This document shows positions 1 through 64,000 of a DNA stretch of 64,000 nucleotides, one piece after another. This DNA is from a virus, in the IMG/VR virus record IMGVR_UViG_3300031993_000003, one strand, 5' to 3'. Position 1 is the first letter of the stretch. The number at the start of each line of letters is the position of its first letter. Made by a program: the position numbers and the translations under genes. The notes below the pieces were generated by a model that did no database searches, had not been told where the DNA came from, and saw only the letters and a list, made by a program, of their open reading frames with translations.

Positions 1-397
1 CGGAGAGGTTCGCCCCGGTGAGGTCCGCCCCGTAGAGGTTCGCCCCGGTGAGGTCCGCCCGGTAGAGGTTCGCCTGTCGGAGGTCAGCCTCGATGAGTTT
101 CGCCCCGGCGAGGTTCGCCCCGGAGAAGTTCGCCTGTCGGAGGTCCTCACAGATGAGGTTCGCCCCGGCGAGGTTCGCCTGTCGGAGGTCAGCCTCGATG
201 AGGTTCGCCCCGGCGAGGTTCGCCTGTCGGAGGTCAGCCTCGATGAGGTTCGCCCCGGCGAGGTTCGCCCCGGAGAGGTCCGCGCCGAAGAGGTCCGCCC
301 CGGAGAGGTCCAGTTGCATCTTTTGCCAGCCCTTGCCGTCTTCCTTGAGCCAGTGCTGATGTCTTTCGATGAGTCTATTGAGTGTTTTTTGGTCCAT
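1..397 (-). CDS. Pentapeptide repeat protein (runs off window start)
   Basis: Minus-strand frame [51 protein letters not shown]...; A(D/N)Lxx repeats; AAGGAGA RBS. Confidence 0.9.
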
Positions 398-470
398 AGT
401 TGTCTCCTTTTGCTTCCGGTATCCTCCCGGAGATTGCCGGGAGGCATCCCCCGGAAGTACCCGGTGGGAC

Positions 471-920
471 TCAGTAAGATTCCTGGCCCCATCCCTGGTT
501 GGGGTCGTCGGTGGCGGGGGCTGCGTCCTCGTACCGGCGGGGGAACTCGGTAATCTTGAGGGGGTACTTCATGGTCTCGGAGGAGTTGTAGTTACCGTCC
601 ATGTACGGGGAGACCTTTGGGTCCACCGGGGTGTAGTAGAGTTCGATTGCGTTGCTCCTGGATTCCTGCTTGTCCTTGCCCTGTATTCCGTTCCAGATGG
701 CGAGTTCCTCGTAGGCGTCGTGGGGCTTGCCGTCCTTGTCGAAGAAGGTGCCGTACCCGTCGTAGTTGCCGTCTACCTGGAAGTAGCCCCCGCCGAACTC
801 CTTGGGGATGAGGAGGTAGGCCTTCGTTGTGAAGGTATTTTCCTTGAGGCCCACTGTGGAGGTTGCTTCCTCGATAAGGTCCCTGCCGGTGTCCGATGTT
901 CTCCATGAAAACTGTCCCAT
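471..920 (-). CDS. Hypothetical phage protein ([10 protein letters not shown]...)
   Basis: AAAGGAGA RBS before ATG 920, downstream of the repeat; the ORF track extends it upstream through the repeat. Confidence 0.8.
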
Positions 921-1217
921 GATGATGTCTCCTTTTGTTTGACCTTGATATATTTCCCGGTAGCTCCCGGGAGCATCCCCCGGGGAGACCCGGTGGGTAT
1001 GGGGAGGAAACCGGCGGAAGCGCCTGTTCCTGTCGTCGACGAACGCGGCGTAGGACTGGAAGCCCTGCTTGCGGGCCCACTCGTCCCTGGCGCTGTCGGA
1101 TGCCGGGACCTGCTGCTGTGACGCCCTGTACCTGCGGCGCATCTCCGCGCGGAGCACTCTTCTAGTTCTTGACATGTTTCGCCTTCTTCGGTGAACCATG
1201 CCTGAAATATAGCATAT

Positions 1218-1727
1218 TTAGGGATCGGAGAACTTGAACGTTTCCGTGACGACGCGCTCGATGATGCGGAAGTTCTCCGCGGGAACATTGCGTTCGGCGT
1301 AGCGGCTGACATACCGTTCGCGGAGCTCGTCCGCGTCCTTGCGGTCCTTGAACCAGCGCTGCGCCTCCCCGGCGTAGCATCCGCCGAAGTGCGGGAGGAC
1401 CTTCTTGGTCCCCATGTCGAACACGGCGTATTCGTGGCGGCTCGTGTCGGGCATCGGGCGTTCCGCGCTCTCGTTGTTGATCCATCCCGAGGCATCCTTA
1501 ATCGAGGACACGTAAGGGATAAACTTGACGCCGGAAACCGGGAGGTCCCTGTCGGCGATTTCGATGAGGTAGAAGTGCTCGTCGTAGCTTCCGCCAATCC
1601 ATGCCGGAAGCGGGATTGCGAAGCGCTCGCCCTTCTTGATGTCGCTTTCCTGGTAAATCTTAAGGCCGGCGATCTGGTTCGCTCCGACCATGCGCTGTCT
1701 GATTTTGGCTATTTCTTCGCTTGGCAT
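1218..1727 (-). CDS. Hypothetical protein
   Basis: GGAGA RBS, start MPSEEIAK, overlaps end of the upstream gene. Confidence 0.7.
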   Translation of the reverse strand: MPSEEIAKIRQRMVGANQIAGLKIYQESDIKKGERFAIPLPAWIGGSYDEHFYLIEIADRDLPVSGVKFIPYVSSIKDASGWINNESAERPMPDTSRHEYAVFDMGTKKVLPHFGGCYAGEAQRWFKDRKDADELRERYVSRYAERNVPAENFRIIERVVTETFKFSDP

Positions 1728-2065
1728 GTGCCGTTCTCCATTACAAAGGTTTCCATCGTGCACTTTTCCTGCTTGATGTCGACGTGGATGAAATGCTCTC
1801 CGGGCTGGACAAGGTTCATCGCCGCGCGGCATGCCGTCCTGAGCTGGCCGACGATGAGCCTGGCGGCATCGAGGGCTTTCCGGGAGGCATCGTCGGAGTT
1901 ACCGATTTCTGTCTTGAGGGCGGCTACCCAGTCGTCGAAGGAGCCGTATGCTTCTATTACGTCGTCGACGTATCCGTTGTAGCAGGCCTGGGCGATTCCG
2001 CCGTTGCAAATCTGGTAGTGGAGGTGGCCGAGCCAGTAGAGCGCGGTATGTTCTGTATTTTCCAT
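1709..2065 (-). CDS. DMP19/DUF4375-like acidic protein (possible DNA mimic)
   Basis: Motif YQICNGGIAQACYNGY resembles the QVxNGGxxQ motif of that family; RBS and repeat upstream. Confidence 0.5.
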   Translation of the reverse strand: MENTEHTALYWLGHLHYQICNGGIAQACYNGYVDDVIEAYGSFDDWVAALKTEIGNSDDASRKALDAARLIVGQLRTACRAAMNLVQPGEHFIHVDIKQEKCTMETFVMENGTCQAKK

Positions 2066-2189
2066 CTTGGTGTCTCCTGTGTATGTGTACCGTATATTTC
2101 CCGGTGAGTGCCCGGGAGCATCCCCCGGGGAGACCCGGTGGGTATGGGGAGGAAACCGGCGGAAGCGCCTGTCGTATTTCTTGGGACAA

Positions 2190-2223
2190 ACGAAAGAAGC
2201 CTCCCGGTAGATTCCGGGAGGCC
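2190..2223 (-). terminator. Intrinsic terminator built on CCGG-N6-CCGG
   Basis: Minus strand GCCTCCCGG-aatcta-CCGGGAGGC-TTCTTTCGTTT; same design at about 5417, 7493, 12151, 13969, 16638, 17348, 21453, 21925, 22576, 23521, 24529, 24995. Confidence 0.85.
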
Positions 2224-2242
2224 ACTGGGAGACAACAAAAGA

Positions 2243-3325
2243 TTAAATATTTTTCTTGATTTCGTCGATTTCTGCCTGGATTACCTTGACAAGTCCTTCC
2301 AGTTTCTTCACGCGTTCTTCCAGGGACTTGTCCTTGGTGGGTTCCTGGGTTTCCTCGGTAGTTTCCTGGAAGTGACGGTTATCGTCCAGGGATTCGATGG
2401 TTTCCCGGAGGGATTCGGGGGTGACCTTGGCTACGTCGACGTTGACGCCGGACCGGGTTGACCATAGGTTGAGGTACTCGGTTTTTTCGGCGGGGCGGGA
2501 AACGAAGTCTACATGGAACTCGGTACCCTTGTATAAGAACCACGCTTCAATCCACTGGCAGTCCTCGTCGCCGTCTGCGGCGATTTCGGACATGGTGGCC
2601 TCCGGCAGGTACGACCTGAAGAACAGGCTGGCGGTAATCTTGAGCTGCTCGGCGGTCTTCGCCGGAATCTTCCGGGAGGTGTCCAGGGTATCGAGGGCCT
2701 TGAACATGGCCGTTACCGGGGTGACCTTGTTTTTTTCGACGAAATCGTCAAAATGTTTTTTAATTTCGTATTCGTCCGTTTCCTCGTAGACTTCGATGTC
2801 CGGTTCGGCGTCGCATGTGGGGACCTTCGGGTCGGCGAAGAACATGATGCGGGTATTTTCCCCGGCCCAGAAGAGGTATGCGGTGAACTTGGTTCCCCTG
2901 TAGGAGAGGGTGAACTCGCAATCCTTTTTGTCCTGTTCCTTCCCTATGGCTTCCGCGGTGGCACCGGGGAGGAGCTGGGGGAATAGGAGGATTGCGAAGT
3001 CGCGGGCTTCGCGGTAGGGGCGGTCTGTGTCGACGAGGGAGTTCCAGAGTTCGCGGCCGAGGGATTCCGGGTCATGGATGTCGAGGTCCACTACGAGGTC
3101 CAGGATGGAATCGTAGGCGTCCTGGGAGAATGTGTTGAATACGACGTGGCCGCCGACCTGGAATGCGCCGGATTCTCCCAGTTCCACGGTGGAGGGGGAG
3201 TTGACCCACTTTGACTTGCGGATTTCCTCTACCGCCTTGGAGGCGAGGTATTCGGACTCGAGTCGTATGATGCCGGATAAGTCGGCTTGTGAATGCTTCT
3301 GAAAGGCTATTTCGGTGTACTTCAT
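2243..3325 (-). CDS. Hypothetical acidic protein with internal duplication and C-terminal coiled coil
   Basis: AAGGAGA RBS, start MKYTEIAF; LLPGAT..YRGTKF and YLPEAT..YKGTEF internal repeat. Confidence 0.8.
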   Translation of the reverse strand: MKYTEIAFQKHSQADLSGIIRLESEYLASKAVEEIRKSKWVNSPSTVELGESGAFQVGGHVVFNTFSQDAYDSILDLVVDLDIHDPESLGRELWNSLVDTDRPYREARDFAILLFPQLLPGATAEAIGKEQDKKDCEFTLSYRGTKFTAYLFWAGENTRIMFFADPKVPTCDAEPDIEVYEETDEYEIKKHFDDFVEKNKVTPVTAMFKALDTLDTSRKIPAKTAEQLKITASLFFRSYLPEATMSEIAADGDEDCQWIEAWFLYKGTEFHVDFVSRPAEKTEYLNLWSTRSGVNVDVAKVTPESLRETIESLDDNRHFQETTEETQEPTKDKSLEERVKKLEGLVKVIQAEIDEIKKNI

Positions 3326-3400
3326 GGTGTTGTCTCCTTGTTTGAATACGGTATGCCTCCCGGGGATTGCGGGAGGCATCCCCCGGTGGTACCCGGTGGG

Positions 3401-3712
3401 CTACAGTGTCTTAATGGTGTCAGCGAAGGCGTTGCGACCTTCTGGGGTGAGAACGTCGTACTTCACGAAGAGTTCGTATAGGGCGAATAGGAAGTCCTTG
3501 TTTAGCGTACCGTACCGGACGCCCTTTGCGATGTTCGCTTGGTTGAAGTCCTCGTAGGAGTGCACCAGGGTTTCCCGGTCAATCTTGTAGGCGGCAGTAG
3601 ACTTTCTGCGGTTTGGCCGGTTCGTCTGTTTCCAGAACCAGTCCTTGCATGCGGTGTCGTTGAGGCGTACCAGTGCGGTCCACTGGAAGTCCGAGAGCTT
3701 AATCTTTGCCAT
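3401..3712 (-). CDS. Hypothetical protein
   Basis: ORF with GGGAGA RBS, within operon. Confidence 0.75.
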   Translation of the reverse strand: MAKIKLSDFQWTALVRLNDTACKDWFWKQTNRPNRRKSTAAYKIDRETLVHSYEDFNQANIAKGVRYGTLNKDFLFALYELFVKYDVLTPEGRNAFADTIKTL

Positions 3713-3731
3713 GGTGGGTTCTCCCGGTGGT

Positions 3732-4007
3732 TTACTGGTAGAATTCGAGTTCCTCGATGTGGAAGACCTCGGACTCGGATTCTCCGTCCTCGACCCATGC
3801 GATGGTCACCCACTTGACGCCGGAGTTTACGGCCTCGGCCACCGCCTCTACACTGGCAGGCTCCGGGGAGTCACCGAAGGTGGCACCGGGATGCAGGCAG
3901 ATGATGGTGGCCACCTCGTCGCAGAGGGTCTGGAGGACGTTTCCTTCCAGTTCGTCGTCGACTGCCATGATGGAGTTGTCGTGGATAAGTAAAAATTTTT
4001 TAAGCAT
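3732..4007 (-). CDS. Hypothetical acidic protein
   Basis: AAGGAGA RBS, start MLKKFLL. Confidence 0.75.
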   Translation of the reverse strand: MLKKFLLIHDNSIMAVDDELEGNVLQTLCDEVATIICLHPGATFGDSPEPASVEAVAEAVNSGVKWVTIAWVEDGESESEVFHIEELEFYQ

Positions 4008-4188
4008 CGTTTGTCTCCTTTGCGCTGAACGTGCGCTTGGCAAGGTGGGGGCGGCCGTCGTCCCCGATTACCGGGTAGACGACCTGTTTGCCGCCCGTGA
4101 CGAACTTTGTGAAGATGTCGGACTTCTGGTAGCCCTGGGAAACGAGTTCCTCGATGAACTTGTTGGCGAGTTCGGTGTATTCGGCCAT
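4000..4188 (-). CDS. Hypothetical protein
   Basis: Coupled to neighbours (TAATG overlap). Confidence 0.7.
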   Translation of the reverse strand: MAEYTELANKFIEELVSQGYQKSDIFTKFVTGGKQVVYPVIGDDGRPHLAKRTFSAKETNDA

Positions 4189-4391
4189 TATTCTTCCCCC
4201 TCGATGTTGATGGTGAGCACGTCGGAATTTTTCTCGATGCAGTCGATGGAGTAGATTTCCTCATAGAGGAGTTCCTGGGGGATTTCGTCGGCGGTGCCGG
4301 TGAAGACGACCTCGTCCTTTGAGAGGGAGTAGAGGTCGACTTTCTGGAAGGAAGGGTCTACGAGGGTGTCTACGAGTTCGTCTATGGTCAT
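4188..4391 (-). CDS. Hypothetical acidic protein
   Basis: AAAGGAGA RBS after repeat, start MTIDEL. Confidence 0.8.
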   Translation of the reverse strand: MTIDELVDTLVDPSFQKVDLYSLSKDEVVFTGTADEIPQELLYEEIYSIDCIEKNSDVLTINIEGEE

Positions 4392-4468
4392 TGGTTGTCT
4401 CCTTTTGTTTGAAAATTGTATTCCTCCCGGTAGCACCCGGGAGCATCCCCCGGGGCTACCGGTGGATA

Positions 4469-4792
4469 TTACGGCTTGATTACCAGGGGCTTCCGGTGTT
4501 TGCTGGTGGATTCCTGGCAGACGACCACCTGGTTGCGCCCGATTCTTTCCGGGAGGAACAATGCCACGTCGTCGAACAGCTCTTCGGCCGTTTTATCCGG
4601 CTTGACGAAGATGTAGCCGCAGATTGGCTTGGGTTTTCCCGGTGCGCCCACGGCGAGCACGGTTTCTGTCCATGTATGCTTCTTGCAGTGCCCGGTGTCG
4701 CGGACATGGCAGAGCCAGTTGGCCGCCTGGCGTACAATGGTGTCCCTTTTCGGGGTGAGTTTTGACTTGATGTCCTTGCAGTAGTCCTTCAT
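4469..4792 (-). CDS. Hypothetical protein
   Basis: Single-gene cassette between repeats, GAAAGGAGA RBS. Confidence 0.8.
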   Translation of the reverse strand: MKDYCKDIKSKLTPKRDTIVRQAANWLCHVRDTGHCKKHTWTETVLAVGAPGKPKPICGYIFVKPDKTAEELFDDVALFLPERIGRNQVVVCQESTSKHRKPLVIKP

Positions 4793-4868
4793 TGTGCTGT
4801 CTCCTTTCGGTTAAAAAAATATGCCTACCGGTAGCACCCGGGAGCATCCCCCGGGGGCTCCCGGTAGG

Positions 4869-5291
4869 TTACCAGTTGATTCCGTTGTAGCTGAACCTGT
4901 CCTCGTCGGTATGGACGTTGGGTACGATGGTGGCCTTCTTCATGCGGTCGACCTGGGCTTCGTAGATTGCCTTCAGTTCTGCCTCGGAGAGTGCATGGGC
5001 ATCCATCTGCTCGCGGGACATGGCGAACCTGGGGTCCTTGGCCTGCTCCAGGGGTAGCATGAACCTTGCCGCGTAGTGGTTCCAGGACTTGAGGTCGTTG
5101 TAGCAGTAGAGGCTGATGGCCATGCTCATGGCGTCCAGTGCTGCTAGGCGGTGTATCTCCTGGGGGGTCTGGAGGTAGAAGTAGGCTATTGATACGCCTG
5201 GGTTCCTTTCCTGGACGGCATATTCTATTTCTCCCGATTCCTTCTTGATTTCCGGGTCGGACAGACCCACCTTTCCGAGCTTGAGTTCCAT
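4869..5291 (-). CDS. Hypothetical protein
   Basis: Single-gene cassette, AAAGGAGA RBS. Confidence 0.8.
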   Translation of the reverse strand: MELKLGKVGLSDPEIKKESGEIEYAVQERNPGVSIAYFYLQTPQEIHRLAALDAMSMAISLYCYNDLKSWNHYAARFMLPLEQAKDPRFAMSREQMDAHALSEAELKAIYEAQVDRMKKATIVPNVHTDEDRFSYNGINW

Positions 5292-5465
5292 GTCAGTCTC
5301 CTTTGGTTATTGTATGTATGCCTCCCGGTAGCATCCGGAGGCATCCCCCGGGAGGACCCGGTGGGTATGACGGGAGGACGCAGGACGGAAGCCCGGTTCC
5401 TTCAGTGAACTGAGAAGCCTCCCGGGGATTACCGGGAGGCTACTGGGAGACAACAAGTTATTAGT

Positions 5466-6653
5466 TTAAAGTGGTTTGCTGCAGAGGGGGCAGAACTTCC
5501 ACTCGAAGCAACCGGCGTAGTGTCCTTCCTTGTATACGTTCACCTCCCGGGTATTCCCTGCACGCTGGACGTGGAGGGATTCGGAGCCGAAGTCCATTTC
5601 CTTGCCGGAGCAGAAGGGACATTCCGGTTCCTCCGGGGTGTCTTCCGGGGGTACGATGCAGTTCTCGAGGTGCTGTTTGAGTTGTTCGTAGGTGAAGCCG
5701 CCGCCGAAAAGTCCTTCGCCCTTGCCGGTTGCCCTGAAGTAAAATTTATTTTCCCTGCACTTGATGGTCAGCGGGATGCCCCGGTAGGTACCCTTCCATT
5801 CGATTGTCCCGTCGAGGTCGACCGACTGGGACGTTGCTTTGAACTCCGGGATGGTCTCGCCGTACTTGGATTCGGCGTAGAAGTCGAATTTAAAATAAAA
5901 ATTTACAACTTCTTCCCTCGCGTTATACGGGTCCTTGATGCAGAGCTCGTCGTCCGGCCGGTTTTCCGGCCAGATGAACATGAAGTCCTCGCGGTCCTTG
6001 TCGGTAACCTTGTAGGTCCTCTTGAACCGGCAAATGAATTTTTCCCCGGCGAAGGTAAACGGGAGGTCGAGCATGCTGACCTGGGCGCCGTCGAAGTGCA
6101 TTTCGTGGTTCCCGTCAGCGACCTTGGCTTCCGGGATGCTTCTGAGGAGTACGTCGCGTGCCATGTTCTCGGCGACTGCCGGGGGAACCATGTTGTCCAT
6201 CATTTCCTTGAACGGGTCGTATTCCGGGTCGTCGTCGTCGTCGTCGTTGGTGTAGACCACGTCGACGTTCCTGCGGTCGTAGCCGTTCTTCTCGAGGAGG
6301 TTCAGCACGTAGAGCGCGATTGCCTGCTCGGCCTCGGTGGGCATCTCCTTGCACCCGGTGGCCTCGACGGATTCCGTCAGTGCCACGATGGTGCCGTGGG
6401 ACTTGGAGTAGGCGACGTATGCCCCTGCTCCGGTATTCGGCCAGATGCAGTGGTACTTGGCGCGGAACGCCTTGAACCATTCGATGGGGGCGTCGTATTC
6501 GTCCGCGTAGTTATCCCTGGGCATGGCGAAGGCCAGGTCGCCGTACTGGGCGGGGACCAGGTCGAGGTTCTCGAGGTATTCCACCACCCCGCAGATGTCC
6601 GGGTGGTTCTTGATTGCGAGGACGGAAAGGGTCAGCTTCTTGTTGTTCTTCAT
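5466..6653 (-). CDS. Hypothetical multi-domain protein with C-terminal CPFC...CPLC zinc ribbon
   Basis: AGGAGA RBS, start MKNNKK; two CxxC pairs at the C-terminus. Confidence 0.8.
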   Translation of the reverse strand: MKNNKKLTLSVLAIKNHPDICGVVEYLENLDLVPAQYGDLAFAMPRDNYADEYDAPIEWFKAFRAKYHCIWPNTGAGAYVAYSKSHGTIVALTESVEATGCKEMPTEAEQAIALYVLNLLEKNGYDRRNVDVVYTNDDDDDDPEYDPFKEMMDNMVPPAVAENMARDVLLRSIPEAKVADGNHEMHFDGAQVSMLDLPFTFAGEKFICRFKRTYKVTDKDREDFMFIWPENRPDDELCIKDPYNAREEVVNFYFKFDFYAESKYGETIPEFKATSQSVDLDGTIEWKGTYRGIPLTIKCRENKFYFRATGKGEGLFGGGFTYEQLKQHLENCIVPPEDTPEEPECPFCSGKEMDFGSESLHVQRAGNTREVNVYKEGHYAGCFEWKFCPLCSKPL

Positions 6654-6727
6654 GGTGTTGTCTCCTATTTGCATATAGTATGCCTCCCGGTAGATACTGG
6701 GTGCATCCCCCGGGGATTCCCGGTGGA

Positions 6728-6874
6728 CTACCTGGACTTCTCCGGGAGGAACCGGGAGACCCTGGCGACGACCAGTGTGTGCGGGGGTAGGATTGAAGGA
6801 ATCAGCATGGGTGCCGAGTAAAAGAATTCCTTTGGCACTGCCATTCTAGGAAGCGGGATAGGTGGTTTAGCCAT
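6728..6874 (-). CDS. Small Pro-rich protein (48 aa)
   Basis: GGAGG RBS, MAKPPIPLPRMAVPK... Confidence 0.5.
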   Translation of the reverse strand: MAKPPIPLPRMAVPKEFFYSAPMLIPSILPPHTLVVARVSRFLPEKSR

Positions 6875-6886
6875 GATTTCCTCCGA

Positions 6887-7351
6887 TTACCCGAACTTGA
6901 CCACCTGGGCCCATTCGGTATCGGTGTCGTAGGATTTCTTGAACTTGAGGTATTCCGGGGTCTTCTGGTAGACCGCGCTGTGCGGGAGCGCCCAGGCGAA
7001 CCCGTCGATGTCGTCGTATGCGTCGTCCGGGTGGTTGTACACCAGGTAGAGCCCCTTGAGGCCGGTCTTCTCCCGGAAGTTATCGGTAGCTTCCGTCAGC
7101 GCCTTGGCGAGCTCGCCGTAGTCGGACTGGAAGGCATCCTCGGCACCGTCCGGGATGTCGCAGTAGTAGGACAGCTCGCTGGGGTCGTCCTCGTAGACCT
7201 TCTCGAGGAAGTCGTCGTTGTTGCACTTGTACTTGCCGGAGAAGGCTTCCACCTTGGCGATTACATCTTCCACGGCCTTCTTGCCGAGTACCTTTTCTAC
7301 GATGCGGTCAGCGACCACTTCGTGTATTGATACGATTGCACCCATGCTCAT
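6887..7351 (-). CDS. Hypothetical acidic protein
   Basis: RBS and repeat upstream. Confidence 0.8.
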   Translation of the reverse strand: MSMGAIVSIHEVVADRIVEKVLGKKAVEDVIAKVEAFSGKYKCNNDDFLEKVYEDDPSELSYYCDIPDGAEDAFQSDYGELAKALTEATDNFREKTGLKGLYLVYNHPDDAYDDIDGFAWALPHSAVYQKTPEYLKFKKSYDTDTEWAQVVKFG

Positions 7352-7538
7352 GATGTTGTCTCCTTTTGTTTGAATCTAGTATGCCTCCCGGTGGCTTCCG
7401 GGAGCATCCCCCGGTAATACCCGGTGGGTTACCGGGAGGTAACCGGTGTCTTCGCGAAGGCAGTCGTCTTCCGCCGGGAGGAAACGAAGAAGCCTCCCGG
7501 AAGTTACCGGGAGGCCACTGGAGGCAACAAAGAAAAAA

Positions 7539-8222
7539 TTAACCTATTGACTTGGCATACTGGTATTTTTCCAGTACGCAGTTCTCGATGTGTTCGCGGA
7601 GCTGTCGCGTAATGGGGAAGAACATGGAGCGAAGGTCGTCGTCCTTGCTGTTGACGTGGGGATAGGCGACGAACAGGCCGTTCACCCCGTCCACAATCTT
7701 CAGGTCGCGGAGGATGAGCTGGTCGTTCAGCACCACTGTCGCTATTCCTACCGTATGGCCTTCCGGCTTGGTGAAGGGGAATACCTGCACCTGGGTCACC
7801 GCGAGGCAGTCGAAGTAGTTGGACTTCTCGCGGTCTTCCGGTTGCAACCGGGAGGCGCCGGTGAGCTTGTCTAAGAGGGCTCCCATTTCTCCCTTCATGT
7901 ACTCCTTGTCCTCGATGAGCTCCTTCAGGTCGGGAGCGCCGTTCTTGCCGTGTCCCTCGGAGTCAACCCAGGGCATGGCCTCGGCTACGGGGTCGTAGCA
8001 GTCGATGTAGTCCTGGAGCTCACCGGCGATTTCCTTGACGGTGGGCTTCCCGGAGATTACGAGGGCGGCGATGAAGTCCTCCCCGGCGGGGGAAGAAGTC
8101 TCGAACTCGACGACGGTTTCTGCGCGGTCTCCGTTCTGGCTGACGCTCGCGCTCCATTCGGTGTCCTTGATGATTTCTTCCAGTTTCTCCTGGGTCTTTT
8201 CGTAGTAAGATTTGCGTGCCAT
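7539..8222 (-). CDS. spoVG: SpoVG-domain fusion protein (unknown N-terminal domain)
   Basis: C-terminus VTQVQVFPF...ATVVLNDQLILRDLKIVDGVNGLFVAYP...FPITRQLREHIENCVLEKY is SpoVG-like. Confidence 0.8.
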   Translation of the reverse strand: MARKSYYEKTQEKLEEIIKDTEWSASVSQNGDRAETVVEFETSSPAGEDFIAALVISGKPTVKEIAGELQDYIDCYDPVAEAMPWVDSEGHGKNGAPDLKELIEDKEYMKGEMGALLDKLTGASRLQPEDREKSNYFDCLAVTQVQVFPFTKPEGHTVGIATVVLNDQLILRDLKIVDGVNGLFVAYPHVNSKDDDLRSMFFPITRQLREHIENCVLEKYQYAKSIG

Positions 8223-8306
8223 GTTGCTGTCTCCTTGTTGTACTTGGCATATACCCCCGGTACCTCCCGGGAGCATCCCCCGGTGTCAGCCGGTGGGCTG
8301 CCGGTG

Positions 8307-8633
8307 TCAGCCGTCTACCTCAACGTTGACTATGAAGGCGTTGCCGTCGTGGTCGCACAGTTGCCATTCGCCAAGGAAATCGTCCTCCACGTCGCTATGC
8401 GATACCTCGGAGTAGGTTCCCTCCGCGTTGCGCTTGAACAGCACGGCCTCCGTCCAGCAGGGCTCCTCGTCACCGCAGCCGACGATTTTCATGTCCACCA
8501 GGTACAGGTCGTCGAGGAACGACGCGGTTTCCCCGTCCGAGGCCATGTCGTCCATGAGTCCGGGTTCGGAAAGCGCACGCTTGATGAAGTCGGCGCGTTC
8601 CTTGGAAATCTTTATTGTCTTGTAGTAGTCCAT
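8307..8633 (-). CDS. Hypothetical acidic protein
   Basis: Single-gene cassette. Confidence 0.8.
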   Translation of the reverse strand: MDYYKTIKISKERADFIKRALSEPGLMDDMASDGETASFLDDLYLVDMKIVGCGDEEPCWTEAVLFKRNAEGTYSEVSHSDVEDDFLGEWQLCDHDGNAFIVNVEVDG

Positions 8634-8706
8634 AGTTGTCTCCTTGTTGTATAAGAATTATCCTCCCGGGAGCTCCCGGGAGCATCCCCCGGACGTTCCC
8701 GGTGGG

Positions 8707-9060
8707 CTAAAAGTCCTTGCCCGGGCGGGGCTGGTAGACGTTCAGCTTCTTGACTTCGACCGGGAACCCCTTGCCGTCCATGTCGTCGTGCCAGTCTGCG
8801 CGGTACTGCTCGAGCATGTACTTGACGTGCTCCGGGTCGCACCGGTCGGTTCCAGGGCGGGTGTGGGCATAGTAGTCGTAGCCGGACTCGTTGTAGTAGT
8901 GGCTGTTGCCGGATTCTGTGCAGACACACTCGACCCAGCTCTTGTGGCACGCCTGCGAGCAGTTCCAGAAAAAAATAATCGGGAACCAGCACTTCTGGTA
9001 CTTGTTGTATTCCTGCCGGAGAACAAATACGTTCTCCCAGTTCTTGACTTGTCTAGCCAT
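8707..9060 (-). CDS. Hypothetical protein
   Basis: AAGGAGA RBS. Confidence 0.75.
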   Translation of the reverse strand: MARQVKNWENVFVLRQEYNKYQKCWFPIIFFWNCSQACHKSWVECVCTESGNSHYYNESGYDYYAHTRPGTDRCDPEHVKYMLEQYRADWHDDMDGKGFPVEVKKLNVYQPRPGKDF

Positions 9061-9195
9061 AGTTGTCTCCTTGATTTAAATATTTGGCTATATTCAGCCA
9101 AAGTGTTGCTGGGTTGTTAGCTGTTAATGAAAATGTTAATAAAATTTAACTAAACATACTTAAATATGCTAATGGAAATAATGTATATTTAGTTA

Positions 9196-9402
9196 TGCCT
9201 AGTTTGATATGCCGACCGTGTTAAGGCTCTTCAGTAATGAAGTAGGACTAGGCAAGTCAGCCGTATTGCTTGATGCATATTAGGTATATCGCGTAGATAC
9301 GGTTGATTAAGTGCCGTTACGGCCTACCCAGTGATGGGCAAGGTAGGAAATCACATAGGTCTATCTCTTGGTAGATTTAGGTAGGTTTCAGTTAACGGTT
9401 AA
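9196..9402 (+). ncRNA. Putative structured ncRNA (~205 nt), family unassigned
   Basis: ORF-free; TATATT at 9184-9189; stems 9196-9203/9247-9254 and 9255-9266/9297-9308; GNRA-capped hairpins; G-U pairs favour the + strand. Confidence 0.55.
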
Positions 9403-9404
9403 GA

Positions 9405-9755
9405 CTAGAGGTCGATGTATTCCAGTTCGAAGTCGATGATGCGGCTACCATTGGGGCTATCGACAAAGATGTTGTAGACATGCGTCCAAAACCATCGGCA
9501 TTGGCGCTTAATCATGTAGCGCAGTTTGCGGTTGTCCTGGGGGCCATTGTAGTCCATGGCGACATTGCCGGAAATGCTCGGCTTGCCCTCATACCAGGTG
9601 TGATTAAGGGAAACCTTGCACCCGGGGTGCTTGCTGATTTCCTTGCATACATAGTCGATTAAAAGTTTTTTCTCGCTATCCTCAGTGTAGCGCGAGGGGC
9701 CGAACTTGAAAATCGGTTCCCTGTTGTGGCGCAGTATCCATAGGGTCACAGCCAT
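9405..9755 (-). CDS. Hypothetical protein
   Basis: ORF with AGGGGG RBS. Confidence 0.7.
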   Translation of the reverse strand: MAVTLWILRHNREPIFKFGPSRYTEDSEKKLLIDYVCKEISKHPGCKVSLNHTWYEGKPSISGNVAMDYNGPQDNRKLRYMIKRQCRWFWTHVYNIFVDSPNGSRIIDFELEYIDL

Positions 9756-9766
9756 GTCTTACCCCC

Positions 9767-10162
9767 TTATCCGAAAGTCACTTCGCCAAAGATGGCGCAG
9801 TCGATGAAGGCGCAGTCGGTGTGCATGTCGGGGGAGTCGAGGTACTGCCTGAGGATTTCGGTCTCCTTGGTGAAGATGACATCGACGGCGCGTTCGAGGT
9901 GCTCGATGGTGAGGTCATGCTTGTCGCCTTCCGGGTCGGTGACAGTGAGGGTCATGCCGCGTTGGAGCATTTCGGCATAGATGTCCTCCACGCACGGGCC
10001 ATAGGGGTCCTGCCAGTTCTCGGCGAGGGATTTCTTTACCGCATTGAACTGGTCGGTGTCGCCGTCAATCCAGTATTCGGAGCCGGTAAACGCGCCCGAT
10101 ATGATGTAGGTGAGCTTGTAGTCAGCCAGTTTCAGGAAGGCTTCGAGGTTGATGATAGTCAT
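9767..10162 (-). CDS. Hypothetical acidic protein ending AIFGEVTFG
   Basis: AAGGAGA RBS after repeat; D..DC.FIDCAIFGEVTFG terminus is reminiscent of Ocr-like acidic phage proteins (weak). Confidence 0.75.
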   Translation of the reverse strand: MTIINLEAFLKLADYKLTYIISGAFTGSEYWIDGDTDQFNAVKKSLAENWQDPYGPCVEDIYAEMLQRGMTLTVTDPEGDKHDLTIEHLERAVDVIFTKETEILRQYLDSPDMHTDCAFIDCAIFGEVTFG

Positions 10163-10382
10163 GGTGTTGTCTCCTTGTTTGAATCTAGTATACCTCCCGG
10201 TATTACCCGGGAGCATCCCCCATCCGTACCCGGTGGGTTACCGGGAAGCCTCCGGAAGCACGCCGCCCGGGAACCCGGACATCAAAAAAAGAGTTGGCCC
10301 CCGGACGCACCGGGGGCCAACTGGTGGCTGCTATGGAATTAAGTTGCGGTTGCTACCACGGTGGGTTGGCTTTCTCCTTCTG

Positions 10383-10541
10383 TTACAGACCATCTTCCTC
10401 TCGGCTTCGAATCCACTGGAAAAAAGATTTTTTGCAGTCGCCGCATATGATGTTCTCGGAACCGCCCACCTTGAGTATAAGGAACTTGGCGTATTCCCCC
10501 GAAGTATCAAACTCCTGACGGCAGAAAGGGCACGTCCTCAT
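10383..10541 (-). CDS. Small zinc-ribbon protein (52 aa)
   Basis: MRTCPFCRQEF...ICGDCKK; ATGA overlap with the upstream gene. Confidence 0.65.
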   Translation of the reverse strand: MRTCPFCRQEFDTSGEYAKFLILKVGGSENIICGDCKKSFFQWIRSREEDGL

Positions 10542-10918
10542 TGCCAGTCCTCCCCGTAGAGCCTGCGGAGTTCCCCGAGGGTATTCTTCAGGGGTTCCAC
10601 GGAGGTATCACGCTCGATGTACATACCGAACGGGAGTTTCAGGTCGAACAGTTCCTTCAGGCTGATGTCCCCGAGTTCCAGCCCGTAGCCCAGCGTGGAG
10701 GCAGAGAACACAATCATGTTCTCCTCGACGTGGTCGGCATCCTTGTGTTCCGGGTCGGTGAAGAACATGGAGTCCTCCAGCACGTACCAGGTTCCGCGTC
10801 CGCACGGGTTGAAGTAGCGGGCGATGACCTTCTTCTCGTCCTTCGGCGTCCCGTCGGTGGAGCCGTAGGGGGTCTTGGCCAGCGCGCTGATTATTTCCTG
10901 GGTGATTCTCTTCTGCAT
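10538..10918 (-). CDS. DUF2958-family protein
   Basis: IARYFNPCGRGTWYVLE...GLELGDISLKEL...IERD motif. Confidence 0.75.
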   Translation of the reverse strand: MQKRITQEIISALAKTPYGSTDGTPKDEKKVIARYFNPCGRGTWYVLEDSMFFTDPEHKDADHVEENMIVFSASTLGYGLELGDISLKELFDLKLPFGMYIERDTSVEPLKNTLGELRRLYGEDWQ

Positions 10919-11092
10919 TGTTGTCTCCTTGTTGTATAAGAATTATCCTCCCGGGCGCTACCGGGAGCATCCCCCGGACATTCCCGGTGGGTTCCCGGCA
11001 ATTTTCCTGTGACCGGTCAGCCGGCCGCTTCAGGTACAAAAAGAGCTGGCCCCCGGGACATCCGGGAGCCAGCCGTTGGCTGCTATGGAGGT

Positions 11093-11272
11093 TCATCGTC
11101 TGGGGATGGCGTCTGCCACCTCCTTAAGTACCTTGGCGTGGGCATCCATCGACTCGTTGAACTTCTTGATTGCCTCCCGGAGTTCCCCGAGCATGTCCCC
11201 GATGTTCTCCAGGTTGTTGTTCAGTTGCGCGGTCGCCCTCTGTTCACCTACGGTCGGTCCTGCGAAAGCCAT
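11093..11272 (-). CDS. Small coiled-coil protein (59 aa)
   Basis: AAGGAGG RBS, MAFAGPTVGEQRATAQLNNNLE... Confidence 0.65.
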   Translation of the reverse strand: MAFAGPTVGEQRATAQLNNNLENIGDMLGELREAIKKFNESMDAHAKVLKEVADAIPRR

Positions 11273-11354
11273 ATAGTGCCTCCTTTGTTATATCCCGTAT
11301 CCCTCCCGGATGCCACCGTGGGCATCCCCCGGGAGGAACCGGTGGTATAAAAAA

Positions 11355-12014
11355 TTATTTCCTGTACTTGTCGAAGTCGCAGTTCCAGAGTTCCAGCTCG
11401 CTGTTGTGGATGTCGCCCAAGTCCTCGCAGGCGATGAACTCGCATTCATCGACGATTCTCTCGAGGTCGTACTCGTCGGGATTCCTCCCTTCGTCCTCAA
11501 GGCAACGGATTGCCTCGTTCATCTTCTTGTCATGGGAAAGCAGGACATCGGAATATGATTCGCTGGTAAGGGAATATTCCCCGTCAAAGCCGTCCACGAA
11601 GCGGAGGTAGTCGCAACCCGATTCGCAGGAGACCATGCTGAACTCGAGCATCGGGTACTTGGCGATAACCGCCTTGAGCCAGTCGGTAGGCCCTACGTAG
11701 GGAGTGTCGAACTCGTACACGGCACACCCCGGGTCATGGTCCAGGCTGACGTTGGCACAGTCCCACTTCGTACCCCAGTGAGTAATACGCCAGTCCCACC
11801 AGTTGAACTGGAAGTCCCCTTCCGGGGTATGGATGATGTCGCCGTCAATCCCGGAGTTTTCCGCCGGTTTCCACCACTTGCGGTCTTCCCTCTCCTCGGG
11901 TACGCTGGCGTTGAATGTCAATGGGCAGTCCTCGCCCTTGTTCTCCTTCACGAACCGGGCGACCTCGAAGGTGCTCCCGGTGACCTCAAGCCTGTTCTGA
12001 CAGATGTTGCTCAT
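11355..12014 (-). CDS. DUF1281/YubB ferredoxin-like domain protein
   Basis: MSNICQNRLEVTG...WWDWRITHWGTKWD...YEFDT motif. Confidence 0.7.
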   Translation of the reverse strand: MSNICQNRLEVTGSTFEVARFVKENKGEDCPLTFNASVPEEREDRKWWKPAENSGIDGDIIHTPEGDFQFNWWDWRITHWGTKWDCANVSLDHDPGCAVYEFDTPYVGPTDWLKAVIAKYPMLEFSMVSCESGCDYLRFVDGFDGEYSLTSESYSDVLLSHDKKMNEAIRCLEDEGRNPDEYDLERIVDECEFIACEDLGDIHNSELELWNCDFDKYRK

Positions 12015-12198
12015 AGTAGCCTCCATGCTATGACATGTATATCCTCCCGGTAGTCTCATAGAGCATCCCCCGGGAGTACCCGGTGGCTACCGGGAGGCAG
12101 CAGGACGGATTCCCGGGACAGGAACTGCCGCTTCAGGGACAAACGAGGAAGCCTCCCGGAATGTACCGGGAGGCTCCTTGTTGGCTGCTATGGAAAAG

Positions 12199-12351
12199 TT
12201 AGAGTGCGACCGCGTTGAGTTCGTCGGGGTCTGCCGTGAGGTACTCGGTATAGGCGAGGTTCTCGGCGAGTTCACGGGCTTCCTCCCGGGAGTTGGCCTC
12301 GACCTCGACTGTGAACTCCACGTTTACGGATACGGGTATTCGGTAAGTCAT
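12199..12351 (-). CDS. Small DpnD/PcfM-like protein
   Basis: VEVEANSREEARELA motif; resembles 13650-13841. Confidence 0.55.
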   Translation of the reverse strand: MTYRIPVSVNVEFTVEVEANSREEARELAENLAYTEYLTADPDELNAVAL

Positions 12352-12353
12352 GT

Positions 12354-12641
12354 CTATACCTCCATCATGGTGTGGAAGTCGTTGGATTCGTTATTGACCT
12401 GCATGGCGAAGTAGCCGAAGTAGCCGCCCGCCATGAGGGTATCCATGAGGGTGTCCCCGTCTATCGGGTCGCCGTGGCAGTCGGTGACTTCGAACCCGTC
12501 TTCAGTCCATTCGTCATAGAGCTGCTTCATGATTTTCGCGCAGTCCTCCAGTGTACCGGAGTAGTGCCTGATGGCCAGGTACTCCTTGTACGACTGGGGA
12601 TTCCCGCAGTGGTCTATGATGATATATTCCTTGTTTGCCAT
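12354..12641 (-). CDS. Hypothetical protein
   Basis: AAGGAGG RBS after repeat. Confidence 0.8.
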   Translation of the reverse strand: MANKEYIIIDHCGNPQSYKEYLAIRHYSGTLEDCAKIMKQLYDEWTEDGFEVTDCHGDPIDGDTLMDTLMAGGYFGYFAMQVNNESNDFHTMMEV

Positions 12642-12805
12642 GTCAGCCTCCTTTGTATAAAAAATATCCTCCCGGTTAATCCCGGGGGCATCCCCCGGAC
12701 ATGCCCGGTGGCAATATAAAGAATTTCCCGGGAGGTACCAGTGTTGTTGTGGTCGGGCAGTGTAGCGCCCATGGTACCTCCCGGGCCGGGGCAGGGATTC
12801 CCCGG

Positions 12806-13036
12806 TTAATCCAGAACCTCGTCAATCTGGTCGCCGTAGCACCAGTGGCCATTGTCGAGTTCGAGCACGGAACATTCACGGTTGTCAAAATCTATGAAGG
12901 CGACCTCGGTTCCATACTTGGAGTGCGGTTCCTCGGTTTCCTCGATGCCTTCCACCTTGGCTTCCTTCGGTTCCTCGCTCCCCCAAGCGCCCCGCCACAT
13001 CACGCGGCTGCCTAGCTTGATTACCTTGTCGCTCAT
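12806..13036 (-). CDS. Hypothetical protein (SH3-like)
   Basis: GGAGG RBS, MSDKVIKLGSRVMWRGAWG...GHWCYGDQI. Confidence 0.7.
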   Translation of the reverse strand: MSDKVIKLGSRVMWRGAWGSEEPKEAKVEGIEETEEPHSKYGTEVAFIDFDNRECSVLELDNGHWCYGDQIDEVLD

Positions 13037-13353
13037 TCCACTACCTCCTCGGAGATGTCCCATTCGCACCAAGTCCCGTTGCCGTCGATGTCGATGGATT
13101 CGGCCTTGCGGGCTTCGGCAAGGGTCACTCCCTCGGCTTCCTCGCCGTCTATGGTGCTGACCGCGTCGTTGACCTTGTCTTCGTCGTCGAATGCCTCGAG
13201 CTCACGGAGGTAGTTCTCGATGTTGTCCCCCTTGGCCTTCTCGGCCTTGCCCTTGGTGGAGAACACGCCGATGATGCCCATGCCGGACGGGCCGTGCCTG
13301 TCCTCGAAGCGGTAGTGGGCTACCCATACTTTCTGCTTTTCTTCTTTTGCCAT
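13033..13353 (-). CDS. Hypothetical acidic protein
   Basis: IIGVFSTKGKAEKA motif; RBS after repeat. Confidence 0.8.
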   Translation of the reverse strand: MAKEEKQKVWVAHYRFEDRHGPSGMGIIGVFSTKGKAEKAKGDNIENYLRELEAFDDEDKVNDAVSTIDGEEAEGVTLAEARKAESIDIDGNGTWCEWDISEEVVE

Positions 13354-13431
13354 ATTCAGCCTCCTTTGGTTGTATAAAAATTATCCTCCCGGTACCTCCC
13401 GGGAGCATCCCCCGGGAGCGCCCGGTGTTAA

Positions 13432-13653
13432 TTACATGGGTTCGGCGGAAAGGATTTCCGCGTCCACCCCGGGTTCCTCGTCCGGGAAGACCTCCGGGTA
13501 CTGGGCGAACAGGTGGGGGAATATGTCCTGCTCTGGATAGTAGCCGTCCGCGTCTGGCTTGACCGTATCCGGAACCTCCACGGAGTAGGTGTCCGTGTCT
13601 ATGTGCTCGCCCGTCTCCGGGTCGGTTATCCTTACCTCGACATCCAGCGTCAT
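13432..13653 (-). CDS. Small highly acidic protein
   Basis: ATGA coupling. Confidence 0.7.
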   Translation of the reverse strand: MTLDVEVRITDPETGEHIDTDTYSVEVPDTVKPDADGYYPEQDIFPHLFAQYPEVFPDEEPGVDAEILSAEPM

Positions 13654-13841
13654 CCTTCCACCTCCGTGCGGTACGTCTCGAAGTCCAGCTCGAGGTCGTG
13701 CGTCTCCGCGAGTTCTTCCAGCGAGCGGCTCGCTGCGGCATCCACGGCATTCTCCTCGGCGGCTTCCGGGGATTCCGCGTCGACTTCCACGTGGATATAC
13801 GCGTAACAGCGTACCAGTACCTTGTATTTCTTCTGCGCCAT
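13650..13841 (-). CDS. Small DpnD/PcfM-like protein
   Basis: VEVDAESPEAAEENA motif; RBS after repeat. Confidence 0.6.
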   Translation of the reverse strand: MAQKKYKVLVRCYAYIHVEVDAESPEAAEENAVDAAASRSLEELAETHDLELDFETYRTEVEG

Positions 13842-14013
13842 GTCAGCCTCCTTGATATGGTATTGGTATTCCTCCCGGGGGGTTCCGGGAGCATCCCCCG
13901 GAGCTCCCCGGTGGGTTACCGGGAGATGACCGGCGGAGGCATGTCGGATTCCCGGAGGGATAAAGGAAGCCTCCCGGAAGATACCGGGAGGCTACCGGGA
14001 GGTTGCTATGTAG

Positions 14014-16512
14014 TTACTTGCGGAGGAAGCCGAGTTCATAGACCTGCGGGAGCATCTTGTCCTTGAGGGTCTTGAAGTCGGCCTTAAGGGTGGCGAACTC
14101 CTTCGGGCAGGCTTCCTCGAACAGTCCCTTCAACTGTCTCCAGCCACAGTCCCACCTCTGAACCTGGAGTTCCGGGTGGGCCTTGGCATAGGCCGGGCGG
14201 GCACTGGCGGATGCCTTGAGGCAGGCCTTGAAGTCGTCAAGTACCTTCTGCCCTTCCGGGGTCAGGTCGGTCAGTTTGTCGGCGATAAAGCGCTTGGCAT
14301 CCTTCGAGTTCTCCTTCCACTGGAGTCCGAGGAGTTGATAGGTTTCCTTCTTGGTGAAGGGGTAGAATTGATTGAGAAATTCGTATGCGTCCCCGTCTAC
14401 CTCGCCCTTGATGGAGGTCTGGTTGGACTTGGCCTCGAACATGGAAAACACAAAGCAATCTTTTTGCCATTCGGAGTATTTGGGATTGGCAGTGTCCGGC
14501 GCCATGTAACAGTCCTGGTGGTTCCACACTTCATCTACTACGAGTCGTCGGGCGGCGAAGCCGGATACTGCGCGGTCGAAGTTCTCCGGGAGGAGGTTGA
14601 AACAGTTTCCTCGGCTAAATGGGATTGAGAATAACCCAACAAATTGTGCATTCGCCTCAACACAATTACTGGAAAGAACTGCACAGCCAAGTGAACCGGC
14701 ACACCACCGTCCTCTAGCGGTCCCATCGGCATCCGTTTTAATTTTGATGCCATCGGTTGTGTTGATGGAAGAGACGGTTTTTGGTAAAGGGCCTTTTACC
14801 CAATCAGACATTTTTTCTTGACCGTCCAGATTGTAGTAAGTATGCGTTCCAATGCAGACCAGGTCTTGACCATCTTGGTTTTCCATCAGGTCAACCGGAA
14901 ATTCAGTCTGGAGCGGTTTTGAAGATTTTTTCCCGGTAGGCTTCTCCATATTCCATACTGAGAAGTTAATTGCCCAACCCGGTTTCACCCCGGAAAATTC
15001 TTCCGACGGGAAAGCGAAGGAATTATTGAAGGTGAATACATCGAGCCATTCCTTGCGGAACTTCTCGCAGGCATCTCCCGTAATCCACGAGGGTGACGAG
15101 AACAGACCGACGGTAACGTTAGTAAGTTTAAATTCTTTTACAATCTCCATCATTCGGTACAAAAATTGTACAGTAAGTTCGTTCGCGGCCTTTCCCAGTC
15201 CCTTTTCCATCATGCGGGATTTGACTGCTGTTTTTGAAGATTCTTTCTTGGAATCACCACCCTTGTTTGCACCTTCACCTGTCCCGCTGTACGGAGGATT
15301 TTGGATAAAAACAATTTTTTTATCTTTGTTTGCCTTGAGGGCTTCTACCAGGGTCTTCGGGAGGGTTGCGATGTCGCAATTCAAGAAGTCCCAGACGAAG
15401 GTTTCCTTTGCCTCGGTGGAGAGGGAATCGGAGCACTTCAATTCATTCGGGTCGATGGTGGAAAGAAAAAGATTTCCGAACTCATAATCGCGGGTGAGAC
15501 TTTTCGTTCCACAAGAGCCGTCCCATACGAGGCAGGATTCTTCCCAGTCCTGACCGGCAACGCGGGCGATGCGACGGTGTGCCTCGTCAACCCACAACTT
15601 ACCAGTGAAGAACTGCCCTCCCCTTCTACGTTCAGCCTCGCTAACTAGGGTATCGTAGAGGCGTTCGAGTTCGCGGTGGTCGTTCTCGGTGAAGGCACCG
15701 AAGCGGGCCTTGAACTGCCTTGCCTTGACTTCGTCCACGGCGACCGGGGCGTACCCGTCCACACCCATCAACTTTCCGTTCATGATGATGGCATCGTCCT
15801 GGCTCTTGAGGTAGCCGTAGAAGCGGCCAACGACCTCGTTAGCGGACATCCCTTCGGTGGATTTCAAAATTTTTGTCGAGAAGTAGTCGAATCCCTTCTT
15901 CAGGGTGGCGGCCGTAATCGGGACGATACGGGCAATGCCGTTCGCCATCGCGTCGATGGCATCAAAAATTTTTTCCGGGTCGAAATCCGGGTCGTCGATG
16001 TGGTACACGATGGACTGCTCCTGCACGGCGGCATCCTTGACGAGGGCTTCCAGCAGTTTAGCGTTCTTCCACTGCTCGCTCGGGGCGAGTTTCTCGTCCA
16101 CCATGTTCACGTACTGGTTCACGTAGTTGATATGGAGAGCCCAGCACTCGTTGCGGTCGGCCACGAAGATGACATCCGGGGTGCGGAGGTTGGTCTTGCC
16201 GTTGAGGAAGCGGGTGTAGTACTGGATGGCCTGGGCGAGCACCTTCGCGCGCACCGTGGCATCCTGCATGTCCACGTCGGCCTTGAACTCGATGAGCAGG
16301 GCCTTCTTGTCGATGCTCACGTAGGCGTCGCAGTGCTTGTAGCGGGTGATGGACACCTTCTTCCAGTGCTTCTCGATGGCCGGGAGCCACACCAGGGCCA
16401 CCTGGCTCTCCTGGTCGGAGGACTTCGGGTCGATTGCGCGGAGCTTTGCCTCGAATTCCTTGGCCTTTGCGGACTTGGTGTAGGTTGCGGTGTTGAGTGT
16501 TCTTGTAGTCAT
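14014..16512 (-). CDS. Type IIG-like fused restriction endonuclease / N6-adenine methyltransferase
   Basis: N-terminal CD-x-LLIEFK (PD-D/ExK-like); GQFFT, VWDGSCGT (motif I) and QNPPY (motif IV); 832 aa. Confidence 0.75.
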   Translation of the reverse strand: MTTRTLNTATYTKSAKAKEFEAKLRAIDPKSSDQESQVALVWLPAIEKHWKKVSITRYKHCDAYVSIDKKALLIEFKADVDMQDATVRAKVLAQAIQYYTRFLNGKTNLRTPDVIFVADRNECWALHINYVNQYVNMVDEKLAPSEQWKNAKLLEALVKDAAVQEQSIVYHIDDPDFDPEKIFDAIDAMANGIARIVPITAATLKKGFDYFSTKILKSTEGMSANEVVGRFYGYLKSQDDAIIMNGKLMGVDGYAPVAVDEVKARQFKARFGAFTENDHRELERLYDTLVSEAERRRGGQFFTGKLWVDEAHRRIARVAGQDWEESCLVWDGSCGTKSLTRDYEFGNLFLSTIDPNELKCSDSLSTEAKETFVWDFLNCDIATLPKTLVEALKANKDKKIVFIQNPPYSGTGEGANKGGDSKKESSKTAVKSRMMEKGLGKAANELTVQFLYRMMEIVKEFKLTNVTVGLFSSPSWITGDACEKFRKEWLDVFTFNNSFAFPSEEFSGVKPGWAINFSVWNMEKPTGKKSSKPLQTEFPVDLMENQDGQDLVCIGTHTYYNLDGQEKMSDWVKGPLPKTVSSINTTDGIKIKTDADGTARGRWCAGSLGCAVLSSNCVEANAQFVGLFSIPFSRGNCFNLLPENFDRAVSGFAARRLVVDEVWNHQDCYMAPDTANPKYSEWQKDCFVFSMFEAKSNQTSIKGEVDGDAYEFLNQFYPFTKKETYQLLGLQWKENSKDAKRFIADKLTDLTPEGQKVLDDFKACLKASASARPAYAKAHPELQVQRWDCGWRQLKGLFEEACPKEFATLKADFKTLKDKMLPQVYELGFLRK

Positions 16513-16688
16513 AGCAGCTTCCTCTTGTTATATACTATATCCTACCGGTACCTCCCGGGAGCATCCCCCGGAGCTTCCCGGTGACTACCATGCTCTCCAG
16601 CTCGCAGCATGCTTCAGGTACCCGGGATAAACAGGAAGCCTCCCGGAATTTACCGGGAGGCTACCGGGAGGTTGCTAATTAAAAAAAA

Positions 16689-17177
16689 TTAACACAAGAT
16701 GGCCACGATGTTCTCGAAGGGAATCAATATCTTATGGTATTTCTCCCCGTCCTTGGACGTGCGGCAGTGCATGTAGTTGAAGCCGCAGTGCCCCGCGGAG
16801 GTCTCCGTGTAGCGCTTCTCATACGTCTGCCCGTCGCGGAACTCGCCAGTGCCGATGAGGTCGTCCTTGCGCTGGTCGTCCTTTCCGCTGACCTTGCGGA
16901 GGTGGCGCACCGTGACCTTCACGAACCCGTCACACACTTCAACCGAATCCAGGTAGTTTTCCAGCTTGAACTTCCGGTCGTTCCTCTTGAGACCGTCCAC
17001 GAAGTCCTTCCTCAGGTCATCCGCGTCCACGCACTCGGGATACCTCGTAAGGAACACCTCAACGCTGCTGGAACTGCTGGAATACAGTCCGCCGCTGTGC
17101 ATCCCGGTATATACTATCTCGGCGATTCCGTTCTTCCTCGCCTCGTCAACCATTGCGCTTACTACTTTCTTGTCCAT
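16689..17177 (-). CDS. Hypothetical protein
   Basis: Single-gene cassette with GGAGG RBS and terminator. Confidence 0.8.
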   Translation of the reverse strand: MDKKVVSAMVDEARKNGIAEIVYTGMHSGGLYSSSSSSVEVFLTRYPECVDADDLRKDFVDGLKRNDRKFKLENYLDSVEVCDGFVKVTVRHLRKVSGKDDQRKDDLIGTGEFRDGQTYEKRYTETSAGHCGFNYMHCRTSKDGEKYHKILIPFENIVAILC

Positions 17178-17396
17178 AATAGCCTCCGTTTATCCTATCT
17201 ATCCCTCCCGGTACCTCCCGGGAGCATCCCCCGGAAAATCCCGGTGGCTGCCATGCTCTCCAGCTCGCAGCATGCTTCAGGCACCCGGGATAGTAGAATT
17301 GTACTGACGCGTCAAGTACCTTATTGTAAAATTTAAAATACAAAACAGCCTCCCGGAACTAACCGGGAGGCCACAGGGAGGTCGGCACAGAAAAAA

Positions 17397-17927
17397 TTAA
17401 ATAAAGTACCAGTCAATGGGCTTGGTGTAATCCTCTATGTCCACGGGGGAGCAGTATTCCTCCTCGCACTTTTCAAGGTACTTCAGCCCTTCTTCGGTAA
17501 TTTCCCTCACGTGGTGGAAGTTGGTGCCGTCATGGTGGGGAACCTCCACGAACAGCCCCTCGGAATCGTACCCTACGCGGAACTCGTAGCAGGCGCAGTC
17601 GGGGATGAACTTCACGAAGAAGTCCCTTACGTTATCCACGCGCACCGGGCAGCAGGTGCCACGGGGACCGTCCCACAGTCCGCAGTGACCTGTCACAAGG
17701 ACGTTCCTGGGAAACTGCTTCGTGTACTTCAGTCCGGCCTCGAAGCTCTCCCAGTCCCATTCGCGGGCATGGGCGACCTCGTCCCAGTATGCCTTGCTGT
17801 CCTCCTCGGGAACCGGCCAGTCGTTGGCCTCGCAGTTCTCGCGGATTTCATCCATAGTAATTTCCCGGTCGCTCTCGTAGATGTAGACCTTGTCCTTGCC
17901 GTTAAGATTTACCTTTTCCCTTTCCAT
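17397..17927 (-). CDS. Hypothetical phage protein
   Basis: GxxGLWDG...HHDGTN motif seen in phage hypotheticals; single-gene cassette. Confidence 0.8.
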   Translation of the reverse strand: MEREKVNLNGKDKVYIYESDREITMDEIRENCEANDWPVPEEDSKAYWDEVAHAREWDWESFEAGLKYTKQFPRNVLVTGHCGLWDGPRGTCCPVRVDNVRDFFVKFIPDCACYEFRVGYDSEGLFVEVPHHDGTNFHHVREITEEGLKYLEKCEEEYCSPVDIEDYTKPIDWYFI

Positions 17928-18003
17928 GGTAGCCTCCGTTTGTTGCTATACGTATTATCCTCCCGGAAATGCCCGGGAGCATCCCCCGGAAATCCCCGGT
18001 AGG

Positions 18004-18387
18004 TTACTGGTCGCCCCAGCCAGCGAGCCAGTCTTCCGCCAGCGACGTGCAGTCCTTCTGGCACAGTTCCTTCTCCGGTACGCCCTTCCCGGTGTATTCC
18101 CCGGAAATCCAGCGCTCGGCCAGCTCGTCAAGGATGTCCCAGCGAGCACCCATCCTGTCCGGGTGGTTGTCATCGGTATCGTTGTCTTCTTCAAGGTCGC
18201 CAAAAGAAAGATTTTCTTCCAGCATCATGGCCATCGCGGTGACCTTCGTGCTCCACTCGTCCCTGTCCATTCCCGGGTTGTTGCCCAGCACGTCAGCCAA
18301 GGTCGCCATGTAGCCCTGCCCGCATACGCCCCACCACAGGCCGTTGTCACGGCAGGACTTGTCAAGTTCCTCGTTAGTCAGTTCCAT
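18004..18387 (-). CDS. Hypothetical acidic protein
   Basis: Single-gene cassette. Confidence 0.8.
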   Translation of the reverse strand: MELTNEELDKSCRDNGLWWGVCGQGYMATLADVLGNNPGMDRDEWSTKVTAMAMMLEENLSFGDLEEDNDTDDNHPDRMGARWDILDELAERWISGEYTGKGVPEKELCQKDCTSLAEDWLAGWGDQ

Positions 18388-18518
18388 AGTAAGCCTCCTT
18401 TAGCTATATGCCGTATCCTCCCGGAAATCCCCGGGGGCATCCCCCGGGAATCCCCGGTAGCTCCCGGTATATGCCGGGAAGACCCCGGGAGCATGTCCCG
18501 GAGCCTGCGTTCCCCTTC

Positions 18519-18662
18519 TCAGTACCTGAATATCCTCCCGCCCGTACGGGTGAAGACCTTCCCGGTGAACTCCGGTTCCTTCTTCGCCTTCTTCTTCGGC
18601 AGGGCGTCCGGGTGCTTCCCGTAGAACGCCCCGGCGATTGCCTTCATCTTCTGTTCGTCCAT
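18519..18662 (-). CDS. Small basic protein (47 aa)
   Basis: GAGGAGG RBS, MDEQKMKAIAGAFYGKHP... Confidence 0.65.
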   Translation of the reverse strand: MDEQKMKAIAGAFYGKHPDALPKKKAKKEPEFTGKVFTRTGGRIFRY

Positions 18663-18837
18663 GTCAGCCTCCTCTAGCTATTACAGGTATGTCTCCCGGC
18701 ATGCACCGGGAGCATCCCCCGGGAGTTCCCGGTGGATTCCGCAACAAAAAATTTCTCCGGATGGGTTCCAGGCAGGTACCGGGAGGACTATCCGTGGTAG
18801 CCGCCGGTGCGTCCCCAGTCGTGGTATACCATACGCA

Positions 18838-19161
18838 TCACTTCACCCCCTTCTTGGAGGTAGCCACAGCGCTATCCGCGGTCTTCTTGGCCTTGGACTT
18901 GGCCGCCTTGGCTTCATCCTTGACGGCCTGCACGATGGCATCCTTGGCTTCGGTAGCCTGCTCGGCAATCACCTCGCCCGTGCCCTTCGCGCCCTCTATG
19001 GCCACGTCAACAACCGCGCTCGCGGCATCCCCGGCGACAGTAATCGCGAGCTTTCCCGCGGCACGCGCAGTCTCCTTGGCGGCCTCCCTGCTGTTGTCCC
19101 CGCACCCCGCCATGGTCACCATGGCAAGCACCGGGAGCATAAGTAAGAACATCTTCTTCAT
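18838..19161 (-). CDS. Ala/Lys-rich lipoprotein
   Basis: MKK + hydrophobic stretch + lipobox MAGC. Confidence 0.8.
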   Translation of the reverse strand: MKKMFLLMLPVLAMVTMAGCGDNSREAAKETARAAGKLAITVAGDAASAVVDVAIEGAKGTGEVIAEQATEAKDAIVQAVKDEAKAAKSKAKKTADSAVATSKKGVK

Positions 19162-19254
19162 GTTGCGGTCTCCTTTTATTAAAAAAATTTCCTATGCAGG
19201 TATCGCTACGGGAAATCTCCCGGGGCATCCCCCGGGAGGAACCGGTGGATATCT

Positions 19255-19680
19255 CTAGAGCTGTTCGCCCCTCTTCTGCTCGCGGCCAGGTCCCCATGGA
19301 GTGCTCCATTCCTCCTGAAGGCGCAGTTTCACTCGCTGTGCAGTAGTCAGCGGGGACTTGGAGATGCAGTGGTCCATCACCTTGGTGTACCCGTAGTACC
19401 CGTTGTGGTACCATTGGCGGTACACGAAGTACCCCGCTTCCTTTATGTCGGCTACGATGGCGTTCCAATGCTCCTCGGTAATCACGAACTTCTGTCCGTC
19501 TCTGTTGAACTCCGTGACGCAACCCGCCCAGATATGGGAAGGCATGGGGGTATCGTCATAGGACTTGACCTCCCACTTCTTGGAGAAAATATAATCCTCC
19601 ACCTTGTCAACTTCCTTGCGGAACTGCTTGGCGTTCTGCTCGGCGACCGTCTCCTGGTCAATATTGTTCTTTGGAATCAT
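19255..19680 (-). CDS. Hypothetical protein
   Basis: Single-gene cassette. Confidence 0.8.
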   Translation of the reverse strand: MIPKNNIDQETVAEQNAKQFRKEVDKVEDYIFSKKWEVKSYDDTPMPSHIWAGCVTEFNRDGQKFVITEEHWNAIVADIKEAGYFVYRQWYHNGYYGYTKVMDHCISKSPLTTAQRVKLRLQEEWSTPWGPGREQKRGEQL

Positions 19681-19851
19681 AGCAACCTCCGTTTGTGTAC
19701 ATATATTATGCCCCAGGTACCTCCCGGGAGCATCCCCCGGAACTCCCCGGTGGATACCGGGAGGTTCCCGCAGCGCCAGGGAATTCCGCCAGAAAGGAAA
19801 CGGGGCCCACCGGAAGGTTCCGGCAGGCCCCGTAAGGCAACAGAAAATTTT

Positions 19852-20403
19852 CTAGTCCACTATCCCGCCCCCGTAGAACTCGGACATGGTCAGCCCTCGG
19901 TAGATTCTCCTCTCTCGGTTAATCATCTTGCGGCCATACTTTGAGGTTCCCTCCATTTCCCACTTTATATTCGGGTCACGTTCCTCCTCGGGAGTTGCCG
20001 GACGCCATACCACCGCGGCATCCTCTGCTTCCTTGATGTGCTTGTGCGGCAAGTCCTTGGCGAGCATGGAGATGACGATGTTGGCGAGCGTATCGGGGGA
20101 ATTGGTGACGAACTGCCTTCTCACCACCTTGTACTTGTCTGTGCCCATGATGTCACCCACCCAAATCTGCCCCTCGGACATGGAGTAGATGGCGTTCCTC
20201 CACTTGTCCATGCAGTCGGTGTCCACCACTACCTTTCCCTCTTCAGACATGGGCTTAACCACGAAGAAGATGTGGCTCTCGGGGAAGGTGTTGCGAATCC
20301 TGCGCGCGAGGTCTTCAGCGTCAGTCACCTGTTGGTGCTCGCTGTCAGCGGTAAAAACGATGTTTCCATAACGCTTGTAGACCGAAAGAGTATCTTGTGC
20401 CAT
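19852..20403 (-). CDS. Hypothetical protein
   Basis: GGAGG RBS, start MAQDTL. Confidence 0.8.
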   Translation of the reverse strand: MAQDTLSVYKRYGNIVFTADSEHQQVTDAEDLARRIRNTFPESHIFFVVKPMSEEGKVVVDTDCMDKWRNAIYSMSEGQIWVGDIMGTDKYKVVRRQFVTNSPDTLANIVISMLAKDLPHKHIKEAEDAAVVWRPATPEEERDPNIKWEMEGTSKYGRKMINRERRIYRGLTMSEFYGGGIVD

Positions 20404-20587
20404 AGTAACCTCCGTTGTTGGCACATATATTATGTCTCCCGCAGTCTCCCGTGGCATCCCCCGGGAGATACCGGTGGCAACCGGCTCCTACCGGAAGACG
20501 CACCGGAACCCCCTCGGGCTGTGCCGGAGGGGGCGAACGGGATAGGCCTCCCGAGGGGTATCGGGAGGACTACCTATACTGGTATCG

Positions 20588-20785
20588 CTACCATCTTCGC
20601 CATGCGGTCTTGATGACGGCCGCATAGAACGTCACGAGGACAACCACCCACGAGACCCCGAGCTCGATGGTGTCACCCGAGAACGCCCACGTGCCGTTGG
20701 CGAGGGCGACTGCCGTGATTGCGGTCTCGCCTACGAGGGCGAGGGTGAAGGCGGTCAGCACCGCCACGATGAGTGTCTTGAACAT
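20588..20785 (-). CDS. Small 2-TM membrane protein, paralog of 25045-25320
   Basis: AFTLALVGETA...IELGVSWVVVL versus AFTVALVAETV...IELCVAWGVVL. Confidence 0.75.
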   Translation of the reverse strand: MFKTLIVAVLTAFTLALVGETAITAVALANGTWAFSGDTIELGVSWVVVLVTFYAAVIKTAWRRW

Positions 20786-20947
20786 AGGCAACCTACCTTT
20801 CAGTTCTGCGGGTTTCTTGGGCAACCCGATATAGCCCTTTCCTATACACTATATGCACACCGGAACCTCCCGCAGGCATCCCCCGGGCAATCCCGGTAGA
20901 TACCGCGGAGGTAACCGGCCGGCACCTGAAGGAACCGGCAGGAACCG

Positions 20948-21190
20948 CTATGCGTCCATGGTGACCCGCAGGCAGTCCATCAGTCTCTCCTCGTTGCTCT
21001 TGTGCAGGGCAACGTAATCCGCAACAAGCTCCTCAATTAGATGCCTTGCCTTATCCACGATGGACTTGGGGGCGTAGATGCCACAGAGGTACTCAAGCCG
21101 GTCGCAGTGGCGTTCTATCAGCGTGGCGAGCTCGTCCTCACGGGCGAGGGAATCGGTGAAAGTGGCGAGCGTTGTGTTCTTGTTTGCCAT
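20948..21190 (-). CDS. Hypothetical protein
   Basis: AAAGGAGA RBS; preceded by a canonical sigma70-type promoter. Confidence 0.8.
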   Translation of the reverse strand: MANKNTTLATFTDSLAREDELATLIERHCDRLEYLCGIYAPKSIVDKARHLIEELVADYVALHKSNEERLMDCLRVTMDA

Positions 21191-21220
21191 GGTTGTCTCC
21201 TTTGTTTGGCGTTCATTAAT

Positions 21221-21249
21221 ATTATCGTTCAAGCTCGGCAGGGTGTAAA
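21221..21249 (-). promoter_or_regulatory. Sigma70-type promoter TTTACA-17-GATAAT
   Basis: Exact 17-bp spacing; a second TTTACA box lies upstream at about 21324-21329. Confidence 0.75.
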
Positions 21250-21498
21250 GGACTTTTTTTTAATTTTTTTCCTCTAAGCTCTAACCGCCCTTCTACTCTA
21301 TATATCGCCTAGCGTAGCATATTTGTAAAGCGAAGTCAACCATATTTTTGTAAAGTTTGATTTACACGGAATGCATCCCCCGGAACTTCCCGGTAGGTAA
21401 CCGGGAGCAGCCCGCGTCTTCCGGTACCCTCCTGTCTGAAGCAAACGGGAAAGCCCCCGGTAACTGCCGGGGGCTTCCGTTGAGAGGTAGGTAAGTGT

Positions 21499-21801
21499 CT
21501 ACTTGGCCACGCGGAGCGTCTCCCCGCATCCCGTGAACCATGGCGGGTTGTTCACGGCTTCGTCCCAGCGGAATCCGCCTTCCTTGACGACCTGCTCCAG
21601 CTCGTCAGCGGTCAGGTTGGCGGCATCGTCAGTGGATTCCGTTGCGCCAAGCTCGGAAGAGACCACGAAGAACCCGCCACCGTCATAGTCGTACATCAGC
21701 TTCATCCCGAGGTCTGCGAGCGCCGCGTTGAAGTCGTTCCACAGGGAAACAGCCGCCTTCCTCTGCTCTTCAGTCACGTGTTTAAAAATTTTTCCTGCCA
21801 T
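21499..21801 (-). CDS. Hypothetical protein
   Basis: GGAGG RBS, start MAGKIF. Confidence 0.8.
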   Translation of the reverse strand: MAGKIFKHVTEEQRKAAVSLWNDFNAALADLGMKLMYDYDGGGFFVVSSELGATESTDDAANLTADELEQVVKEGGFRWDEAVNNPPWFTGCGETLRVAK

Positions 21802-21969
21802 GGTAGCCTCCCGTGTTGTACATATATTATGTCTCCCGGAAATCCCCGGGAGCATCCCCCGGAACTTCCCGGTGGATACCTCCAGCCCCGGCTGCTCCAG
21901 GACTGCTCCGCCAGAAAAAAGAAAACCTCCCGGATATTTCCGGGAGGTTCCGCAGGGCAGGTAAAAATG

Positions 21970-22452
21970 TCATTTCATGTTCAGCACGCGCTCCTTCGGG
22001 GTCTTCACGAAGTTCTCCCCGACAATTCCCGCTAGCGCGTCCTCGTCAATCCCAGCGACCTTCATCGCCTGCGTTGGCGTCAGCCCCACGGCGAACTCGG
22101 CCACGTCCTTGCCGTACTCGGCGGCGAGCGCCCTCGCGGCCGCCACCCCGTCCGTGAACTTGAGCTGGTACGTCTGCTTCTCCCACGAAGCACACGCCGG
22201 GAGATGCTCGGGGTCTACCTTCATGCACTGCTTGAAGCCCTCCTTGATGCTCTCGGCCACCACCTCGCACCACCTCATGTACTCCCACAGGTCGCGGAAG
22301 TCATCGTCCATCCCCGCACGCGTGTCGGAATACGCGGGGTCGTCCTTAGCCACCTCGGTCAGGAAACGGTAAGCCCTCATCGCACCCTCGGTCAATGCGG
22401 ACGGATTTATGATGTAGTCTAGCGGTTGGATAAAAATTTCTTTCCTTGCCAT
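21970..22452 (-). CDS. Hypothetical protein
   Basis: Single-gene cassette. Confidence 0.8.
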   Translation of the reverse strand: MARKEIFIQPLDYIINPSALTEGAMRAYRFLTEVAKDDPAYSDTRAGMDDDFRDLWEYMRWCEVVAESIKEGFKQCMKVDPEHLPACASWEKQTYQLKFTDGVAAARALAAEYGKDVAEFAVGLTPTQAMKVAGIDEDALAGIVGENFVKTPKERVLNMK

Positions 22453-22621
22453 AGTGCTTACCTCTCTTTACATATATTATGTCTCCCGGAAGTCCCCGGG
22501 AGCATCCCCCGGGAACCCCCGGTAGATACCGTCCAATCCGGCTGCAACCGGTACCTTCAGTCCAGAAAAAAGAAAACCTCCCGGACAATTCCGGGAGGTT
22601 CCGCAGGGCAGGTAAAATGTC

Positions 22622-23002
22622 CTAGAGGTTCTCGAGCTCCTCCTCTACGAGCTCCCTCTGCATGTCAGTCCATATGGAGGAGAACATCGGCGCCATCATG
22701 TTGACCCGGACGCAGTTCACCACGTCCTGCGGCCCTCCCGAGACCATGCCGCTTATCAGGTTCAGCCCGGCCACCTTGCCCGTGTGCATGGCCAGGTACA
22801 GCGGGATTCGGTTCCCGCATTCCGGGTAGCGCTCGTAGAGCCTGCGCAGTATGTACCTGTCACGCTCCAGCGCCTTCTCTATGCCGGAAATCACGTTGCC
22901 GAGCGGCTTGCCGTCGTTCTTCGCACGGATGTCCTCGAATTCCTCGGCCATTCCGTCCACTATCCCGTCAAGTTCCATCTTCTCGTCTTCGCTAAGTGCC
23001 AT
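22622..23002 (-). CDS. Hypothetical protein
   Basis: GAAAGGCAGGTA leader. Confidence 0.8.
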   Translation of the reverse strand: MALSEDEKMELDGIVDGMAEEFEDIRAKNDGKPLGNVISGIEKALERDRYILRRLYERYPECGNRIPLYLAMHTGKVAGLNLISGMVSGGPQDVVNCVRVNMMAPMFSSIWTDMQRELVEEELENL

Positions 23003-23101
23003 ATCTTACCTGCCTTTCCTTGCCGTGAAGCCCATTCCTCCCGGCTCAGTCCCTATACCTCCCGGTAAACCCACGGAGCATCCCCCGGAAGTCCCCGGTA
23101 G

Positions 23102-23398
23102 CTACCCCGTAACCAGCGCGTCGAACAGGTTCTGGTGGTAGGAGGTCGTCCTGCTCCAGTTACCGAGCCGCACAGTCCGGTCACCCCTCACGATGCTCAC
23201 GATGGTGCTGTAGGATTGCAGGCAACGTACACCGTTGGCGCTGTCGTACACCTCCCATGCATGCCCCGCCCCGTGGAAGGAACCCCTGCCCGTCTCTACC
23301 TCGCGGACAACCTCGAAATGCGGCGCCGGATGTCCCTCGGCCAGCATGCTCTCGTATGCCGAATGCTCAAACGGATATGTCCATGTATGCCTTGCCAT
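23102..23398 (-). CDS. Hypothetical protein, paralog of 25997-26287
   Basis: Shared W.VYD.ANG...SY.T.VS...LG.WS.TT..HQ.LF. Confidence 0.8.
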   Translation of the reverse strand: MARHTWTYPFEHSAYESMLAEGHPAPHFEVVREVETGRGSFHGAGHAWEVYDSANGVRCLQSYSTIVSIVRGDRTVRLGNWSRTTSYHQNLFDALVTG

Positions 23399-23565
23399 GA
23401 TTCACCTGCCTTTTACACCTATATCCTCCCGGTTCCTCCCGGGAGCATCCCCCGGGAAATCCCGGTAGATGCCGCAAAGTCCAGCTGCCTTCCAGGGCCA
23501 TGACTGAAGAAAAAAAGAAAACCTCCCGGGATTTTCCGGGAGGTTCCGCAGGGCAGGTAAAAATT

Positions 23566-24177
23566 CTATCGGTTGATGCTACTATCGAAGACGTACGGGT
23601 CAATCCGGCACATGCTTGTAACCCCGCACTTTCCCACCACTATGTGGTCAAGTACCGGAATCTTCATTATTTTACCGGCAGAGCAGAGCTCGCGGGTGAT
23701 TCCCCAGTCCTGCGTGCTCGGTTCCGTCGAGCCGCTCGGGTGGTTGTGTGCGACAATTATGCTCACCGCGTTGTCCAGCAGGGCGACACGGAACACCTCC
23801 CGGGGGGCGACCTGGGTCTGGTTCACCAGCCCCACCGTCACCTCGTGCGTCCCGATTACGTGGTTCACCGAGTCAAGGGTCAGCACCACGAAGCGCTCCT
23901 GCGTGGAGAACTTCAGCCCGCAGAGGTACGGCATCGCGTCGTCGGGGTTCACCACCTCCCTCGCCTGCGTGCCCACCACGTAGCGGGCGGAAAGCTCGCA
24001 ACAGGCGATTATCTTGTCCGCCGTGCTCCCGCCTACGCCGCGGAACCTCATCAGCTCATCGCGGCTCGGTATGGTGCTACGGCTCGCCAGGTAGTCAGTC
24101 ACCTGCCGGGCGAGCACCACGTCGCCCAACACTGCCCCGAAAAGCCTTTCTGTCTTCTGTGCGTTCTCGATATCCAT
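23566..24177 (-). CDS. radC: RadC family JAB/MPN domain protein
   Basis: HhH motif FRGVGGSTA; QERF...AHNHPSGSTEPSTQD...VLDHIVVG. Confidence 0.95.
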   Translation of the reverse strand: MDIENAQKTERLFGAVLGDVVLARQVTDYLASRSTIPSRDELMRFRGVGGSTADKIIACCELSARYVVGTQAREVVNPDDAMPYLCGLKFSTQERFVVLTLDSVNHVIGTHEVTVGLVNQTQVAPREVFRVALLDNAVSIIVAHNHPSGSTEPSTQDWGITRELCSAGKIMKIPVLDHIVVGKCGVTSMCRIDPYVFDSSINR

Positions 24178-24563
24178 AGTCTTACCTCTCTATACCCCTT
24201 ATACACCCCGGTACCTCCCGGGAGCATCCCCCGGAAGTCCCCGGTAGATTCCCCGGGAAGACACTGGCGCTGTCCTGGTACCGGTCCAGGAAAACATATG
24301 GAACCTTATCCGTGGTATCCGCCTATCCTGCCGAACCCGGCCTCAACCGTGTAGTGTCTCTTGGCAATGCCGCCCGCGTTCTTGTACATGTTCCACTCTC
24401 CTGTTTTTAAATTGTTCTCCCGGGCTATCCGGAAAGTCCATTCCCCGGTGCATCCCCCGGACGTTCCCGGTGCCTGCCGGGATATCCAGCTGCATCCTCC
24501 TGGACGCCAACTGCCAGGCATAAGGGAAACCTCCCGGAATTCTCCGGGAGGCTCCTTGGCAGG

Positions 24564-24863
24564 TCAAATGTCCGTCACCCTCGCGTACTCGGCGAGCACC
24601 TTTTCCTCCACGTACGCCTTCAGTGCTGCGTCCTCAGGCTTGACGACACTGCGGATGTCCTCCCCCCTGTAGAACGGGTCAAGGGGGTAACTCACGAAAA
24701 GACCGTCGGTCCCATCCATAACCCTGAGACCCCGTACCGTCAGCGAGCCGTTGAACGTCACTACGGCCAAAGCCTTGAGGTGACCAAGGTCTTCCTTGAA
24801 CGGGAACACGCGCACCTCGGTCAGTATGAGCCCGTTAACTCCTTCAAAAATGTTTTCTGCCAT
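24564..24863 (-). CDS. spoVG: SpoVG family protein
   Basis: LTEVRVFPF...LKALAVVTFNGSLTVRGLRVMDGTDGLFVSYP. Confidence 0.9.
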   Translation of the reverse strand: MAENIFEGVNGLILTEVRVFPFKEDLGHLKALAVVTFNGSLTVRGLRVMDGTDGLFVSYPLDPFYRGEDIRSVVKPEDAALKAYVEEKVLAEYARVTDI

Positions 24864-25044
24864 GCTATACCTGCCTTTTCCTTGTAATTTCCTTATCTTC
24901 CACAGAATATCCCGGGAGCATCCCCCGGAAGTCCCCGGTAGATACCGTCATCACCAGCTGCCAGACTCAGGGCCCGTACCGGGATGAACAGGTAAGCCCC
25001 CGGGTATTACCCGGGGGCTTCCGTCCTTCTCCTTCAATTTTCCC

Positions 25045-25320
25045 CTATTCCTCTTCAGTCTCCTCTTCTGTCTCCTCTTCAGTCTCCTCCTCGGTTTCCT
25101 CGTCATCCGGCCAGTCAGTAGGGGCATCCCACTTGATTACCGGGGTGAACACCGTCTTCACCACGCTCGCCACGAACACCGCGAGCACGACCCCCCATGC
25201 CACGCAGAGCTCTATCACGGAACCGATGTCCACCATCTTTCCCGTGGCGAACAGCACCGTCTCGGCAACTAGCGCCACCGTGAACGCCCCGAGAACTCCC
25301 ATTGTCAATACCTTGCGCAT
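25045..25320 (-). CDS. 2-TM membrane protein with acidic (EEET)n tail
   Basis: Two hydrophobic segments; paralog of 20588-20785. Confidence 0.8.
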   Translation of the reverse strand: MRKVLTMGVLGAFTVALVAETVLFATGKMVDIGSVIELCVAWGVVLAVFVASVVKTVFTPVIKWDAPTDWPDDEETEEETEEETEEETEEE

Positions 25321-25477
25321 ACCTTACCTGCCTTTCATTTCCACAAGCGATTCATTTCCCTTGCTTATACCCTATGCCTCCCGGAACCCCCCGGGAGCAT
25401 CCCCCGGAAGTCCCCGGTAGATACCTTACTCCCCACTGGCCCGCGGCCGGCGTCATCCAGGACAGGATACGGAAAAG

Positions 25478-25641
25478 CCCCCGGGAGCATCCCCCGGAAG
25501 TCCCCGGTAGATACCTAGATGTCCAGCTGCTTCCAGGGACCTGACGCGGGCCCGGGAACCTCCCGGAACCCCCCGGGAGCATCCCCCGGAAGTCCCCGGT
25601 AGATACCTAGATGTCCAGCTGCTTCCAGGGACCTGACGCGG
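25478..25641. repeat. Tandem ~71-bp duplication of repeat plus flank (empty cassettes)
   Basis: ccgggagcatcccccggaagtccccggtagatacctagatgtccagctgcttccagggacctgacgcgg at about 25481 and 25573. Confidence 0.9.
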
Positions 25642-25656
25642 CAACCGGTCCTATAT

Positions 25657-25714
25657 AAAAAAAAAGAAGGGAGCGGAACACTGTCCGCTCCCCGAACCTT
25701 TAACGAAAGGAGAT
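25657..25714 (-). ncRNA. Putative ~58-nt sRNA with 5' anti-Shine-Dalgarno sequence
   Basis: TTGACA(25749-25744)-17-TATATT(25726-25721), then AUCUCCUUUCGUUAAAGG, hairpin GGGAGCGGA/TCCGCTCCC and a U tract; no ORF. Confidence 0.65.
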
Positions 25715-25996
25715 ATCCATAATATAGCAAATATCTTCATCTTTGTCAAGTCAAAAAGCGGAAGTTTTTATTATACTGCTCGCCTGTGCACCATATTAAA
25801 AACTTATCCGTGATATCCGCCGACCCGAATAAATCCGTTTTCCCAGCTGAATCCCTTCATATTTAACTCCTTTTTTTAAGTTCTCCCCGCCTATCCGGTA
25901 ACCCAACCTCCCGGAGCATCCCCCGGATGTCCCCGGTAGCTCCCGGCAATTCCCCGCATGCAGCAGGAAGGGGGCCGTCGCCGACCCCCTCAGTCC

Positions 25997-26287
25997 CTAC
26001 GAGACGCTGTCCTCGAACAGTCCCTGGTGCCGCGTCGTGGTCATGGACCACTTCCCGAGATGCTTCACCCTGCCGCCGATGCACACCGAGACCACCGTCC
26101 TGTAGCTAACGCAGCACCATGCCCCGTTCGCCCTGTCGTACACCTTCCAGCAAGGAGTGCCCCTCTTCAGACGCTCCGGAGTCCCCCACTCGGGTTCCTT
26201 CGGGTTGTCCAAGGCCGCCATGTACGCCCCGTATTCACTCGGGCCGAATTCCACGCTCCTGCCCTCGCCCATGCAATACCATGTCAT
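25997..26287 (-). CDS. Hypothetical protein, paralog of 23102-23398
   Basis: Shared C-terminal motif. Confidence 0.8.
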   Translation of the reverse strand: MTWYCMGEGRSVEFGPSEYGAYMAALDNPKEPEWGTPERLKRGTPCWKVYDRANGAWCCVSYRTVVSVCIGGRVKHLGKWSMTTTRHQGLFEDSVS

Positions 26288-26449
26288 ATCTTACCTGCCT
26301 TTCCTTGTCAAGCGCTTCATTGCCCCTTGACATACTCCCTATACCTCCAGGAACCCCCCGGGAGCATCCCCCGGATATTCCCGGTAGATACCGGAGCAGG
26401 CCCCCGGGATTCCCCGGGAGCCCGCCTGGCAGGCACTATGCAAATCCCC

Positions 26450-26782
26450 CTACTTCCACGCGATGTCCTCCATGAGCCCGTCGAGCAGCTCCGCCACGTA
26501 CTTCTCCACGTCCTCGGCGGGTACCTTCGCAACGTCAAGCAGGCGCAACCCGCTGGACGCAACCACGCGCCCGTCCGAAGACAGCTCCATGTACGCCTTC
26601 TTGCCACCCTTGTAGAACTCCATGCTACGGCCAGTCGCCGACATGGACGTTATCACCGCAACGTCCCCGCTACGCACGCACGAGATGTTCTCCTCGCCCG
26701 CGAACTCCTCGCACACCGGCAACTCCGCCGACATCGCCATCGCCGCAAGGCCGAGACCCGCAATCACCGCTATGTTCCTCAT
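26450..26782 (-). CDS. Secreted hypothetical protein
   Basis: Signal peptide MRNIAVIAGLGLAAMAMSA. Confidence 0.75.
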   Translation of the reverse strand: MRNIAVIAGLGLAAMAMSAELPVCEEFAGEENISCVRSGDVAVITSMSATGRSMEFYKGGKKAYMELSSDGRVVASSGLRLLDVAKVPAEDVEKYVAELLDGLMEDIAWK

Positions 26783-27812
26783 GCCATACCTGCCTTTTCC
26801 TTCGTCGGCAAGACCATTCCCGCCGACATGCCACCTATGCCTCCCGGTTCCTCCCCGGTGCATCCCCCGGGAATCCCCGGTAGATTCCCCCGGACACCCA
26901 CTGGCGCCTCCAGGTTCCCTTCAGGCAGTTCCGCCTGCATTTACGGAGGAACCCTCCCGGGGGGTACCGGGAGGGTTCCTTGGACATCGGCCGCAAGACC
27001 TAATCGTCCTTGCCTGGCTCAGTCCAGCTGTCCTGCGGAACGAACGCAGAGTTCAGCATGACGAGAACCGCGAAGCCGAGCAACACCAATACGACGTACA
27101 TGACCCTACCTGCCTTTCCTTAGTCAGAGGGTGAATCCCCCTTGACATATGCACTATGCATCGGGACACCTCCCGCAGGCATCCCCCGGGAACCCCCGGT
27201 AGATACCGGGACATCCAGCTGCACGGGTCGACGCGGGCCCCTGACAGGGAAGGACTCCAGGAGGGAACCGGGAGCAGTCGGCGGTGGGCACCGGGAGCAG
27301 TCGGCGGTGGGCACCGGGAGCATCCCCCGGGAGGACCGGGTAGGCTCCGGGAGGTCACCCTGGTCCTGACCGGTACTGTGTCGTCTGGATAACCTGACCC
27401 TTAGGGGTTTACACCCCCCTTTATTTCACAAGTGCTCTACGCCGGTTCCTGGCCGGGAACTTTCGTTCCAGTTTCCTCCCGGTGCATGCTTGGTGGCAGC
27501 CAAGTGGCAGCCAGGGTACTCCCGGAGGCTCCCGGAGGCAGCCGGGTGGTGGACTTGGTGTCTCCCGGAGGCAGCCTGGCATGGGAATGGGTATCTCCCG
27601 GTGCATGCTTGGTCTCTCCCGGAGGCAATCTGTGGTTCCTCCCGGTACATGCCAGGTATATGCCTGGTATGCGGTGCATGCCTGGTGCAGTACTGGGTAG
27701 TACCGGGAGGAGGTGCATGGGAAATTAAAAGAATTTTTCTGGGTACGAAATATAAATTTTTGTTTACATAAAAGGCAATCGAATCGAATCGAATCGAGCA
27801 AGTTAGGGTACA

Positions 27813-27848
27813 GGGGGTAGGGGGGTAGGGGGTAGGGGGGTAGGGGGG
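27813..27848 (+). repeat. (G5-6TA)x5 tract, G-quadruplex-capable
   Basis: gggggtaggggggtagggggtaggggggtagggggg; preceded by (GAATC)n. Confidence 0.85.
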
Positions 27849-28131
27849 TATGGGATTTTCTGGGATGCCTCCCGGGAGACCCCCCGGGGGTTTCCTGGAG
27901 AAGTCCCTGGGGGTGGCCTGAAAATTTTTTGGCCTGGGGGGTCTAGGCTGGGATTTTCTGGGGGTACCTCCCGGGAGACCCCCGGGGGGTTCCGGGAGAA
28001 GACATGTGGGGTGGCTTTAGAAAAAATTTGGCCGGGGGTGAAATTGTGTTTTTAATTAGGGGTACCTCCCGGAAGGTTCGAGGTTTGGTACCTGGGATAT
28101 ACCGGGAGGAGGAGTAGGATAGCTTAATGGC

Positions 28132-28530
28132 TTAGGGGGAGATTTCGTCGAGTATTTTTAGCTGGGAGGATAGTTTCTCCCGGATGTTCCTGATGAATTT
28201 CCTGGCCTGGGACTTGGATATGAACATGATTCCTTCGCAGTAGTCATCGGGATGACGTTCTACGTAGTAGGGGTTGGAGAGGAATGTGGTGTTCTGGTAG
28301 CGGGAGACAATCTCGCCGACCTTGACATAGTCGTCTACGGAGTCTATGAAGGTGGTTGCATGGATGGCGAGGGGGAGGGTTTCTGGGTCTGAGGTGTCTT
28401 CCGGTAGCTTTCCGGTGAAGGAGATGCGGTCTACGGGGAAGATATAGGAGAGGTCATCTGCGGCCATCCAGCGGTTCTGGAAACGGAGGTTTGCGTTGAT
28501 GAGGATTTGTTTCTTGGTCGGTCTTGTCAT
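28132..28530 (-). CDS. Hypothetical protein
   Basis: ORF with AAAGGA RBS. Confidence 0.75.
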   Translation of the reverse strand: MTRPTKKQILINANLRFQNRWMAADDLSYIFPVDRISFTGKLPEDTSDPETLPLAIHATTFIDSVDDYVKVGEIVSRYQNTTFLSNPYYVERHPDDYCEGIMFISKSQARKFIRNIREKLSSQLKILDEISP

Positions 28531-28566
28531 GGAGGGTTCCTTTTGTAAAAATTGGTATACATGGAG

Positions 28567-28776
28567 TTACCGGAGCGCCTCTCCGCTCCCGGTGCAGTCG
28601 TCGTATCCCCAGCCCGAGCCAAAGCCGTGGCCGTTGCCCCAGCCGTACCTGGAACCGGCGCCGTAGCCGGAACCGTCACCGTATCCGATTGCGTAGGAGG
28701 AACCCTGCCCGGTTGCGCTGCCTGCGCCCAATCCGGTATCTGCCGGTGAGTTCTTGAGGAATTCGTCTACTTCCAT
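28567..28776 (-). CDS. Gly/Ser/Tyr-rich repeat protein
   Basis: MEVDEFLKNSPADT + GxG repeats; GGAGG RBS. Confidence 0.75.
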   Translation of the reverse strand: MEVDEFLKNSPADTGLGAGSATGQGSSYAIGYGDGSGYGAGSRYGWGNGHGFGSGWGYDDCTGSGEALR

Positions 28777-28777
28777 G

Positions 28778-28978
28778 TTACCTCCCGTCACCAGAGCCGT
28801 AACCGGAACCGTAACCGGAGCAGTCGTCGGAACCGTAGCCGGAGACGGAGCCGATGCAGTAGCCGTACCCGCCGCCGAATCCGCAGTCGTCGGAGGTGCC
28901 GGAGCCGCATCCGTCGCCGGAGCCTTCTCCCCAACAGGTATCTGCCGGTGAGTTCTTGAGGAATTCTTTGAGTTCCAT
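28778..28978 (-). CDS. Gly/Ser/Tyr-rich repeat protein
   Basis: MELKEFLKNSPADT + GxG repeats. Confidence 0.75.
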   Translation of the reverse strand: MELKEFLKNSPADTCWGEGSGDGCGSGTSDDCGFGGGYGYCIGSVSGYGSDDCSGYGSGYGSGDGR

Positions 28979-28992
28979 AGTGTTCCTCCTAT

Positions 28993-29307
28993 CTACACTA
29001 GCGACCAGAAGTTTTCCTCGAGGATTTGCATGGCATCGTCCGGCAGTGGCCGCTGCTGGTTTATGAAGTTGGCTGCGAAGTCCATGAGGATATCGTACTT
29101 GCGCATCTGCTCACGGTGCAAGGACCAGCGGATGCCGTTCCATCTCTGGTGATGCCCGTGCCATATTGTCCAGACGTTGGCACAGGCGGCGTTGTGGAAC
29201 AGGTGGGATTCGGTAATCCTGCCGGAGGCATGCCCGTGCTTTCCCAGGCGGTATCCGGCGCCGGGACGAATCTTCTGGCCACACAGGAAACAGCGGCGCT
29301 GGCTCAT
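28993..29307 (-). CDS. Hypothetical Cys/His protein
   Basis: CFLC...H...C; ATGA coupling. Confidence 0.65.
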   Translation of the reverse strand: MSQRRCFLCGQKIRPGAGYRLGKHGHASGRITESHLFHNAACANVWTIWHGHHQRWNGIRWSLHREQMRKYDILMDFAANFINQQRPLPDDAMQILEENFWSLV

Positions 29308-29465
29308 CCGGCGGACTCCTCGTAGCGCATGGCCTCGTGGGCCTCCTTCCGCTTTATCGAGCGGCGGAGTCTCTTGCGGCCCTTGTTGTGCTTTGGGGTG
29401 GACGGGGCGCGGAAGTGCTCGATGGAGTCGTTCTCGAGCTGTCCCCTGAGAATCTTGTTCGTCAT
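29304..29465 (-). CDS. Small basic protein (53 aa)
   Basis: MTNKILRGQLENDS...; fills the operon gap. Confidence 0.55.
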   Translation of the reverse strand: MTNKILRGQLENDSIEHFRAPSTPKHNKGRKRLRRSIKRKEAHEAMRYEESAG

Positions 29466-29469
29466 GTGG

Positions 29470-29994
29470 TTACTTCATGTAGAGTTCTTCGAGTTCGTCG
29501 GATACTTCCCGGATTGTGTGCCCGGCAATCCATTCTTTCTGGTTGTCGATGAGGTCCCGTACCAGTCCGGACTCTTTGTATGCCTTCATGGAGAAAGTCA
29601 GCTTCCCGTCCAGGCAGTCCAGGACGATGTACTGGTCAATTTCTTCCTTGGTCATACGGTTACACTCCTTTTTAAGATTTCCGGAAAGATAGAGGTTAAC
29701 CAGGTCTATATTGTCGTAGCCAACGGCCCTCCAGTTTTGGACCTGCTCCTCGCCGAATTCTGTACAGATTTTATCGAAGGTTTCATCCCTTTCCCGCGTA
29801 AAGTCGTCGTATTCGGCTGCCGCGACCTTATATTCATCGTTCAGCCGGTCCTTCAGCTCGGCAAGAGAAGTGGTGCCGTAAGCACGCATCAGAGATTCCA
29901 CGGGGTCTACTGAGCGTATTTTGCCAAGAATATTATCCTTCTTGTTGGCCAGTTCTGCTGCTCGGTTATAATAAGTTTCCTTGTTTTCAATCAT
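29470..29994 (-). CDS. Hypothetical protein
   Basis: AAGGAG RBS. Confidence 0.75.
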   Translation of the reverse strand: MIENKETYYNRAAELANKKDNILGKIRSVDPVESLMRAYGTTSLAELKDRLNDEYKVAAAEYDDFTRERDETFDKICTEFGEEQVQNWRAVGYDNIDLVNLYLSGNLKKECNRMTKEEIDQYIVLDCLDGKLTFSMKAYKESGLVRDLIDNQKEWIAGHTIREVSDELEELYMK

Positions 29995-30035
29995 TTCAAT
30001 AAGCTCCTTTTGCTGGTTTTAGGTATTTTCTTCAT

Positions 30036-30368
30036 TTAGTTCCCGCTGCCGCGGCCGTCGCCGGAGCCGCTGCCGTTGCCGGAGCCGTCGCTGTAGCCGT
30101 CGCCGGAGCCGCAGCCGTAGCCGAAGCCGAAGCCGGAGCTGTAGCCGTCGCCGGAGCCGTCGCCGCAGCCGAAGCCGTGACCGTAGCCGGAGCCGAAGCC
30201 GGAGCCGTCGCTGTAGCCGTCGCCGGAGCCGCAGCCGTAGCCGTAGCCGGAGCCGGAGCTGTAGCCGTCGCCGGAGCCGTCGCCGCAGCCGTCGCCGGAG
30301 CCGTCGCCGGAGCCGCTGCCGTTGCCAGTATCTACTGGATGGTTCTTGATAAATTCTTCCAGTTCCAT
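30036..30368 (-). CDS. Gly/Ser-rich repeat protein
   Basis: MELEEFIKNHPVDT + GSGDG repeats. Confidence 0.75.
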   Translation of the reverse strand: MELEEFIKNHPVDTGNGSGSGDGSGDGCGDGSGDGYSSGSGYGYGCGSGDGYSDGSGFGSGYGHGFGCGDGSGDGYSSGFGFGYGCGSGDGYSDGSGNGSGSGDGRGSGN

Positions 30369-30369
30369 G

Positions 30370-30612
30370 TTACCTCCCGGAGCCTTTGCGGTTACCTTTG
30401 CCGGAGCCGGAGCCGTAGCCGGAGCCGTCGCTGTAGCCGGAGCCGTAGCCGGAGCCGTAGCCGGAGCCGTAGCCGGAGCCGTAGCCGGAGCCGTAGCCGG
30501 AGCCGTAGCCGGAGCCGTAGCCGGAGCTGTAGCCGTTGCCGCTGCCGTGTCCGTTGCCGGAGCCGGAAGGCTCCGGGTTGAGAACGAACTGTATGCTACT
30601 TGATTTCATCAC
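30370..30612 (-). CDS. (GYGS)n repeat protein
   Basis: 12-bp tandem repeat ggagccgtagcc. Confidence 0.7.
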   Translation of the reverse strand: MMKSSSIQFVLNPEPSGSGNGHGSGNGYSSGYGSGYGSGYGSGYGSGYGSGYGSGYGSGYSDGSGYGSGSGKGNRKGSGR

Positions 30613-31096
30613 TCAGGCCAAGTTTCTCGATGACCGAGCGGATGATGTCACTGCCGAAGGCGTCCTTCGTCAAGCGGAGGAACTCCTTGGTTGTCATCTT
30701 CCCGTCAAGGTCGACGTTGTGGTCTTTCGCGAAGCTGTCCCGGCCGAACGTGCAGCTTCCGGTGAGGATGCCGTGCCATTCGTAGAAGTCCCTGGTGGGA
30801 TAGGTCCAGTCCCTGTCGAACTTCTTGGTGAACTCGTCAACCTTCCCTTCGGTGTCCATTCCGCCGATAATCTTGCGCTCGAGCTCGCTCGCCGCTTCCC
30901 TCGCCGTCTTACCGTGGGCGAAAAGGCCATGACCCTTCGCGATGTAGCACTCGGAAGTGGTGAGGTCGTTGTTGATTGTGTATCCAGATGCAATGTCGCC
31001 GTGAACGTGGTGAATCACGGTAGGCATGCCGTCGATGTAGTGGACCTGCTCGCCGTTGAATCTGGATATCGTTGATGAAGTTGGTACGTTAACCAT
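30596..31096 (-). CDS. Conserved phage protein (usually fused to a Gly-rich N-terminus)
   Basis: YIDGMPTVI...FAHGKTAREA...WHGILTGSCTFGRDSF motif. Confidence 0.75.
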   Translation of the reverse strand: MVNVPTSSTISRFNGEQVHYIDGMPTVIHHVHGDIASGYTINNDLTTSECYIAKGHGLFAHGKTAREAASELERKIIGGMDTEGKVDEFTKKFDRDWTYPTRDFYEWHGILTGSCTFGRDSFAKDHNVDLDGKMTTKEFLRLTKDAFGSDIIRSVIEKLGLSDEIK

Positions 31097-31099
31097 GCG

Positions 31100-31417
31100 C
31101 TATGCCTTCCATTCGGGTACGCTTTCGATGCTGGCAGCCGCCTTGTCGGTCGTCGGGATAATCTGGCAGATGCCGACGATGGCGATGCTGTCGACCGTGA
31201 CGGTGAACTTGCAGTTGTCCGGACGGTTGGTCCCGGTGGAGGCGATTTCCTCGACAGCGGCGGCGCCTTCCCAGTACCAGAGCTTGCGGGCCTTGGAGAG
31301 CTCGCAGGAGCAGCCGTCGGGAGTAACGGAGTCGAGGGTGCCGAAGAACACGCCGGCGTTGATGGAGCGGACGATGACCTTCTTGCCGATGAGATTGGAG
31401 AAGATGTTTTCTGACAT
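31100..31417 (-). CDS. DUF6948-like phage protein
   Basis: IGKKVIVRSINAGVFFGTL...ARKLWYWEGAA. Confidence 0.75.
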   Translation of the reverse strand: MSENIFSNLIGKKVIVRSINAGVFFGTLDSVTPDGCSCELSKARKLWYWEGAAAVEEIASTGTNRPDNCKFTVTVDSIAIVGICQIIPTTDKAAASIESVPEWKA

Positions 31418-31473
31418 GGTATTGTCCTTTTTGGTTTAGGTTTTTATTGATACTACAAATATAGCAAAAACTG

Positions 31474-31728
31474 CTAGAGGGAAGTTTCCGTGTTTTCCGT
31501 GGAGTTTTCGAGGATGCTGTCGCGGAAGTTGTCGAAGTCCTTGCGTGAGGATACGCGGTACGTAATATCATCGGCGGATGAGCCGCTACTCTGGTAGACT
31601 ATGCGTACCTCGTGCTTCGTGGGTGCGGTGGTAGATACGGTTTCCTTGTATCCGAATGAGGAGATTGTGTCCCTGCGGAAGAACTTCTCCCCCTGGAGAG
31701 TCGTTAGTCTGACGAATTTGCTGTTCAT
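31474..31728 (-). CDS. Hypothetical protein, paralog of 32827-33051
   Basis: FVRL...GEKFFRR..ISSFG...VSTTAPT..EVR.VYQ; likely leaderless. Confidence 0.75.
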   Translation of the reverse strand: MNSKFVRLTTLQGEKFFRRDTISSFGYKETVSTTAPTKHEVRIVYQSSGSSADDITYRVSSRKDFDNFRDSILENSTENTETSL

Positions 31729-31770
31729 GCAATCAAATATAGCAAAAACCGGTATTGGCATAGTGGTTTC

Positions 31771-32043
31771 CTAGTAGTACCATTCATCGGAATTGGGGAG
31801 TTGTGTAAACTTTGTTTTACCTTCGTCGGTCCAGGTGCGGTAGGCGTGTCCGGTGGACCATCGGACTATTCGTTCGTCGGGGAGTGCGTCGGGGCGTGCG
31901 GGAGGTTCCACGTACTGGATGGTGCACCCGTTTCCCGATAGCAGGAAGGCGATTTCGACAATCCGGTTCCTGGAGTCTAGGTACTTGAGGATGGTGTCGT
32001 TGTCGGAGAGTTCTTTGCTGGATATTTCCATTGTGGCTACCAT
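31771..32043 (-). CDS. Hypothetical protein
   Basis: ORF within operon. Confidence 0.7.
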   Translation of the reverse strand: MVATMEISSKELSDNDTILKYLDSRNRIVEIAFLLSGNGCTIQYVEPPARPDALPDERIVRWSTGHAYRTWTDEGKTKFTQLPNSDEWYY

Positions 32044-32139
32044 TTAAGCTTTGCGTGTCCTTGCCGGGGTCCGTAGGAGGCGGAGAAGTTGAAGCCCATG
32101 CGGTGGAATTCTTCGATGACCTTCTGGAATTGGGGGACT

Positions 32140-32227
32140 GTGAACTACCGCCAATCGCATTTAAGCCTCCCCGGGGCTACCGTGGGAGCCTTGCAAGCTG
32201 CCGCCCTTCAGGGCGGCGGTAGTTGAC
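32140..32227. mobile_element. 88-bp non-autonomous IS200/IS605-type mini-element
   Basis: Ends GTGAACTACCGCC...GGCGGTAGTTGAC; hairpin nearly identical to the TnpB element right end at 48422-48454; removal restores the host gene frame. Confidence 0.8.
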
Positions 32228-32814
32228 CCCTTGTACAGCTGGTACTTCTTGCTCAATACGTGGCTTGTCTCGTCGGATAGCGGCTTGAACCAGATGCCTA
32301 CCCTGCACCGTCCCTGTCCGTTCTCGTCGGTAAATTCCGGCGTGAGGTCGGTCTTGCAGGCATCATCGATGAAGCCGTAATCAATACCTTCAACCATACC
32401 GGCCTGCTTGGCAAGGTCCACCACCTTCATCAGGTGGTTCAGGTTCTTGGCCTCGCAGATGGTCTTGGTGAAGATGTCGTTAATGTACCCGTTCCAGACA
32501 TCCTTCGGAATCTCCATCGCCACGGTCACGCTCGGCCTGGAATCCTCCCTCTGCCACTTGAACGAAGTCTCTCCACGCTCATGCGCTTCCTTGGCAGCCT
32601 TGGCCAGTGCCGGATGGCGGTAAAGCATCCAGTAATCCGGGTCGCGCTTGGTCGATACCGGCAGATACTCGAACTCGTTGTCCATGATTCCGCCCATGGA
32701 CGCATACGTCTTGAGCAGGCTAATCCAGTAGCCCTCGGCACAATGTGCGACCATGGCGGCCAGCTTACCCGGAGCCAGGTTCAAATCCTTCCTGATGATA
32801 AAAAGTCTTCTCAT
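32161..32814 (-). CDS. Peptidyl-tRNA hydrolase Pth2-like, C-terminus truncated by mini-element
   Basis: IIRKDLNLAPGKLAAMVAH...FTKTICEA...IDDACKTDL. Confidence 0.8.
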   Translation of the reverse strand: MRRLFIIRKDLNLAPGKLAAMVAHCAEGYWISLLKTYASMGGIMDNEFEYLPVSTKRDPDYWMLYRHPALAKAAKEAHERGETSFKWQREDSRPSVTVAMEIPKDVWNGYINDIFTKTICEAKNLNHLMKVVDLAKQAGMVEGIDYGFIDDACKTDLTPEFTDENGQGRCRVGIWFKPLSDETSHVLSKKYQLYKGSTTAALKGGSLQGSHGSPGEA

Positions 32815-32826
32815 ATTACTTTCTCA

Positions 32827-33051
32827 TTACATAATTGATTTGGTCAGCGGGAATCCATTTATCGTTCCATTCTTTGATATCCGGCGTGACCTGTTGGCGG
32901 AGCTTGTCTGGTAGACGACTCGGACCTCGATTGTGGTGGGTGCGGTGGTGGATACCTTCCGGGTGATGCCGAAGGAGGAGATTGCTGAGCGGCGGAAGAA
33001 CTTCTCGCCGGAGGAGGCGTTGAGCCTGACGAAATCGTTGTTATTGTTCAT
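32827..33051 (-). CDS. Shortened paralog of 31474-31728
   Basis: N-terminal 50 aa homologous, then diverges. Confidence 0.55.
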   Translation of the reverse strand: MNNNNDFVRLNASSGEKFFRRSAISSFGITRKVSTTAPTTIEVRVVYQTSSANRSRRISKNGTINGFPLTKSIM

Positions 33052-33056
33052 GCCAG

Positions 33057-33097
33057 CAAATATAGCAAAAAGTATGGTGGGGAAATTGCTATATTTG
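33057..33097. promoter_or_regulatory. Back-to-back TTGCTATATTTG promoters (extended -10 TGnTATATT)
   Basis: CAAATATAGCAA...TTGCTATATTTG between divergent genes; also 37456-37493, 43385-43423, 52496-52543; single copies near 31456, 31734, 54812, 58525, 62980. Confidence 0.85.
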
Positions 33098-33106
33098 TGG
33101 TCGATA

Positions 33107-33540
33107 TGAGGATACCTGTAGATATTCGGATTTCTGTGTATTGTGGGCTGGTGCTTGGTTTCTCCCGGAGGCTGCTTGGGAGGGTGCTGGAGCCTTCCGG
33201 TGGCAGCCGGGAGTATAAGGATGGGGAATTCCGGCTGTGCATTGGCAGGAAGGATGCCTTCGGTGCCGCCTTCCCCAGTGGTGACATGTACTGGCTGAAG
33301 GGTTTCGGCGGGAGGTGGCAGGTAAAGAGGATGCTGCGGGAGCTGCGGGAGTTCACCCAGGGGAAGCTGCCGTACGGATGGTCGGTGGTCGTGCTGGAGA
33401 AGACGGCGGCGAACCGGGAGATGCTGCGGGAGATGAAGTACTGGTCGATGATACCGGACCGGGAGGTCTGGAATGCTGTCGAGGAAATTGTCGAGGAAAT
33501 AGATGCATGGTGGGAAGTGAACCGCGGGAGGTTCATGTGA
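33107..33540 (+). CDS. AxY-RR leader family protein
   Basis: ISVYCGLVLGFSRRLLGRVLEPSG. Confidence 0.75.
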
Positions 33541-33941
33541 GGGCGGTGTATGTCCTGATAGTGCTGGGTTTCTCCCGGAGGCTTCTGGGGAGGGTGCTGG
33601 TACCTTCCGGTGGCAGCCGGGTGAGGGAGAGGCCGCAGGACCCTCTATACGAGTGCGCCATGTACCTATACGAGGGGAAGGTCAGCTACAGGGTCGGCGG
33701 CACTTTCCTAGTGGGGGGCCGTGCGTCGGTGGAGGTCAACTACAGGGTGAGTGACAGGTACGGGAGTATTGCCAGGTGCTTCGGGTACGAGATAGGCTTC
33801 TACTCGGTGGGCAAGGGGGACCTTAGCGTGGGTTCCCTTCCGGGCGTGACGTCTCCGCGGATGATGGAGTTCCTGAACTCGGCCTACGATTACGTCAAGT
33901 CCATAGTCCCGGAAGGAAGCAGGCACACGGGGTTGCTATGA
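33537..33941 (+). CDS. AxY-RR leader family protein (GTG start); paralog of 37911
   Basis: MRAVYVLIVLGFSRRLLGRVLVPSG; GTGA overlap. Confidence 0.8.
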   Translation: MRAVYVLIVLGFSRRLLGRVLVPSGGSRVRERPQDPLYECAMYLYEGKVSYRVGGTFLVGGRASVEVNYRVSDRYGSIARCFGYEIGFYSVGKGDLSVGSLPGVTSPRMMEFLNSAYDYVKSIVPEGSRHTGLL

Positions 33942-34291
33942 GGGCGGTATACTTGCTGATAGTTCTTGGGTTCCTCCGGAGGCTGCTTAGGAGGGTGCTG
34001 GTACCTTCCGGTAACTACCGGTGGAGGCACGGGGGGTACGTGCTTGGTCTTCAGGTGGATGGGGAGGAGTACGGTATAGTCGGGTTCGGGCGTCAGGCCA
34101 GGGTGGACGCCATGCTACTGGACATGATACCATGTGTCGCTCAGAGTATTCCTTGCGGATGCAGCATAAGCGTCAGCGAGGGTAGGGTTGGGGACATGAG
34201 GACATGGCAGGAGATAGATGATTTCCGTGCGAGGAATGTTGCGAGCGAGATATCGGACTGGTTCGACGCGAACGGGGGGAAGTACCTGTGA
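33938..34291 (+). CDS. AxY-RR leader family protein
   Basis: MRAVYLLIVLGFLRRLLRRVLVPSG. Confidence 0.8.
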   Translation: MRAVYLLIVLGFLRRLLRRVLVPSGNYRWRHGGYVLGLQVDGEEYGIVGFGRQARVDAMLLDMIPCVAQSIPCGCSISVSEGRVGDMRTWQEIDDFRARNVASEISDWFDANGGKYL

Positions 34292-34653
34292 GGGCTGTAT
34301 ATCTGCTGATAGTTTTGGGATTTTTGCGGCGGTTAATGAGGAGGGTGCTGGTGCCTGCCGGGAGGTGCCGGGTGATGAGCCTGGAGCTTGCCGGGAGGGG
34401 GTACGGGCTTGTCGTCGGTGGACCCTGGGAGATACCGGAGGGTAGGATGTGGGCAGTGGAGGGGAACGCCGCGGTATGGAGCGAGGAGCTCCCGGAGGGT
34501 CTCCGCCTGAGGCTGCTGGAGACGGACAGGCCTGTAGGGAGCGTTGTGAGGTTCTGCCGTGATGTTGGCGTGGGGAGTCCGGGAGAGGTGGAGAGCGTAT
34601 GCAGAACGGTGGACTGCTGCATAAGGGACATCCTGGTTGCGAGAGGAATATAA
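34288..34653 (+). CDS. AxY-RR leader family protein
   Basis: MRAVYLLIVLGFLRRLMRRVLVPAG. Confidence 0.8.
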   Translation: MRAVYLLIVLGFLRRLMRRVLVPAGRCRVMSLELAGRGYGLVVGGPWEIPEGRMWAVEGNAAVWSEELPEGLRLRLLETDRPVGSVVRFCRDVGVGSPGEVESVCRTVDCCIRDILVARGI

Positions 34654-34682
34654 ACTGTGGAAAACGGCAGACAGGGTGAAAA

Positions 34683-35462
34683 ATGAATCCAACAAACACT
34701 TTCTTCATTGGCAAGGACGGCATAGTCCAGCTTGACGACGTACTCTGTTCTATGACGGGAAGCTCCCGGGAGGTACCGGGAGGCGGCGGGGATAAGCCTG
34801 AACCGGAACCGGAACCGGAACCGGAACCGGAACCGGAACCGGAACCGGAACCGGAACCGGTCGACCCGAATACGGTTATCATAGGCGGAAGGTCATACCG
34901 GACTACCACCATAGGAAACCAGGTATGGATGGCCGAGAACCTGGACTACAAGTTCGACGGGTGCACGATAGGTGACGAATATGTAGAAAGTAAACCGGGC
35001 GCGTGGTATCTTCATAACGACGAGACGACATATGGTGTAAACGGAAAAAAATACGGCCTATTATATAATGAAGATGCCATGCTGTATTTGGAAGAGCATT
35101 TATCCTCTCTTGGAATACCGGATGGCTGGCATGTTCCTAGCCAATCAGAAATAGAAACTCTTGTCGAAACTGCTGGTGGTGAAGAACTTGCAGGACCTAG
35201 GTTACGAGCTACCACTGAATGGAAACATGCAGACGGTATAGTAAATACTGATGAGTATTCATTTTCATTATTGCCGGGAGGCGCAAAATGGTCCGATAAT
35301 TTCACTGAGGATGGTGAATCCGCATATTTCTGGAGTACTACTATAGACGATTGGGATGGTACATATTATCTATTTGCAACTGTGTATTATGGCGGGGCAG
35401 ACCATGATTGGTATAATGGGTCATATCGTGGGTTTTCCATTCGTCTCGTTAAGGATATGTAA
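34683..35462 (+). CDS. Fibrobacter succinogenes major paralogous domain (FISUMP/Fib_succ_major) protein with (PE)n linker
   Basis: YRTTTIGNQVWMAENLDY...YGLLY...PDGWHVPS..E...FSLLPGG...AYFWS...GFSIRLVKD. Confidence 0.92.
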   Translation: MNPTNTFFIGKDGIVQLDDVLCSMTGSSREVPGGGGDKPEPEPEPEPEPEPEPEPEPEPVDPNTVIIGGRSYRTTTIGNQVWMAENLDYKFDGCTIGDEYVESKPGAWYLHNDETTYGVNGKKYGLLYNEDAMLYLEEHLSSLGIPDGWHVPSQSEIETLVETAGGEELAGPRLRATTEWKHADGIVNTDEYSFSLLPGGAKWSDNFTEDGESAYFWSTTIDDWDGTYYLFATVYYGGADHDWYNGSYRGFSIRLVKDM

Positions 35463-35490
35463 CATCAAGATTAAGTAATAATCCCGGTAC

Positions 35491-35892
35491 CTACCGGTGC
35501 CTCCACCGGTTCATAACCTCGTTTGCCTCTGATGGGTCGGTGGTCACCCTGTTCTGCCCGTGGCTCTCGGCGAAATGGGGTACCTGTGGCCAGTGGTCGA
35601 TGCACCCCATGAAGTCGAATACGGACTTGAACTTGTAGTATGTGGAATGCCCTTTCCAGTCATCTAGGCATTCTATATCAATCCTGCAGCGTACGTACTC
35701 CCGGAGTCTCTTCTTGAACTCCTCGGCCTTCTGCTGTGTGTTGAACGAGCCTACTATTGCCGACTCGTTGGCATATGGGTAGATTGCAATCCACCTCCCG
35801 GGTCTCCTAGGTGCATCCGGGGACATCTTCCTTATGGTCTTCCTGGCGAAATGCAGGAATATGGCGAGGTATGCCGCGTTTCTTAAGGTCAT
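35491..35892 (-). CDS. AxY-RR leader family protein
   Basis: MTLRNAAYLAIFLHFARKTIRKMSP. Confidence 0.75.
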   Translation of the reverse strand: MTLRNAAYLAIFLHFARKTIRKMSPDAPRRPGRWIAIYPYANESAIVGSFNTQQKAEEFKKRLREYVRCRIDIECLDDWKGHSTYYKFKSVFDFMGCIDHWPQVPHFAESHGQNRVTTDPSEANEVMNRWRHR

Positions 35893-36209
35893 TGGTAGAT
35901 GAACTCGTCGTACGTTTCTACGAGTACCAGGTGCCTGTCCGGTGTCAGCTGTATCTTCTCTTGGATTTCCTCCATGACGTTCCTGGTACGTTCCTCTGCG
36001 CCAAGCAGGTATGAGCCCGTATGGTCGGCATGAACGAGGAACACCCCGTCCTTCCCGTGGGCCCTTTCCAGTATGCTGGCGGTGTCTTCGGAGGAGTTCC
36101 GGTAGACCTGTGCGCATATCCCGGAGTGTTCCAGGACGTCTAGCCACCGGTTGAAGCGCCGGCGAGTCTCGCACTCGAAGTTCGGTACTATCATTCGGTG
36201 AGTATGCAT
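35889..36209 (-). CDS. Hypothetical protein
   Basis: Coupled starts and stops. Confidence 0.7.
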   Translation of the reverse strand: MHTHRMIVPNFECETRRRFNRWLDVLEHSGICAQVYRNSSEDTASILERAHGKDGVFLVHADHTGSYLLGAEERTRNVMEEIQEKIQLTPDRHLVLVETYDEFIYQ

Positions 36210-37450
36210 CAGTACCTCGCCGCTTCCATGGGGTCGAGGAACCCGTGTATTCCGGACGAGCACTCGGTGTCGGTTATGTCGAAGGGCAGTTCTGGCCTGG
36301 CGGTCTTGCCGATGCGGTACCTGAACCCGGTGTCGTAGTTGGACCTGAGCGACGCGAACATGGGGAGCTTGATGTCCTGTACGGCGTTCACCTTTCCTTC
36401 ACGGGACTGCAGAATCCTGTACAATGCAACCGGCTTGGCCTCTGATACGCGTACCTTCCTGGAGAACGCGGTGAACCGGGCTTCGGCGGGCGGTGGCACC
36501 TCCATCCTGATTATAACCGGTTCGTCCTTGTGGAACGGGCGTCGCATTATTACCTTCTTGTACAGGGTGGCCTTTCCCTTAGGGAACCCGGTAGACAGGT
36601 AAGTCGAAGTGAGCATGCGGCAGTCTGGGGGGATGCTGTATTCGGCGCACGCCGATACCCTTGCTGCGATTAAGCCTATCGTGGATATCGAGTCGAGCAG
36701 GATTCTGTGCAGGGTAACGTACCTGAATGACAAAGTCTCTATGCTAGAGCACTTTTTTATTTCGAAGTCCGTCACGGACGCGTCTTCGACCAATACGGTT
36801 CCGGGGAGGTTGGATGACACGATTCTCAGGTAGGCGTTCGTGATAGACGACATCGATAGTACCGATGCATGGTAGTTGCCCTGTTCCGGTGTCAGTGTAG
36901 AATTGACTAGCTCCACGCTTCCGGTTACCTTGTGGACGGAAACGTACCTGGCAGATATGCCGTTTAGGCTGACCTTGTAGAAATACTGTATCGACACGCG
37001 CTTGAATTGACAGTCGTTCATGGCCAGCGACGACAGCTTGTCCTTCGTCCCGGACAGCGACAGGCGTCCTCCGTTGCAAGCGGACATGATTATCCCGTAG
37101 CTGTTGTAGTCTTGATTTTCGGTGACAATGAGTACGCAGGTTGGCCCGAATTCGCAGGTTGGCCCGAATTCGCACCCGATGAAAGATGCCTTCCCGGTAA
37201 ACTGGACTGTCCCGGGCGTTATCGAGTTGCCGATGAACTGGCAGTCCACGAATTCCACGTTGCCGACCGGGAGGTTCATTACTGTATATTCAAGGTTGAA
37301 CGTGTATCCTTCGACCCGGTAACTGTACGGGCCTACCTGGGGGAACTCCTTGGCGAAGTCGAACCTGTTGTCGACGGTGATGCTTGTCTTTTTCTTCTTG
37401 CCGGAACTGTTCTTTTTAGTGGCGGGGGTCTGGGGTTTCTTCTTTTTCAT
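36209..37450 (-). CDS. Beta-solenoid protein with C-terminal DUF5758-like domain
   Basis: Repetitive beta-strand core; RKVRVSEA...ECSSGIHGF C-terminus; leaderless start. Confidence 0.7.
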   Translation of the reverse strand: MKKKKPQTPATKKNSSGKKKKTSITVDNRFDFAKEFPQVGPYSYRVEGYTFNLEYTVMNLPVGNVEFVDCQFIGNSITPGTVQFTGKASFIGCEFGPTCEFGPTCVLIVTENQDYNSYGIIMSACNGGRLSLSGTKDKLSSLAMNDCQFKRVSIQYFYKVSLNGISARYVSVHKVTGSVELVNSTLTPEQGNYHASVLSMSSITNAYLRIVSSNLPGTVLVEDASVTDFEIKKCSSIETLSFRYVTLHRILLDSISTIGLIAARVSACAEYSIPPDCRMLTSTYLSTGFPKGKATLYKKVIMRRPFHKDEPVIIRMEVPPPAEARFTAFSRKVRVSEAKPVALYRILQSREGKVNAVQDIKLPMFASLRSNYDTGFRYRIGKTARPELPFDITDTECSSGIHGFLDPMEAARY

Positions 37451-37498
37451 GCCTACAAATATAGCAAAAAGTTTGCACAAATTGCTATATTTGGTGGC

Positions 37499-37918
37499 AT
37501 GCGGATTGCGGTGTACCTTTCCATCATACTCTATTTCCTCAGGAGACTATTCCGGAGGGTTATGGCGCCTGCCCGCAAGGCCAGGCTGAATCCGGGGAAG
37601 AAGTATCCTTGCCACATCAACCTGTTCAAGATAGACGACATGGGGAGGCTGGGGAGGTTCTACCACGTAGGGTCGGAGCTGATGCTCAACGAACGCCTGC
37701 GGAGTGCCGCGGAGGAATACCTGGAGAAGCACTACGATAGAGTGTTTGCCGACAACGGCGGCTGGACTACCGGAATAGGCACCGACGATGCGGACGACGG
37801 GAGCTTCCAGGAACTTCTCGACACGATGTCCGTGGAGCAAAGCGCCAAGTTCTATAAGATGTGCAGGACGATGGTGTTCGACTTAAAGAAGTTCCTGGCG
37901 AGGATGGAAAATGCGTAG
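37499..37918 (+). CDS. AxY-RR leader family protein
   Basis: MRIAVYLSIILYFLRRLFRRVMAPA; ATG 7 nt after the -10. Confidence 0.8.
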   Translation: MRIAVYLSIILYFLRRLFRRVMAPARKARLNPGKKYPCHINLFKIDDMGRLGRFYHVGSELMLNERLRSAAEEYLEKHYDRVFADNGGWTTGIGTDDADDGSFQELLDTMSVEQSAKFYKMCRTMVFDLKKFLARMENA

Positions 37919-38315
37919 GGCTATATACTGTGCGATGGTTATTTCGTTCCTGCGGAGGTTGAAAAGCAAGGTCCTTGTGCCTGCCGGTAGCAGCCGGGTG
38001 AAGGCCAGGGTTGGAGACCGGCCATGCGAGTGCGCGATGTTCCTGTACAAGGCCAGTACGATTAACTACCGGATAGGCGGCAAGTTCATTGTGGGTGGCA
38101 GGGCGTCATGGGATGTCAACGATAGACTGCTTGAGAAGTACGGGAAGGTGGCCAGGTCATTCGGATACAATATTGGATTCTATATTGCGAGTAAGGACGA
38201 TGTCATAAGCGGTTATCCCGTGGAATTTACATCGCAGAATATGATGAACTTCCTTCACCAGGCATACGACTATGTACTGAAGATATTGCCGGAAGGATGC
38301 AAGAGGATTGCTTGA
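37911..38315 (+). CDS. AxY-RR leader family protein; paralog of 33537
   Basis: MRRAIYCAMVISFLRRLKSKVLVPAG; shared ECAM.LY...GG.F.VGGRAS. Confidence 0.8.
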   Translation: MRRAIYCAMVISFLRRLKSKVLVPAGSSRVKARVGDRPCECAMFLYKASTINYRIGGKFIVGGRASWDVNDRLLEKYGKVARSFGYNIGFYIASKDDVISGYPVEFTSQNMMNFLHQAYDYVLKILPEGCKRIA

Positions 38316-38317
38316 CG

Positions 38318-38689
38318 ATGAAGAACGCAGTGTACTTTGCGATATTTCTATATTTCCTCCGGAAGGTGATGTGGCGGCTCCTCCCGGTGGCATCAGGTAC
38401 TCCCTGGGTGGTGCTATGGCTGTTGAGGTACGAGGACGAGCCAGGGTCCACCAGGGACAGGTACGTCAGGGTATACGAGGGGCATTCGGCGGTTGCCGCC
38501 GGGTGGGCCCGGGATACTATGATTCTTAATGATTGGAACAGGGAGTTCATAGTGCTGTGCCGTAAGGGACAGCAGAGGGACATCAGGATACTCGACCTGC
38601 AGGATGACTTCAGCGAGATATACGACCTGATGGACGAATTCAGCGCTGACGAGCTCCGAGACATAGCGCAGAAGGCGAGGTCGATATGA
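38318..38689 (+). CDS. AxY-RR leader family protein
   Basis: MKNAVYFAIFLYFLRKVMWRLLP. Confidence 0.8.
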   Translation: MKNAVYFAIFLYFLRKVMWRLLPVASGTPWVVLWLLRYEDEPGSTRDRYVRVYEGHSAVAAGWARDTMILNDWNREFIVLCRKGQQRDIRILDLQDDFSEIYDLMDEFSADELRDIAQKARSI

Positions 38690-39123
38690 GGAAGGCTATA
38701 TACTTGTCGCTGTTGCTGCGGTTCGCCCGCAGGGTCATCCGGAAGGCTAGCCCGGGCAATAAGGAAGCCAAACCAGTTTCTCCCGGTGACATCCCGCTGC
38801 CTGCATCGGGGACATACGGGCTGTTCCTGGTGGACCACTGCGAGAGTCCGGTATATTACCTGTATGGCAACAAGTTCAAGGTTCCTGACGACGAGAATTC
38901 CAGGATGACACTATATGTGCTGATGCGGCTGATAAAGGGAAAGTACTGTTCCGAAAGGACGCATGTTGGGTTCAGCGTAGAGATACTGCCTTCGGATGGG
39001 CCGGAGGACTACGTGGGGATGTATCCGGCCTGGACTCAGCACTATGAACAGCACGACAAGGTGATGACCGAGGCATACGGTCATGTAATGGACACAATTC
39101 CACCGGAGTGGTTCCTTGACTAG
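38686..39123 (+). CDS. AxY-RR leader family protein
   Basis: MRKAIYLSLLLRFARRVIRKASP. Confidence 0.8.
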   Translation: MRKAIYLSLLLRFARRVIRKASPGNKEAKPVSPGDIPLPASGTYGLFLVDHCESPVYYLYGNKFKVPDDENSRMTLYVLMRLIKGKYCSERTHVGFSVEILPSDGPEDYVGMYPAWTQHYEQHDKVMTEAYGHVMDTIPPEWFLD

Positions 39124-39541
39124 GGCGGTGTACATCGCAATATTCATAGGTTTCATCCGGAGGTTGCTGCGGAAGGTACTGGTGCCTACCGGTAGCTCTC
39201 CGGTGGACCCGTTCAGTCCGGGAGGGAAGACCTACAGCATGTACATGATAGATACGGACCTGCACGAGGTCTACTTCAAGTATGGCTGGGAGTTTTACAT
39301 TCCGGTAGACAGCGCGTCGGTACGACGCTTTATCGAACTGAGACAACGGTTCGAACAAAGGTACACCGGAACGGAAACCGGGATGCCGTTCGGCATTCTA
39401 CTTCTTAGTTCTTCCGTTTCGGATACGAGGTGGACAAGCTATCCCAGGTACATGGACTACCGTAGTGTACTTGAGCATGCCTGGGCTGACCTCACGAGCA
39501 TCATGCCGGGAGAGTGGTTGAGGTTCCCGAATGACAGGTAG
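39116..39541 (+). CDS. AxY-RR leader family protein
   Basis: MTRAVYIAIFIGFIRRLLRKVLVPTG (TTG start). Confidence 0.75.
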   Translation: MTRAVYIAIFIGFIRRLLRKVLVPTGSSPVDPFSPGGKTYSMYMIDTDLHEVYFKYGWEFYIPVDSASVRRFIELRQRFEQRYTGTETGMPFGILLLSSSVSDTRWTSYPRYMDYRSVLEHAWADLTSIMPGEWLRFPNDR

Positions 39542-39914
39542 GGCGGTATATATAGCAATTATTATTGGTTTCTTCCGGAGGCTGCTGCGGAAGGTTATGG
39601 TGCCTGCCGGGAAGCACCGGGCGTTCGCCCTGTATATAGTGGTATACGGAGATTACTACGCAGTTCCAGGTACAGTGCGTGATATGACCGACGGCCTGGC
39701 GTGCCTGGTAAGCGGGGCGGTAATCGATGCGTGGGGGGACTGCTGCGACAAGGCAATTCCATCCATGCGCCTGCAGGTACTCCCGATAGGAAGGCACTAC
39801 CGGCCGCTATGCGAGCTGGAGGACCGGCTCGATGATGCCGAGAAAGCGAGCCTGCGCTGCATAGTCAACGGTGCGCGTGCCACATATAACGACGTGTGGA
39901 GGTGGAACAAATGA
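39531..39914 (+). CDS. AxY-RR leader family protein
   Basis: MTGRAVYIAIIIGFFRRLLRKVMVPAG. Confidence 0.8.
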   Translation: MTGRAVYIAIIIGFFRRLLRKVMVPAGKHRAFALYIVVYGDYYAVPGTVRDMTDGLACLVSGAVIDAWGDCCDKAIPSMRLQVLPIGRHYRPLCELEDRLDDAEKASLRCIVNGARATYNDVWRWNK

Positions 39915-40192
39915 AGAATGCGGTGTACTTCGCCATATTCCTGCATTTTGCAAGGAATACAATACGGAAGATTTCCGATAGCAAGTATGCCAGGCCGGTC
40001 CGTACGTGCTTCCGCATGGAAGAAAACGGTGTCAAGATATACTGGGACATGTATGCTGACAAGTCATACGGTGTGTCCATGGCGAGGCGTTACATGTATA
40101 CAGATGACAACAAGGGAAACCTGAAGTCGCCGTATGACATAGTGAAGGACCTCGTGAAAAATAAATACCCTAGCATAATGGAGAGGAAATGA
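39911..40192 (+). CDS. AxY-RR leader family protein
   Basis: MKNAVYFAIFLHFARNTIRKIS. Confidence 0.8.
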   Translation: MKNAVYFAIFLHFARNTIRKISDSKYARPVRTCFRMEENGVKIYWDMYADKSYGVSMARRYMYTDDNKGNLKSPYDIVKDLVKNKYPSIMERK

Positions 40193-40599
40193 GGAACGCG
40201 TGCTACTTTGCCTTGATACTATGGTTCCTCCGGAAGATTATGAGAAGGATAATCCCCTCCGGCGGACAGAGGTACTGCTGCCTGGTTGAACTGACGTCAG
40301 GCGATATATACTGCTTCGCGTCTTACGGGAGCATACTGAAGTGCCAGGAGGCAACCATGATGCTCCGGGATGCGATAGATAATGAAGGCAAGCATGGGTT
40401 CGTCATTGCATATGGCAGGAAGGACAACGACCGTCCCCCGGTAGGCATCAAGGTGACTTCCCGGGAAATCCATAACATATGGAACGAGAACGACGAGCGG
40501 GTTAAGATGGGGAGGGCCCACTTCCCTACGACATTCGAACTGATTAGACGGGTTTCCAGGAGCCTGTGCCAGGACGTAGATACCTGCCGGTGCCAATAG
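40189..40599 (+). CDS. AxY-RR leader family protein
   Basis: MRNACYFALILWFLRKIMRRIIPSG. Confidence 0.8.
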   Translation: MRNACYFALILWFLRKIMRRIIPSGGQRYCCLVELTSGDIYCFASYGSILKCQEATMMLRDAIDNEGKHGFVIAYGRKDNDRPPVGIKVTSREIHNIWNENDERVKMGRAHFPTTFELIRRVSRSLCQDVDTCRCQ

Positions 40600-40607
40600 G
40601 AGTTTAA

Positions 40608-42110
40608 ATGGGTAAGCCAGTAATAAGGAAGCATCCGACCCTGGACATAGAGGTGTCTAGCGACGGACTGGTCAGAGTAAGCGATGAATCCGGGTGGATT
40701 CCGGGGGTGAAGGATGGTGGCAAGCTCAGTGTACGAATCGGAAGCCATCGGTATAGTATACACCGGCTTGTCGCGGAGACGTTCATGCCGAACCCGAAGA
40801 ACTTGCCGAACGTTCTCCATGTTGACGGGGACTTCAGGAACAACAGGGTGGAGAACCTGAAGTACGGTGTGCGCGGAGGACTGGAGGCCAGAAGACTTGA
40901 CATAGCTACTGCATTGGCCATAGCAAGCAGGTATGACAAGGTGGTCGACCTTGTGAAGAACGACGCGTCCGTATACGATGTACTGTGGAAGAACGGGCTA
41001 GTCGACAAGGTGTTTCCAAACCGGGTCAAGAAGATGACCCTGGAGGAATGCAAGAAGCGTGCTGCCGAATGCAATACGCTGGTAGAGTTCCGTCGGAAGT
41101 ATCCGAATACGTACATGAAGTGCAAGAAGGATAATACAATATGGGAGCTCGGGTTTCCCGATACGGCAGATGTCCTGCTGAACTCCCGGGAACTGCGTAT
41201 TTCTGACGAGAAGATATGGGAGGCAGCCCAGCAGTTCAGTACTATAAACGACTTCCGTACGAAGAATCCGAAGATGTATGACCGCGCAGTGCGGCATGGC
41301 CTTATAGGAAAGATGACGTTCCTATCACGGAACAAGCATCTGGACAAGGATAGGTACCGTGATTCAGTATACGTATACGAGTTCCCGTCGCATAATACCG
41401 CATACGTTGGCCGTACCGTATCGATATGCCAGAGGGACTCGGCCCATCGCATGTGTGGAGACAAGGTGCGCGACTATGCGGACTCTATCGGTGAGCCGGT
41501 TCCCAAGGTCAAGATACTGCATTCCGGCCTGAATCCGGAGGATGGTGCCTATATAGAGATTAGCGAGATTGCCCATTACCGGGATGCTGGATGGGTTATG
41601 CTCAACGAGAAGTCCGGGGGAGGGCTTGGTGGACTTGAACGGATTACGAAGGCGGACTGCTTCAGGATAGCACGGCAGTTCACTGACTACACGGAGTTCC
41701 GAAAGCAGTATCCGTATATCGTAGACAAGATGCGCAGGAATGGCTGGATAGGAGAATGCGACTGGCTGAAACGTCGTAGGAGGCCGGCAGGTACTTGGAT
41801 GGACAAGGAGAACTGCAGAATAGAGGCGGCCAAGTTCAGTACCCGTAACGAGATGCGCATGCACAGCAGGGTAGCGTACGAGGTATGCAAGCGAAATGGT
41901 TGGGACGTAGATTTTTTCGACGAGCCTCCACGGCCAACTGCAAGGAAGGTAGTCAGGCTCTCCCGGACAGGAAAGGTATACCGCCGGTATAATTCACTGA
42001 AGGAGGCAGCCGAGGCAGCCGGGACATTCCCGCAGACTGTAAGCGCTATATGCCGTAAGGTGATGAAGTCGTGGAAGGGGATAGTGTTCCGCTACGCGGA
42101 CGAAGTCTAG
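40608..42110 (+). CDS. Homing-endonuclease-like protein: HNH + GIY-YIG + NUMOD1-like
   Basis: HRLVAETF...HVDGDFRNNRVENL; VYVYEF...AYVGRT...RDSAH...E...LN; YNSLKEAAEAAG. Confidence 0.85.
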   Translation: MGKPVIRKHPTLDIEVSSDGLVRVSDESGWIPGVKDGGKLSVRIGSHRYSIHRLVAETFMPNPKNLPNVLHVDGDFRNNRVENLKYGVRGGLEARRLDIATALAIASRYDKVVDLVKNDASVYDVLWKNGLVDKVFPNRVKKMTLEECKKRAAECNTLVEFRRKYPNTYMKCKKDNTIWELGFPDTADVLLNSRELRISDEKIWEAAQQFSTINDFRTKNPKMYDRAVRHGLIGKMTFLSRNKHLDKDRYRDSVYVYEFPSHNTAYVGRTVSICQRDSAHRMCGDKVRDYADSIGEPVPKVKILHSGLNPEDGAYIEISEIAHYRDAGWVMLNEKSGGGLGGLERITKADCFRIARQFTDYTEFRKQYPYIVDKMRRNGWIGECDWLKRRRRPAGTWMDKENCRIEAAKFSTRNEMRMHSRVAYEVCKRNGWDVDFFDEPPRPTARKVVRLSRTGKVYRRYNSLKEAAEAAGTFPQTVSAICRKVMKSWKGIVFRYADEV

Positions 42111-42232
42111 ATATGCAGGAATAGCAGGGCAAGCCCGCTGATTATGGCGATTAGGAGTACTGCAAGGGCGAGGAAACCGAACCCTGCGGCTATCCATTCT
42201 ACAATTTCGCGTATCTTGCTATTGGTGCTCAT
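42107..42232 (-). CDS. Small single-TM protein (41 aa)
   Basis: MSTNSKIREIVEWIAAGFGFLALAVLLIAIISGLALLFLHI; TAAACT 7 nt upstream. Confidence 0.55.
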   Translation of the reverse strand: MSTNSKIREIVEWIAAGFGFLALAVLLIAIISGLALLFLHI

Positions 42233-42250
42233 ACCGGAAAGTTTATGCAC

Positions 42251-42625
42251 TTACGGCTGGGTGGTGGACGCTGTCTGGCTCTCGTTGGCGGACAGGACCA
42301 GTGCCCTGAGGAGAACTGTGGTGTTCCTGTCCATTGTATCGGCGTCGAATATGGAATTTGCCTTTCCATGGAAGTTTGACAGTAGTATGACGAGCTCGCG
42401 GGGATTCTTGGCGTATACGGGCTGGTTCAGTACGGCCTTCGCCTTCCTTGCGAACTTCATTGCCTTCCCCTCGCTGTGGAAACGTCCGAGTATGTACGCG
42501 GTGCCTTCGTAGCCGAGTACGACGGTATACTCCCCGGGGCCGCCGGGAGAGAGCTTCCGGTAGGTCCTGCGGAGGAACCGGAGAAAAAGCGTTGCGTAGA
42601 AGGCGTCGTATGCTGTAGGTATCAT
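42251..42625 (-). CDS. AxY-RR leader family protein
   Basis: MIPTAYDAFYATLFLRFLRRTYRKLSP. Confidence 0.75.
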   Translation of the reverse strand: MIPTAYDAFYATLFLRFLRRTYRKLSPGGPGEYTVVLGYEGTAYILGRFHSEGKAMKFARKAKAVLNQPVYAKNPRELVILLSNFHGKANSIFDADTMDRNTTVLLRALVLSANESQTASTTQP

Positions 42626-42999
42626 AATGTGGTGCTCCTCAAGTCCTGGCCTGCCGCCTGGCACATCTTCCTGATTTCCGGGGTGTCAGGCGGCATGCTG
42701 AATTTGCCTGCACACTCGAAAATGGAAAGGAACTGTGCGTCGCGGTACTTATGCCGGTACTGCTCGACGGTAAGCCCGCTGCCCATGCGGTATCCGGTAA
42801 GCTTGACTATCTTCTGGCAGAGCTGTGTTGCCCTGTCCTGCGAGATGAAGGTCCCGCACACGTAATGTTCCCCGTAAGGTATTGCCACTATGTATTTCTG
42901 CGATATGTCGACGGATGTGTCGGGAACCGCCTGGCGGAATATTTTCCGGAGGGCGGCGATGAATATGGACAGGTAGAACGCGTTGAATATGGTTTTCAT
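42622..42999 (-). CDS. AxY-RR leader family protein
   Basis: MKTIFNAFYLSIFIAALRKIFRQAVP. Confidence 0.8.
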   Translation of the reverse strand: MKTIFNAFYLSIFIAALRKIFRQAVPDTSVDISQKYIVAIPYGEHYVCGTFISQDRATQLCQKIVKLTGYRMGSGLTVEQYRHKYRDAQFLSIFECAGKFSMPPDTPEIRKMCQAAGQDLRSTTL

Positions 43000-43001
43000 C
43001 G

Positions 43002-43376
43002 TTAATTCTCGGCCTCGTATTCATGGACGAACGCCCGTATGATTGTGCGCTTGCTGAGGGACAGGTAATCCCTGGTCTTGTCGTCATCGAATATGGAGCT
43101 GCTGCTACCGCTGCATTTCTGTGCGACGTAGCCTTGGATTTCCCTGGCCTGTACGATTTGGCAGATGTACCCGCTTTCAGCTTCTACGGTTCGCTTTGCC
43201 CTTTCTGCCACGGATAGCGAACGGTATCTTCCTGCGATGATGCAGTGCTCGCAGAAAGGAATGACGACGTGATAGTCATTCATTGATGCGGGGTGTATGG
43301 TGAACCGGTCGACAATCTTGCGGACTGCCGCTATGAACAGGGATAGGTAGAACGCCTTGTAGATTTTATTGAACAT
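43002..43376 (-). CDS. AxY-RR leader family protein
   Basis: MFNKIYKAFYLSLFIAAVRKIVDR. Confidence 0.8.
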   Translation of the reverse strand: MFNKIYKAFYLSLFIAAVRKIVDRFTIHPASMNDYHVVIPFCEHCIIAGRYRSLSVAERAKRTVEAESGYICQIVQAREIQGYVAQKCSGSSSSIFDDDKTRDYLSLSKRTIIRAFVHEYEAEN

Positions 43377-43439
43377 TGACACCACAAATATAGCAAAAAG
43401 TTTTCGAAAAATTGCTATATTTGGTGAAAAGAGGACAAT

Positions 43440-44507
43440 ATGGAAGATTGCAAGTCCACATTCGACATAAAGATTGAAAAGTTCCTTGATACCGCCAAGT
43501 ACGGGTACGAGGTTATCGACGGTATTACCGGCAAGACCATGAGGCTCAACAGCGTGCATGCGGAGCACGCGGAACACAACGAGCTGACCGTCTCCGACCT
43601 TCATCAGATGGCGGGCAGTGTGCATTGGTGTGCAACTGTATCCCTGGATGATATAACTGAAGGCCGCATGTGCTATGACCGTGGGGAATCTATGACTGAC
43701 AGCATGCTTGAGGACGACCCCCTGTTCATCCGAATCATGGACATGATAAGGTACAATATCGTCGAGCCGAAGGAAGTACTGCAGCACGTTCAGCACTTTC
43801 TCGGGTCCCTGGGAACTCCCGGGGAGGACTGGGAGTTCAGCACCGAGGACGTTGCCAGTGCAAGTTTCACTGACATCAGGCGGACAATGGTCAGTGCACC
43901 GAAGTATACCTGGCGACGGCTGGTGGTACACTGGCGGAACGCTCCGGAAGGAAAGCTGTGGTTCGTTCTCTATCCTAGTCGCAAGGGCCGGGCCATAGCC
44001 GCGCTGTGCGACGACACGGCGGGCGAGTTCGTATCGGCAGTGACAGACCTGTTCGCCGTCCTGTCCGAGATGGACGGAATGTGTTACGGGAGCGACGAGT
44101 TCAACAAGAGGCTGTACGACATCAAGGCGTGCATACAGAATATCGCCAAGTTCAAGCTGGACGATGATACCCCGGAGCCTCTCAGCAAGCTCCCGGGAGA
44201 AAAGGTGGAAGGAATGGGGATTCTCGACGATTCTATTCTGGATATGATGGTGGACGGCTCGCTCATACCGATTGTGCCGCCGAAACGGACGGAGTACGGA
44301 GCCATTTCTGCACTTTACGACGTCTCCAATACGCATACCGGTTGGGACTGCCTCAAAATTCTCTCGTTCGATAATGCGGGTGAAATTGAATGGACCATGA
44401 ACTTCGCGGGGCCGGAAGGAAAGGACATTCACCGGACATACGTATTCGACAAGAAGAGCTCGAAGAAACTCTACCGTACGATGTCCCTGCTAGTGGAGGC
44501 TAAGTGA
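43440..44507 (+). CDS. Hypothetical protein
   Basis: 355-aa ORF, GAGGA RBS after promoter. Confidence 0.8.
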   Translation: MEDCKSTFDIKIEKFLDTAKYGYEVIDGITGKTMRLNSVHAEHAEHNELTVSDLHQMAGSVHWCATVSLDDITEGRMCYDRGESMTDSMLEDDPLFIRIMDMIRYNIVEPKEVLQHVQHFLGSLGTPGEDWEFSTEDVASASFTDIRRTMVSAPKYTWRRLVVHWRNAPEGKLWFVLYPSRKGRAIAALCDDTAGEFVSAVTDLFAVLSEMDGMCYGSDEFNKRLYDIKACIQNIAKFKLDDDTPEPLSKLPGEKVEGMGILDDSILDMMVDGSLIPIVPPKRTEYGAISALYDVSNTHTGWDCLKILSFDNAGEIEWTMNFAGPEGKDIHRTYVFDKKSSKKLYRTMSLLVEAK

Positions 44508-44881
44508 TTTTCAAGGCGGCATACCTTGCGATATTCCTTCATTTTCTTCGCCGGATAATGGCCAAGATGCTAGTTACCCCCGATGACGACCGGGCGGTGT
44601 GCTACGATGCCGGAAGCGGGACCATAGTGGTTCTTGGTAGGGCACGGGTAGGCGCCGAGCCTGGAAAGCGTGGCGTATTCAAGCTGTACACCAGTGGAGA
44701 ACTTAGCAGGAGCGGCAGGAATGTCGACACGGCAGCAGCTGTCCTGCAGGGTATGAGAATGGAGCCTCCCGGATTGGACCGGGAGAAACTGTACAGTCTG
44801 TACCAAGCCATGTGCGTGAAGTACAACCGGCAGGAATGGTGCAACGACTTTGTATATGAAGTATATTCGAGGAAACGATGA
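44504..44881 (+). CDS. AxY-RR leader family protein
   Basis: MIFKAAYLAIFLHFLRRIMAKMLVTP (GTG start). Confidence 0.8.
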   Translation: MIFKAAYLAIFLHFLRRIMAKMLVTPDDDRAVCYDAGSGTIVVLGRARVGAEPGKRGVFKLYTSGELSRSGRNVDTAAAVLQGMRMEPPGLDREKLYSLYQAMCVKYNRQEWCNDFVYEVYSRKR

Positions 44882-45231
44882 TACAGTCAATTAAGGATTA
44901 CTTCGAGGACCTAATCAATATGAGCACCCCGGATGACTGGGTTCGCCGTGTGCTACTGGTTCTCCTGGTGGCTGGCGGGTGCTTCGGCCTGGTAACCTGC
45001 TGGAACGCCGTGGATATCGGATACAAGGTAGTCGACGTGGATACCGGAGAGTGTATCGACATACCATCCGGTAATTTCTGGTGCTGCCTGAACTGTGGCG
45101 ACCCGGACGACAACAGGTTCGTTTCCGACTATGTATTCCAGAACAGGTCCACCGGAGAACTGCGGAAATATTCCAAGAATTCCCACCTGGTGACTACCAG
45201 GGGAACGAAGCGTGGGAGGTGCCAACAATGA
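44878..45231 (+). CDS. Membrane-anchored hypothetical protein
   Basis: One hydrophobic segment; ATGA coupling. Confidence 0.7.
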   Translation: MIQSIKDYFEDLINMSTPDDWVRRVLLVLLVAGGCFGLVTCWNAVDIGYKVVDVDTGECIDIPSGNFWCCLNCGDPDDNRFVSDYVFQNRSTGELRKYSKNSHLVTTRGTKRGRCQQ

Positions 45232-45662
45232 TATCCGACTTCTTCTACCTGAACAAGCCGAAGGCTACCGAGGACGAGCGCATCGAATACTACCAGAGGC
45301 AGCTCGGGAAGGTCCGGGAGATGCTATCGCAGCATTTCTTCAAGCCGGAGCCGGCATACAAGGAAGCCTACCTCGAGAACACCAGGGTCACCTACATAGC
45401 GACCTCCGGCGAGGAGTGGATTATATACGTGACCACCGACCAGGTCTACATCAATCGCAACCGGTGGGACCGGGAGATTGACCGGTTCCAGCAGGAGAAC
45501 CGCTGCAAGATACCGGAAATTGACTATATTTGTATCCTGATGCGCATGTTCCACGAGTGCGGCATAATGGTGCGCCCGTGCGACGGTACCCTCTGCATAA
45601 CCCTGTACAAGCACTGGCAGGACAAGGACGAATTCGACTACGACGAGGAAGAAGATGAGTAA
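45228..45662 (+). CDS. Hypothetical protein
   Basis: Start MISDFF, ATGA coupling. Confidence 0.75.
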   Translation: MISDFFYLNKPKATEDERIEYYQRQLGKVREMLSQHFFKPEPAYKEAYLENTRVTYIATSGEEWIIYVTTDQVYINRNRWDREIDRFQQENRCKIPEIDYICILMRMFHECGIMVRPCDGTLCITLYKHWQDKDEFDYDEEEDE

Positions 45663-46308
45663 CCAGCCGAAATATCCAATTTCTGACCAGGAGATGCACG
45701 AACTCCTGGTAAAGTACCCGTTCCTCCGGTACCTCCCGGAGGACCTGGATAATCCCGACGACGAGGCCGTGCAGCTATCGGTCAACTACTACAAGATGTG
45801 GGACGGAACCGGATGGGAGGACCTCTGGAAGAACAGGTACCTCCCGAGGCTGTTCCGGCTGTATGACAGTTGGGACGAGGAGAAGCGCAAGAGCTTCCAG
45901 TTCACCGACGTCAAGTCAAAGTTTGGCGAGCTCCGCATCTATACCTCGGTATCCACCGGGGAGGACTCACTGGAGGGCATCGCTGAGAGTCTGTCCGGAT
46001 GGATTTGCGAGCGCTGCGGTGCCGAGCCGAGGAATGCCGGGGGCTACCGGGAGATATGGACCACGAAGGGCTGGATTATGAACCTGTGCCGCCATTGCAT
46101 GTACCGGGAACTACGGGTGCATGGCGGGAAGGACGGAGGTACAATGTCCAAGCAGGACGTGGATGCGGAAATCGACAGGCTGCACCACGTCGCCGAGAAG
46201 GGATTCGGGTATACCCGCTTCAGCCAGAAGGGGACGGTAAACGTAAAGTTCCGGGAGACGCCGGACGGGTGGTTGGCGAGAGATAGAGTGGAGGTAGTGC
46301 ACAAATGA
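45655..46308 (+). CDS. Conserved phage protein with zinc finger
   Basis: GW...DVKSKFGELRIY...SGWICERCG...GWIMNLCRHC. Confidence 0.8.
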   Translation: MSNQPKYPISDQEMHELLVKYPFLRYLPEDLDNPDDEAVQLSVNYYKMWDGTGWEDLWKNRYLPRLFRLYDSWDEEKRKSFQFTDVKSKFGELRIYTSVSTGEDSLEGIAESLSGWICERCGAEPRNAGGYREIWTTKGWIMNLCRHCMYRELRVHGGKDGGTMSKQDVDAEIDRLHHVAEKGFGYTRFSQKGTVNVKFRETPDGWLARDRVEVVHK

Positions 46309-46811
46309 GCATTATTGACAGATTGTGGTCTAGTATTTGCACATGTTATCCTACCGTAGCTATGTACAATGAATGCGTACTCAACGGGTTTACTTACATA
46401 TTCAAGCGTTCAAGTCCAGATGAAATCTCGCTTCAGATTTACTACAAGAACTTGGAAAACGACTTTGGTGTAGTGTTCAAATCGGTGGTCGAAACCAAGG
46501 AGTATTCTCCATGTGTGACCATGAAATACCCACCGAAGGATAAATACGAGTTCATCCATGTTCAGGACCCGTTGGGTCAAATTGGAACATCCTTGCTTGG
46601 CGACTACAAGGATTGGAGTGATGAGGAAATCAATAATTGGGTAAACGGAATGCTTGCGGAGTATGGGAAGCTTGCTTCATGGCGTATATGGGTTTCCTTG
46701 AAGTTCAAGGAACTTGAATCCGCATTGCTTGAACCTGATTGGAACATCGTTGCGGCGATAACCAAAGAAATGAAAGAATATGCATCATTGATTTTTAACC
46801 CTGGTAAGTGA
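46305..46811 (+). CDS. Hypothetical protein (lower GC)
   Basis: ATGA coupling. Confidence 0.7.
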   Translation: MSIIDRLWSSICTCYPTVAMYNECVLNGFTYIFKRSSPDEISLQIYYKNLENDFGVVFKSVVETKEYSPCVTMKYPPKDKYEFIHVQDPLGQIGTSLLGDYKDWSDEEINNWVNGMLAEYGKLASWRIWVSLKFKELESALLEPDWNIVAAITKEMKEYASLIFNPGK

Positions 46812-46928
46812 TATAGTGGAGGTAGTTAAATGAGTATAGGACGCGAATATAATGATTCCTACGGAAGATAGGTGGTTAGATGTGTGCTTAGTGGATAACT
46901 TGACACAAGCGGGATTCGCCAAAGTTGA

Positions 46929-48454
46929 CATAAACAGCCGACCGCAAGATACCGCCCGATGCCGCTAGGCATCGGGGAACCCTTTAGGGCGGTATTTAGG
47001 TCGGCTACTGCATGGTCTACCTTGTAGTATATAGGGAACCTGAAATGTAAGAAATAAATAAGTTTCCATGAACAGATATTTATTATATATTTGAGTAAAG
47101 AACCACTAAACTTCTATTGAAGTCAAGAATACTGATATGGAACCGGTAAGGAGCGAAGAAACAAAGGCCAGGATACGGGCGAGCATGTCCGCGACGAAGG
47201 CGAGGCGGCAGACGCAGGTCTGCCGCGTGTTCGAGCTCAAGGTATCGGTCCGGCACAACCCGAAGGAAACGTTCAGGAAGCTTGCACAGTGCTTCAAGGA
47301 AGCTAAGTGGGTTGTCAACGACATGCTGTCGCAGACCAAGGACAATCCTGACAACAGCATGTTCGACTACAAGTACACGGAACACAGGGAAGTGGTTCAC
47401 TACGACCGAGACAGGAACCCGATAACCGATACCATAACCTTGCCTTCGGTCCTGCACAGGGCTACCGTTGCCCAGAAGAAGACGGATATAGTCAACCTGG
47501 CGAAGGCTAAACAGAAGGGTATAAAGATAGGTGCACTGAAGTTCAGGAGCGAGGTGAACTGCCTGCCCATCATTACCGGTTTCACGCAGATACTGGACGG
47601 ATGCAGGATAACCATTCCCGGGTTCCGTAAGCTCCGTGTGCACGGGATTAACCAGCTGCATCAATTCGAGAAGTTTGAACTTGCCGACGCCAAGCTGATA
47701 CGGAAGGCGTCCGGCTACTATGTCAAGATTAGCATAATGCTACCGAAGGAGAGGAGGAACCCTACCGGCAGGAATGTCGGTCTCGACTTCGGCATAAAGG
47801 ATTCCATAACGACGTCATACGGCGACAAGTACAAATGTGATGTGCGAGAAAGCGACCGCCTGAAATATCTTTCCAGGAAGCTGAACAAGCGCGGGAAGAA
47901 GAGGAACGAGAAGGGGTCGAAGCGATATTACAGGTGTCTTCGTCAGCTGAAACGTGAGTACGAGCATGTCGCCAACGCCCGCAAGGACGTCGGCAACAAA
48001 ATCTACCACAAACTGGTGACCGACTATGATGTCATATACTTTCAGGACGAGCAGATAAAGGGATGGCAGAAGGGCCTGTTCGGAAGACAGGTCCAGTCGT
48101 CCTGCCTCGGGTCACTGAAGCAGCGGCTGAAGTCCCTACAGGACTCCGGGCGCAGCTTCATGATTTCCAGGTGGGAGCCGACAACCAAGCTGTGCCCCGC
48201 CTGCGGGGCGATAAACCATCCCACACTGGCCGACCGCATCTACCTCTGTGGCTGCGGCTATACCATGGACAGGGACATCCATTCTGCTAGACTGGTCTTG
48301 ATGATTGGCTCGTCAAAGAGAGCCGAGTGCCTGGAACAGGCCTCGATGGAGCCCGGACCTATTATACCGAGAAGCAGCGCAGCTGCGACGAGGCAAGCCC
48401 GGGCGGTGAAGTCGAAACAAGAAGCTGCCGCCCTTTAGGGCGGCGGTAGTTCAC
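46929..48454 (+). mobile_element. IS200/IS605-family element carrying tnpB only
   Basis: Left hairpin ATACCGCCC...GGGCGGTAT (46949-46996) after TTGAC; right end GCTGCCGCCCTTTAGGGCGGCGGTAGTTCAC; left boundary approximate. Confidence 0.75.
47137..48438 (+). CDS. tnpB: RNA-guided endonuclease TnpB
   Basis: RuvC-I VGLDFGIKD, RuvC-II region IYFQDE, zinc finger CPACG...CGCG, RuvC-III DRDIHSA. Confidence 0.9.
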   Translation: MEPVRSEETKARIRASMSATKARRQTQVCRVFELKVSVRHNPKETFRKLAQCFKEAKWVVNDMLSQTKDNPDNSMFDYKYTEHREVVHYDRDRNPITDTITLPSVLHRATVAQKKTDIVNLAKAKQKGIKIGALKFRSEVNCLPIITGFTQILDGCRITIPGFRKLRVHGINQLHQFEKFELADAKLIRKASGYYVKISIMLPKERRNPTGRNVGLDFGIKDSITTSYGDKYKCDVRESDRLKYLSRKLNKRGKKRNEKGSKRYYRCLRQLKREYEHVANARKDVGNKIYHKLVTDYDVIYFQDEQIKGWQKGLFGRQVQSSCLGSLKQRLKSLQDSGRSFMISRWEPTTKLCPACGAINHPTLADRIYLCGCGYTMDRDIHSARLVLMIGSSKRAECLEQASMEPGPIIPRSSAAATRQARAVKSKQEAAAL

Positions 48455-48489
48455 GATAAACTCCGGGTGTTGAAACTCGGAGTTTTTCT

Positions 48490-49365
48490 ATGCGTAACAG
48501 GTATCTCGCAATCAGCGTAAACGGCGGCGGCGCCCTCGGTATCGGCCCACTGGCATTCATGTGCAGGCTCGAGCAGGATACCGGGAAGAAACTGGGAGAC
48601 CTGGCGGTTGCCTTCGCCGGTACCTCCACGGGTGCAATCATTGCTGCCGGACTGGACGAGGGATATTCCGCGCATGACCTCTTCGACCTATACAAGGACA
48701 ACCTCCCGAAGATTTTCACGAAGTACCCGTGGTACAAGAGGATGACTGCCGGTTGCCCAACGTACGACAACAGCTTCCTGAAGAAGATGCTCCAGGATAA
48801 GTTCAAGGGTACGATGGACCAGTTCAAGAAGCCCATCTTCATCCCTACCACTCATACCAACGGCAAGAGCGTGGAGAAGGTTTGGGACCTCGGGGACACA
48901 GGTGTGGAGAAAGCCTTTTGCATATTAACGAGTACTGCGGCTCCTACGTATTTTGACTGCGTGCAGAAGGATGGTGAATCCTATTCGGATGGTGGGTTAT
49001 TTTGTAACGACCCTATAGCTGTACTTAATGCTGGTCTCAAGCGTTCTGCCTATGGAAGGGACCTTCGAATACTGTCGTTCAATACAGGCATGGAGACGCC
49101 GAATACTCTTAAAGGAAACCAGACGCTGCTCGGCTGGGGAACTTACTTACTGAGCGAATGGGTTGCCAGGGCAGGCAAGAGCAACCTGTACGAGGTATCT
49201 GCCGACCTCGGCTCGGAGAATGTCGCCGCGGCATCTCCCGAATGCTCCAAGAAGATTGACATGGATGACACATCAAGCAAGACTCTGGATAAGGTCATCG
49301 GAATATGGACGGACTACTACGAGGCCCATAAGGACTACTTCAGGAAGTTCGTTTTGGGCAACTAA
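48490..49365 (+). CDS. Patatin-like phospholipase
   Basis: NGGGALG, GTSTG nucleophile elbow, AAPTYF, DGG. Confidence 0.92.
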   Translation: MRNRYLAISVNGGGALGIGPLAFMCRLEQDTGKKLGDLAVAFAGTSTGAIIAAGLDEGYSAHDLFDLYKDNLPKIFTKYPWYKRMTAGCPTYDNSFLKKMLQDKFKGTMDQFKKPIFIPTTHTNGKSVEKVWDLGDTGVEKAFCILTSTAAPTYFDCVQKDGESYSDGGLFCNDPIAVLNAGLKRSAYGRDLRILSFNTGMETPNTLKGNQTLLGWGTYLLSEWVARAGKSNLYEVSADLGSENVAAASPECSKKIDMDDTSSKTLDKVIGIWTDYYEAHKDYFRKFVLGN

Positions 49366-49515
49366 CGGTTGATGCATAGGTCCTTCACGGAGGCTGCCCG
49401 GATAATCGGTATGGATACCTCCCGGTCGCCCATCTTGCACCTTACCTTATCGAACTCTACTTGATTGCTGTGGTCGGACTCGGCAATCAACCTGGGTTTT
49501 CGGTATGGTATCTTG

Positions 49516-49893
49516 TCACGTGACAAGACGATGCTTCTGGATAAGGCACTGTACCTGGACGCTGTGGATTCCCTGGTAGTCGCCTGGCATTTCGAAATAA
49601 TCCACCTTGCCATCTGAAGTACAATAGTAACGTATACTGAAACCCGTAGACTTCTCCAAAGTTCCATTTCTTTCTTCCTCGGTTATCGGGTATTTTCCGC
49701 TTTGCGCCCGTTTAATCCGTTCGATATTGTCATTGTACAACTGGAAGTTCCTGGCGTATGCCTCGAGGAACTCATTGCTGCTGATGTCGATGGTGAACTT
49801 CGGGGTACGTTCCTCCCGGACTTTCCGGATTATCTTCCGGAGGCCCCACAGGAATATCCCGGCATATGCTGCGGTTCTGACTGTGGGAATCAT
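49516..49893 (-). CDS. AxY-RR leader family protein
   Basis: MIPTVRTAAYAGIFLWGLRKIIRKV. Confidence 0.7.
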   Translation of the reverse strand: MIPTVRTAAYAGIFLWGLRKIIRKVREERTPKFTIDISSNEFLEAYARNFQLYNDNIERIKRAQSGKYPITEEERNGTLEKSTGFSIRYYCTSDGKVDYFEMPGDYQGIHSVQVQCLIQKHRLVT

Positions 49894-50870
49894 TTTCTAT
49901 CCTTCAGGAATCCACCTGACTTGCACCTGTCGACGATGTCCACCCAAGATTTCGGCTGTTCGCCGTCGTATCTCAGTTCGCACAGGTAGTCTACACGCCT
50001 TCCTGGGTGGGTATCGGCATATGAATCCTCGTAGGTGGTGTACGGATTGCATGACAGCCGGGCACACCTGTCTATTCCCTGGAGCCCGCTGTCTATGTCT
50101 GTATAGAGGACAAGGAAATTTCGCTCAGACTGGCCGGCATCCATGCCAGGTGCATCCAGTTGTATATCTTTTGCCTGCAGTTCCTCTATCTTTCGGTCAC
50201 GCCACACGCAGGCCTGCTCATACGATGTAGTGTTGAGGGTGACTTCTGGCACTAGGGCCTTTCCGTTCGACCCTACCTCGAATACTCCCCCGTACCATAC
50301 GGCCGAGCCCCGGTAAAGATTTTTCTGCCGGATTCTAACCTTGAAATTACCTAGTGGACGGTTTCTGTGGTTCGGGAACCGGTTGAAGTCGTTCTCGTCC
50401 AGTTCCGCGATTGCCTTATTAGGCATATGCCTGTACTTATACGGTACACCCCGGTTAATCAGTGTGGCTGCATTGTGCATTCTGTGACGGAACTGTTCCC
50501 TGGCGCACTTGCTCAGCAGGTAGTGGGCGTACCAGTGTAGAAGGACTGTGAAAGTGACCGTATTGCGGTCGTCCAGTCCATCATCGTCCCGTCTGCGCTC
50601 GAAGTAGCACGATGGAACTATATGGTGGACTTCCGTATAGCCGGATACTGATAGGTCATTGCTGAGTGCATATAGGCATAGCTTTGCATATTTCCATGCG
50701 CTCGGATGCGTATGTAGGATGAATTCGCCAAGCTGGGAAGTCCTGTCGTCTCCTATCAAGGAACATAGTTTACGGTAGTCTGCTTCGGATGCACCGGCGG
50801 TAATTTCTATCAGGCGCATATCTAGTCCATGCCGATGCAGTGCTTGTAGAAGTATTTCTTCCAGAAGCAC
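49890..50870 (-). CDS. HNH endonuclease-like protein (start uncertain)
   Basis: EVHHIVPS...NTVTFT..HWYAHYLL. Confidence 0.7.
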   Translation of the reverse strand: MLLEEILLQALHRHGLDMRLIEITAGASEADYRKLCSLIGDDRTSQLGEFILHTHPSAWKYAKLCLYALSNDLSVSGYTEVHHIVPSCYFERRRDDDGLDDRNTVTFTVLLHWYAHYLLSKCAREQFRHRMHNAATLINRGVPYKYRHMPNKAIAELDENDFNRFPNHRNRPLGNFKVRIRQKNLYRGSAVWYGGVFEVGSNGKALVPEVTLNTTSYEQACVWRDRKIEELQAKDIQLDAPGMDAGQSERNFLVLYTDIDSGLQGIDRCARLSCNPYTTYEDSYADTHPGRRVDYLCELRYDGEQPKSWVDIVDRCKSGGFLKDRK

Positions 50871-50949
50871 TCGTATCCGGGAGCGGTCTTTCCGGTGAAG
50901 AAGTAAGCGATGACATATAGCCAGTCTTCCATGTAGTTGTCCAGGTCCT

Positions 50950-51294
50950 TCATCGCGCCTCCAGTTTTGCCAGTACCCGTTCCCATACCTGTTGCCACTG
51001 GTTGGCGGTGAGCTGCCGGCGGGTAGAATGTTCTGGGTCAGCCCCGGTGCCGTCGATATGGTATCGGTCGGTAGACTTGAATTCCGGAAGGCACTGCTCG
51101 TTGCCTACTATCTCCATCCAGTACCTCCGCTGTGACTTCGCATATGCGATACGGAGCTTCCGGATGGTACCGGTGGCTACCCGGAGTTTCTCCTTGGCGT
51201 CAAGGGCAATTTCGTAGTCCTCCCGGTGCACCTCTACGGTGTCCGGACCGTGGTCCAGGTGGTGGCAGGGATATTCGCCAAGTGGTAGAGCCAT
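50950..51294 (-). CDS. Hypothetical protein
   Basis: Start MALPLG, TAATG coupling. Confidence 0.7.
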   Translation of the reverse strand: MALPLGEYPCHHLDHGPDTVEVHREDYEIALDAKEKLRVATGTIRKLRIAYAKSQRRYWMEIVGNEQCLPEFKSTDRYHIDGTGADPEHSTRRQLTANQWQQVWERVLAKLEAR

Positions 51295-51710
51295 TACTTG
51301 AGTTCCTTTGTGAGCATCTTGAAGGTGTCTTTGGCAGAAATCATTATGTCGCAGAGTTCGGAGGACTCGGCATACCCGAGGTTCTCGACGAGCTCGTTGG
51401 GGTCCTCGGTGGGCATGTCGGCATACTGGAGGACGGCAAACTTCCTGCTCTCGTGGAATAGGGAGATGAACCGTTCCTTGTACTTGTAGGTAAGAGTGCT
51501 CTCCAGGTGGAAAGCATCCAGGGCGGTGCACTTGCACGACAGGTACATCGGCCAGTATCGGTTGCCGTCGGAAAGGTAGAGGAAGTACGGACGGGACTTG
51601 CCGTCGTGTCCGTTGAACATCTTCCGGGCGGGTACCAGCAGCTTCCGGGATATCCGGCGGATAGCGTGCAGGAGAATGGCGGTATATGCAGCAGCCTTGA
51701 GCGAAGCCAT
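51294..51710 (-). CDS. AxY-RR leader family protein
   Basis: MASLKAAAYTAILLHAIRRISRKLLVPA. Confidence 0.8.
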   Translation of the reverse strand: MASLKAAAYTAILLHAIRRISRKLLVPARKMFNGHDGKSRPYFLYLSDGNRYWPMYLSCKCTALDAFHLESTLTYKYKERFISLFHESRKFAVLQYADMPTEDPNELVENLGYAESSELCDIMISAKDTFKMLTKELK

Positions 51711-51711
51711 T

Positions 51712-52113
51712 CTATAACCTTTCTATTGCCTTGTTTTCCGGCTTGGCCGGCACCTCGCCTGACATCAACCGCTTGACCAGGTCGTTGACCGTCTCTATCG
51801 GGATGAGGGTACTTTCACGCATCTTGAAGTAGAGGCCTTCTGCCTGGTCGGTAATCACCTCCAGTGCGGGTCTGCCGTCCATCAGGAGTTCCTTGGTATC
51901 GCGGACGGCGAGCACCTTGATGTTATTTCCCCTGACCTTGAGGATAATTGCGGCGGCATACTGTATGTATGCGTACATGCGGATAGCCTTGCGCAGTTCA
52001 GGGAAGTCCGGCGCCTTAAGCCCCATAAGGGCCATGTTGTCCAGGTTTATCGAGTCCTCGGTTTCCTGCGGGACATACTTGATGTTTTCCGGTTCCTGCA
52101 TATCTTCTGCCAT
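51712..52113 (-). CDS. Hypothetical protein
   Basis: ORF within operon. Confidence 0.75.
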   Translation of the reverse strand: MAEDMQEPENIKYVPQETEDSINLDNMALMGLKAPDFPELRKAIRMYAYIQYAAAIILKVRGNNIKVLAVRDTKELLMDGRPALEVITDQAEGLYFKMRESTLIPIETVNDLVKRLMSGEVPAKPENKAIERL

Positions 52114-52125
52114 TCCTGTTCGAGT

Positions 52126-52491
52126 TCACTGTAAGAGGGTAGGTTGTATTTCTGTTCCTGCTCCCGAATTGCCTTCTTTCTGTCCATCTTCAGTCCTTGT
52201 AAGTCCGGCGACTAGCCGGTCGCGGTTCCGCGTGAGTATCTCGCGGACTTCCATTTTGTCTAGTTCCTTGCACTTTGCGGAGTACTTCCTGATGCCCGCC
52301 TCGAATATGTGGCGGAGGATGTTGAAGTATGCCGGCCTGTTGCGGTCAATGTCGGGCACCTTCTGCCTTGCCGACTGCTTGGCCATGCGGTACATAGCTT
52401 CGACCTTCGTGAGGGGGATGCCGTAGACTATGGCCTTGTCGACGAGCATCCTTGCCACGCGCGCGGGATATCTGTTTTCTATGGTACTCAT
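52126..52491 (-). CDS. Hypothetical basic protein
   Basis: Leaderless ATG after TATATT. Confidence 0.7.
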   Translation of the reverse strand: MSTIENRYPARVARMLVDKAIVYGIPLTKVEAMYRMAKQSARQKVPDIDRNRPAYFNILRHIFEAGIRKYSAKCKELDKMEVREILTRNRDRLVAGLTRTEDGQKEGNSGAGTEIQPTLLQ

Positions 52492-52581
52492 GCCCCAAAT
52501 ATAGCAAAAAATCGGACGGAGAAACGGGAAATTGCTATATTTGGTCGAGTAGATATCCCGCGCGAGACATAGTTTAAGAGT

Positions 52582-53619
52582 ATGACAGAGAAACAGCTTT
52601 ATCCCATCGAATATCTTGGGAAGACATACAATACGACAATACACAGGGACCTTACCGACGAGGAGTACGAGGGAATAGTCGCCGGCATCCGCGCGAGACC
52701 CTCCCGGGAGGAAGTCCTCGCCCAGCTGAAGAGCGTCTCCGCCGGAGGCACCCGCATGGACAAGGTGTACTCATACTACTTCAAGGAGTGCGCATACAAG
52801 ACCTGCCTCGTGTACAACAACTGGTCAATCGACGAGGCTTTGCGGCACAAGCCTTTGATGGAGTTCTTCGCCGGAAAGTCCGCCGAGAACAAGAAGGTAT
52901 ACCCGGACACGATGCCACTGTGGAAGAAGGTGGAGACCGCGTTCAGGCTCTGCGGGTTCAGGACATGCTCCAAGCCCAGCAACTTCCCGATGAAGGCCAT
53001 AGACGGCCTCCTGGAGGCATACTGCCCGGCAGGCGGAAACTACTTCGACTATTCATGCGGATGGGGGGTAAGGCTGCTTTCGGCGCTTAAGCACAACGTG
53101 AACTACTTCGGTACCGACCCGAACTACGAGCTGGTCCCGAAGCTCAGGGAGATGGCAGTGGACTACCGGGAGGCTACTGGTGGCTCCCCGGAAGTCAACG
53201 CGAGGTGCACCGGGAGCGAGCACCTGCAGGAGGACTGGGTGGGCAAGATGGACCTGGCCTTTACAAGCCCCCCGTACTTCAACCTGGAGGACTACCGGGT
53301 TGGCGACCAGTCCTACAAGGAGGGGACCGACTACGATTCCTGGCTGGAGAACTACGTCGGACCTACCGTAAGGAACTGCCGGGAGTACCTGAAGCCGGGC
53401 GGGATATTCGCCTTCAACATCAAGAACAACTTCAAGTACATAAAGCACGACCTGGAAGGGGACTGGGCAACGATAGCCGAGGAAACCGGTCTTGTATACA
53501 TCGGAGAAGTCCCCCTGGAGAATATAACCAGGGTATCCGGGCACAGGCACGAGGACTCCGGGAATACCATGTTGAAGCACGACAATGACGAGGTAATCCG
53601 GCTCTACCGCAAGGCATAA
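52582..53619 (+). CDS. DNA amino-methyltransferase (N4-C or N6-A)
   Basis: FDYSCGWGVRL (motif I), FTSPPYFNLEDY (motif IV), LKPGG. Confidence 0.88.
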   Translation: MTEKQLYPIEYLGKTYNTTIHRDLTDEEYEGIVAGIRARPSREEVLAQLKSVSAGGTRMDKVYSYYFKECAYKTCLVYNNWSIDEALRHKPLMEFFAGKSAENKKVYPDTMPLWKKVETAFRLCGFRTCSKPSNFPMKAIDGLLEAYCPAGGNYFDYSCGWGVRLLSALKHNVNYFGTDPNYELVPKLREMAVDYREATGGSPEVNARCTGSEHLQEDWVGKMDLAFTSPPYFNLEDYRVGDQSYKEGTDYDSWLENYVGPTVRNCREYLKPGGIFAFNIKNNFKYIKHDLEGDWATIAEETGLVYIGEVPLENITRVSGHRHEDSGNTMLKHDNDEVIRLYRKA

Positions 53620-53652
53620 ACTGCGGTCGAAACTAGAATATAGGGGATAGGA

Positions 53653-54795
53653 ATGGAAGAGAAATTGCCCAACAAGTGGCTGAACTGCGCGATTCCGGGG
53701 GTGGCACTGACCACCTGCATCGGGTCCGTGTACTGCTGGAGCCAGTTCTCCCGGGAGCTCATGGAGACCTTCGGGACGACCCGGTTCCAGACCGACATCG
53801 GCTTCACGCTCATCATCTTCTTCCTCGGCATGTGCGCAGCCATCTTCGGCAGCACAATCGAGAAGAACCCGAGGACGGGGGCGTGGCTGTCAACGATAGT
53901 GTTCATCACCGGCTTCCTGATGCTCGGGGTGGCCGTCTATACCAAGTGCCTCCCGGCGTTCTACATAGCGACCGCCGTTATCGGAGCCGGTACCGGTATC
54001 GGGTACGTGACCCCGGTGAAGACCCTGATGGCCTTCTTCGCCGACCACAAGGGTATGGCTTCCGGTCTCGCCATTACCGGGTTCGGACTTGCCAAGTTCG
54101 TCGCCTCCCCGGTAATCGAGTGGCTGCTGGCCACGGTTCCGCTCTACGGGGTGTTCTTCGCACTGGGCGGCATCTACGCGGCCGTAATGGTGGTGTCCTC
54201 CCTGCTGCTCCGGAAGTACCCCAAGATGGAGAAGGAATACGGGAATCCGGACTTCCGGTACTCCCTGGTATTCAAGAGGAAGGAATGGTGGGCCATCTGG
54301 TTCATGTTCATGACGAACATTTCCTGTGGACTTGCCATCATCTCCCAGGAGAAGGGGCTTCTGTTAGGACTGGGAATCGCCTCGGTAGCCGCCATCCTCT
54401 CCGGGACGGCACTGGCGAACTCCGGGGGGCGCATCGGGTTCTCGACCCTGTCCGACCGTATCGGTCGCAAGGCGAGCTACCATTTCGTCTGCTCGTTCGG
54501 AATATTGGGAGCATTGTTCTGTGTCACAGGGAGCCCGGTGCTTACCGTAATCGGTATCCTCCTCTGCGAGGCGGCATACGGCGGAAACTTCAGTGTACTT
54601 CCTAGCCTGTTGGCCAAGCGCTTCGGAATGTCCAGCGCCTCCCGGATTCACTCGATGACTCTGACCGGTTGGAGCGTGGGCGGCATCTTCGGGCCGGTGC
54701 TGGCTAACACCTTTACGGGCACCACTCTGTACCTGGTGCTTGCCGTACTCTACTTCATCGCGTTCACCGTGATGGAAATTAACGTGAAGAAGTAG
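53653..54795 (+). CDS. MFS transporter, oxalate/formate antiporter (OFA) family
   Basis: CIGSVYCWS...GIGYVTPVKTLMAFFADHKGMASGLAITGFG...LSDRIGR; about 12 TM. Confidence 0.9.
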   Translation: MEEKLPNKWLNCAIPGVALTTCIGSVYCWSQFSRELMETFGTTRFQTDIGFTLIIFFLGMCAAIFGSTIEKNPRTGAWLSTIVFITGFLMLGVAVYTKCLPAFYIATAVIGAGTGIGYVTPVKTLMAFFADHKGMASGLAITGFGLAKFVASPVIEWLLATVPLYGVFFALGGIYAAVMVVSSLLLRKYPKMEKEYGNPDFRYSLVFKRKEWWAIWFMFMTNISCGLAIISQEKGLLLGLGIASVAAILSGTALANSGGRIGFSTLSDRIGRKASYHFVCSFGILGALFCVTGSPVLTVIGILLCEAAYGGNFSVLPSLLAKRFGMSSASRIHSMTLTGWSVGGIFGPVLANTFTGTTLYLVLAVLYFIAFTVMEINVKK

Positions 54796-54860
54796 ATTTC
54801 CACTGCAAAATTTGCTATATTTGGGACGTTAATCGTCCCGTTTCTTTTTAGGAATTGTAG

Positions 54861-55388
54861 ATGTACGAATATATTACCAACCACATCCCTGAGGCAATCG
54901 GGATAGGCTCGTCGGCGGCTTCCGCCGGAGGCTTCTTCCTGGTCCGTTGGCTACTGCGCAGGCGCCGCCGGAACAAGATGCTCAGGAAGTTCGGCGCCAA
55001 CGACATGCGGGAACTTGCCATCGAGGCAAGGAACAAGAGGCTTAGGAAGGACCTTACCGATGCCTACCGGTTCGTCAAGAAGGCAATCTACCTGGCAAGC
55101 ACCGGGAATGCCGGGTGCAGGGTCACCGTATGCATATGGAAATGGTGCAAGTACTACTTCAAGCAGTATGACGCGGCCACCTGCAAGGAACTGTTCGTCG
55201 ACCGGCTGGTAAACCGGCTTCTCGACGAGGGGTTCGCCGCCGAGTACCTCCCGGTAGGCGAACAGAAGGACTCCGCGGAGCCTTCCCTTAGGATTTCCTG
55301 GGGAGAGTCGAGCGACGACCTGGAGGAAATGGTGGAAGAGGAACTGGAGCAACCGGGAGAAACCGGGAAGGAAGAAGCAACATGGTGA
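54861..55388 (+). CDS. Membrane-anchored hypothetical protein
   Basis: Hydrophobic stretch followed by RRRRR. Confidence 0.75.
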   Translation: MYEYITNHIPEAIGIGSSAASAGGFFLVRWLLRRRRRNKMLRKFGANDMRELAIEARNKRLRKDLTDAYRFVKKAIYLASTGNAGCRVTVCIWKWCKYYFKQYDAATCKELFVDRLVNRLLDEGFAAEYLPVGEQKDSAEPSLRISWGESSDDLEEMVEEELEQPGETGKEEATW

Positions 55389-55708
55389 AGTCTATAATGA
55401 ACGCTGTGTACGTCGCCATAGGTCTGGCGTTCGCCAGGAAGATTTACGAGAAGGCCTGCAGCGACCCGTACGAGAACCTGCCAAGGAGCCACGGGATATT
55501 GAAACAAAGACCCGGGTTCAGCTATCACGACCTGGACATGATTATGGGCAAGCCAGATGCAGGGAAGAGCATAATCAAGACGATAATGGAAACCAGCCGT
55601 AACATCGAACATGGGAAGATGGGGGTAGTGCCTATGTTCTCCAGTACGCCGAATACGGATGGGCCGTGGAGGCATTTACTTGGCGTGAAGGACATACTCA
55701 AGGGCTAG
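55382..55708 (+). CDS. AxY-RR leader family protein
   Basis: MVKSIMNAVYVAIGLAFARKIYEK. Confidence 0.7.
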   Translation: MVKSIMNAVYVAIGLAFARKIYEKACSDPYENLPRSHGILKQRPGFSYHDLDMIMGKPDAGKSIIKTIMETSRNIEHGKMGVVPMFSSTPNTDGPWRHLLGVKDILKG

Positions 55709-55709
55709 C

Positions 55710-56129
55710 ATGGAACGAGCTGCATACCTGCTCATATTCCTCCATTTCCTGCGCAGGCTGTTCAGGAAGCTGTTATTCCGTGTCCGCCTCCCGGTGAGGA
55801 GGTGTCCACGCTCCGGCGAGAAGGGATACAGCCGCCTCGTCGTTACCGGTGCGAAATACGACCTATGTGGAAACTTCAGCGTCAGGACGCCTGCACATTT
55901 CTACTCCCGCCGCATGGATGAACGCATAGAGGCGGAACTTACCCGTAGGTTCGGCAATAGCATACGGGAAGCTACCGGTGGTGAATTCGACAAAATAATA
56001 GTGTACGATGGCAAGCTCGCCCCGAAGGACCTTGAGTTCGACGAGGACGGCAACGGGAAGGGTATACCCAGGGAAATCCGGGGGATACTTGCCTCCGCGA
56101 GCGAGGAATTCGTTAGACTGATGAGGTAA
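55710..56129 (+). CDS. AxY-RR leader family protein
   Basis: MERAAYLLIFLHFLRRLFRKLLFR. Confidence 0.8.
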   Translation: MERAAYLLIFLHFLRRLFRKLLFRVRLPVRRCPRSGEKGYSRLVVTGAKYDLCGNFSVRTPAHFYSRRMDERIEAELTRRFGNSIREATGGEFDKIIVYDGKLAPKDLEFDEDGNGKGIPREIRGILASASEEFVRLMR

Positions 56130-56130
56130 T

Positions 56131-57252
56131 ATGTACGAGGAAAAAATAAGCCTTGAAGAAATCATAAACCCGGAACATTTCCCTAATAGTTTCCTTAGGC
56201 GTAAGGGACGAGAATGCCTGCTGACTGCAGTTTCCGGAATAGGATACATGCCGTTGGCGAAGCTTGTCAGTGTAGGCATACGGTTCTACGGCGTGGCATT
56301 ATATCATGCACTCGATGAATACTACCTTTCCTGCCGGTACCAGCTCCCGGAGAAGCACGCGCTGTACCGGGAGAGGAACCGGGAGGTAGAGGTAGCCAGG
56401 ATATATTCGGAAAAGTCGACGGCAGCAACGAAGTATGCCATACAAGGGGTGAATCTCGACTTTGATAGCATCAGTGAGCCGATACTGCCGGAATATTGTC
56501 TTAAGCCGTGCAAGTGGCTAACATACAGCTTTACTGACTCGTTCGAGACGGTACTCAAGGGACTCGACTATTTCCATGTTTCCGTGCCGAGAATTGTACG
56601 AAGCCTTAATACGCTCGCTGACCAGTGCATACTGAAATACCTGCATGTTGACAAAGGACCGGGTTACAAGGGAATTGATGGCATCGTTCAGAACTATCTG
56701 CGCCGAGTCAGGATGAAGTACCCGGATTCCATCGCGGTCAGGGTGCGCCTGATGGACAAGTACGTATATGCATACGTCGACAAACTGGGATTCACAATGT
56801 ATCTGGTAAAAGGCAGGCCGGGCATAACCATTTCCAGTGTTGATATGTCCGCACGACTGCTTCCGCATGATTGCGACATGATTCGCAGGTTCATGGAGTT
56901 CTGTCGACTGGCCCCGGGAATAGAGCACATGAACAATGCCGCCCGCGATGCCCTGTTCGATGCGTTTGTCGGCTGGGGAATAACCGTGAATGTGGACGAG
57001 CGGATGAACGAGCACGGCGAGATGAACCACGTGAAGTTCGAAGGCAATGCATCGCAGGAAATGACACTGCACAACGACGAGCATCTCTACCGGTGGACCC
57101 TGGAAGATGCCTGTACCGGCCGGTGGTCCCGTGTTGCTTACGGGAAGAGGAACGGGAGACCCCGGGAGTTTCCGGGAGACAAGACGCTGTTCCTGAACGA
57201 CGCCACGCATGACCTGATTCACGACGTCTGTCACCGTATAATGACCGAGTAA
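56131..57252 (+). CDS. Hypothetical protein
   Basis: 373-aa ORF. Confidence 0.75.
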   Translation: MYEEKISLEEIINPEHFPNSFLRRKGRECLLTAVSGIGYMPLAKLVSVGIRFYGVALYHALDEYYLSCRYQLPEKHALYRERNREVEVARIYSEKSTAATKYAIQGVNLDFDSISEPILPEYCLKPCKWLTYSFTDSFETVLKGLDYFHVSVPRIVRSLNTLADQCILKYLHVDKGPGYKGIDGIVQNYLRRVRMKYPDSIAVRVRLMDKYVYAYVDKLGFTMYLVKGRPGITISSVDMSARLLPHDCDMIRRFMEFCRLAPGIEHMNNAARDALFDAFVGWGITVNVDERMNEHGEMNHVKFEGNASQEMTLHNDEHLYRWTLEDACTGRWSRVAYGKRNGRPREFPGDKTLFLNDATHDLIHDVCHRIMTE

Positions 57253-57268
57253 GAATTGGCTACTACGG

Positions 57269-57300
57269 AAAAGGACCGGGAAAGTTCCCGGTCCTTTTTT
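57269..57300. terminator. Bidirectional intrinsic terminator
   Basis: aaaaGGACCGGGAAagTTCCCGGTCCtttttt between convergent genes. Confidence 0.85.
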
Positions 57301-57319
57301 GGTCTATCATGAAGAATTG

Positions 57320-58504
57320 CTAGGAGCATGCCTGCTTGATGGCAGTGCGGATTACCTTCTTGCGGACAATCCAGAGCATCATGCGGAGTGCCAGCGTATC
57401 CTCGGCCGGACGGTACGGCCAGCGGGTGTTTGCGGCTTCCCAGTCGTTGGAGTTCTCCACAAGCCTGCCGAGGTTCTCCGGGTGCAGAGTGGTAAGCTCG
57501 TCGGAAAGCAGTATGCAAATCCGGTCAATGAGCAGGTATCTAGTTCCGACGAACTCTGAAACCAGCCCGTGCCTTACTTTGTCGAAGTCCGGGCCGTGCT
57601 TTACGAGGTGCGACACGAATTCGGCCACGTTACGGATTGCCTTGGCGAGACCGGGCAGACGGTCCTGGATGAAAGCCCACCTGGCTCCCGGAGAATGCGG
57701 GTGTGCCAGCTCGTACAGTTCGTCGGTCAGTTCCGTCTTCGGCGTGCTCCCGTGGGTCATCAGTCCGAGGCGGTAGTACCCGTTGAGTGCTAGGATTGCG
57801 TTAGGGAGGTCCTTGTCGCACTTCATGAGGGACCTTGCCCATTCCTTGTCGATATTGCTCCAGGAACGGTCGGAATTGCAGATATCGACGTACTTCTGTG
57901 TGAACGTGAAGGCCTTGGCGTAGTTCTTGAGTTCCTTGTAGGTGTTCTTGTAGAGGAAGCGTTTCGCGAGGGACTCGTGCTGCCAGGCGAGGACGTGTCC
58001 GGCGGCACGCCCGTAGTACCTGCGGACCTTGTCGAGTACCCTGTCGGTCACGTAGGACAGTGCTCCAGGCGCATTGTCGTTGTCGAGCACGGTCTTGAAC
58101 GGGAGGTACTTCTCCTTGTGCTCGATTTTCCATATGAGTTCCCGTACCTTAGCGGCAATCTCGCTTTCGCATTTAGGGTCCTCGTTCACCGAGTATTTCT
58201 TGAGGAGGATATGCGTGGGGTCTACCGGGACCGCTTGAATATTCGGTTTATCCTGTGAGGGGGCATATTCCCATATTACTCGCGCATCGAACCCAACAGA
58301 TGGATTCTCCAGTGCCCCGAGTTTGTTTGCCCATGCAGCAGCTTTAAGCGCCATATCCCTAGTAGGATAACGTTCGGCGTAATTTAAGTCATCGGTAAAG
58401 GTCTTGATGTCCTTTCCGGCACCGAGAAGACTGAGCCTGGAGGCGACGTAAGAGCGTTTTCCCTCTCGGGTGATGCGAACCAGGTAAGTATATTGATTTG
58501 CCAT
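57320..58504 (-). CDS. Hypothetical protein
   Basis: Start MANQYT with AAAGGA RBS, downstream of TATATTTG. Confidence 0.8.
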   Translation of the reverse strand: MANQYTYLVRITREGKRSYVASRLSLLGAGKDIKTFTDDLNYAERYPTRDMALKAAAWANKLGALENPSVGFDARVIWEYAPSQDKPNIQAVPVDPTHILLKKYSVNEDPKCESEIAAKVRELIWKIEHKEKYLPFKTVLDNDNAPGALSYVTDRVLDKVRRYYGRAAGHVLAWQHESLAKRFLYKNTYKELKNYAKAFTFTQKYVDICNSDRSWSNIDKEWARSLMKCDKDLPNAILALNGYYRLGLMTHGSTPKTELTDELYELAHPHSPGARWAFIQDRLPGLAKAIRNVAEFVSHLVKHGPDFDKVRHGLVSEFVGTRYLLIDRICILLSDELTTLHPENLGRLVENSNDWEAANTRWPYRPAEDTLALRMMLWIVRKKVIRTAIKQACS

Positions 58505-58558
58505 ATGGTATTCCTTTTTTCTCCCAAATATAGCAAAAAATACGATAAACTGTAGAAC

Positions 58559-59728
58559 ATGAGCGCGAAATCCGTCATAGAGGCAGCTTCCGGTGCCTAC
58601 CGGTGCATTTTCGGGGAGGAAATGCCGGATTCCCTGGTGGAGGGGATATCCGCCGACAGCCGCTGCACCTACTGCCACGAGTACTATACCGGGGATGCCC
58701 GGGAGCTTTGCCACGCGGCGAAGGACGGAGATATCGATGCAATCATGCGGATGGCACGGGAGATGTGCCGCTACGTGTCCCCCGAAGACATACTGGTGCC
58801 CGTACCGTCCCATACCGGACGCGCCACGATGACGCTGGAACTAGCCAAGCAGATTGCGTGGAACTCCGGAGCCCGCGTCGAGGACGTACTCGTGGGAAGC
58901 TCCCGGAAGTCCCTGTACGAGCTCAAGAAGGAAGGTGTGGAAGTTCCCGAGGGATTCTTCGGTCTGCGACTCGTCCGCCCAGTGGAAGGAAGGATATGGC
59001 TGGTGGACAACGTGGTGGCCACCGGGAGCACCGCCCGGGAGGCACTGAAGCTGCTGCCGGGTGCACACGTGCTGGCATACGCGATGGACACCGGGAAGTA
59101 CCGGACGATGACCGAGTCCTACACGGACGACATCGCTGCAGTGGCCAGGCGGATAAAGGGAGGCGAGGAACCGAACTTCACCCACCACCGGTACATGCTC
59201 AACAAGTGGATGGTACACTACTCGCCCGATGCCTATACCGTGGCACAGGACGGTTTCAGGTACGCGAGGCATCCGGGGGACGAAATGTCCGTCTCCCTGG
59301 AGACTGACCCGGAATCGCCGGACTACCTGAAGAACGTGGGCATAGACGGGAACATCGTCTTCGCCTTCCCGATGGCCGACGAATTCGACGACCCGCACTA
59401 CGTGGCCTATGACGGTAGCCCGAGCTGCACCGGCAGGGGCGCCGCCGTGTTCGTCGGTTCCGGCGAGTACGTCAACAGCGCGTTCGAACAGGAGGACCAG
59501 GTCATCGTCGACAAGCGAACCGTCCATGGAGCCCTCTATGTCAACGAGAGGGGCGACGTGTTCGGCTCCCCGAGACGACCGGGTGACTCCGGGAGGATAC
59601 GCCGGGGGCTACCGGGAGATACGTACAAGGAAGGGTTCCGCTGGATTGCGGACAACCAGGAAAAGGCTATCGACCGTATGTTCCAGTGGGACAACCTGGG
59701 GACTGTACCGTCGGTAAACCCGATATAG
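58559..59728 (+). CDS. ComF-like phosphoribosyltransferase domain fused to unknown C-terminal domain
   Basis: LVPVPSH and IWLVDNVVATGSTA PRT loop. Confidence 0.8.
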   Translation: MSAKSVIEAASGAYRCIFGEEMPDSLVEGISADSRCTYCHEYYTGDARELCHAAKDGDIDAIMRMAREMCRYVSPEDILVPVPSHTGRATMTLELAKQIAWNSGARVEDVLVGSSRKSLYELKKEGVEVPEGFFGLRLVRPVEGRIWLVDNVVATGSTAREALKLLPGAHVLAYAMDTGKYRTMTESYTDDIAAVARRIKGGEEPNFTHHRYMLNKWMVHYSPDAYTVAQDGFRYARHPGDEMSVSLETDPESPDYLKNVGIDGNIVFAFPMADEFDDPHYVAYDGSPSCTGRGAAVFVGSGEYVNSAFEQEDQVIVDKRTVHGALYVNERGDVFGSPRRPGDSGRIRRGLPGDTYKEGFRWIADNQEKAIDRMFQWDNLGTVPSVNPI

Positions 59729-59753
59729 AAATTATGATGCACAAGGAGAAACG

Positions 59754-60401
59754 ATGAGCATCTACGTGGTAGGTTCCAGCAGGAACAAGTTCCTACCGCT
59801 GGACGACATCAGGACCAAGTTCCTGGTGGACCAGAAGCATGACGGCCCGAACATCGACGGGCTCAACCCGATGTTCTGCGAGCTGACCGGGCTGTTCTAC
59901 ATGTGGAAGAACTGCAATGACGACATAGTTGGCCTGGAGCACTACCGGAGGTACCTGTCAGTCGACGGGAGGACACCGGTAGGAAGGAAGAAGATTGAGG
60001 AACTGCTAGACAATTCGGACGTGCTTACCATCGACATAGAATACCGCAACAGACCGATAATGAGCTACTTCTGGATGTCCAAGCCGGACCTGGCACCCAT
60101 ATTCAAGGACTACGTCACCCACCTGGGCGCCGTAATAGACCCGAAGTATGCCAGGCACTGCGAGGACTACCTCAACGGGCACCACCATGTGCTTGGCAAC
60201 ATGTTCATTTCCCGTAGGGAACTCATGGACGAGTACTGCAAGTACCTGTTCGGGACCCTGATGAGCTTCAATGCCTTCCGGATGCATACCGGGAGGCCGG
60301 TACTCCCGCGCATGTTCGGGTACTTCTCCGAGTTCCTTTTCGGATGCTACCTGGAATGGTCCGGGAGGCGCCGGCATGACCTGCGCCTGCTGATGATTTA
60401 A
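59754..60401 (+). CDS. DUF4422 family (polysaccharide biosynthesis, glycosyltransferase-like)
   Basis: NIDGLNPMFCELTGLFYMWKN..DIVGLEHYRR...NMFI...YCKYLF...RMFGYFSE. Confidence 0.85.
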   Translation: MSIYVVGSSRNKFLPLDDIRTKFLVDQKHDGPNIDGLNPMFCELTGLFYMWKNCNDDIVGLEHYRRYLSVDGRTPVGRKKIEELLDNSDVLTIDIEYRNRPIMSYFWMSKPDLAPIFKDYVTHLGAVIDPKYARHCEDYLNGHHHVLGNMFISRRELMDEYCKYLFGTLMSFNAFRMHTGRPVLPRMFGYFSEFLFGCYLEWSGRRRHDLRLLMI

Positions 60402-60428
60402 TCGACAACGTCGACCGAGGCTGGACTA

Positions 60429-60722
60429 CTAGTCATCGAATAGGTCAGGCTGGTCCATCTCACCGCCGTACACCCAGCAGTTATACAGGATGGACTTCAC
60501 GCATCCCCACTGGGCTCCGGTACCGCCCTCGGTATCGCACTCGCAGGACACCTTCCACATTCTCTTGCGGGCATAGTGGTCTGGATTTTCCGGCTTTACC
60601 TCGTCGATTTACTTCTCGAGATAGTCCATTATCTTCTCGGCCCATGTGAAACAGTAACGGCCATAGCCGTCCTTGTTCTTGGCCTTCCATTCTTCGTATT
60701 TTTGCTTGTCCTTCAGTTTCAT
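60429..60722 (-). pseudogene. Phage hypothetical gene with in-frame TAA
   Basis: GGAGA RBS; continuous 97-codon frame broken only by TAA at 60609-60611. Confidence 0.65.
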
Positions 60723-60734
60723 GGTATGTTCTCC

Positions 60735-61055
60735 TTATTGGTTGAGTGGTATCTGTTTCAGAATTTCCCGTACCTTCCCGGCAGGCTCCCTGCACTTGTC
60801 GTCGTGGTACAGGTAACCATCGTATCCGACACTAAGTAGCTCGGCAAGTGCAACCGAGAGCATTACGGGGTCTTCCGGGAGGCGGAGGGCGTCTTTTCCC
60901 CATGCGGCATATAGCTGATGTTTCGCATCATGCTTGACAGCGGAATTTACGGCGGTTTCGTGCCCGGTCGTATTCCGGGCATTCCTGGACTTCAATGCCG
61001 AGATTCGCCGGGATATGGCTATTCGGTTGAGTACATTGCTGTGTTTCATTGGCAT
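60735..61055 (-). CDS. Hypothetical protein
   Basis: ORF within operon. Confidence 0.6.
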   Translation of the reverse strand: MPMKHSNVLNRIAISRRISALKSRNARNTTGHETAVNSAVKHDAKHQLYAAWGKDALRLPEDPVMLSVALAELLSVGYDGYLYHDDKCREPAGKVREILKQIPLNQ

Positions 61056-61078
61056 TTTTATTCCTATGAAAAATTAAA

Positions 61079-61303
61079 CTAGGCTCCAGAAGTTTTCTTT
61101 CCAAATGCCATCCTGAGTGGCAGGTTGACGTCCAGTAGCCTATTGTTGAGGTTCCAAGTAATGCGCTCGTACTTCCGTTCCTTCTTGCTGCGGAACTTCT
61201 TCCGGAGCATCACGTTGTGCACGTGGTTATACCGGTGGTCGATGTAGTGGTAGCCTAGCCAGCAGTCTCCCTGCTTGTATTTGGGGGACTTGCTGAAAAT
61301 CAT
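61079..61303 (-). CDS. Small basic protein
   Basis: ATGA coupling. Confidence 0.65.
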   Translation of the reverse strand: MIFSKSPKYKQGDCWLGYHYIDHRYNHVHNVMLRKKFRSKKERKYERITWNLNNRLLDVNLPLRMAFGKKTSGA

Positions 61304-61911
61304 GCGGTTACCGTTCTGCCGACGCTGACAGTGTTCACGATTTCATGTATCTGGATATCCGTACAGTCATTCTTCTTCAGGATATCAACCCTATCGAGTG
61401 CCTCGCTAAACAACTGATAATGTGTGGCTTCGGACAATCGCGTACTGAAATTGCCATATGCGCCTTCAGCGAAGAACCACCTGGTGCCACCAGGGTAGTT
61501 GATAGCACTGATTGCATACTCCGTAGTAGTAACGGTCTGGCCGGTTATATCGATTATAGCCTTTCCGGTGATTACTGTTTTCTCCATATCGTCCTCGCTT
61601 CCAATGATTGGTTTCCAGCCCGTTGATTTTAGTGTAGGCTGTTGCCCTAGAAGTGTAGCATGCACTTCGAACGTCACCACGTTGATTGTACCTGGGCAGT
61701 ACTTATCCAGTACATGATGTTCTTGTAGATAGGTACGGTACTTTACCGCAGCGCCATATGTGCCAAACCACTTTGCGTTAAGCGGGTCGGTAACGATGGA
61801 CTTGTCATCTCGAACGTATACAATCTCGGTATTCTCGAAATTCTTCGGCCGTAGAAACTGTACCACGTGGATATATTTCTGGCCCTGGTATGGTGCGTTA
61901 TCTACGCTCAT
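61300..61911 (-). CDS. Hypothetical protein with internal duplication
   Basis: Start MSVDNA, ATGA coupling. Confidence 0.7.
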   Translation of the reverse strand: MSVDNAPYQGQKYIHVVQFLRPKNFENTEIVYVRDDKSIVTDPLNAKWFGTYGAAVKYRTYLQEHHVLDKYCPGTINVVTFEVHATLLGQQPTLKSTGWKPIIGSEDDMEKTVITGKAIIDITGQTVTTTEYAISAINYPGGTRWFFAEGAYGNFSTRLSEATHYQLFSEALDRVDILKKNDCTDIQIHEIVNTVSVGRTVTA

Positions 61912-62267
61912 GTCGATACGTCCCCGGATACTGTAGTGACATGTCCTTTTATGTCTCCGCACACCTCAACGTCTCCGGAAACTGTCTCCACGTCTCCAGT
62001 TACATCATGCCCGATGCGTACAACTCCCGAAGTGGTGTTGACTGACCTGGCGTTCCCGGTTATGTTAACCTCGCCGGACGCGGTATCAACGGTATCCACG
62101 TTTCCTGCAATCGATATGGTAACGTTCTTGTCGTCGCATTCAACTTCATTACCGTCGATGATAACCTTGTTGTTCTTGATGCTAACCGTGGACCCGGTAT
62201 AGGTCTTTCCGTTGATGGTCACCGTATTTCCTACGATTCCCTTGATGATGGTATTCAGGATGCTCAT
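61908..62267 (-). CDS. Beta-strand repeat protein (DUF4097-like)
   Basis: Repeated T.SG.V units. Confidence 0.75.
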   Translation of the reverse strand: MSILNTIIKGIVGNTVTINGKTYTGSTVSIKNNKVIIDGNEVECDDKNVTISIAGNVDTVDTASGEVNITGNARSVNTTSGVVRIGHDVTGDVETVSGDVEVCGDIKGHVTTVSGDVST

Positions 62268-62959
62268 TTGTTCTCCTTAACTATCTCGCCCGGGGTATTC
62301 TTTTCCTCGTCAGGCATAGGCCATCTCCCCTTCATTATCGGGGTGCAGCGCCTATTGACGTCCCTGTGCCATTTCAGCAAAATTTCGTCATAATCAGTTG
62401 AGCGGACTATGTCAAGTAGAGTGGAATCGTCCCAGAACTTCATGTAGAACCATTCCTCCCGGGAGGTAACCGGTTTCGGCTCGTCCGCCTTGCACACGGT
62501 GTCGAACTTAATCGGTTTCGGGCCGGGGATGGCTGCTATCGCGCCAAGTGCCATGCTATATATAAAGGAGACACCATCGTCCTTGAACCATACGTCTTTC
62601 ATGTATAGAATATTCTTGTCTCGGTCAACCAGCTTTACCGTTATGCTGGGCTCGTGCGAGTATACCCCGAAGTTGAGTACATTGACCATTACGTCAAGTT
62701 CGTACTTGCCTCCTACGGTAAACCCGGATGTCCACTGGAATGTTGCATGGTCTCTGGTATGCTCCATCGCACCGGTATATACCTCGCCTAACTGAAGCCA
62801 CTTGCCGCCATGCTCGGTAGAATGCAGATTGCCCTTCTCCAGGCGTTTCCTGATTTCCAGCACTGCATCGTGCAATGTTTCCTGAACCGCCATGTTGAAT
62901 ATGTCAGGGTCGACGTCCTTGTTGTCCACTATAAGCTTGAGTGCCCTTTCCAGTTCCAT
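62264..62959 (-). CDS. Hypothetical protein
   Basis: GAGGA RBS after TATATTTG. Confidence 0.8.
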   Translation of the reverse strand: MELERALKLIVDNKDVDPDIFNMAVQETLHDAVLEIRKRLEKGNLHSTEHGGKWLQLGEVYTGAMEHTRDHATFQWTSGFTVGGKYELDVMVNVLNFGVYSHEPSITVKLVDRDKNILYMKDVWFKDDGVSFIYSMALGAIAAIPGPKPIKFDTVCKADEPKPVTSREEWFYMKFWDDSTLLDIVRSTDYDEILLKWHRDVNRRCTPIMKGRWPMPDEEKNTPGEIVKENK

Positions 62960-63033
62960 ATAATCCTCGCTCTTTCAACCAAATATAGCAAATTTCCATA
63001 GAACTGATGTAGTTTGCCTATCAGGAGGCAATC

Positions 63034-63399
63034 ATGGCACATTTTGAAATTATGGAAGAACCTACCGGTAGCATCCCGGATGCCCAGGACATGGTCCGTG
63101 CGCTGACCGACGAACTCCGCTATTCGAGGTTGTCCATGATGCAGGACATCTATAACCGGCATTCCGGCGAAGTCATCTCCCGGGACCTGCTGGACGGAAT
63201 AACGGCAGAAATCGAGGATACTCTCAGCAGGCAGCTGATGATGCCAAACGACTGCGACATGCACATGGCTGTCCAGTGCTTCGTCGCCCGTGCCATGTCC
63301 AGCCGACTGCAGAACCCGGACTGGCTATACGAATACATGGACGTGGAGCACGAACAGGCGCTGGTAGGGCTGCTTGGGGAGCTACCGGTAGCTATCTAG
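63034..63399 (+). CDS. Hypothetical protein
   Basis: AGGAGG RBS. Confidence 0.75.
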   Translation: MAHFEIMEEPTGSIPDAQDMVRALTDELRYSRLSMMQDIYNRHSGEVISRDLLDGITAEIEDTLSRQLMMPNDCDMHMAVQCFVARAMSSRLQNPDWLYEYMDVEHEQALVGLLGELPVAI

Positions 63400-63661
63400 G
63401 AAGTTCAACGTGGATTGGGATGTCCTGCTTCCCGATTGCTATCTCCCGGATTTTATGGCGTTCATCCATGGTAAGCTCCGGGACGAACCGGGAGGTCAGA
63501 TAGGACCTGCCTGTCCTGATGCAGTCAAGGAATAGACTGTAGTCGTTCCTGAGTTCACAAAGGAACTCCCGGTCGGTACCGAGGAACCTCCGCATCACTT
63601 CCCGGGGGACCTTGATTCGCCACGGTTCGGCAGGGATAAGGTCGTCGATGAAATAGCTCAT
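63392..63661 (-). CDS. Hypothetical protein
   Basis: ATGA coupling. Confidence 0.7.
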   Translation of the reverse strand: MSYFIDDLIPAEPWRIKVPREVMRRFLGTDREFLCELRNDYSLFLDCIRTGRSYLTSRFVPELTMDERHKIREIAIGKQDIPIHVELPR

Positions 63662-63993
63662 TCACGTTCCTTGATGCGGTTCAGTCTACCAATCCACTCC
63701 AGCGAGTCCTTGCGCCAGATTTCCTTCTTCACCGTGCATACCTGCTCGGACAGTCCCTCGCAACGGTAGACATATTCCCTATGCTTGAAGAAGCTGTCCG
63801 CCGCGCTCATGGTAAGGTTGTCAAACCGGGCAACGACTATGGCGGTCAGTATGCCCATGACCAATACCAGGCCGCCCATCAGGGCCGCTAGTGAGTGGTC
63901 CGGCTTCGGCTTGATAAGAGAATATATGGCAGCAACCAGGCCGATTACACCGATTGCCACCGGGAGGGCAAGTACTCCGTATACCGCTATCAT
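63658..63993 (-). CDS. 2-TM membrane protein
   Basis: Two hydrophobic segments. Confidence 0.7.
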   Translation of the reverse strand: MIAVYGVLALPVAIGVIGLVAAIYSLIKPKPDHSLAALMGGLVLVMGILTAIVVARFDNLTMSAADSFFKHREYVYRCEGLSEQVCTVKKEIWRKDSLEWIGRLNRIKERE

Positions 63994-64000
63994 TACTTTC

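Follow-up and report, generated by a model that had tools for sequence, protein, structure and literature searches.

Integron attC arrays consist of co-oriented units of unrelated genes delimited by repeats. Each attC site combines conserved core ends with a covarying single-strand hairpin, the cassettes are promoterless, and the integrase IntI is a tyrosine recombinase, a class of enzyme whose sites place inverted arms around an invariant spacer of 6–8 bp. In T4-type phages (RB49/phi1, PST/T4, and nt-1/KVP40), the available text of two reports describes promoter-early stem-loop (PeSL) cassettes, about 50 repeated intergenic modules of promoter, stem-loop, and Shine-Dalgarno (SD) sequence located before orphan genes (PMC2839356, PMC4122927). 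Their stem most commonly lies between the -35 box and the -10 box (PMC2839356); the boxes follow the sigma-70 consensus, the upstream tract is AT-rich, the stems vary in sequence and place, and mini-circles have been demonstrated (PMC2839356, PMC4122927). Early (host-takeover) modules are found in the terminal repeats of phages SPO1 (PMC6873191) and K (PMC11598898), and the jumbo phage PA5oct has a 39-kb direct repeat with near-consensus sigma-70 boxes (PMC7318152), as far as the accessible sections of these papers describe them. The same applies to the paired inverted repeats (ESAS) tied to start-associated sequences (SAS) in Cluster K mycobacteriophages, which vary among lineages (PMC3203893), and to the 17-bp dyads of Cluster O phages (PMC4351075). 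Finally, the consulted portion of a report on the Burkholderia jumbo phage Matilda describes doubled coverage over an 18 kb repeat with small hypothetical genes near the genome end; these repeats are inverted and flank flippable segments, so doubled depth need not imply a direct terminal repeat (bioRxiv 10.64898/2026.10.21.760668).

The window analyzed here, a 64-kb stretch of viral DNA, contains an array that was originally predicted to hold about 43 co-oriented copies of a four-CCGG element. A core-anchored search of the window returned 44 plus-strand candidates; the one at 15052, which has 11 mismatches and lies within a gene, was dropped as a chance match, leaving exactly 43 copies of a 37-bp element between 428 and 27340, all in the same orientation. 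The genes between them form many short units of small unknown genes.

428..27340, minus strand: array in which the 37-bp element occurs 43 times, with ~47 genes, all on the minus strand
Copy starts (plus-strand) 1-11: 428, 957, 2102, 3360, 4427, 4828, 5325, 6687, 7388, 8257, 8666
Copy starts (plus-strand) 12-22: 10197, 10951, 11306, 12047, 12672, 13389, 13875, 16545, 17208, 17963, 18421
Copy starts (plus-strand) 23-33: 18696, 19209, 19714, 20438, 20860, 21357, 21836, 22486, 23062, 23429, 24208
Copy starts (plus-strand) 34-43: 24434, 24902, 25381, 25471, 25563, 25900, 26348, 26844, 27163, 27304

The predicted 10/13/10 spacing, exemplified at 8666/8676/8689/8699, is exact, and 21 of the 43 copies are perfect, with four CCGG and the ATGC core in register. 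A pattern search of the window for CCGG-N6-CCGG-N9-CCGG-N6-CCGG with up to two mismatches gave 53 matches (0.14 expected). No core-bearing copy occurs beyond 428-27340 elsewhere in the 64-kb window, where a single four-CCGG match at 59579, outside the array, has a different core. Further copies with flanks absent from the window are seen in contigs, so the array, judged from these sequences, likely continues to the left of the window. The exact element had 0 matches in a scan of viral contigs; looser patterns matched 33 and 5 stretches with one site each and no relative, and one contig (L049) has two core matches. Protein scans of viral contigs returned nothing, or distant loci without the element. 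Four single matches in a scan of species genomes were taken as chance, no similar element was present in 50,697 phage records, and no Rfam family matched. Neither element nor phage is described in the literature searched, most subscription journals lying outside its reach.

One copy illustrates the anatomy of the element:

8689..8702, minus strand: far arm A (CCGG-N6-CCGG), with the stronger conservation of the two halves and a lineage-specific N6
8680..8688, minus strand: core GGGATGCTC, with ATGCTC at a -35-like distance
8663..8682, minus strand: near arm B, in which a 7-bp inverted repeat flanks N6, located between the -35-like box and the -10-like box
8634..8662, minus strand: -10-like box with invariant ATA, AT-rich leader, and ribosome-binding site (RBS), followed by a start codon at 8633

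The original prediction held that the CCGGs and an asymmetric core are conserved while the N6 spacers vary freely. Conservation stands for the far arm A (0.1-0.2 mismatches), whereas the gene-near arm B is much less conserved (0.8-1.1), the core is an imperfect palindrome (GGG-ATG-CTC) that makes the whole element near-palindromic, and the spacers are position-biased in the copy profiles. Among copies, the core is variable and shifts by one base, and the layout can be read as arms and center of 14+9+14 or 15+7+15. No covariation was detected within the arms or between the two N6 (1.77 pairs vs 1.80 shuffled); with the loop length also fixed at 6, this fits recognition as a duplex. Strong folding of the element is nonetheless possible (about -26 kcal/mol), and G-U-type variants occur on the mRNA strand. 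Its promoter-like module contains G/C-rich stems, namely the 7-bp stem of arm B and an alternative central stem, whose function is a prediction. A single long hairpin spanning the entire element was considered and rejected.

A promoter role for the repeat had been proposed and is supported by an ATA box and a start codon at a fixed distance from the copies. Thirty-nine of the 43 copies head an ORF, all with ATA at a -10-like distance, and the four that head none all lack it. Using a score that permitted four spacer lengths, ATA lies at offset 24-26 from the core in 37/37 of the copies that have a listed start codon no more than 95 bp away and at offsets 18-23 in 0-1 copies of the same set; two further ATA-bearing copies head mini-ORFs. 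The distance from copy to start codon is 50-58 bp in 30 of the 43, and an SD sequence and start codon follow at the element's 3' end, before mostly orphan genes. These boxes are poor matches to the sigma-70 consensus. Only one copy passes a sigma-70 scan (20457, 9/12), the -35 position matches at 2/6 bases, T occupies the last -10 position in only 15 of 37 copies, and GC-rich arm A, not an AT-rich tract, lies upstream of the -35-like box. The earlier comparison with PeSLs holds for the stem-loop, SD/start codon, orphan genes, and gene gain and loss but not for the sigma-70 boxes or AT-rich tract. Two ordinary sigma-70-type promoters are located within the array:

25660..25749, minus strand: best sigma-70-type promoter of the array (11/12, extended -10) and candidate small RNA
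21221..21249, minus strand: second sigma-70-type promoter (10/12), upstream of a gene with a decayed element copy (21357)

Given these two promoters and the off-consensus -35 and last -10 base of the element, the module probably depends on an activator or sigma factor that is made by the phage or carried in the virion. No helix-turn-helix protein or sigma factor was detected among the 124 window proteins. N4-type hairpin promoters and sporulation-type sigma boxes were set aside for poor spacing fit.

The CCGG-N6-CCGG dyad of the element also makes up most of the terminator stems, for which only long minus-strand stems were used (n=17 modules):

2198..2242, minus strand: example terminator module, with an anti-RBS trailer past the stop codon and then a CCGG-N6-CCGG hairpin with a U-rich tail
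Other terminator modules near 5439, 7514, 10322, 11074, 12177, 13993, 16662, 17374
Further terminator modules near 19833, 20568, 21478, 21951, 22602, 23547, 24551, 25018

Totals from the terminator scan were not clearly higher than those of shuffles (25 vs 16.9, 17 vs 13.8). Anti-RBS trailers are a further feature of the array, as is a candidate small RNA of anti-Shine-Dalgarno type: within 25660..25749, the promoter is followed by an ORF-less stretch of ~55 nt whose 5' part is anti-Shine-Dalgarno and which includes a terminator.

The cargo is mostly orphan, as had been noted, with 5 of 47 array ORFs passing Pfam cut-offs and 9 of 47 matching a PHROG. Three genes stand out:

14014..16512, minus strand: largest gene of the cargo, encoding a predicted adenine DNA methyltransferase-like protein of 832 aa with a conserved NPPY motif
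24564..24863, minus strand: SpoVG-family gene, with a second, fused copy at 7539-8222
23566..24177, minus strand: RadC/JAB-domain cargo gene, from domain and PHROG searches

The Atlas neighbors of the 832-aa gene are mostly phage clusters, and its protein has no PADLOC or PDB match; homologs of the gene occur on contigs of 379-381 kb. SpoVG is the sole nucleic-acid-binding family detected in the array, making these proteins candidate readers of the element. The phage origin given in the original prediction is supported: the source is likely an uncultured phage lineage of the cattle gut or rumen, probably a giant bacterial virus, and a Fibrobacter-type domain in the window hints at a Fibrobacter host. 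The longest source contig of a window protein measures 284,234 bp, and the virus is likely a jumbo phage of ~284 kb or more. The 64-kb window contains neither a capsid or terminase gene nor T4-like core genes.

Contig depth over the array is 2.1x that outside in run X2 (4 long pieces within the array against 4 beyond it) and likewise in run X3 (5 against 3), two runs of one sample that is possibly the window's own source. Doubling in two runs points to a terminal repeat, and the doubled stretch is likely such a repeat of at least 27 kb, direct or inverted. A second, shallow sample near the detection floor gave 2.2 vs 1.9 with no step in run X4 (by hand, 17 and 10 bins) and 2.2 vs 0.9 with a step in run X5. 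The likely edge of the terminal repeat is a zone that is gene-free but contains CCGG units related to the element:

27297..28130, no strand: boundary zone in which depth halves and GC skew turns, with 23-bp and 98-bp repeats, CCGG-rich units, and a G-rich tract

A depth hole at 8665-10925 in run X1 was considered as a deletion between copies and rejected (~70% of the run read; 0.99 of words present). Doubled depth, the dyad shared with terminators, and the anti-RBS sequences are all absent from the original prediction.

The same element is present in a relative ~70% identical to the window, which consists of 8 short contigs from one assembly, possibly of several strains; one 70-bp identity between its copies is a possible source of misjoining. 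Contigs L004, L006, L007, and L016 were left out as single matches without array genes, and L005 (one copy) was used only in element profiles and pairing analyses. ATA is present in 29 of 33 copies of the relative. Homologs of 24 of the 47 array genes occur in its 25.2 kb, in largely collinear order. As predicted, gene content and order change at the repeat. Three joins in the relative (L011 twice, L009) skip window units and have left and right flanks that match different window copies, although for two of the three the right flank is weakly assigned (34 vs 22, 34 vs 28); one join, in L011, is well resolved and falls inside the element. Two genes are moved (L003), and ~10 genes without a window homolog are located between copies. 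Two changes have a boundary at which no copy lies: the gene at 12806 is lost and that at 4188 is replaced. Since nearly every gene adjoins a copy, gene-level changes would fall near copies anyway. One element appears to have collapsed, leaving a relic between two genes that form separate units in the relative:

3721..3730, no strand: collapsed element relic, left and right flanks joined at one CCGG

Copies that lie farther apart differ more in spacer and flank (40 copies; Mantel rho 0.24 and 0.37, p 0.0005). In arm A, spacers are closer within genomes (3.2, 3.1) than between them (4.2, p 0.001), and arm B spacers show no clear lineage specificity (p 0.07). By these sequence comparisons, the element spacers are under concerted evolution. 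The stretches of identity that two copies share are short (median 13 bp), with 30 reached in 14 of 946 pairs. Neither excised circles nor true variant joins were seen in contigs. Joints among those listed (15 of 25; 8 in another set) were rejected as cross-matches between copies with short sides of 21-52 letters, and three joints at repeats in the 8-joint set carry the depth of one known contig, 15.1.

We favor, with a probability of roughly 60%, an early-gene promoter module in a likely terminal repeat, whose dyads are predicted to bind a dimeric regulator and whose copies act as passive homology for shuffling. The array segment would enter the cell first and be read inward from 27.3 kb, with RNA polymerase starting ~7 bases past the ATA box and a phage-made or virion-carried activator or sigma factor at the dyads switching all units together. 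The repeated copies would permit gene units to be added, dropped, or reordered through relaxed-fidelity homologous recombination or gene conversion, which would be rare and mostly confined to neighbors. It is rather unlikely that a single phage protein reading the phased dyads controls all of the first-entering segment, where it licenses ~40 non-sigma-70 promoters simultaneously, binds the terminators and genome end, and pairs copies for exchange at a defined point, with anti-RBS trailers and a host-promoter-driven anti-Shine-Dalgarno small RNA then shutting array translation. Possible, if doubtful, is a plain PeSL array, in which a host polymerase whose primary sigma factor accepts the boxes drives early promoters, and the dyads serve purely as stem-loops in RNA or DNA, acting in attenuation, processing, or mRNA stability and having no protein dedicated to binding them. 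Arm B does place its stem between the boxes, the commonest layout in the available PeSL description (PMC2839356), and the same stem forms terminators; two terminator-type hairpins (20568; 25668-25693) keep their pairing despite losing CCGG. Moreover, 11 units end 3-13 bases before arm A without a terminator, so their RNA would traverse the element; in 39 of 43 copies, variants at the core still pair as G-U or G-C on the mRNA strand; and concerted evolution alone could fix CCGG and N6 length. A plain stem-loop fits poorly, however, with arm A, which is best conserved even though an A-G mismatch adjoins its 4-bp stem in 42 of 43 copies, with the lack of compensatory changes in the arms of either genome, and with a sigma-70 score in a single copy despite two canonical promoters nearby.

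The CCGG units could instead serve mainly as sites for a structural protein involved in coating, drawing in, packaging, or replicating the genome end, with promoter use secondary, but this is very unlikely. CCGG is denser between array genes than inside them (35.7 vs 8.0 per kb), with spacing peaks at 10, 20-23, 33, 43-44, and 54 bp, and related units extend into the boundary zone where GC skew turns; the strict tie of the element to the ATA box and start codon, and phasing that fades past ~55 bp, speak against it. Least probable is the integron-like capture originally proposed, in which a site-specific recombinase of the phage would act on the 37-mer to cut out and insert gene cassettes. No recombinase was found among the 124 window proteins or the 81 searched against PHROGs, although ~220 kb of genome lies outside the window searched. 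Two symmetric arms around a 7-9 bp center resemble tyrosine-recombinase sites, and the well-resolved L011 join lies within the element, but the center varies and slips and arm B decays. Forty-three direct copies would also be unstable, yet the listed contig pieces of the deeper runs keep the window order across many copies, the relative is largely collinear, and the relic at 3721 is a non-conservative product.

Because arrays of this general design are known and common, the locus owes its value to the regulator and RNA layer rather than to the array as such: the fixed double dyad is a direct bait for the regulator, and the anti-RBS layer, if real, would be a simple timer for early genes. As the original prediction stated, the motif is neither attC nor CRISPR. 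Like integrons, the array has repeat-delimited, co-oriented units of unrelated genes, but its profile lacks attC core ends and covariation, each unit has its own promoter-like site, and no integrase is encoded in the window; unlike a CRISPR array, its gene-holding intervals span 92-2670 bp, with no regular short spacers. It resembles SPO1, K, and PA5oct in its likely long duplicated end, with small unknown genes and many promoters and terminators; the available text on those phages describes no repeated double-dyad site, and a direct repeat and early expression are predictions here. Many-copy dyad sites, proposed to bind proteins, also link it to Cluster K SAS/ESAS and Cluster O, where sequences and hosts differ and the accessible accounts report neither terminator sharing nor shuffling. 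With PeSLs, it has in common repeated promoter/stem/SD modules before orphan genes and gene gain and loss at the modules; it differs from those described in having ATGCTC at the -35 position, a GC-rich dyad upstream, fixed geometry, and a single block within a doubled segment. The array is best read as PeSL-like rather than integron-like. It extends PeSL-type shuffling to what is likely an early region within the terminal repeat of an uncultured phage lineage of the rumen, where the promoter is unlike sigma-70.

A pattern scan of the window for the four-CCGG motif returned 53 matches at up to two mismatches, against 0.14 expected. There are 43 true copies of a 37-bp element (21 of them perfect), spanning 428-27340 in a single orientation; a further candidate at 15052 was dropped as a chance hit. 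The original prediction of roughly 43 co-oriented copies carrying mostly orphan cargo is thereby borne out, as only five of the ~47 ORFs between copies, all on the minus strand, reach the cut-off for a Pfam family and nine have a PHROG match. In gene direction the element reads A-CCGG-N6-CCGG (arm A), GGGATGCTC, CCGG-N6-CCGG (arm B) and GAG, followed by an ATA box, an AT-rich leader, an RBS and the start codon. It is a real, well-built regulatory repeat. The six-base N6 spacers had been described as freely varying; across all 96 array dyads they are instead position-biased, with purines at the front and pyrimidines at the end.

In all 37 copies that have a listed start codon no more than 95 bp away, the ATA box lies 24-26 bases from core A; at offsets 18-23, ATA occurs once at most. 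Two further ATA-bearing copies head mini-ORFs, and the four ORF-less copies have no ATA. The start codon is 50-58 bp away for 30 of the 43 copies. In a ~70% identical relative, ATA is present in 29 of 33 copies. ATGCTC and ATA are 17-19 apart, as expected for -35 and -10 boxes. A sigma-70 scan, however, accepts just one of the 43 copies, and 15 of 37 have the final T of the -10 box, whereas the array holds two canonical sigma-70 promoters (25749 and 21249). From this we infer that the element is a promoter requiring a phage factor. A Pfam scan found no such factor among the 124 window proteins; within the array, nucleic-acid-binding families are represented solely by SpoVG (two genes). Units closest to the end (25045-27101) have longer leaders, of ~80 bp, that carry 5′ hairpins, and the products of several resemble small membrane proteins. 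A GGYHG C-terminus is shared by three mini-ORFs of 14-27 aa on the minus strand (18788-18832, 24306-24389 and 25804-25860) and by one more in the relative (contig L012).

Pairing covariation is seen neither within the arms nor between the two N6 spacers, and arm A is the best conserved even though 42 of 43 copies have a mismatch beside its 4-bp stem, which together favor recognition of the dyads as duplex DNA. Opposing this, the element has a folding energy of about -26 kcal/mol, the core variants in 39 of 43 copies preserve G-U or G-C pairing on the mRNA strand, and in two terminator-type hairpins the stem persists although CCGG is lost. Most terminator stems are built from the same CCGG-N6-CCGG dyad.

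A possible RNA layer involves the trailers, the anti-RBS bases preceding the terminator stem. Across 17 terminator modules, the 28-base segment just ahead of the stem is complementary to an array leader over a mean of 8.6 bases, compared with 6.1 (sd 0.2) for shuffled and 6.3 for same-strand controls. Examples complementary to the regional RBS-leader style, and a candidate small RNA, are:
2224-2242, trailer
13994-14013, trailer
22603-22621, trailer
25660-25749, minus strand, candidate ~55-nt small RNA with the best sigma-70 promoter, ORF-less bases, an anti-SD 5′ part and a strong terminator (z -6.0)

Leader style shifts from one part of the array to the next, with the trailer changing accordingly in 12 of 17 modules. 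Only three of 17 trailers match their own unit's leader over at least 9 bases, and pairing is equally good with the upstream neighbor's leader and with their own. The trailers, conserved in the relative, may act on RBSs or may be what is left of an inverted half-element. The candidate small RNA pairs with 39 leaders at -11.1 versus -6.9 kcal/mol when shuffled, a weak control since any anti-SD pairs with any SD. Its RBS-complementary 5′ part resembles the 16S rRNA 3′ end. The partial contigs of the relative yielded no counterpart.

A metagenome scan gave 12 loci, eight of them contigs of one assembly that carry array genes (25,212 bp) and represent the relative. Homologues of 24 of 47 array genes occur there (32-97% identity), mostly in the same order. 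Three blocks are absent from the relative at copies, where the left and right flanks match different window copies:
8682/10213, skipped-block join, flank scores 90 and 50
10967/12063, skipped-block join, flank scores 48 and 34, runner-up 22
20876/21852, skipped-block join, flank scores 48 and 34, runner-up 28

Only the 8682/10213 join is well resolved. In the relative, two genes are relocated, the neighbor of a pentapeptide gene differs, one gene is duplicated, and ~10 genes with no window homologue sit between copies; two changes have a boundary devoid of a copy. Because most genes adjoin a copy anyway, the evidence for crossover inside the element is only moderate. Misassembly or strain mixing in the relative's contigs is possible. 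Spacers evolve in concert, their similarity dropping with distance (rho 0.24-0.37, p 0.0005, 40 copies). They are specific to each genome in arm A (p 0.001), less clearly so in arm B (p 0.07), and the relative's spacer is closer to own-genome copies than to the same-gene window copy in 11 of 15 pairs for arm A and 7 of 15 for arm B. Identical runs between copies have a median of 13 bp and no true variant join was seen in contigs from six metagenome runs, so exchange between copies is likely slow.

Window DNA is present in bovine gut metagenome runs. An 832-aa cargo protein (78 listed homologues, itself included) was found on a 284,234-bp contig, and its Atlas neighbors are mostly phage clusters named adenine methyltransferases; contig and neighbors point to a jumbo phage. 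The 64-kb window contains no capsid or terminase gene. In long contig pieces, depth is 12.8-16.4 in the array versus 6.0-7.1 beyond 27867 in run X2, and 26.8-32.5 versus 12.8-14.9 in run X3, a ratio of 2.1 in each; both runs are from one sample, possibly the window's source, and depth here does not equal copy number. In a second sample, near the detection floor, the step is absent in run X4 and present in run X5 (compared by hand, without the boundary bin and two others dominated by low-complexity repeats). The turning point of the GC skew is at 27 kb, and the boundary zone contains repeats of 23 and 98 bp as well as a G-rich tract. The doubled segment fits best with a long terminal repeat read inward, by analogy with other phages; an inverted repeat can yield the same depth signal, as the available part of the phage Matilda report describes (bioRxiv 10.64898/2026.10.21.760668).

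At the depth step (27806-28038), the G-rich tract has quadruplex potential and two 98-bp repeats hold a shorter-core element variant. A low-GC stretch ahead of an element-less gene (9061-9400) reaches a depth of ~430 in run X1 and is high in all four runs, and thus is likely multi-copy sequence of other genomes; it has no Rfam or plasmid match. At 6227, an acidic codon run is three bases longer in X1 and X2 than in the window. GATC hardly occurs, with observed/expected ratios of 0.05 for array genes and 0.0 beyond 28130, which suggests a GATC-restricting host. At least 14 paralogous ORFs (33537-56129) share only an N-terminal AxYxAIFLxFLRR motif and have no Pfam family. Outside the array are TnpB-like, HNH and homing endonuclease-like genes and a second methyltransferase (47137-48438, 40608-42110, 49890-50870, 52582-53619), as well as small Gly-Ser-rich ORFs and a protein that combines a Fibrobacter-major domain with a GS linker (28500-30600, 34683-35462).

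We favor, at a probability of about 0.6, a reading in which the element acts as an early promoter under a phage factor's control, the array probably lies in a long terminal repeat read inward, and the repeated element also allows gene cassettes to be exchanged. CCGG density is 35.7 per kb between array genes versus 8.0 within them, with a phasing of ~10-11 bp that extends to ~55 bp; that the element serves mainly a protein coating the DNA is nevertheless improbable. An integron-like system is slightly more remote still: attC-type core ends, a covarying hairpin and promoterless cassettes are not seen, and no integrase occurs among the 124 window proteins. The two arms around a short center resemble a tyrosine-recombinase site in layout, but that center varies and slips. 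A plain promoter-early stem-loop (PeSL) is the most credible competitor, though clearly the less probable account. As portrayed in the portions of the PeSL reports available (PMC2839356, PMC4122927), the element works likewise, but it lacks the sigma-70 boxes and AT-rich tract by which PeSLs are defined, and so is not classed as one.

Our literature search found no account of this element. Within the accessible parts of their descriptions, Cluster K ESAS (PMC3203893) and Cluster O repeats (PMC4351075) resemble it in having paired dyads tied to gene starts, and SPO1 (PMC6873191), phage K (PMC11598898) and PA5oct (PMC7318152) resemble the proposed arrangement in having a long terminal repeat read inward.
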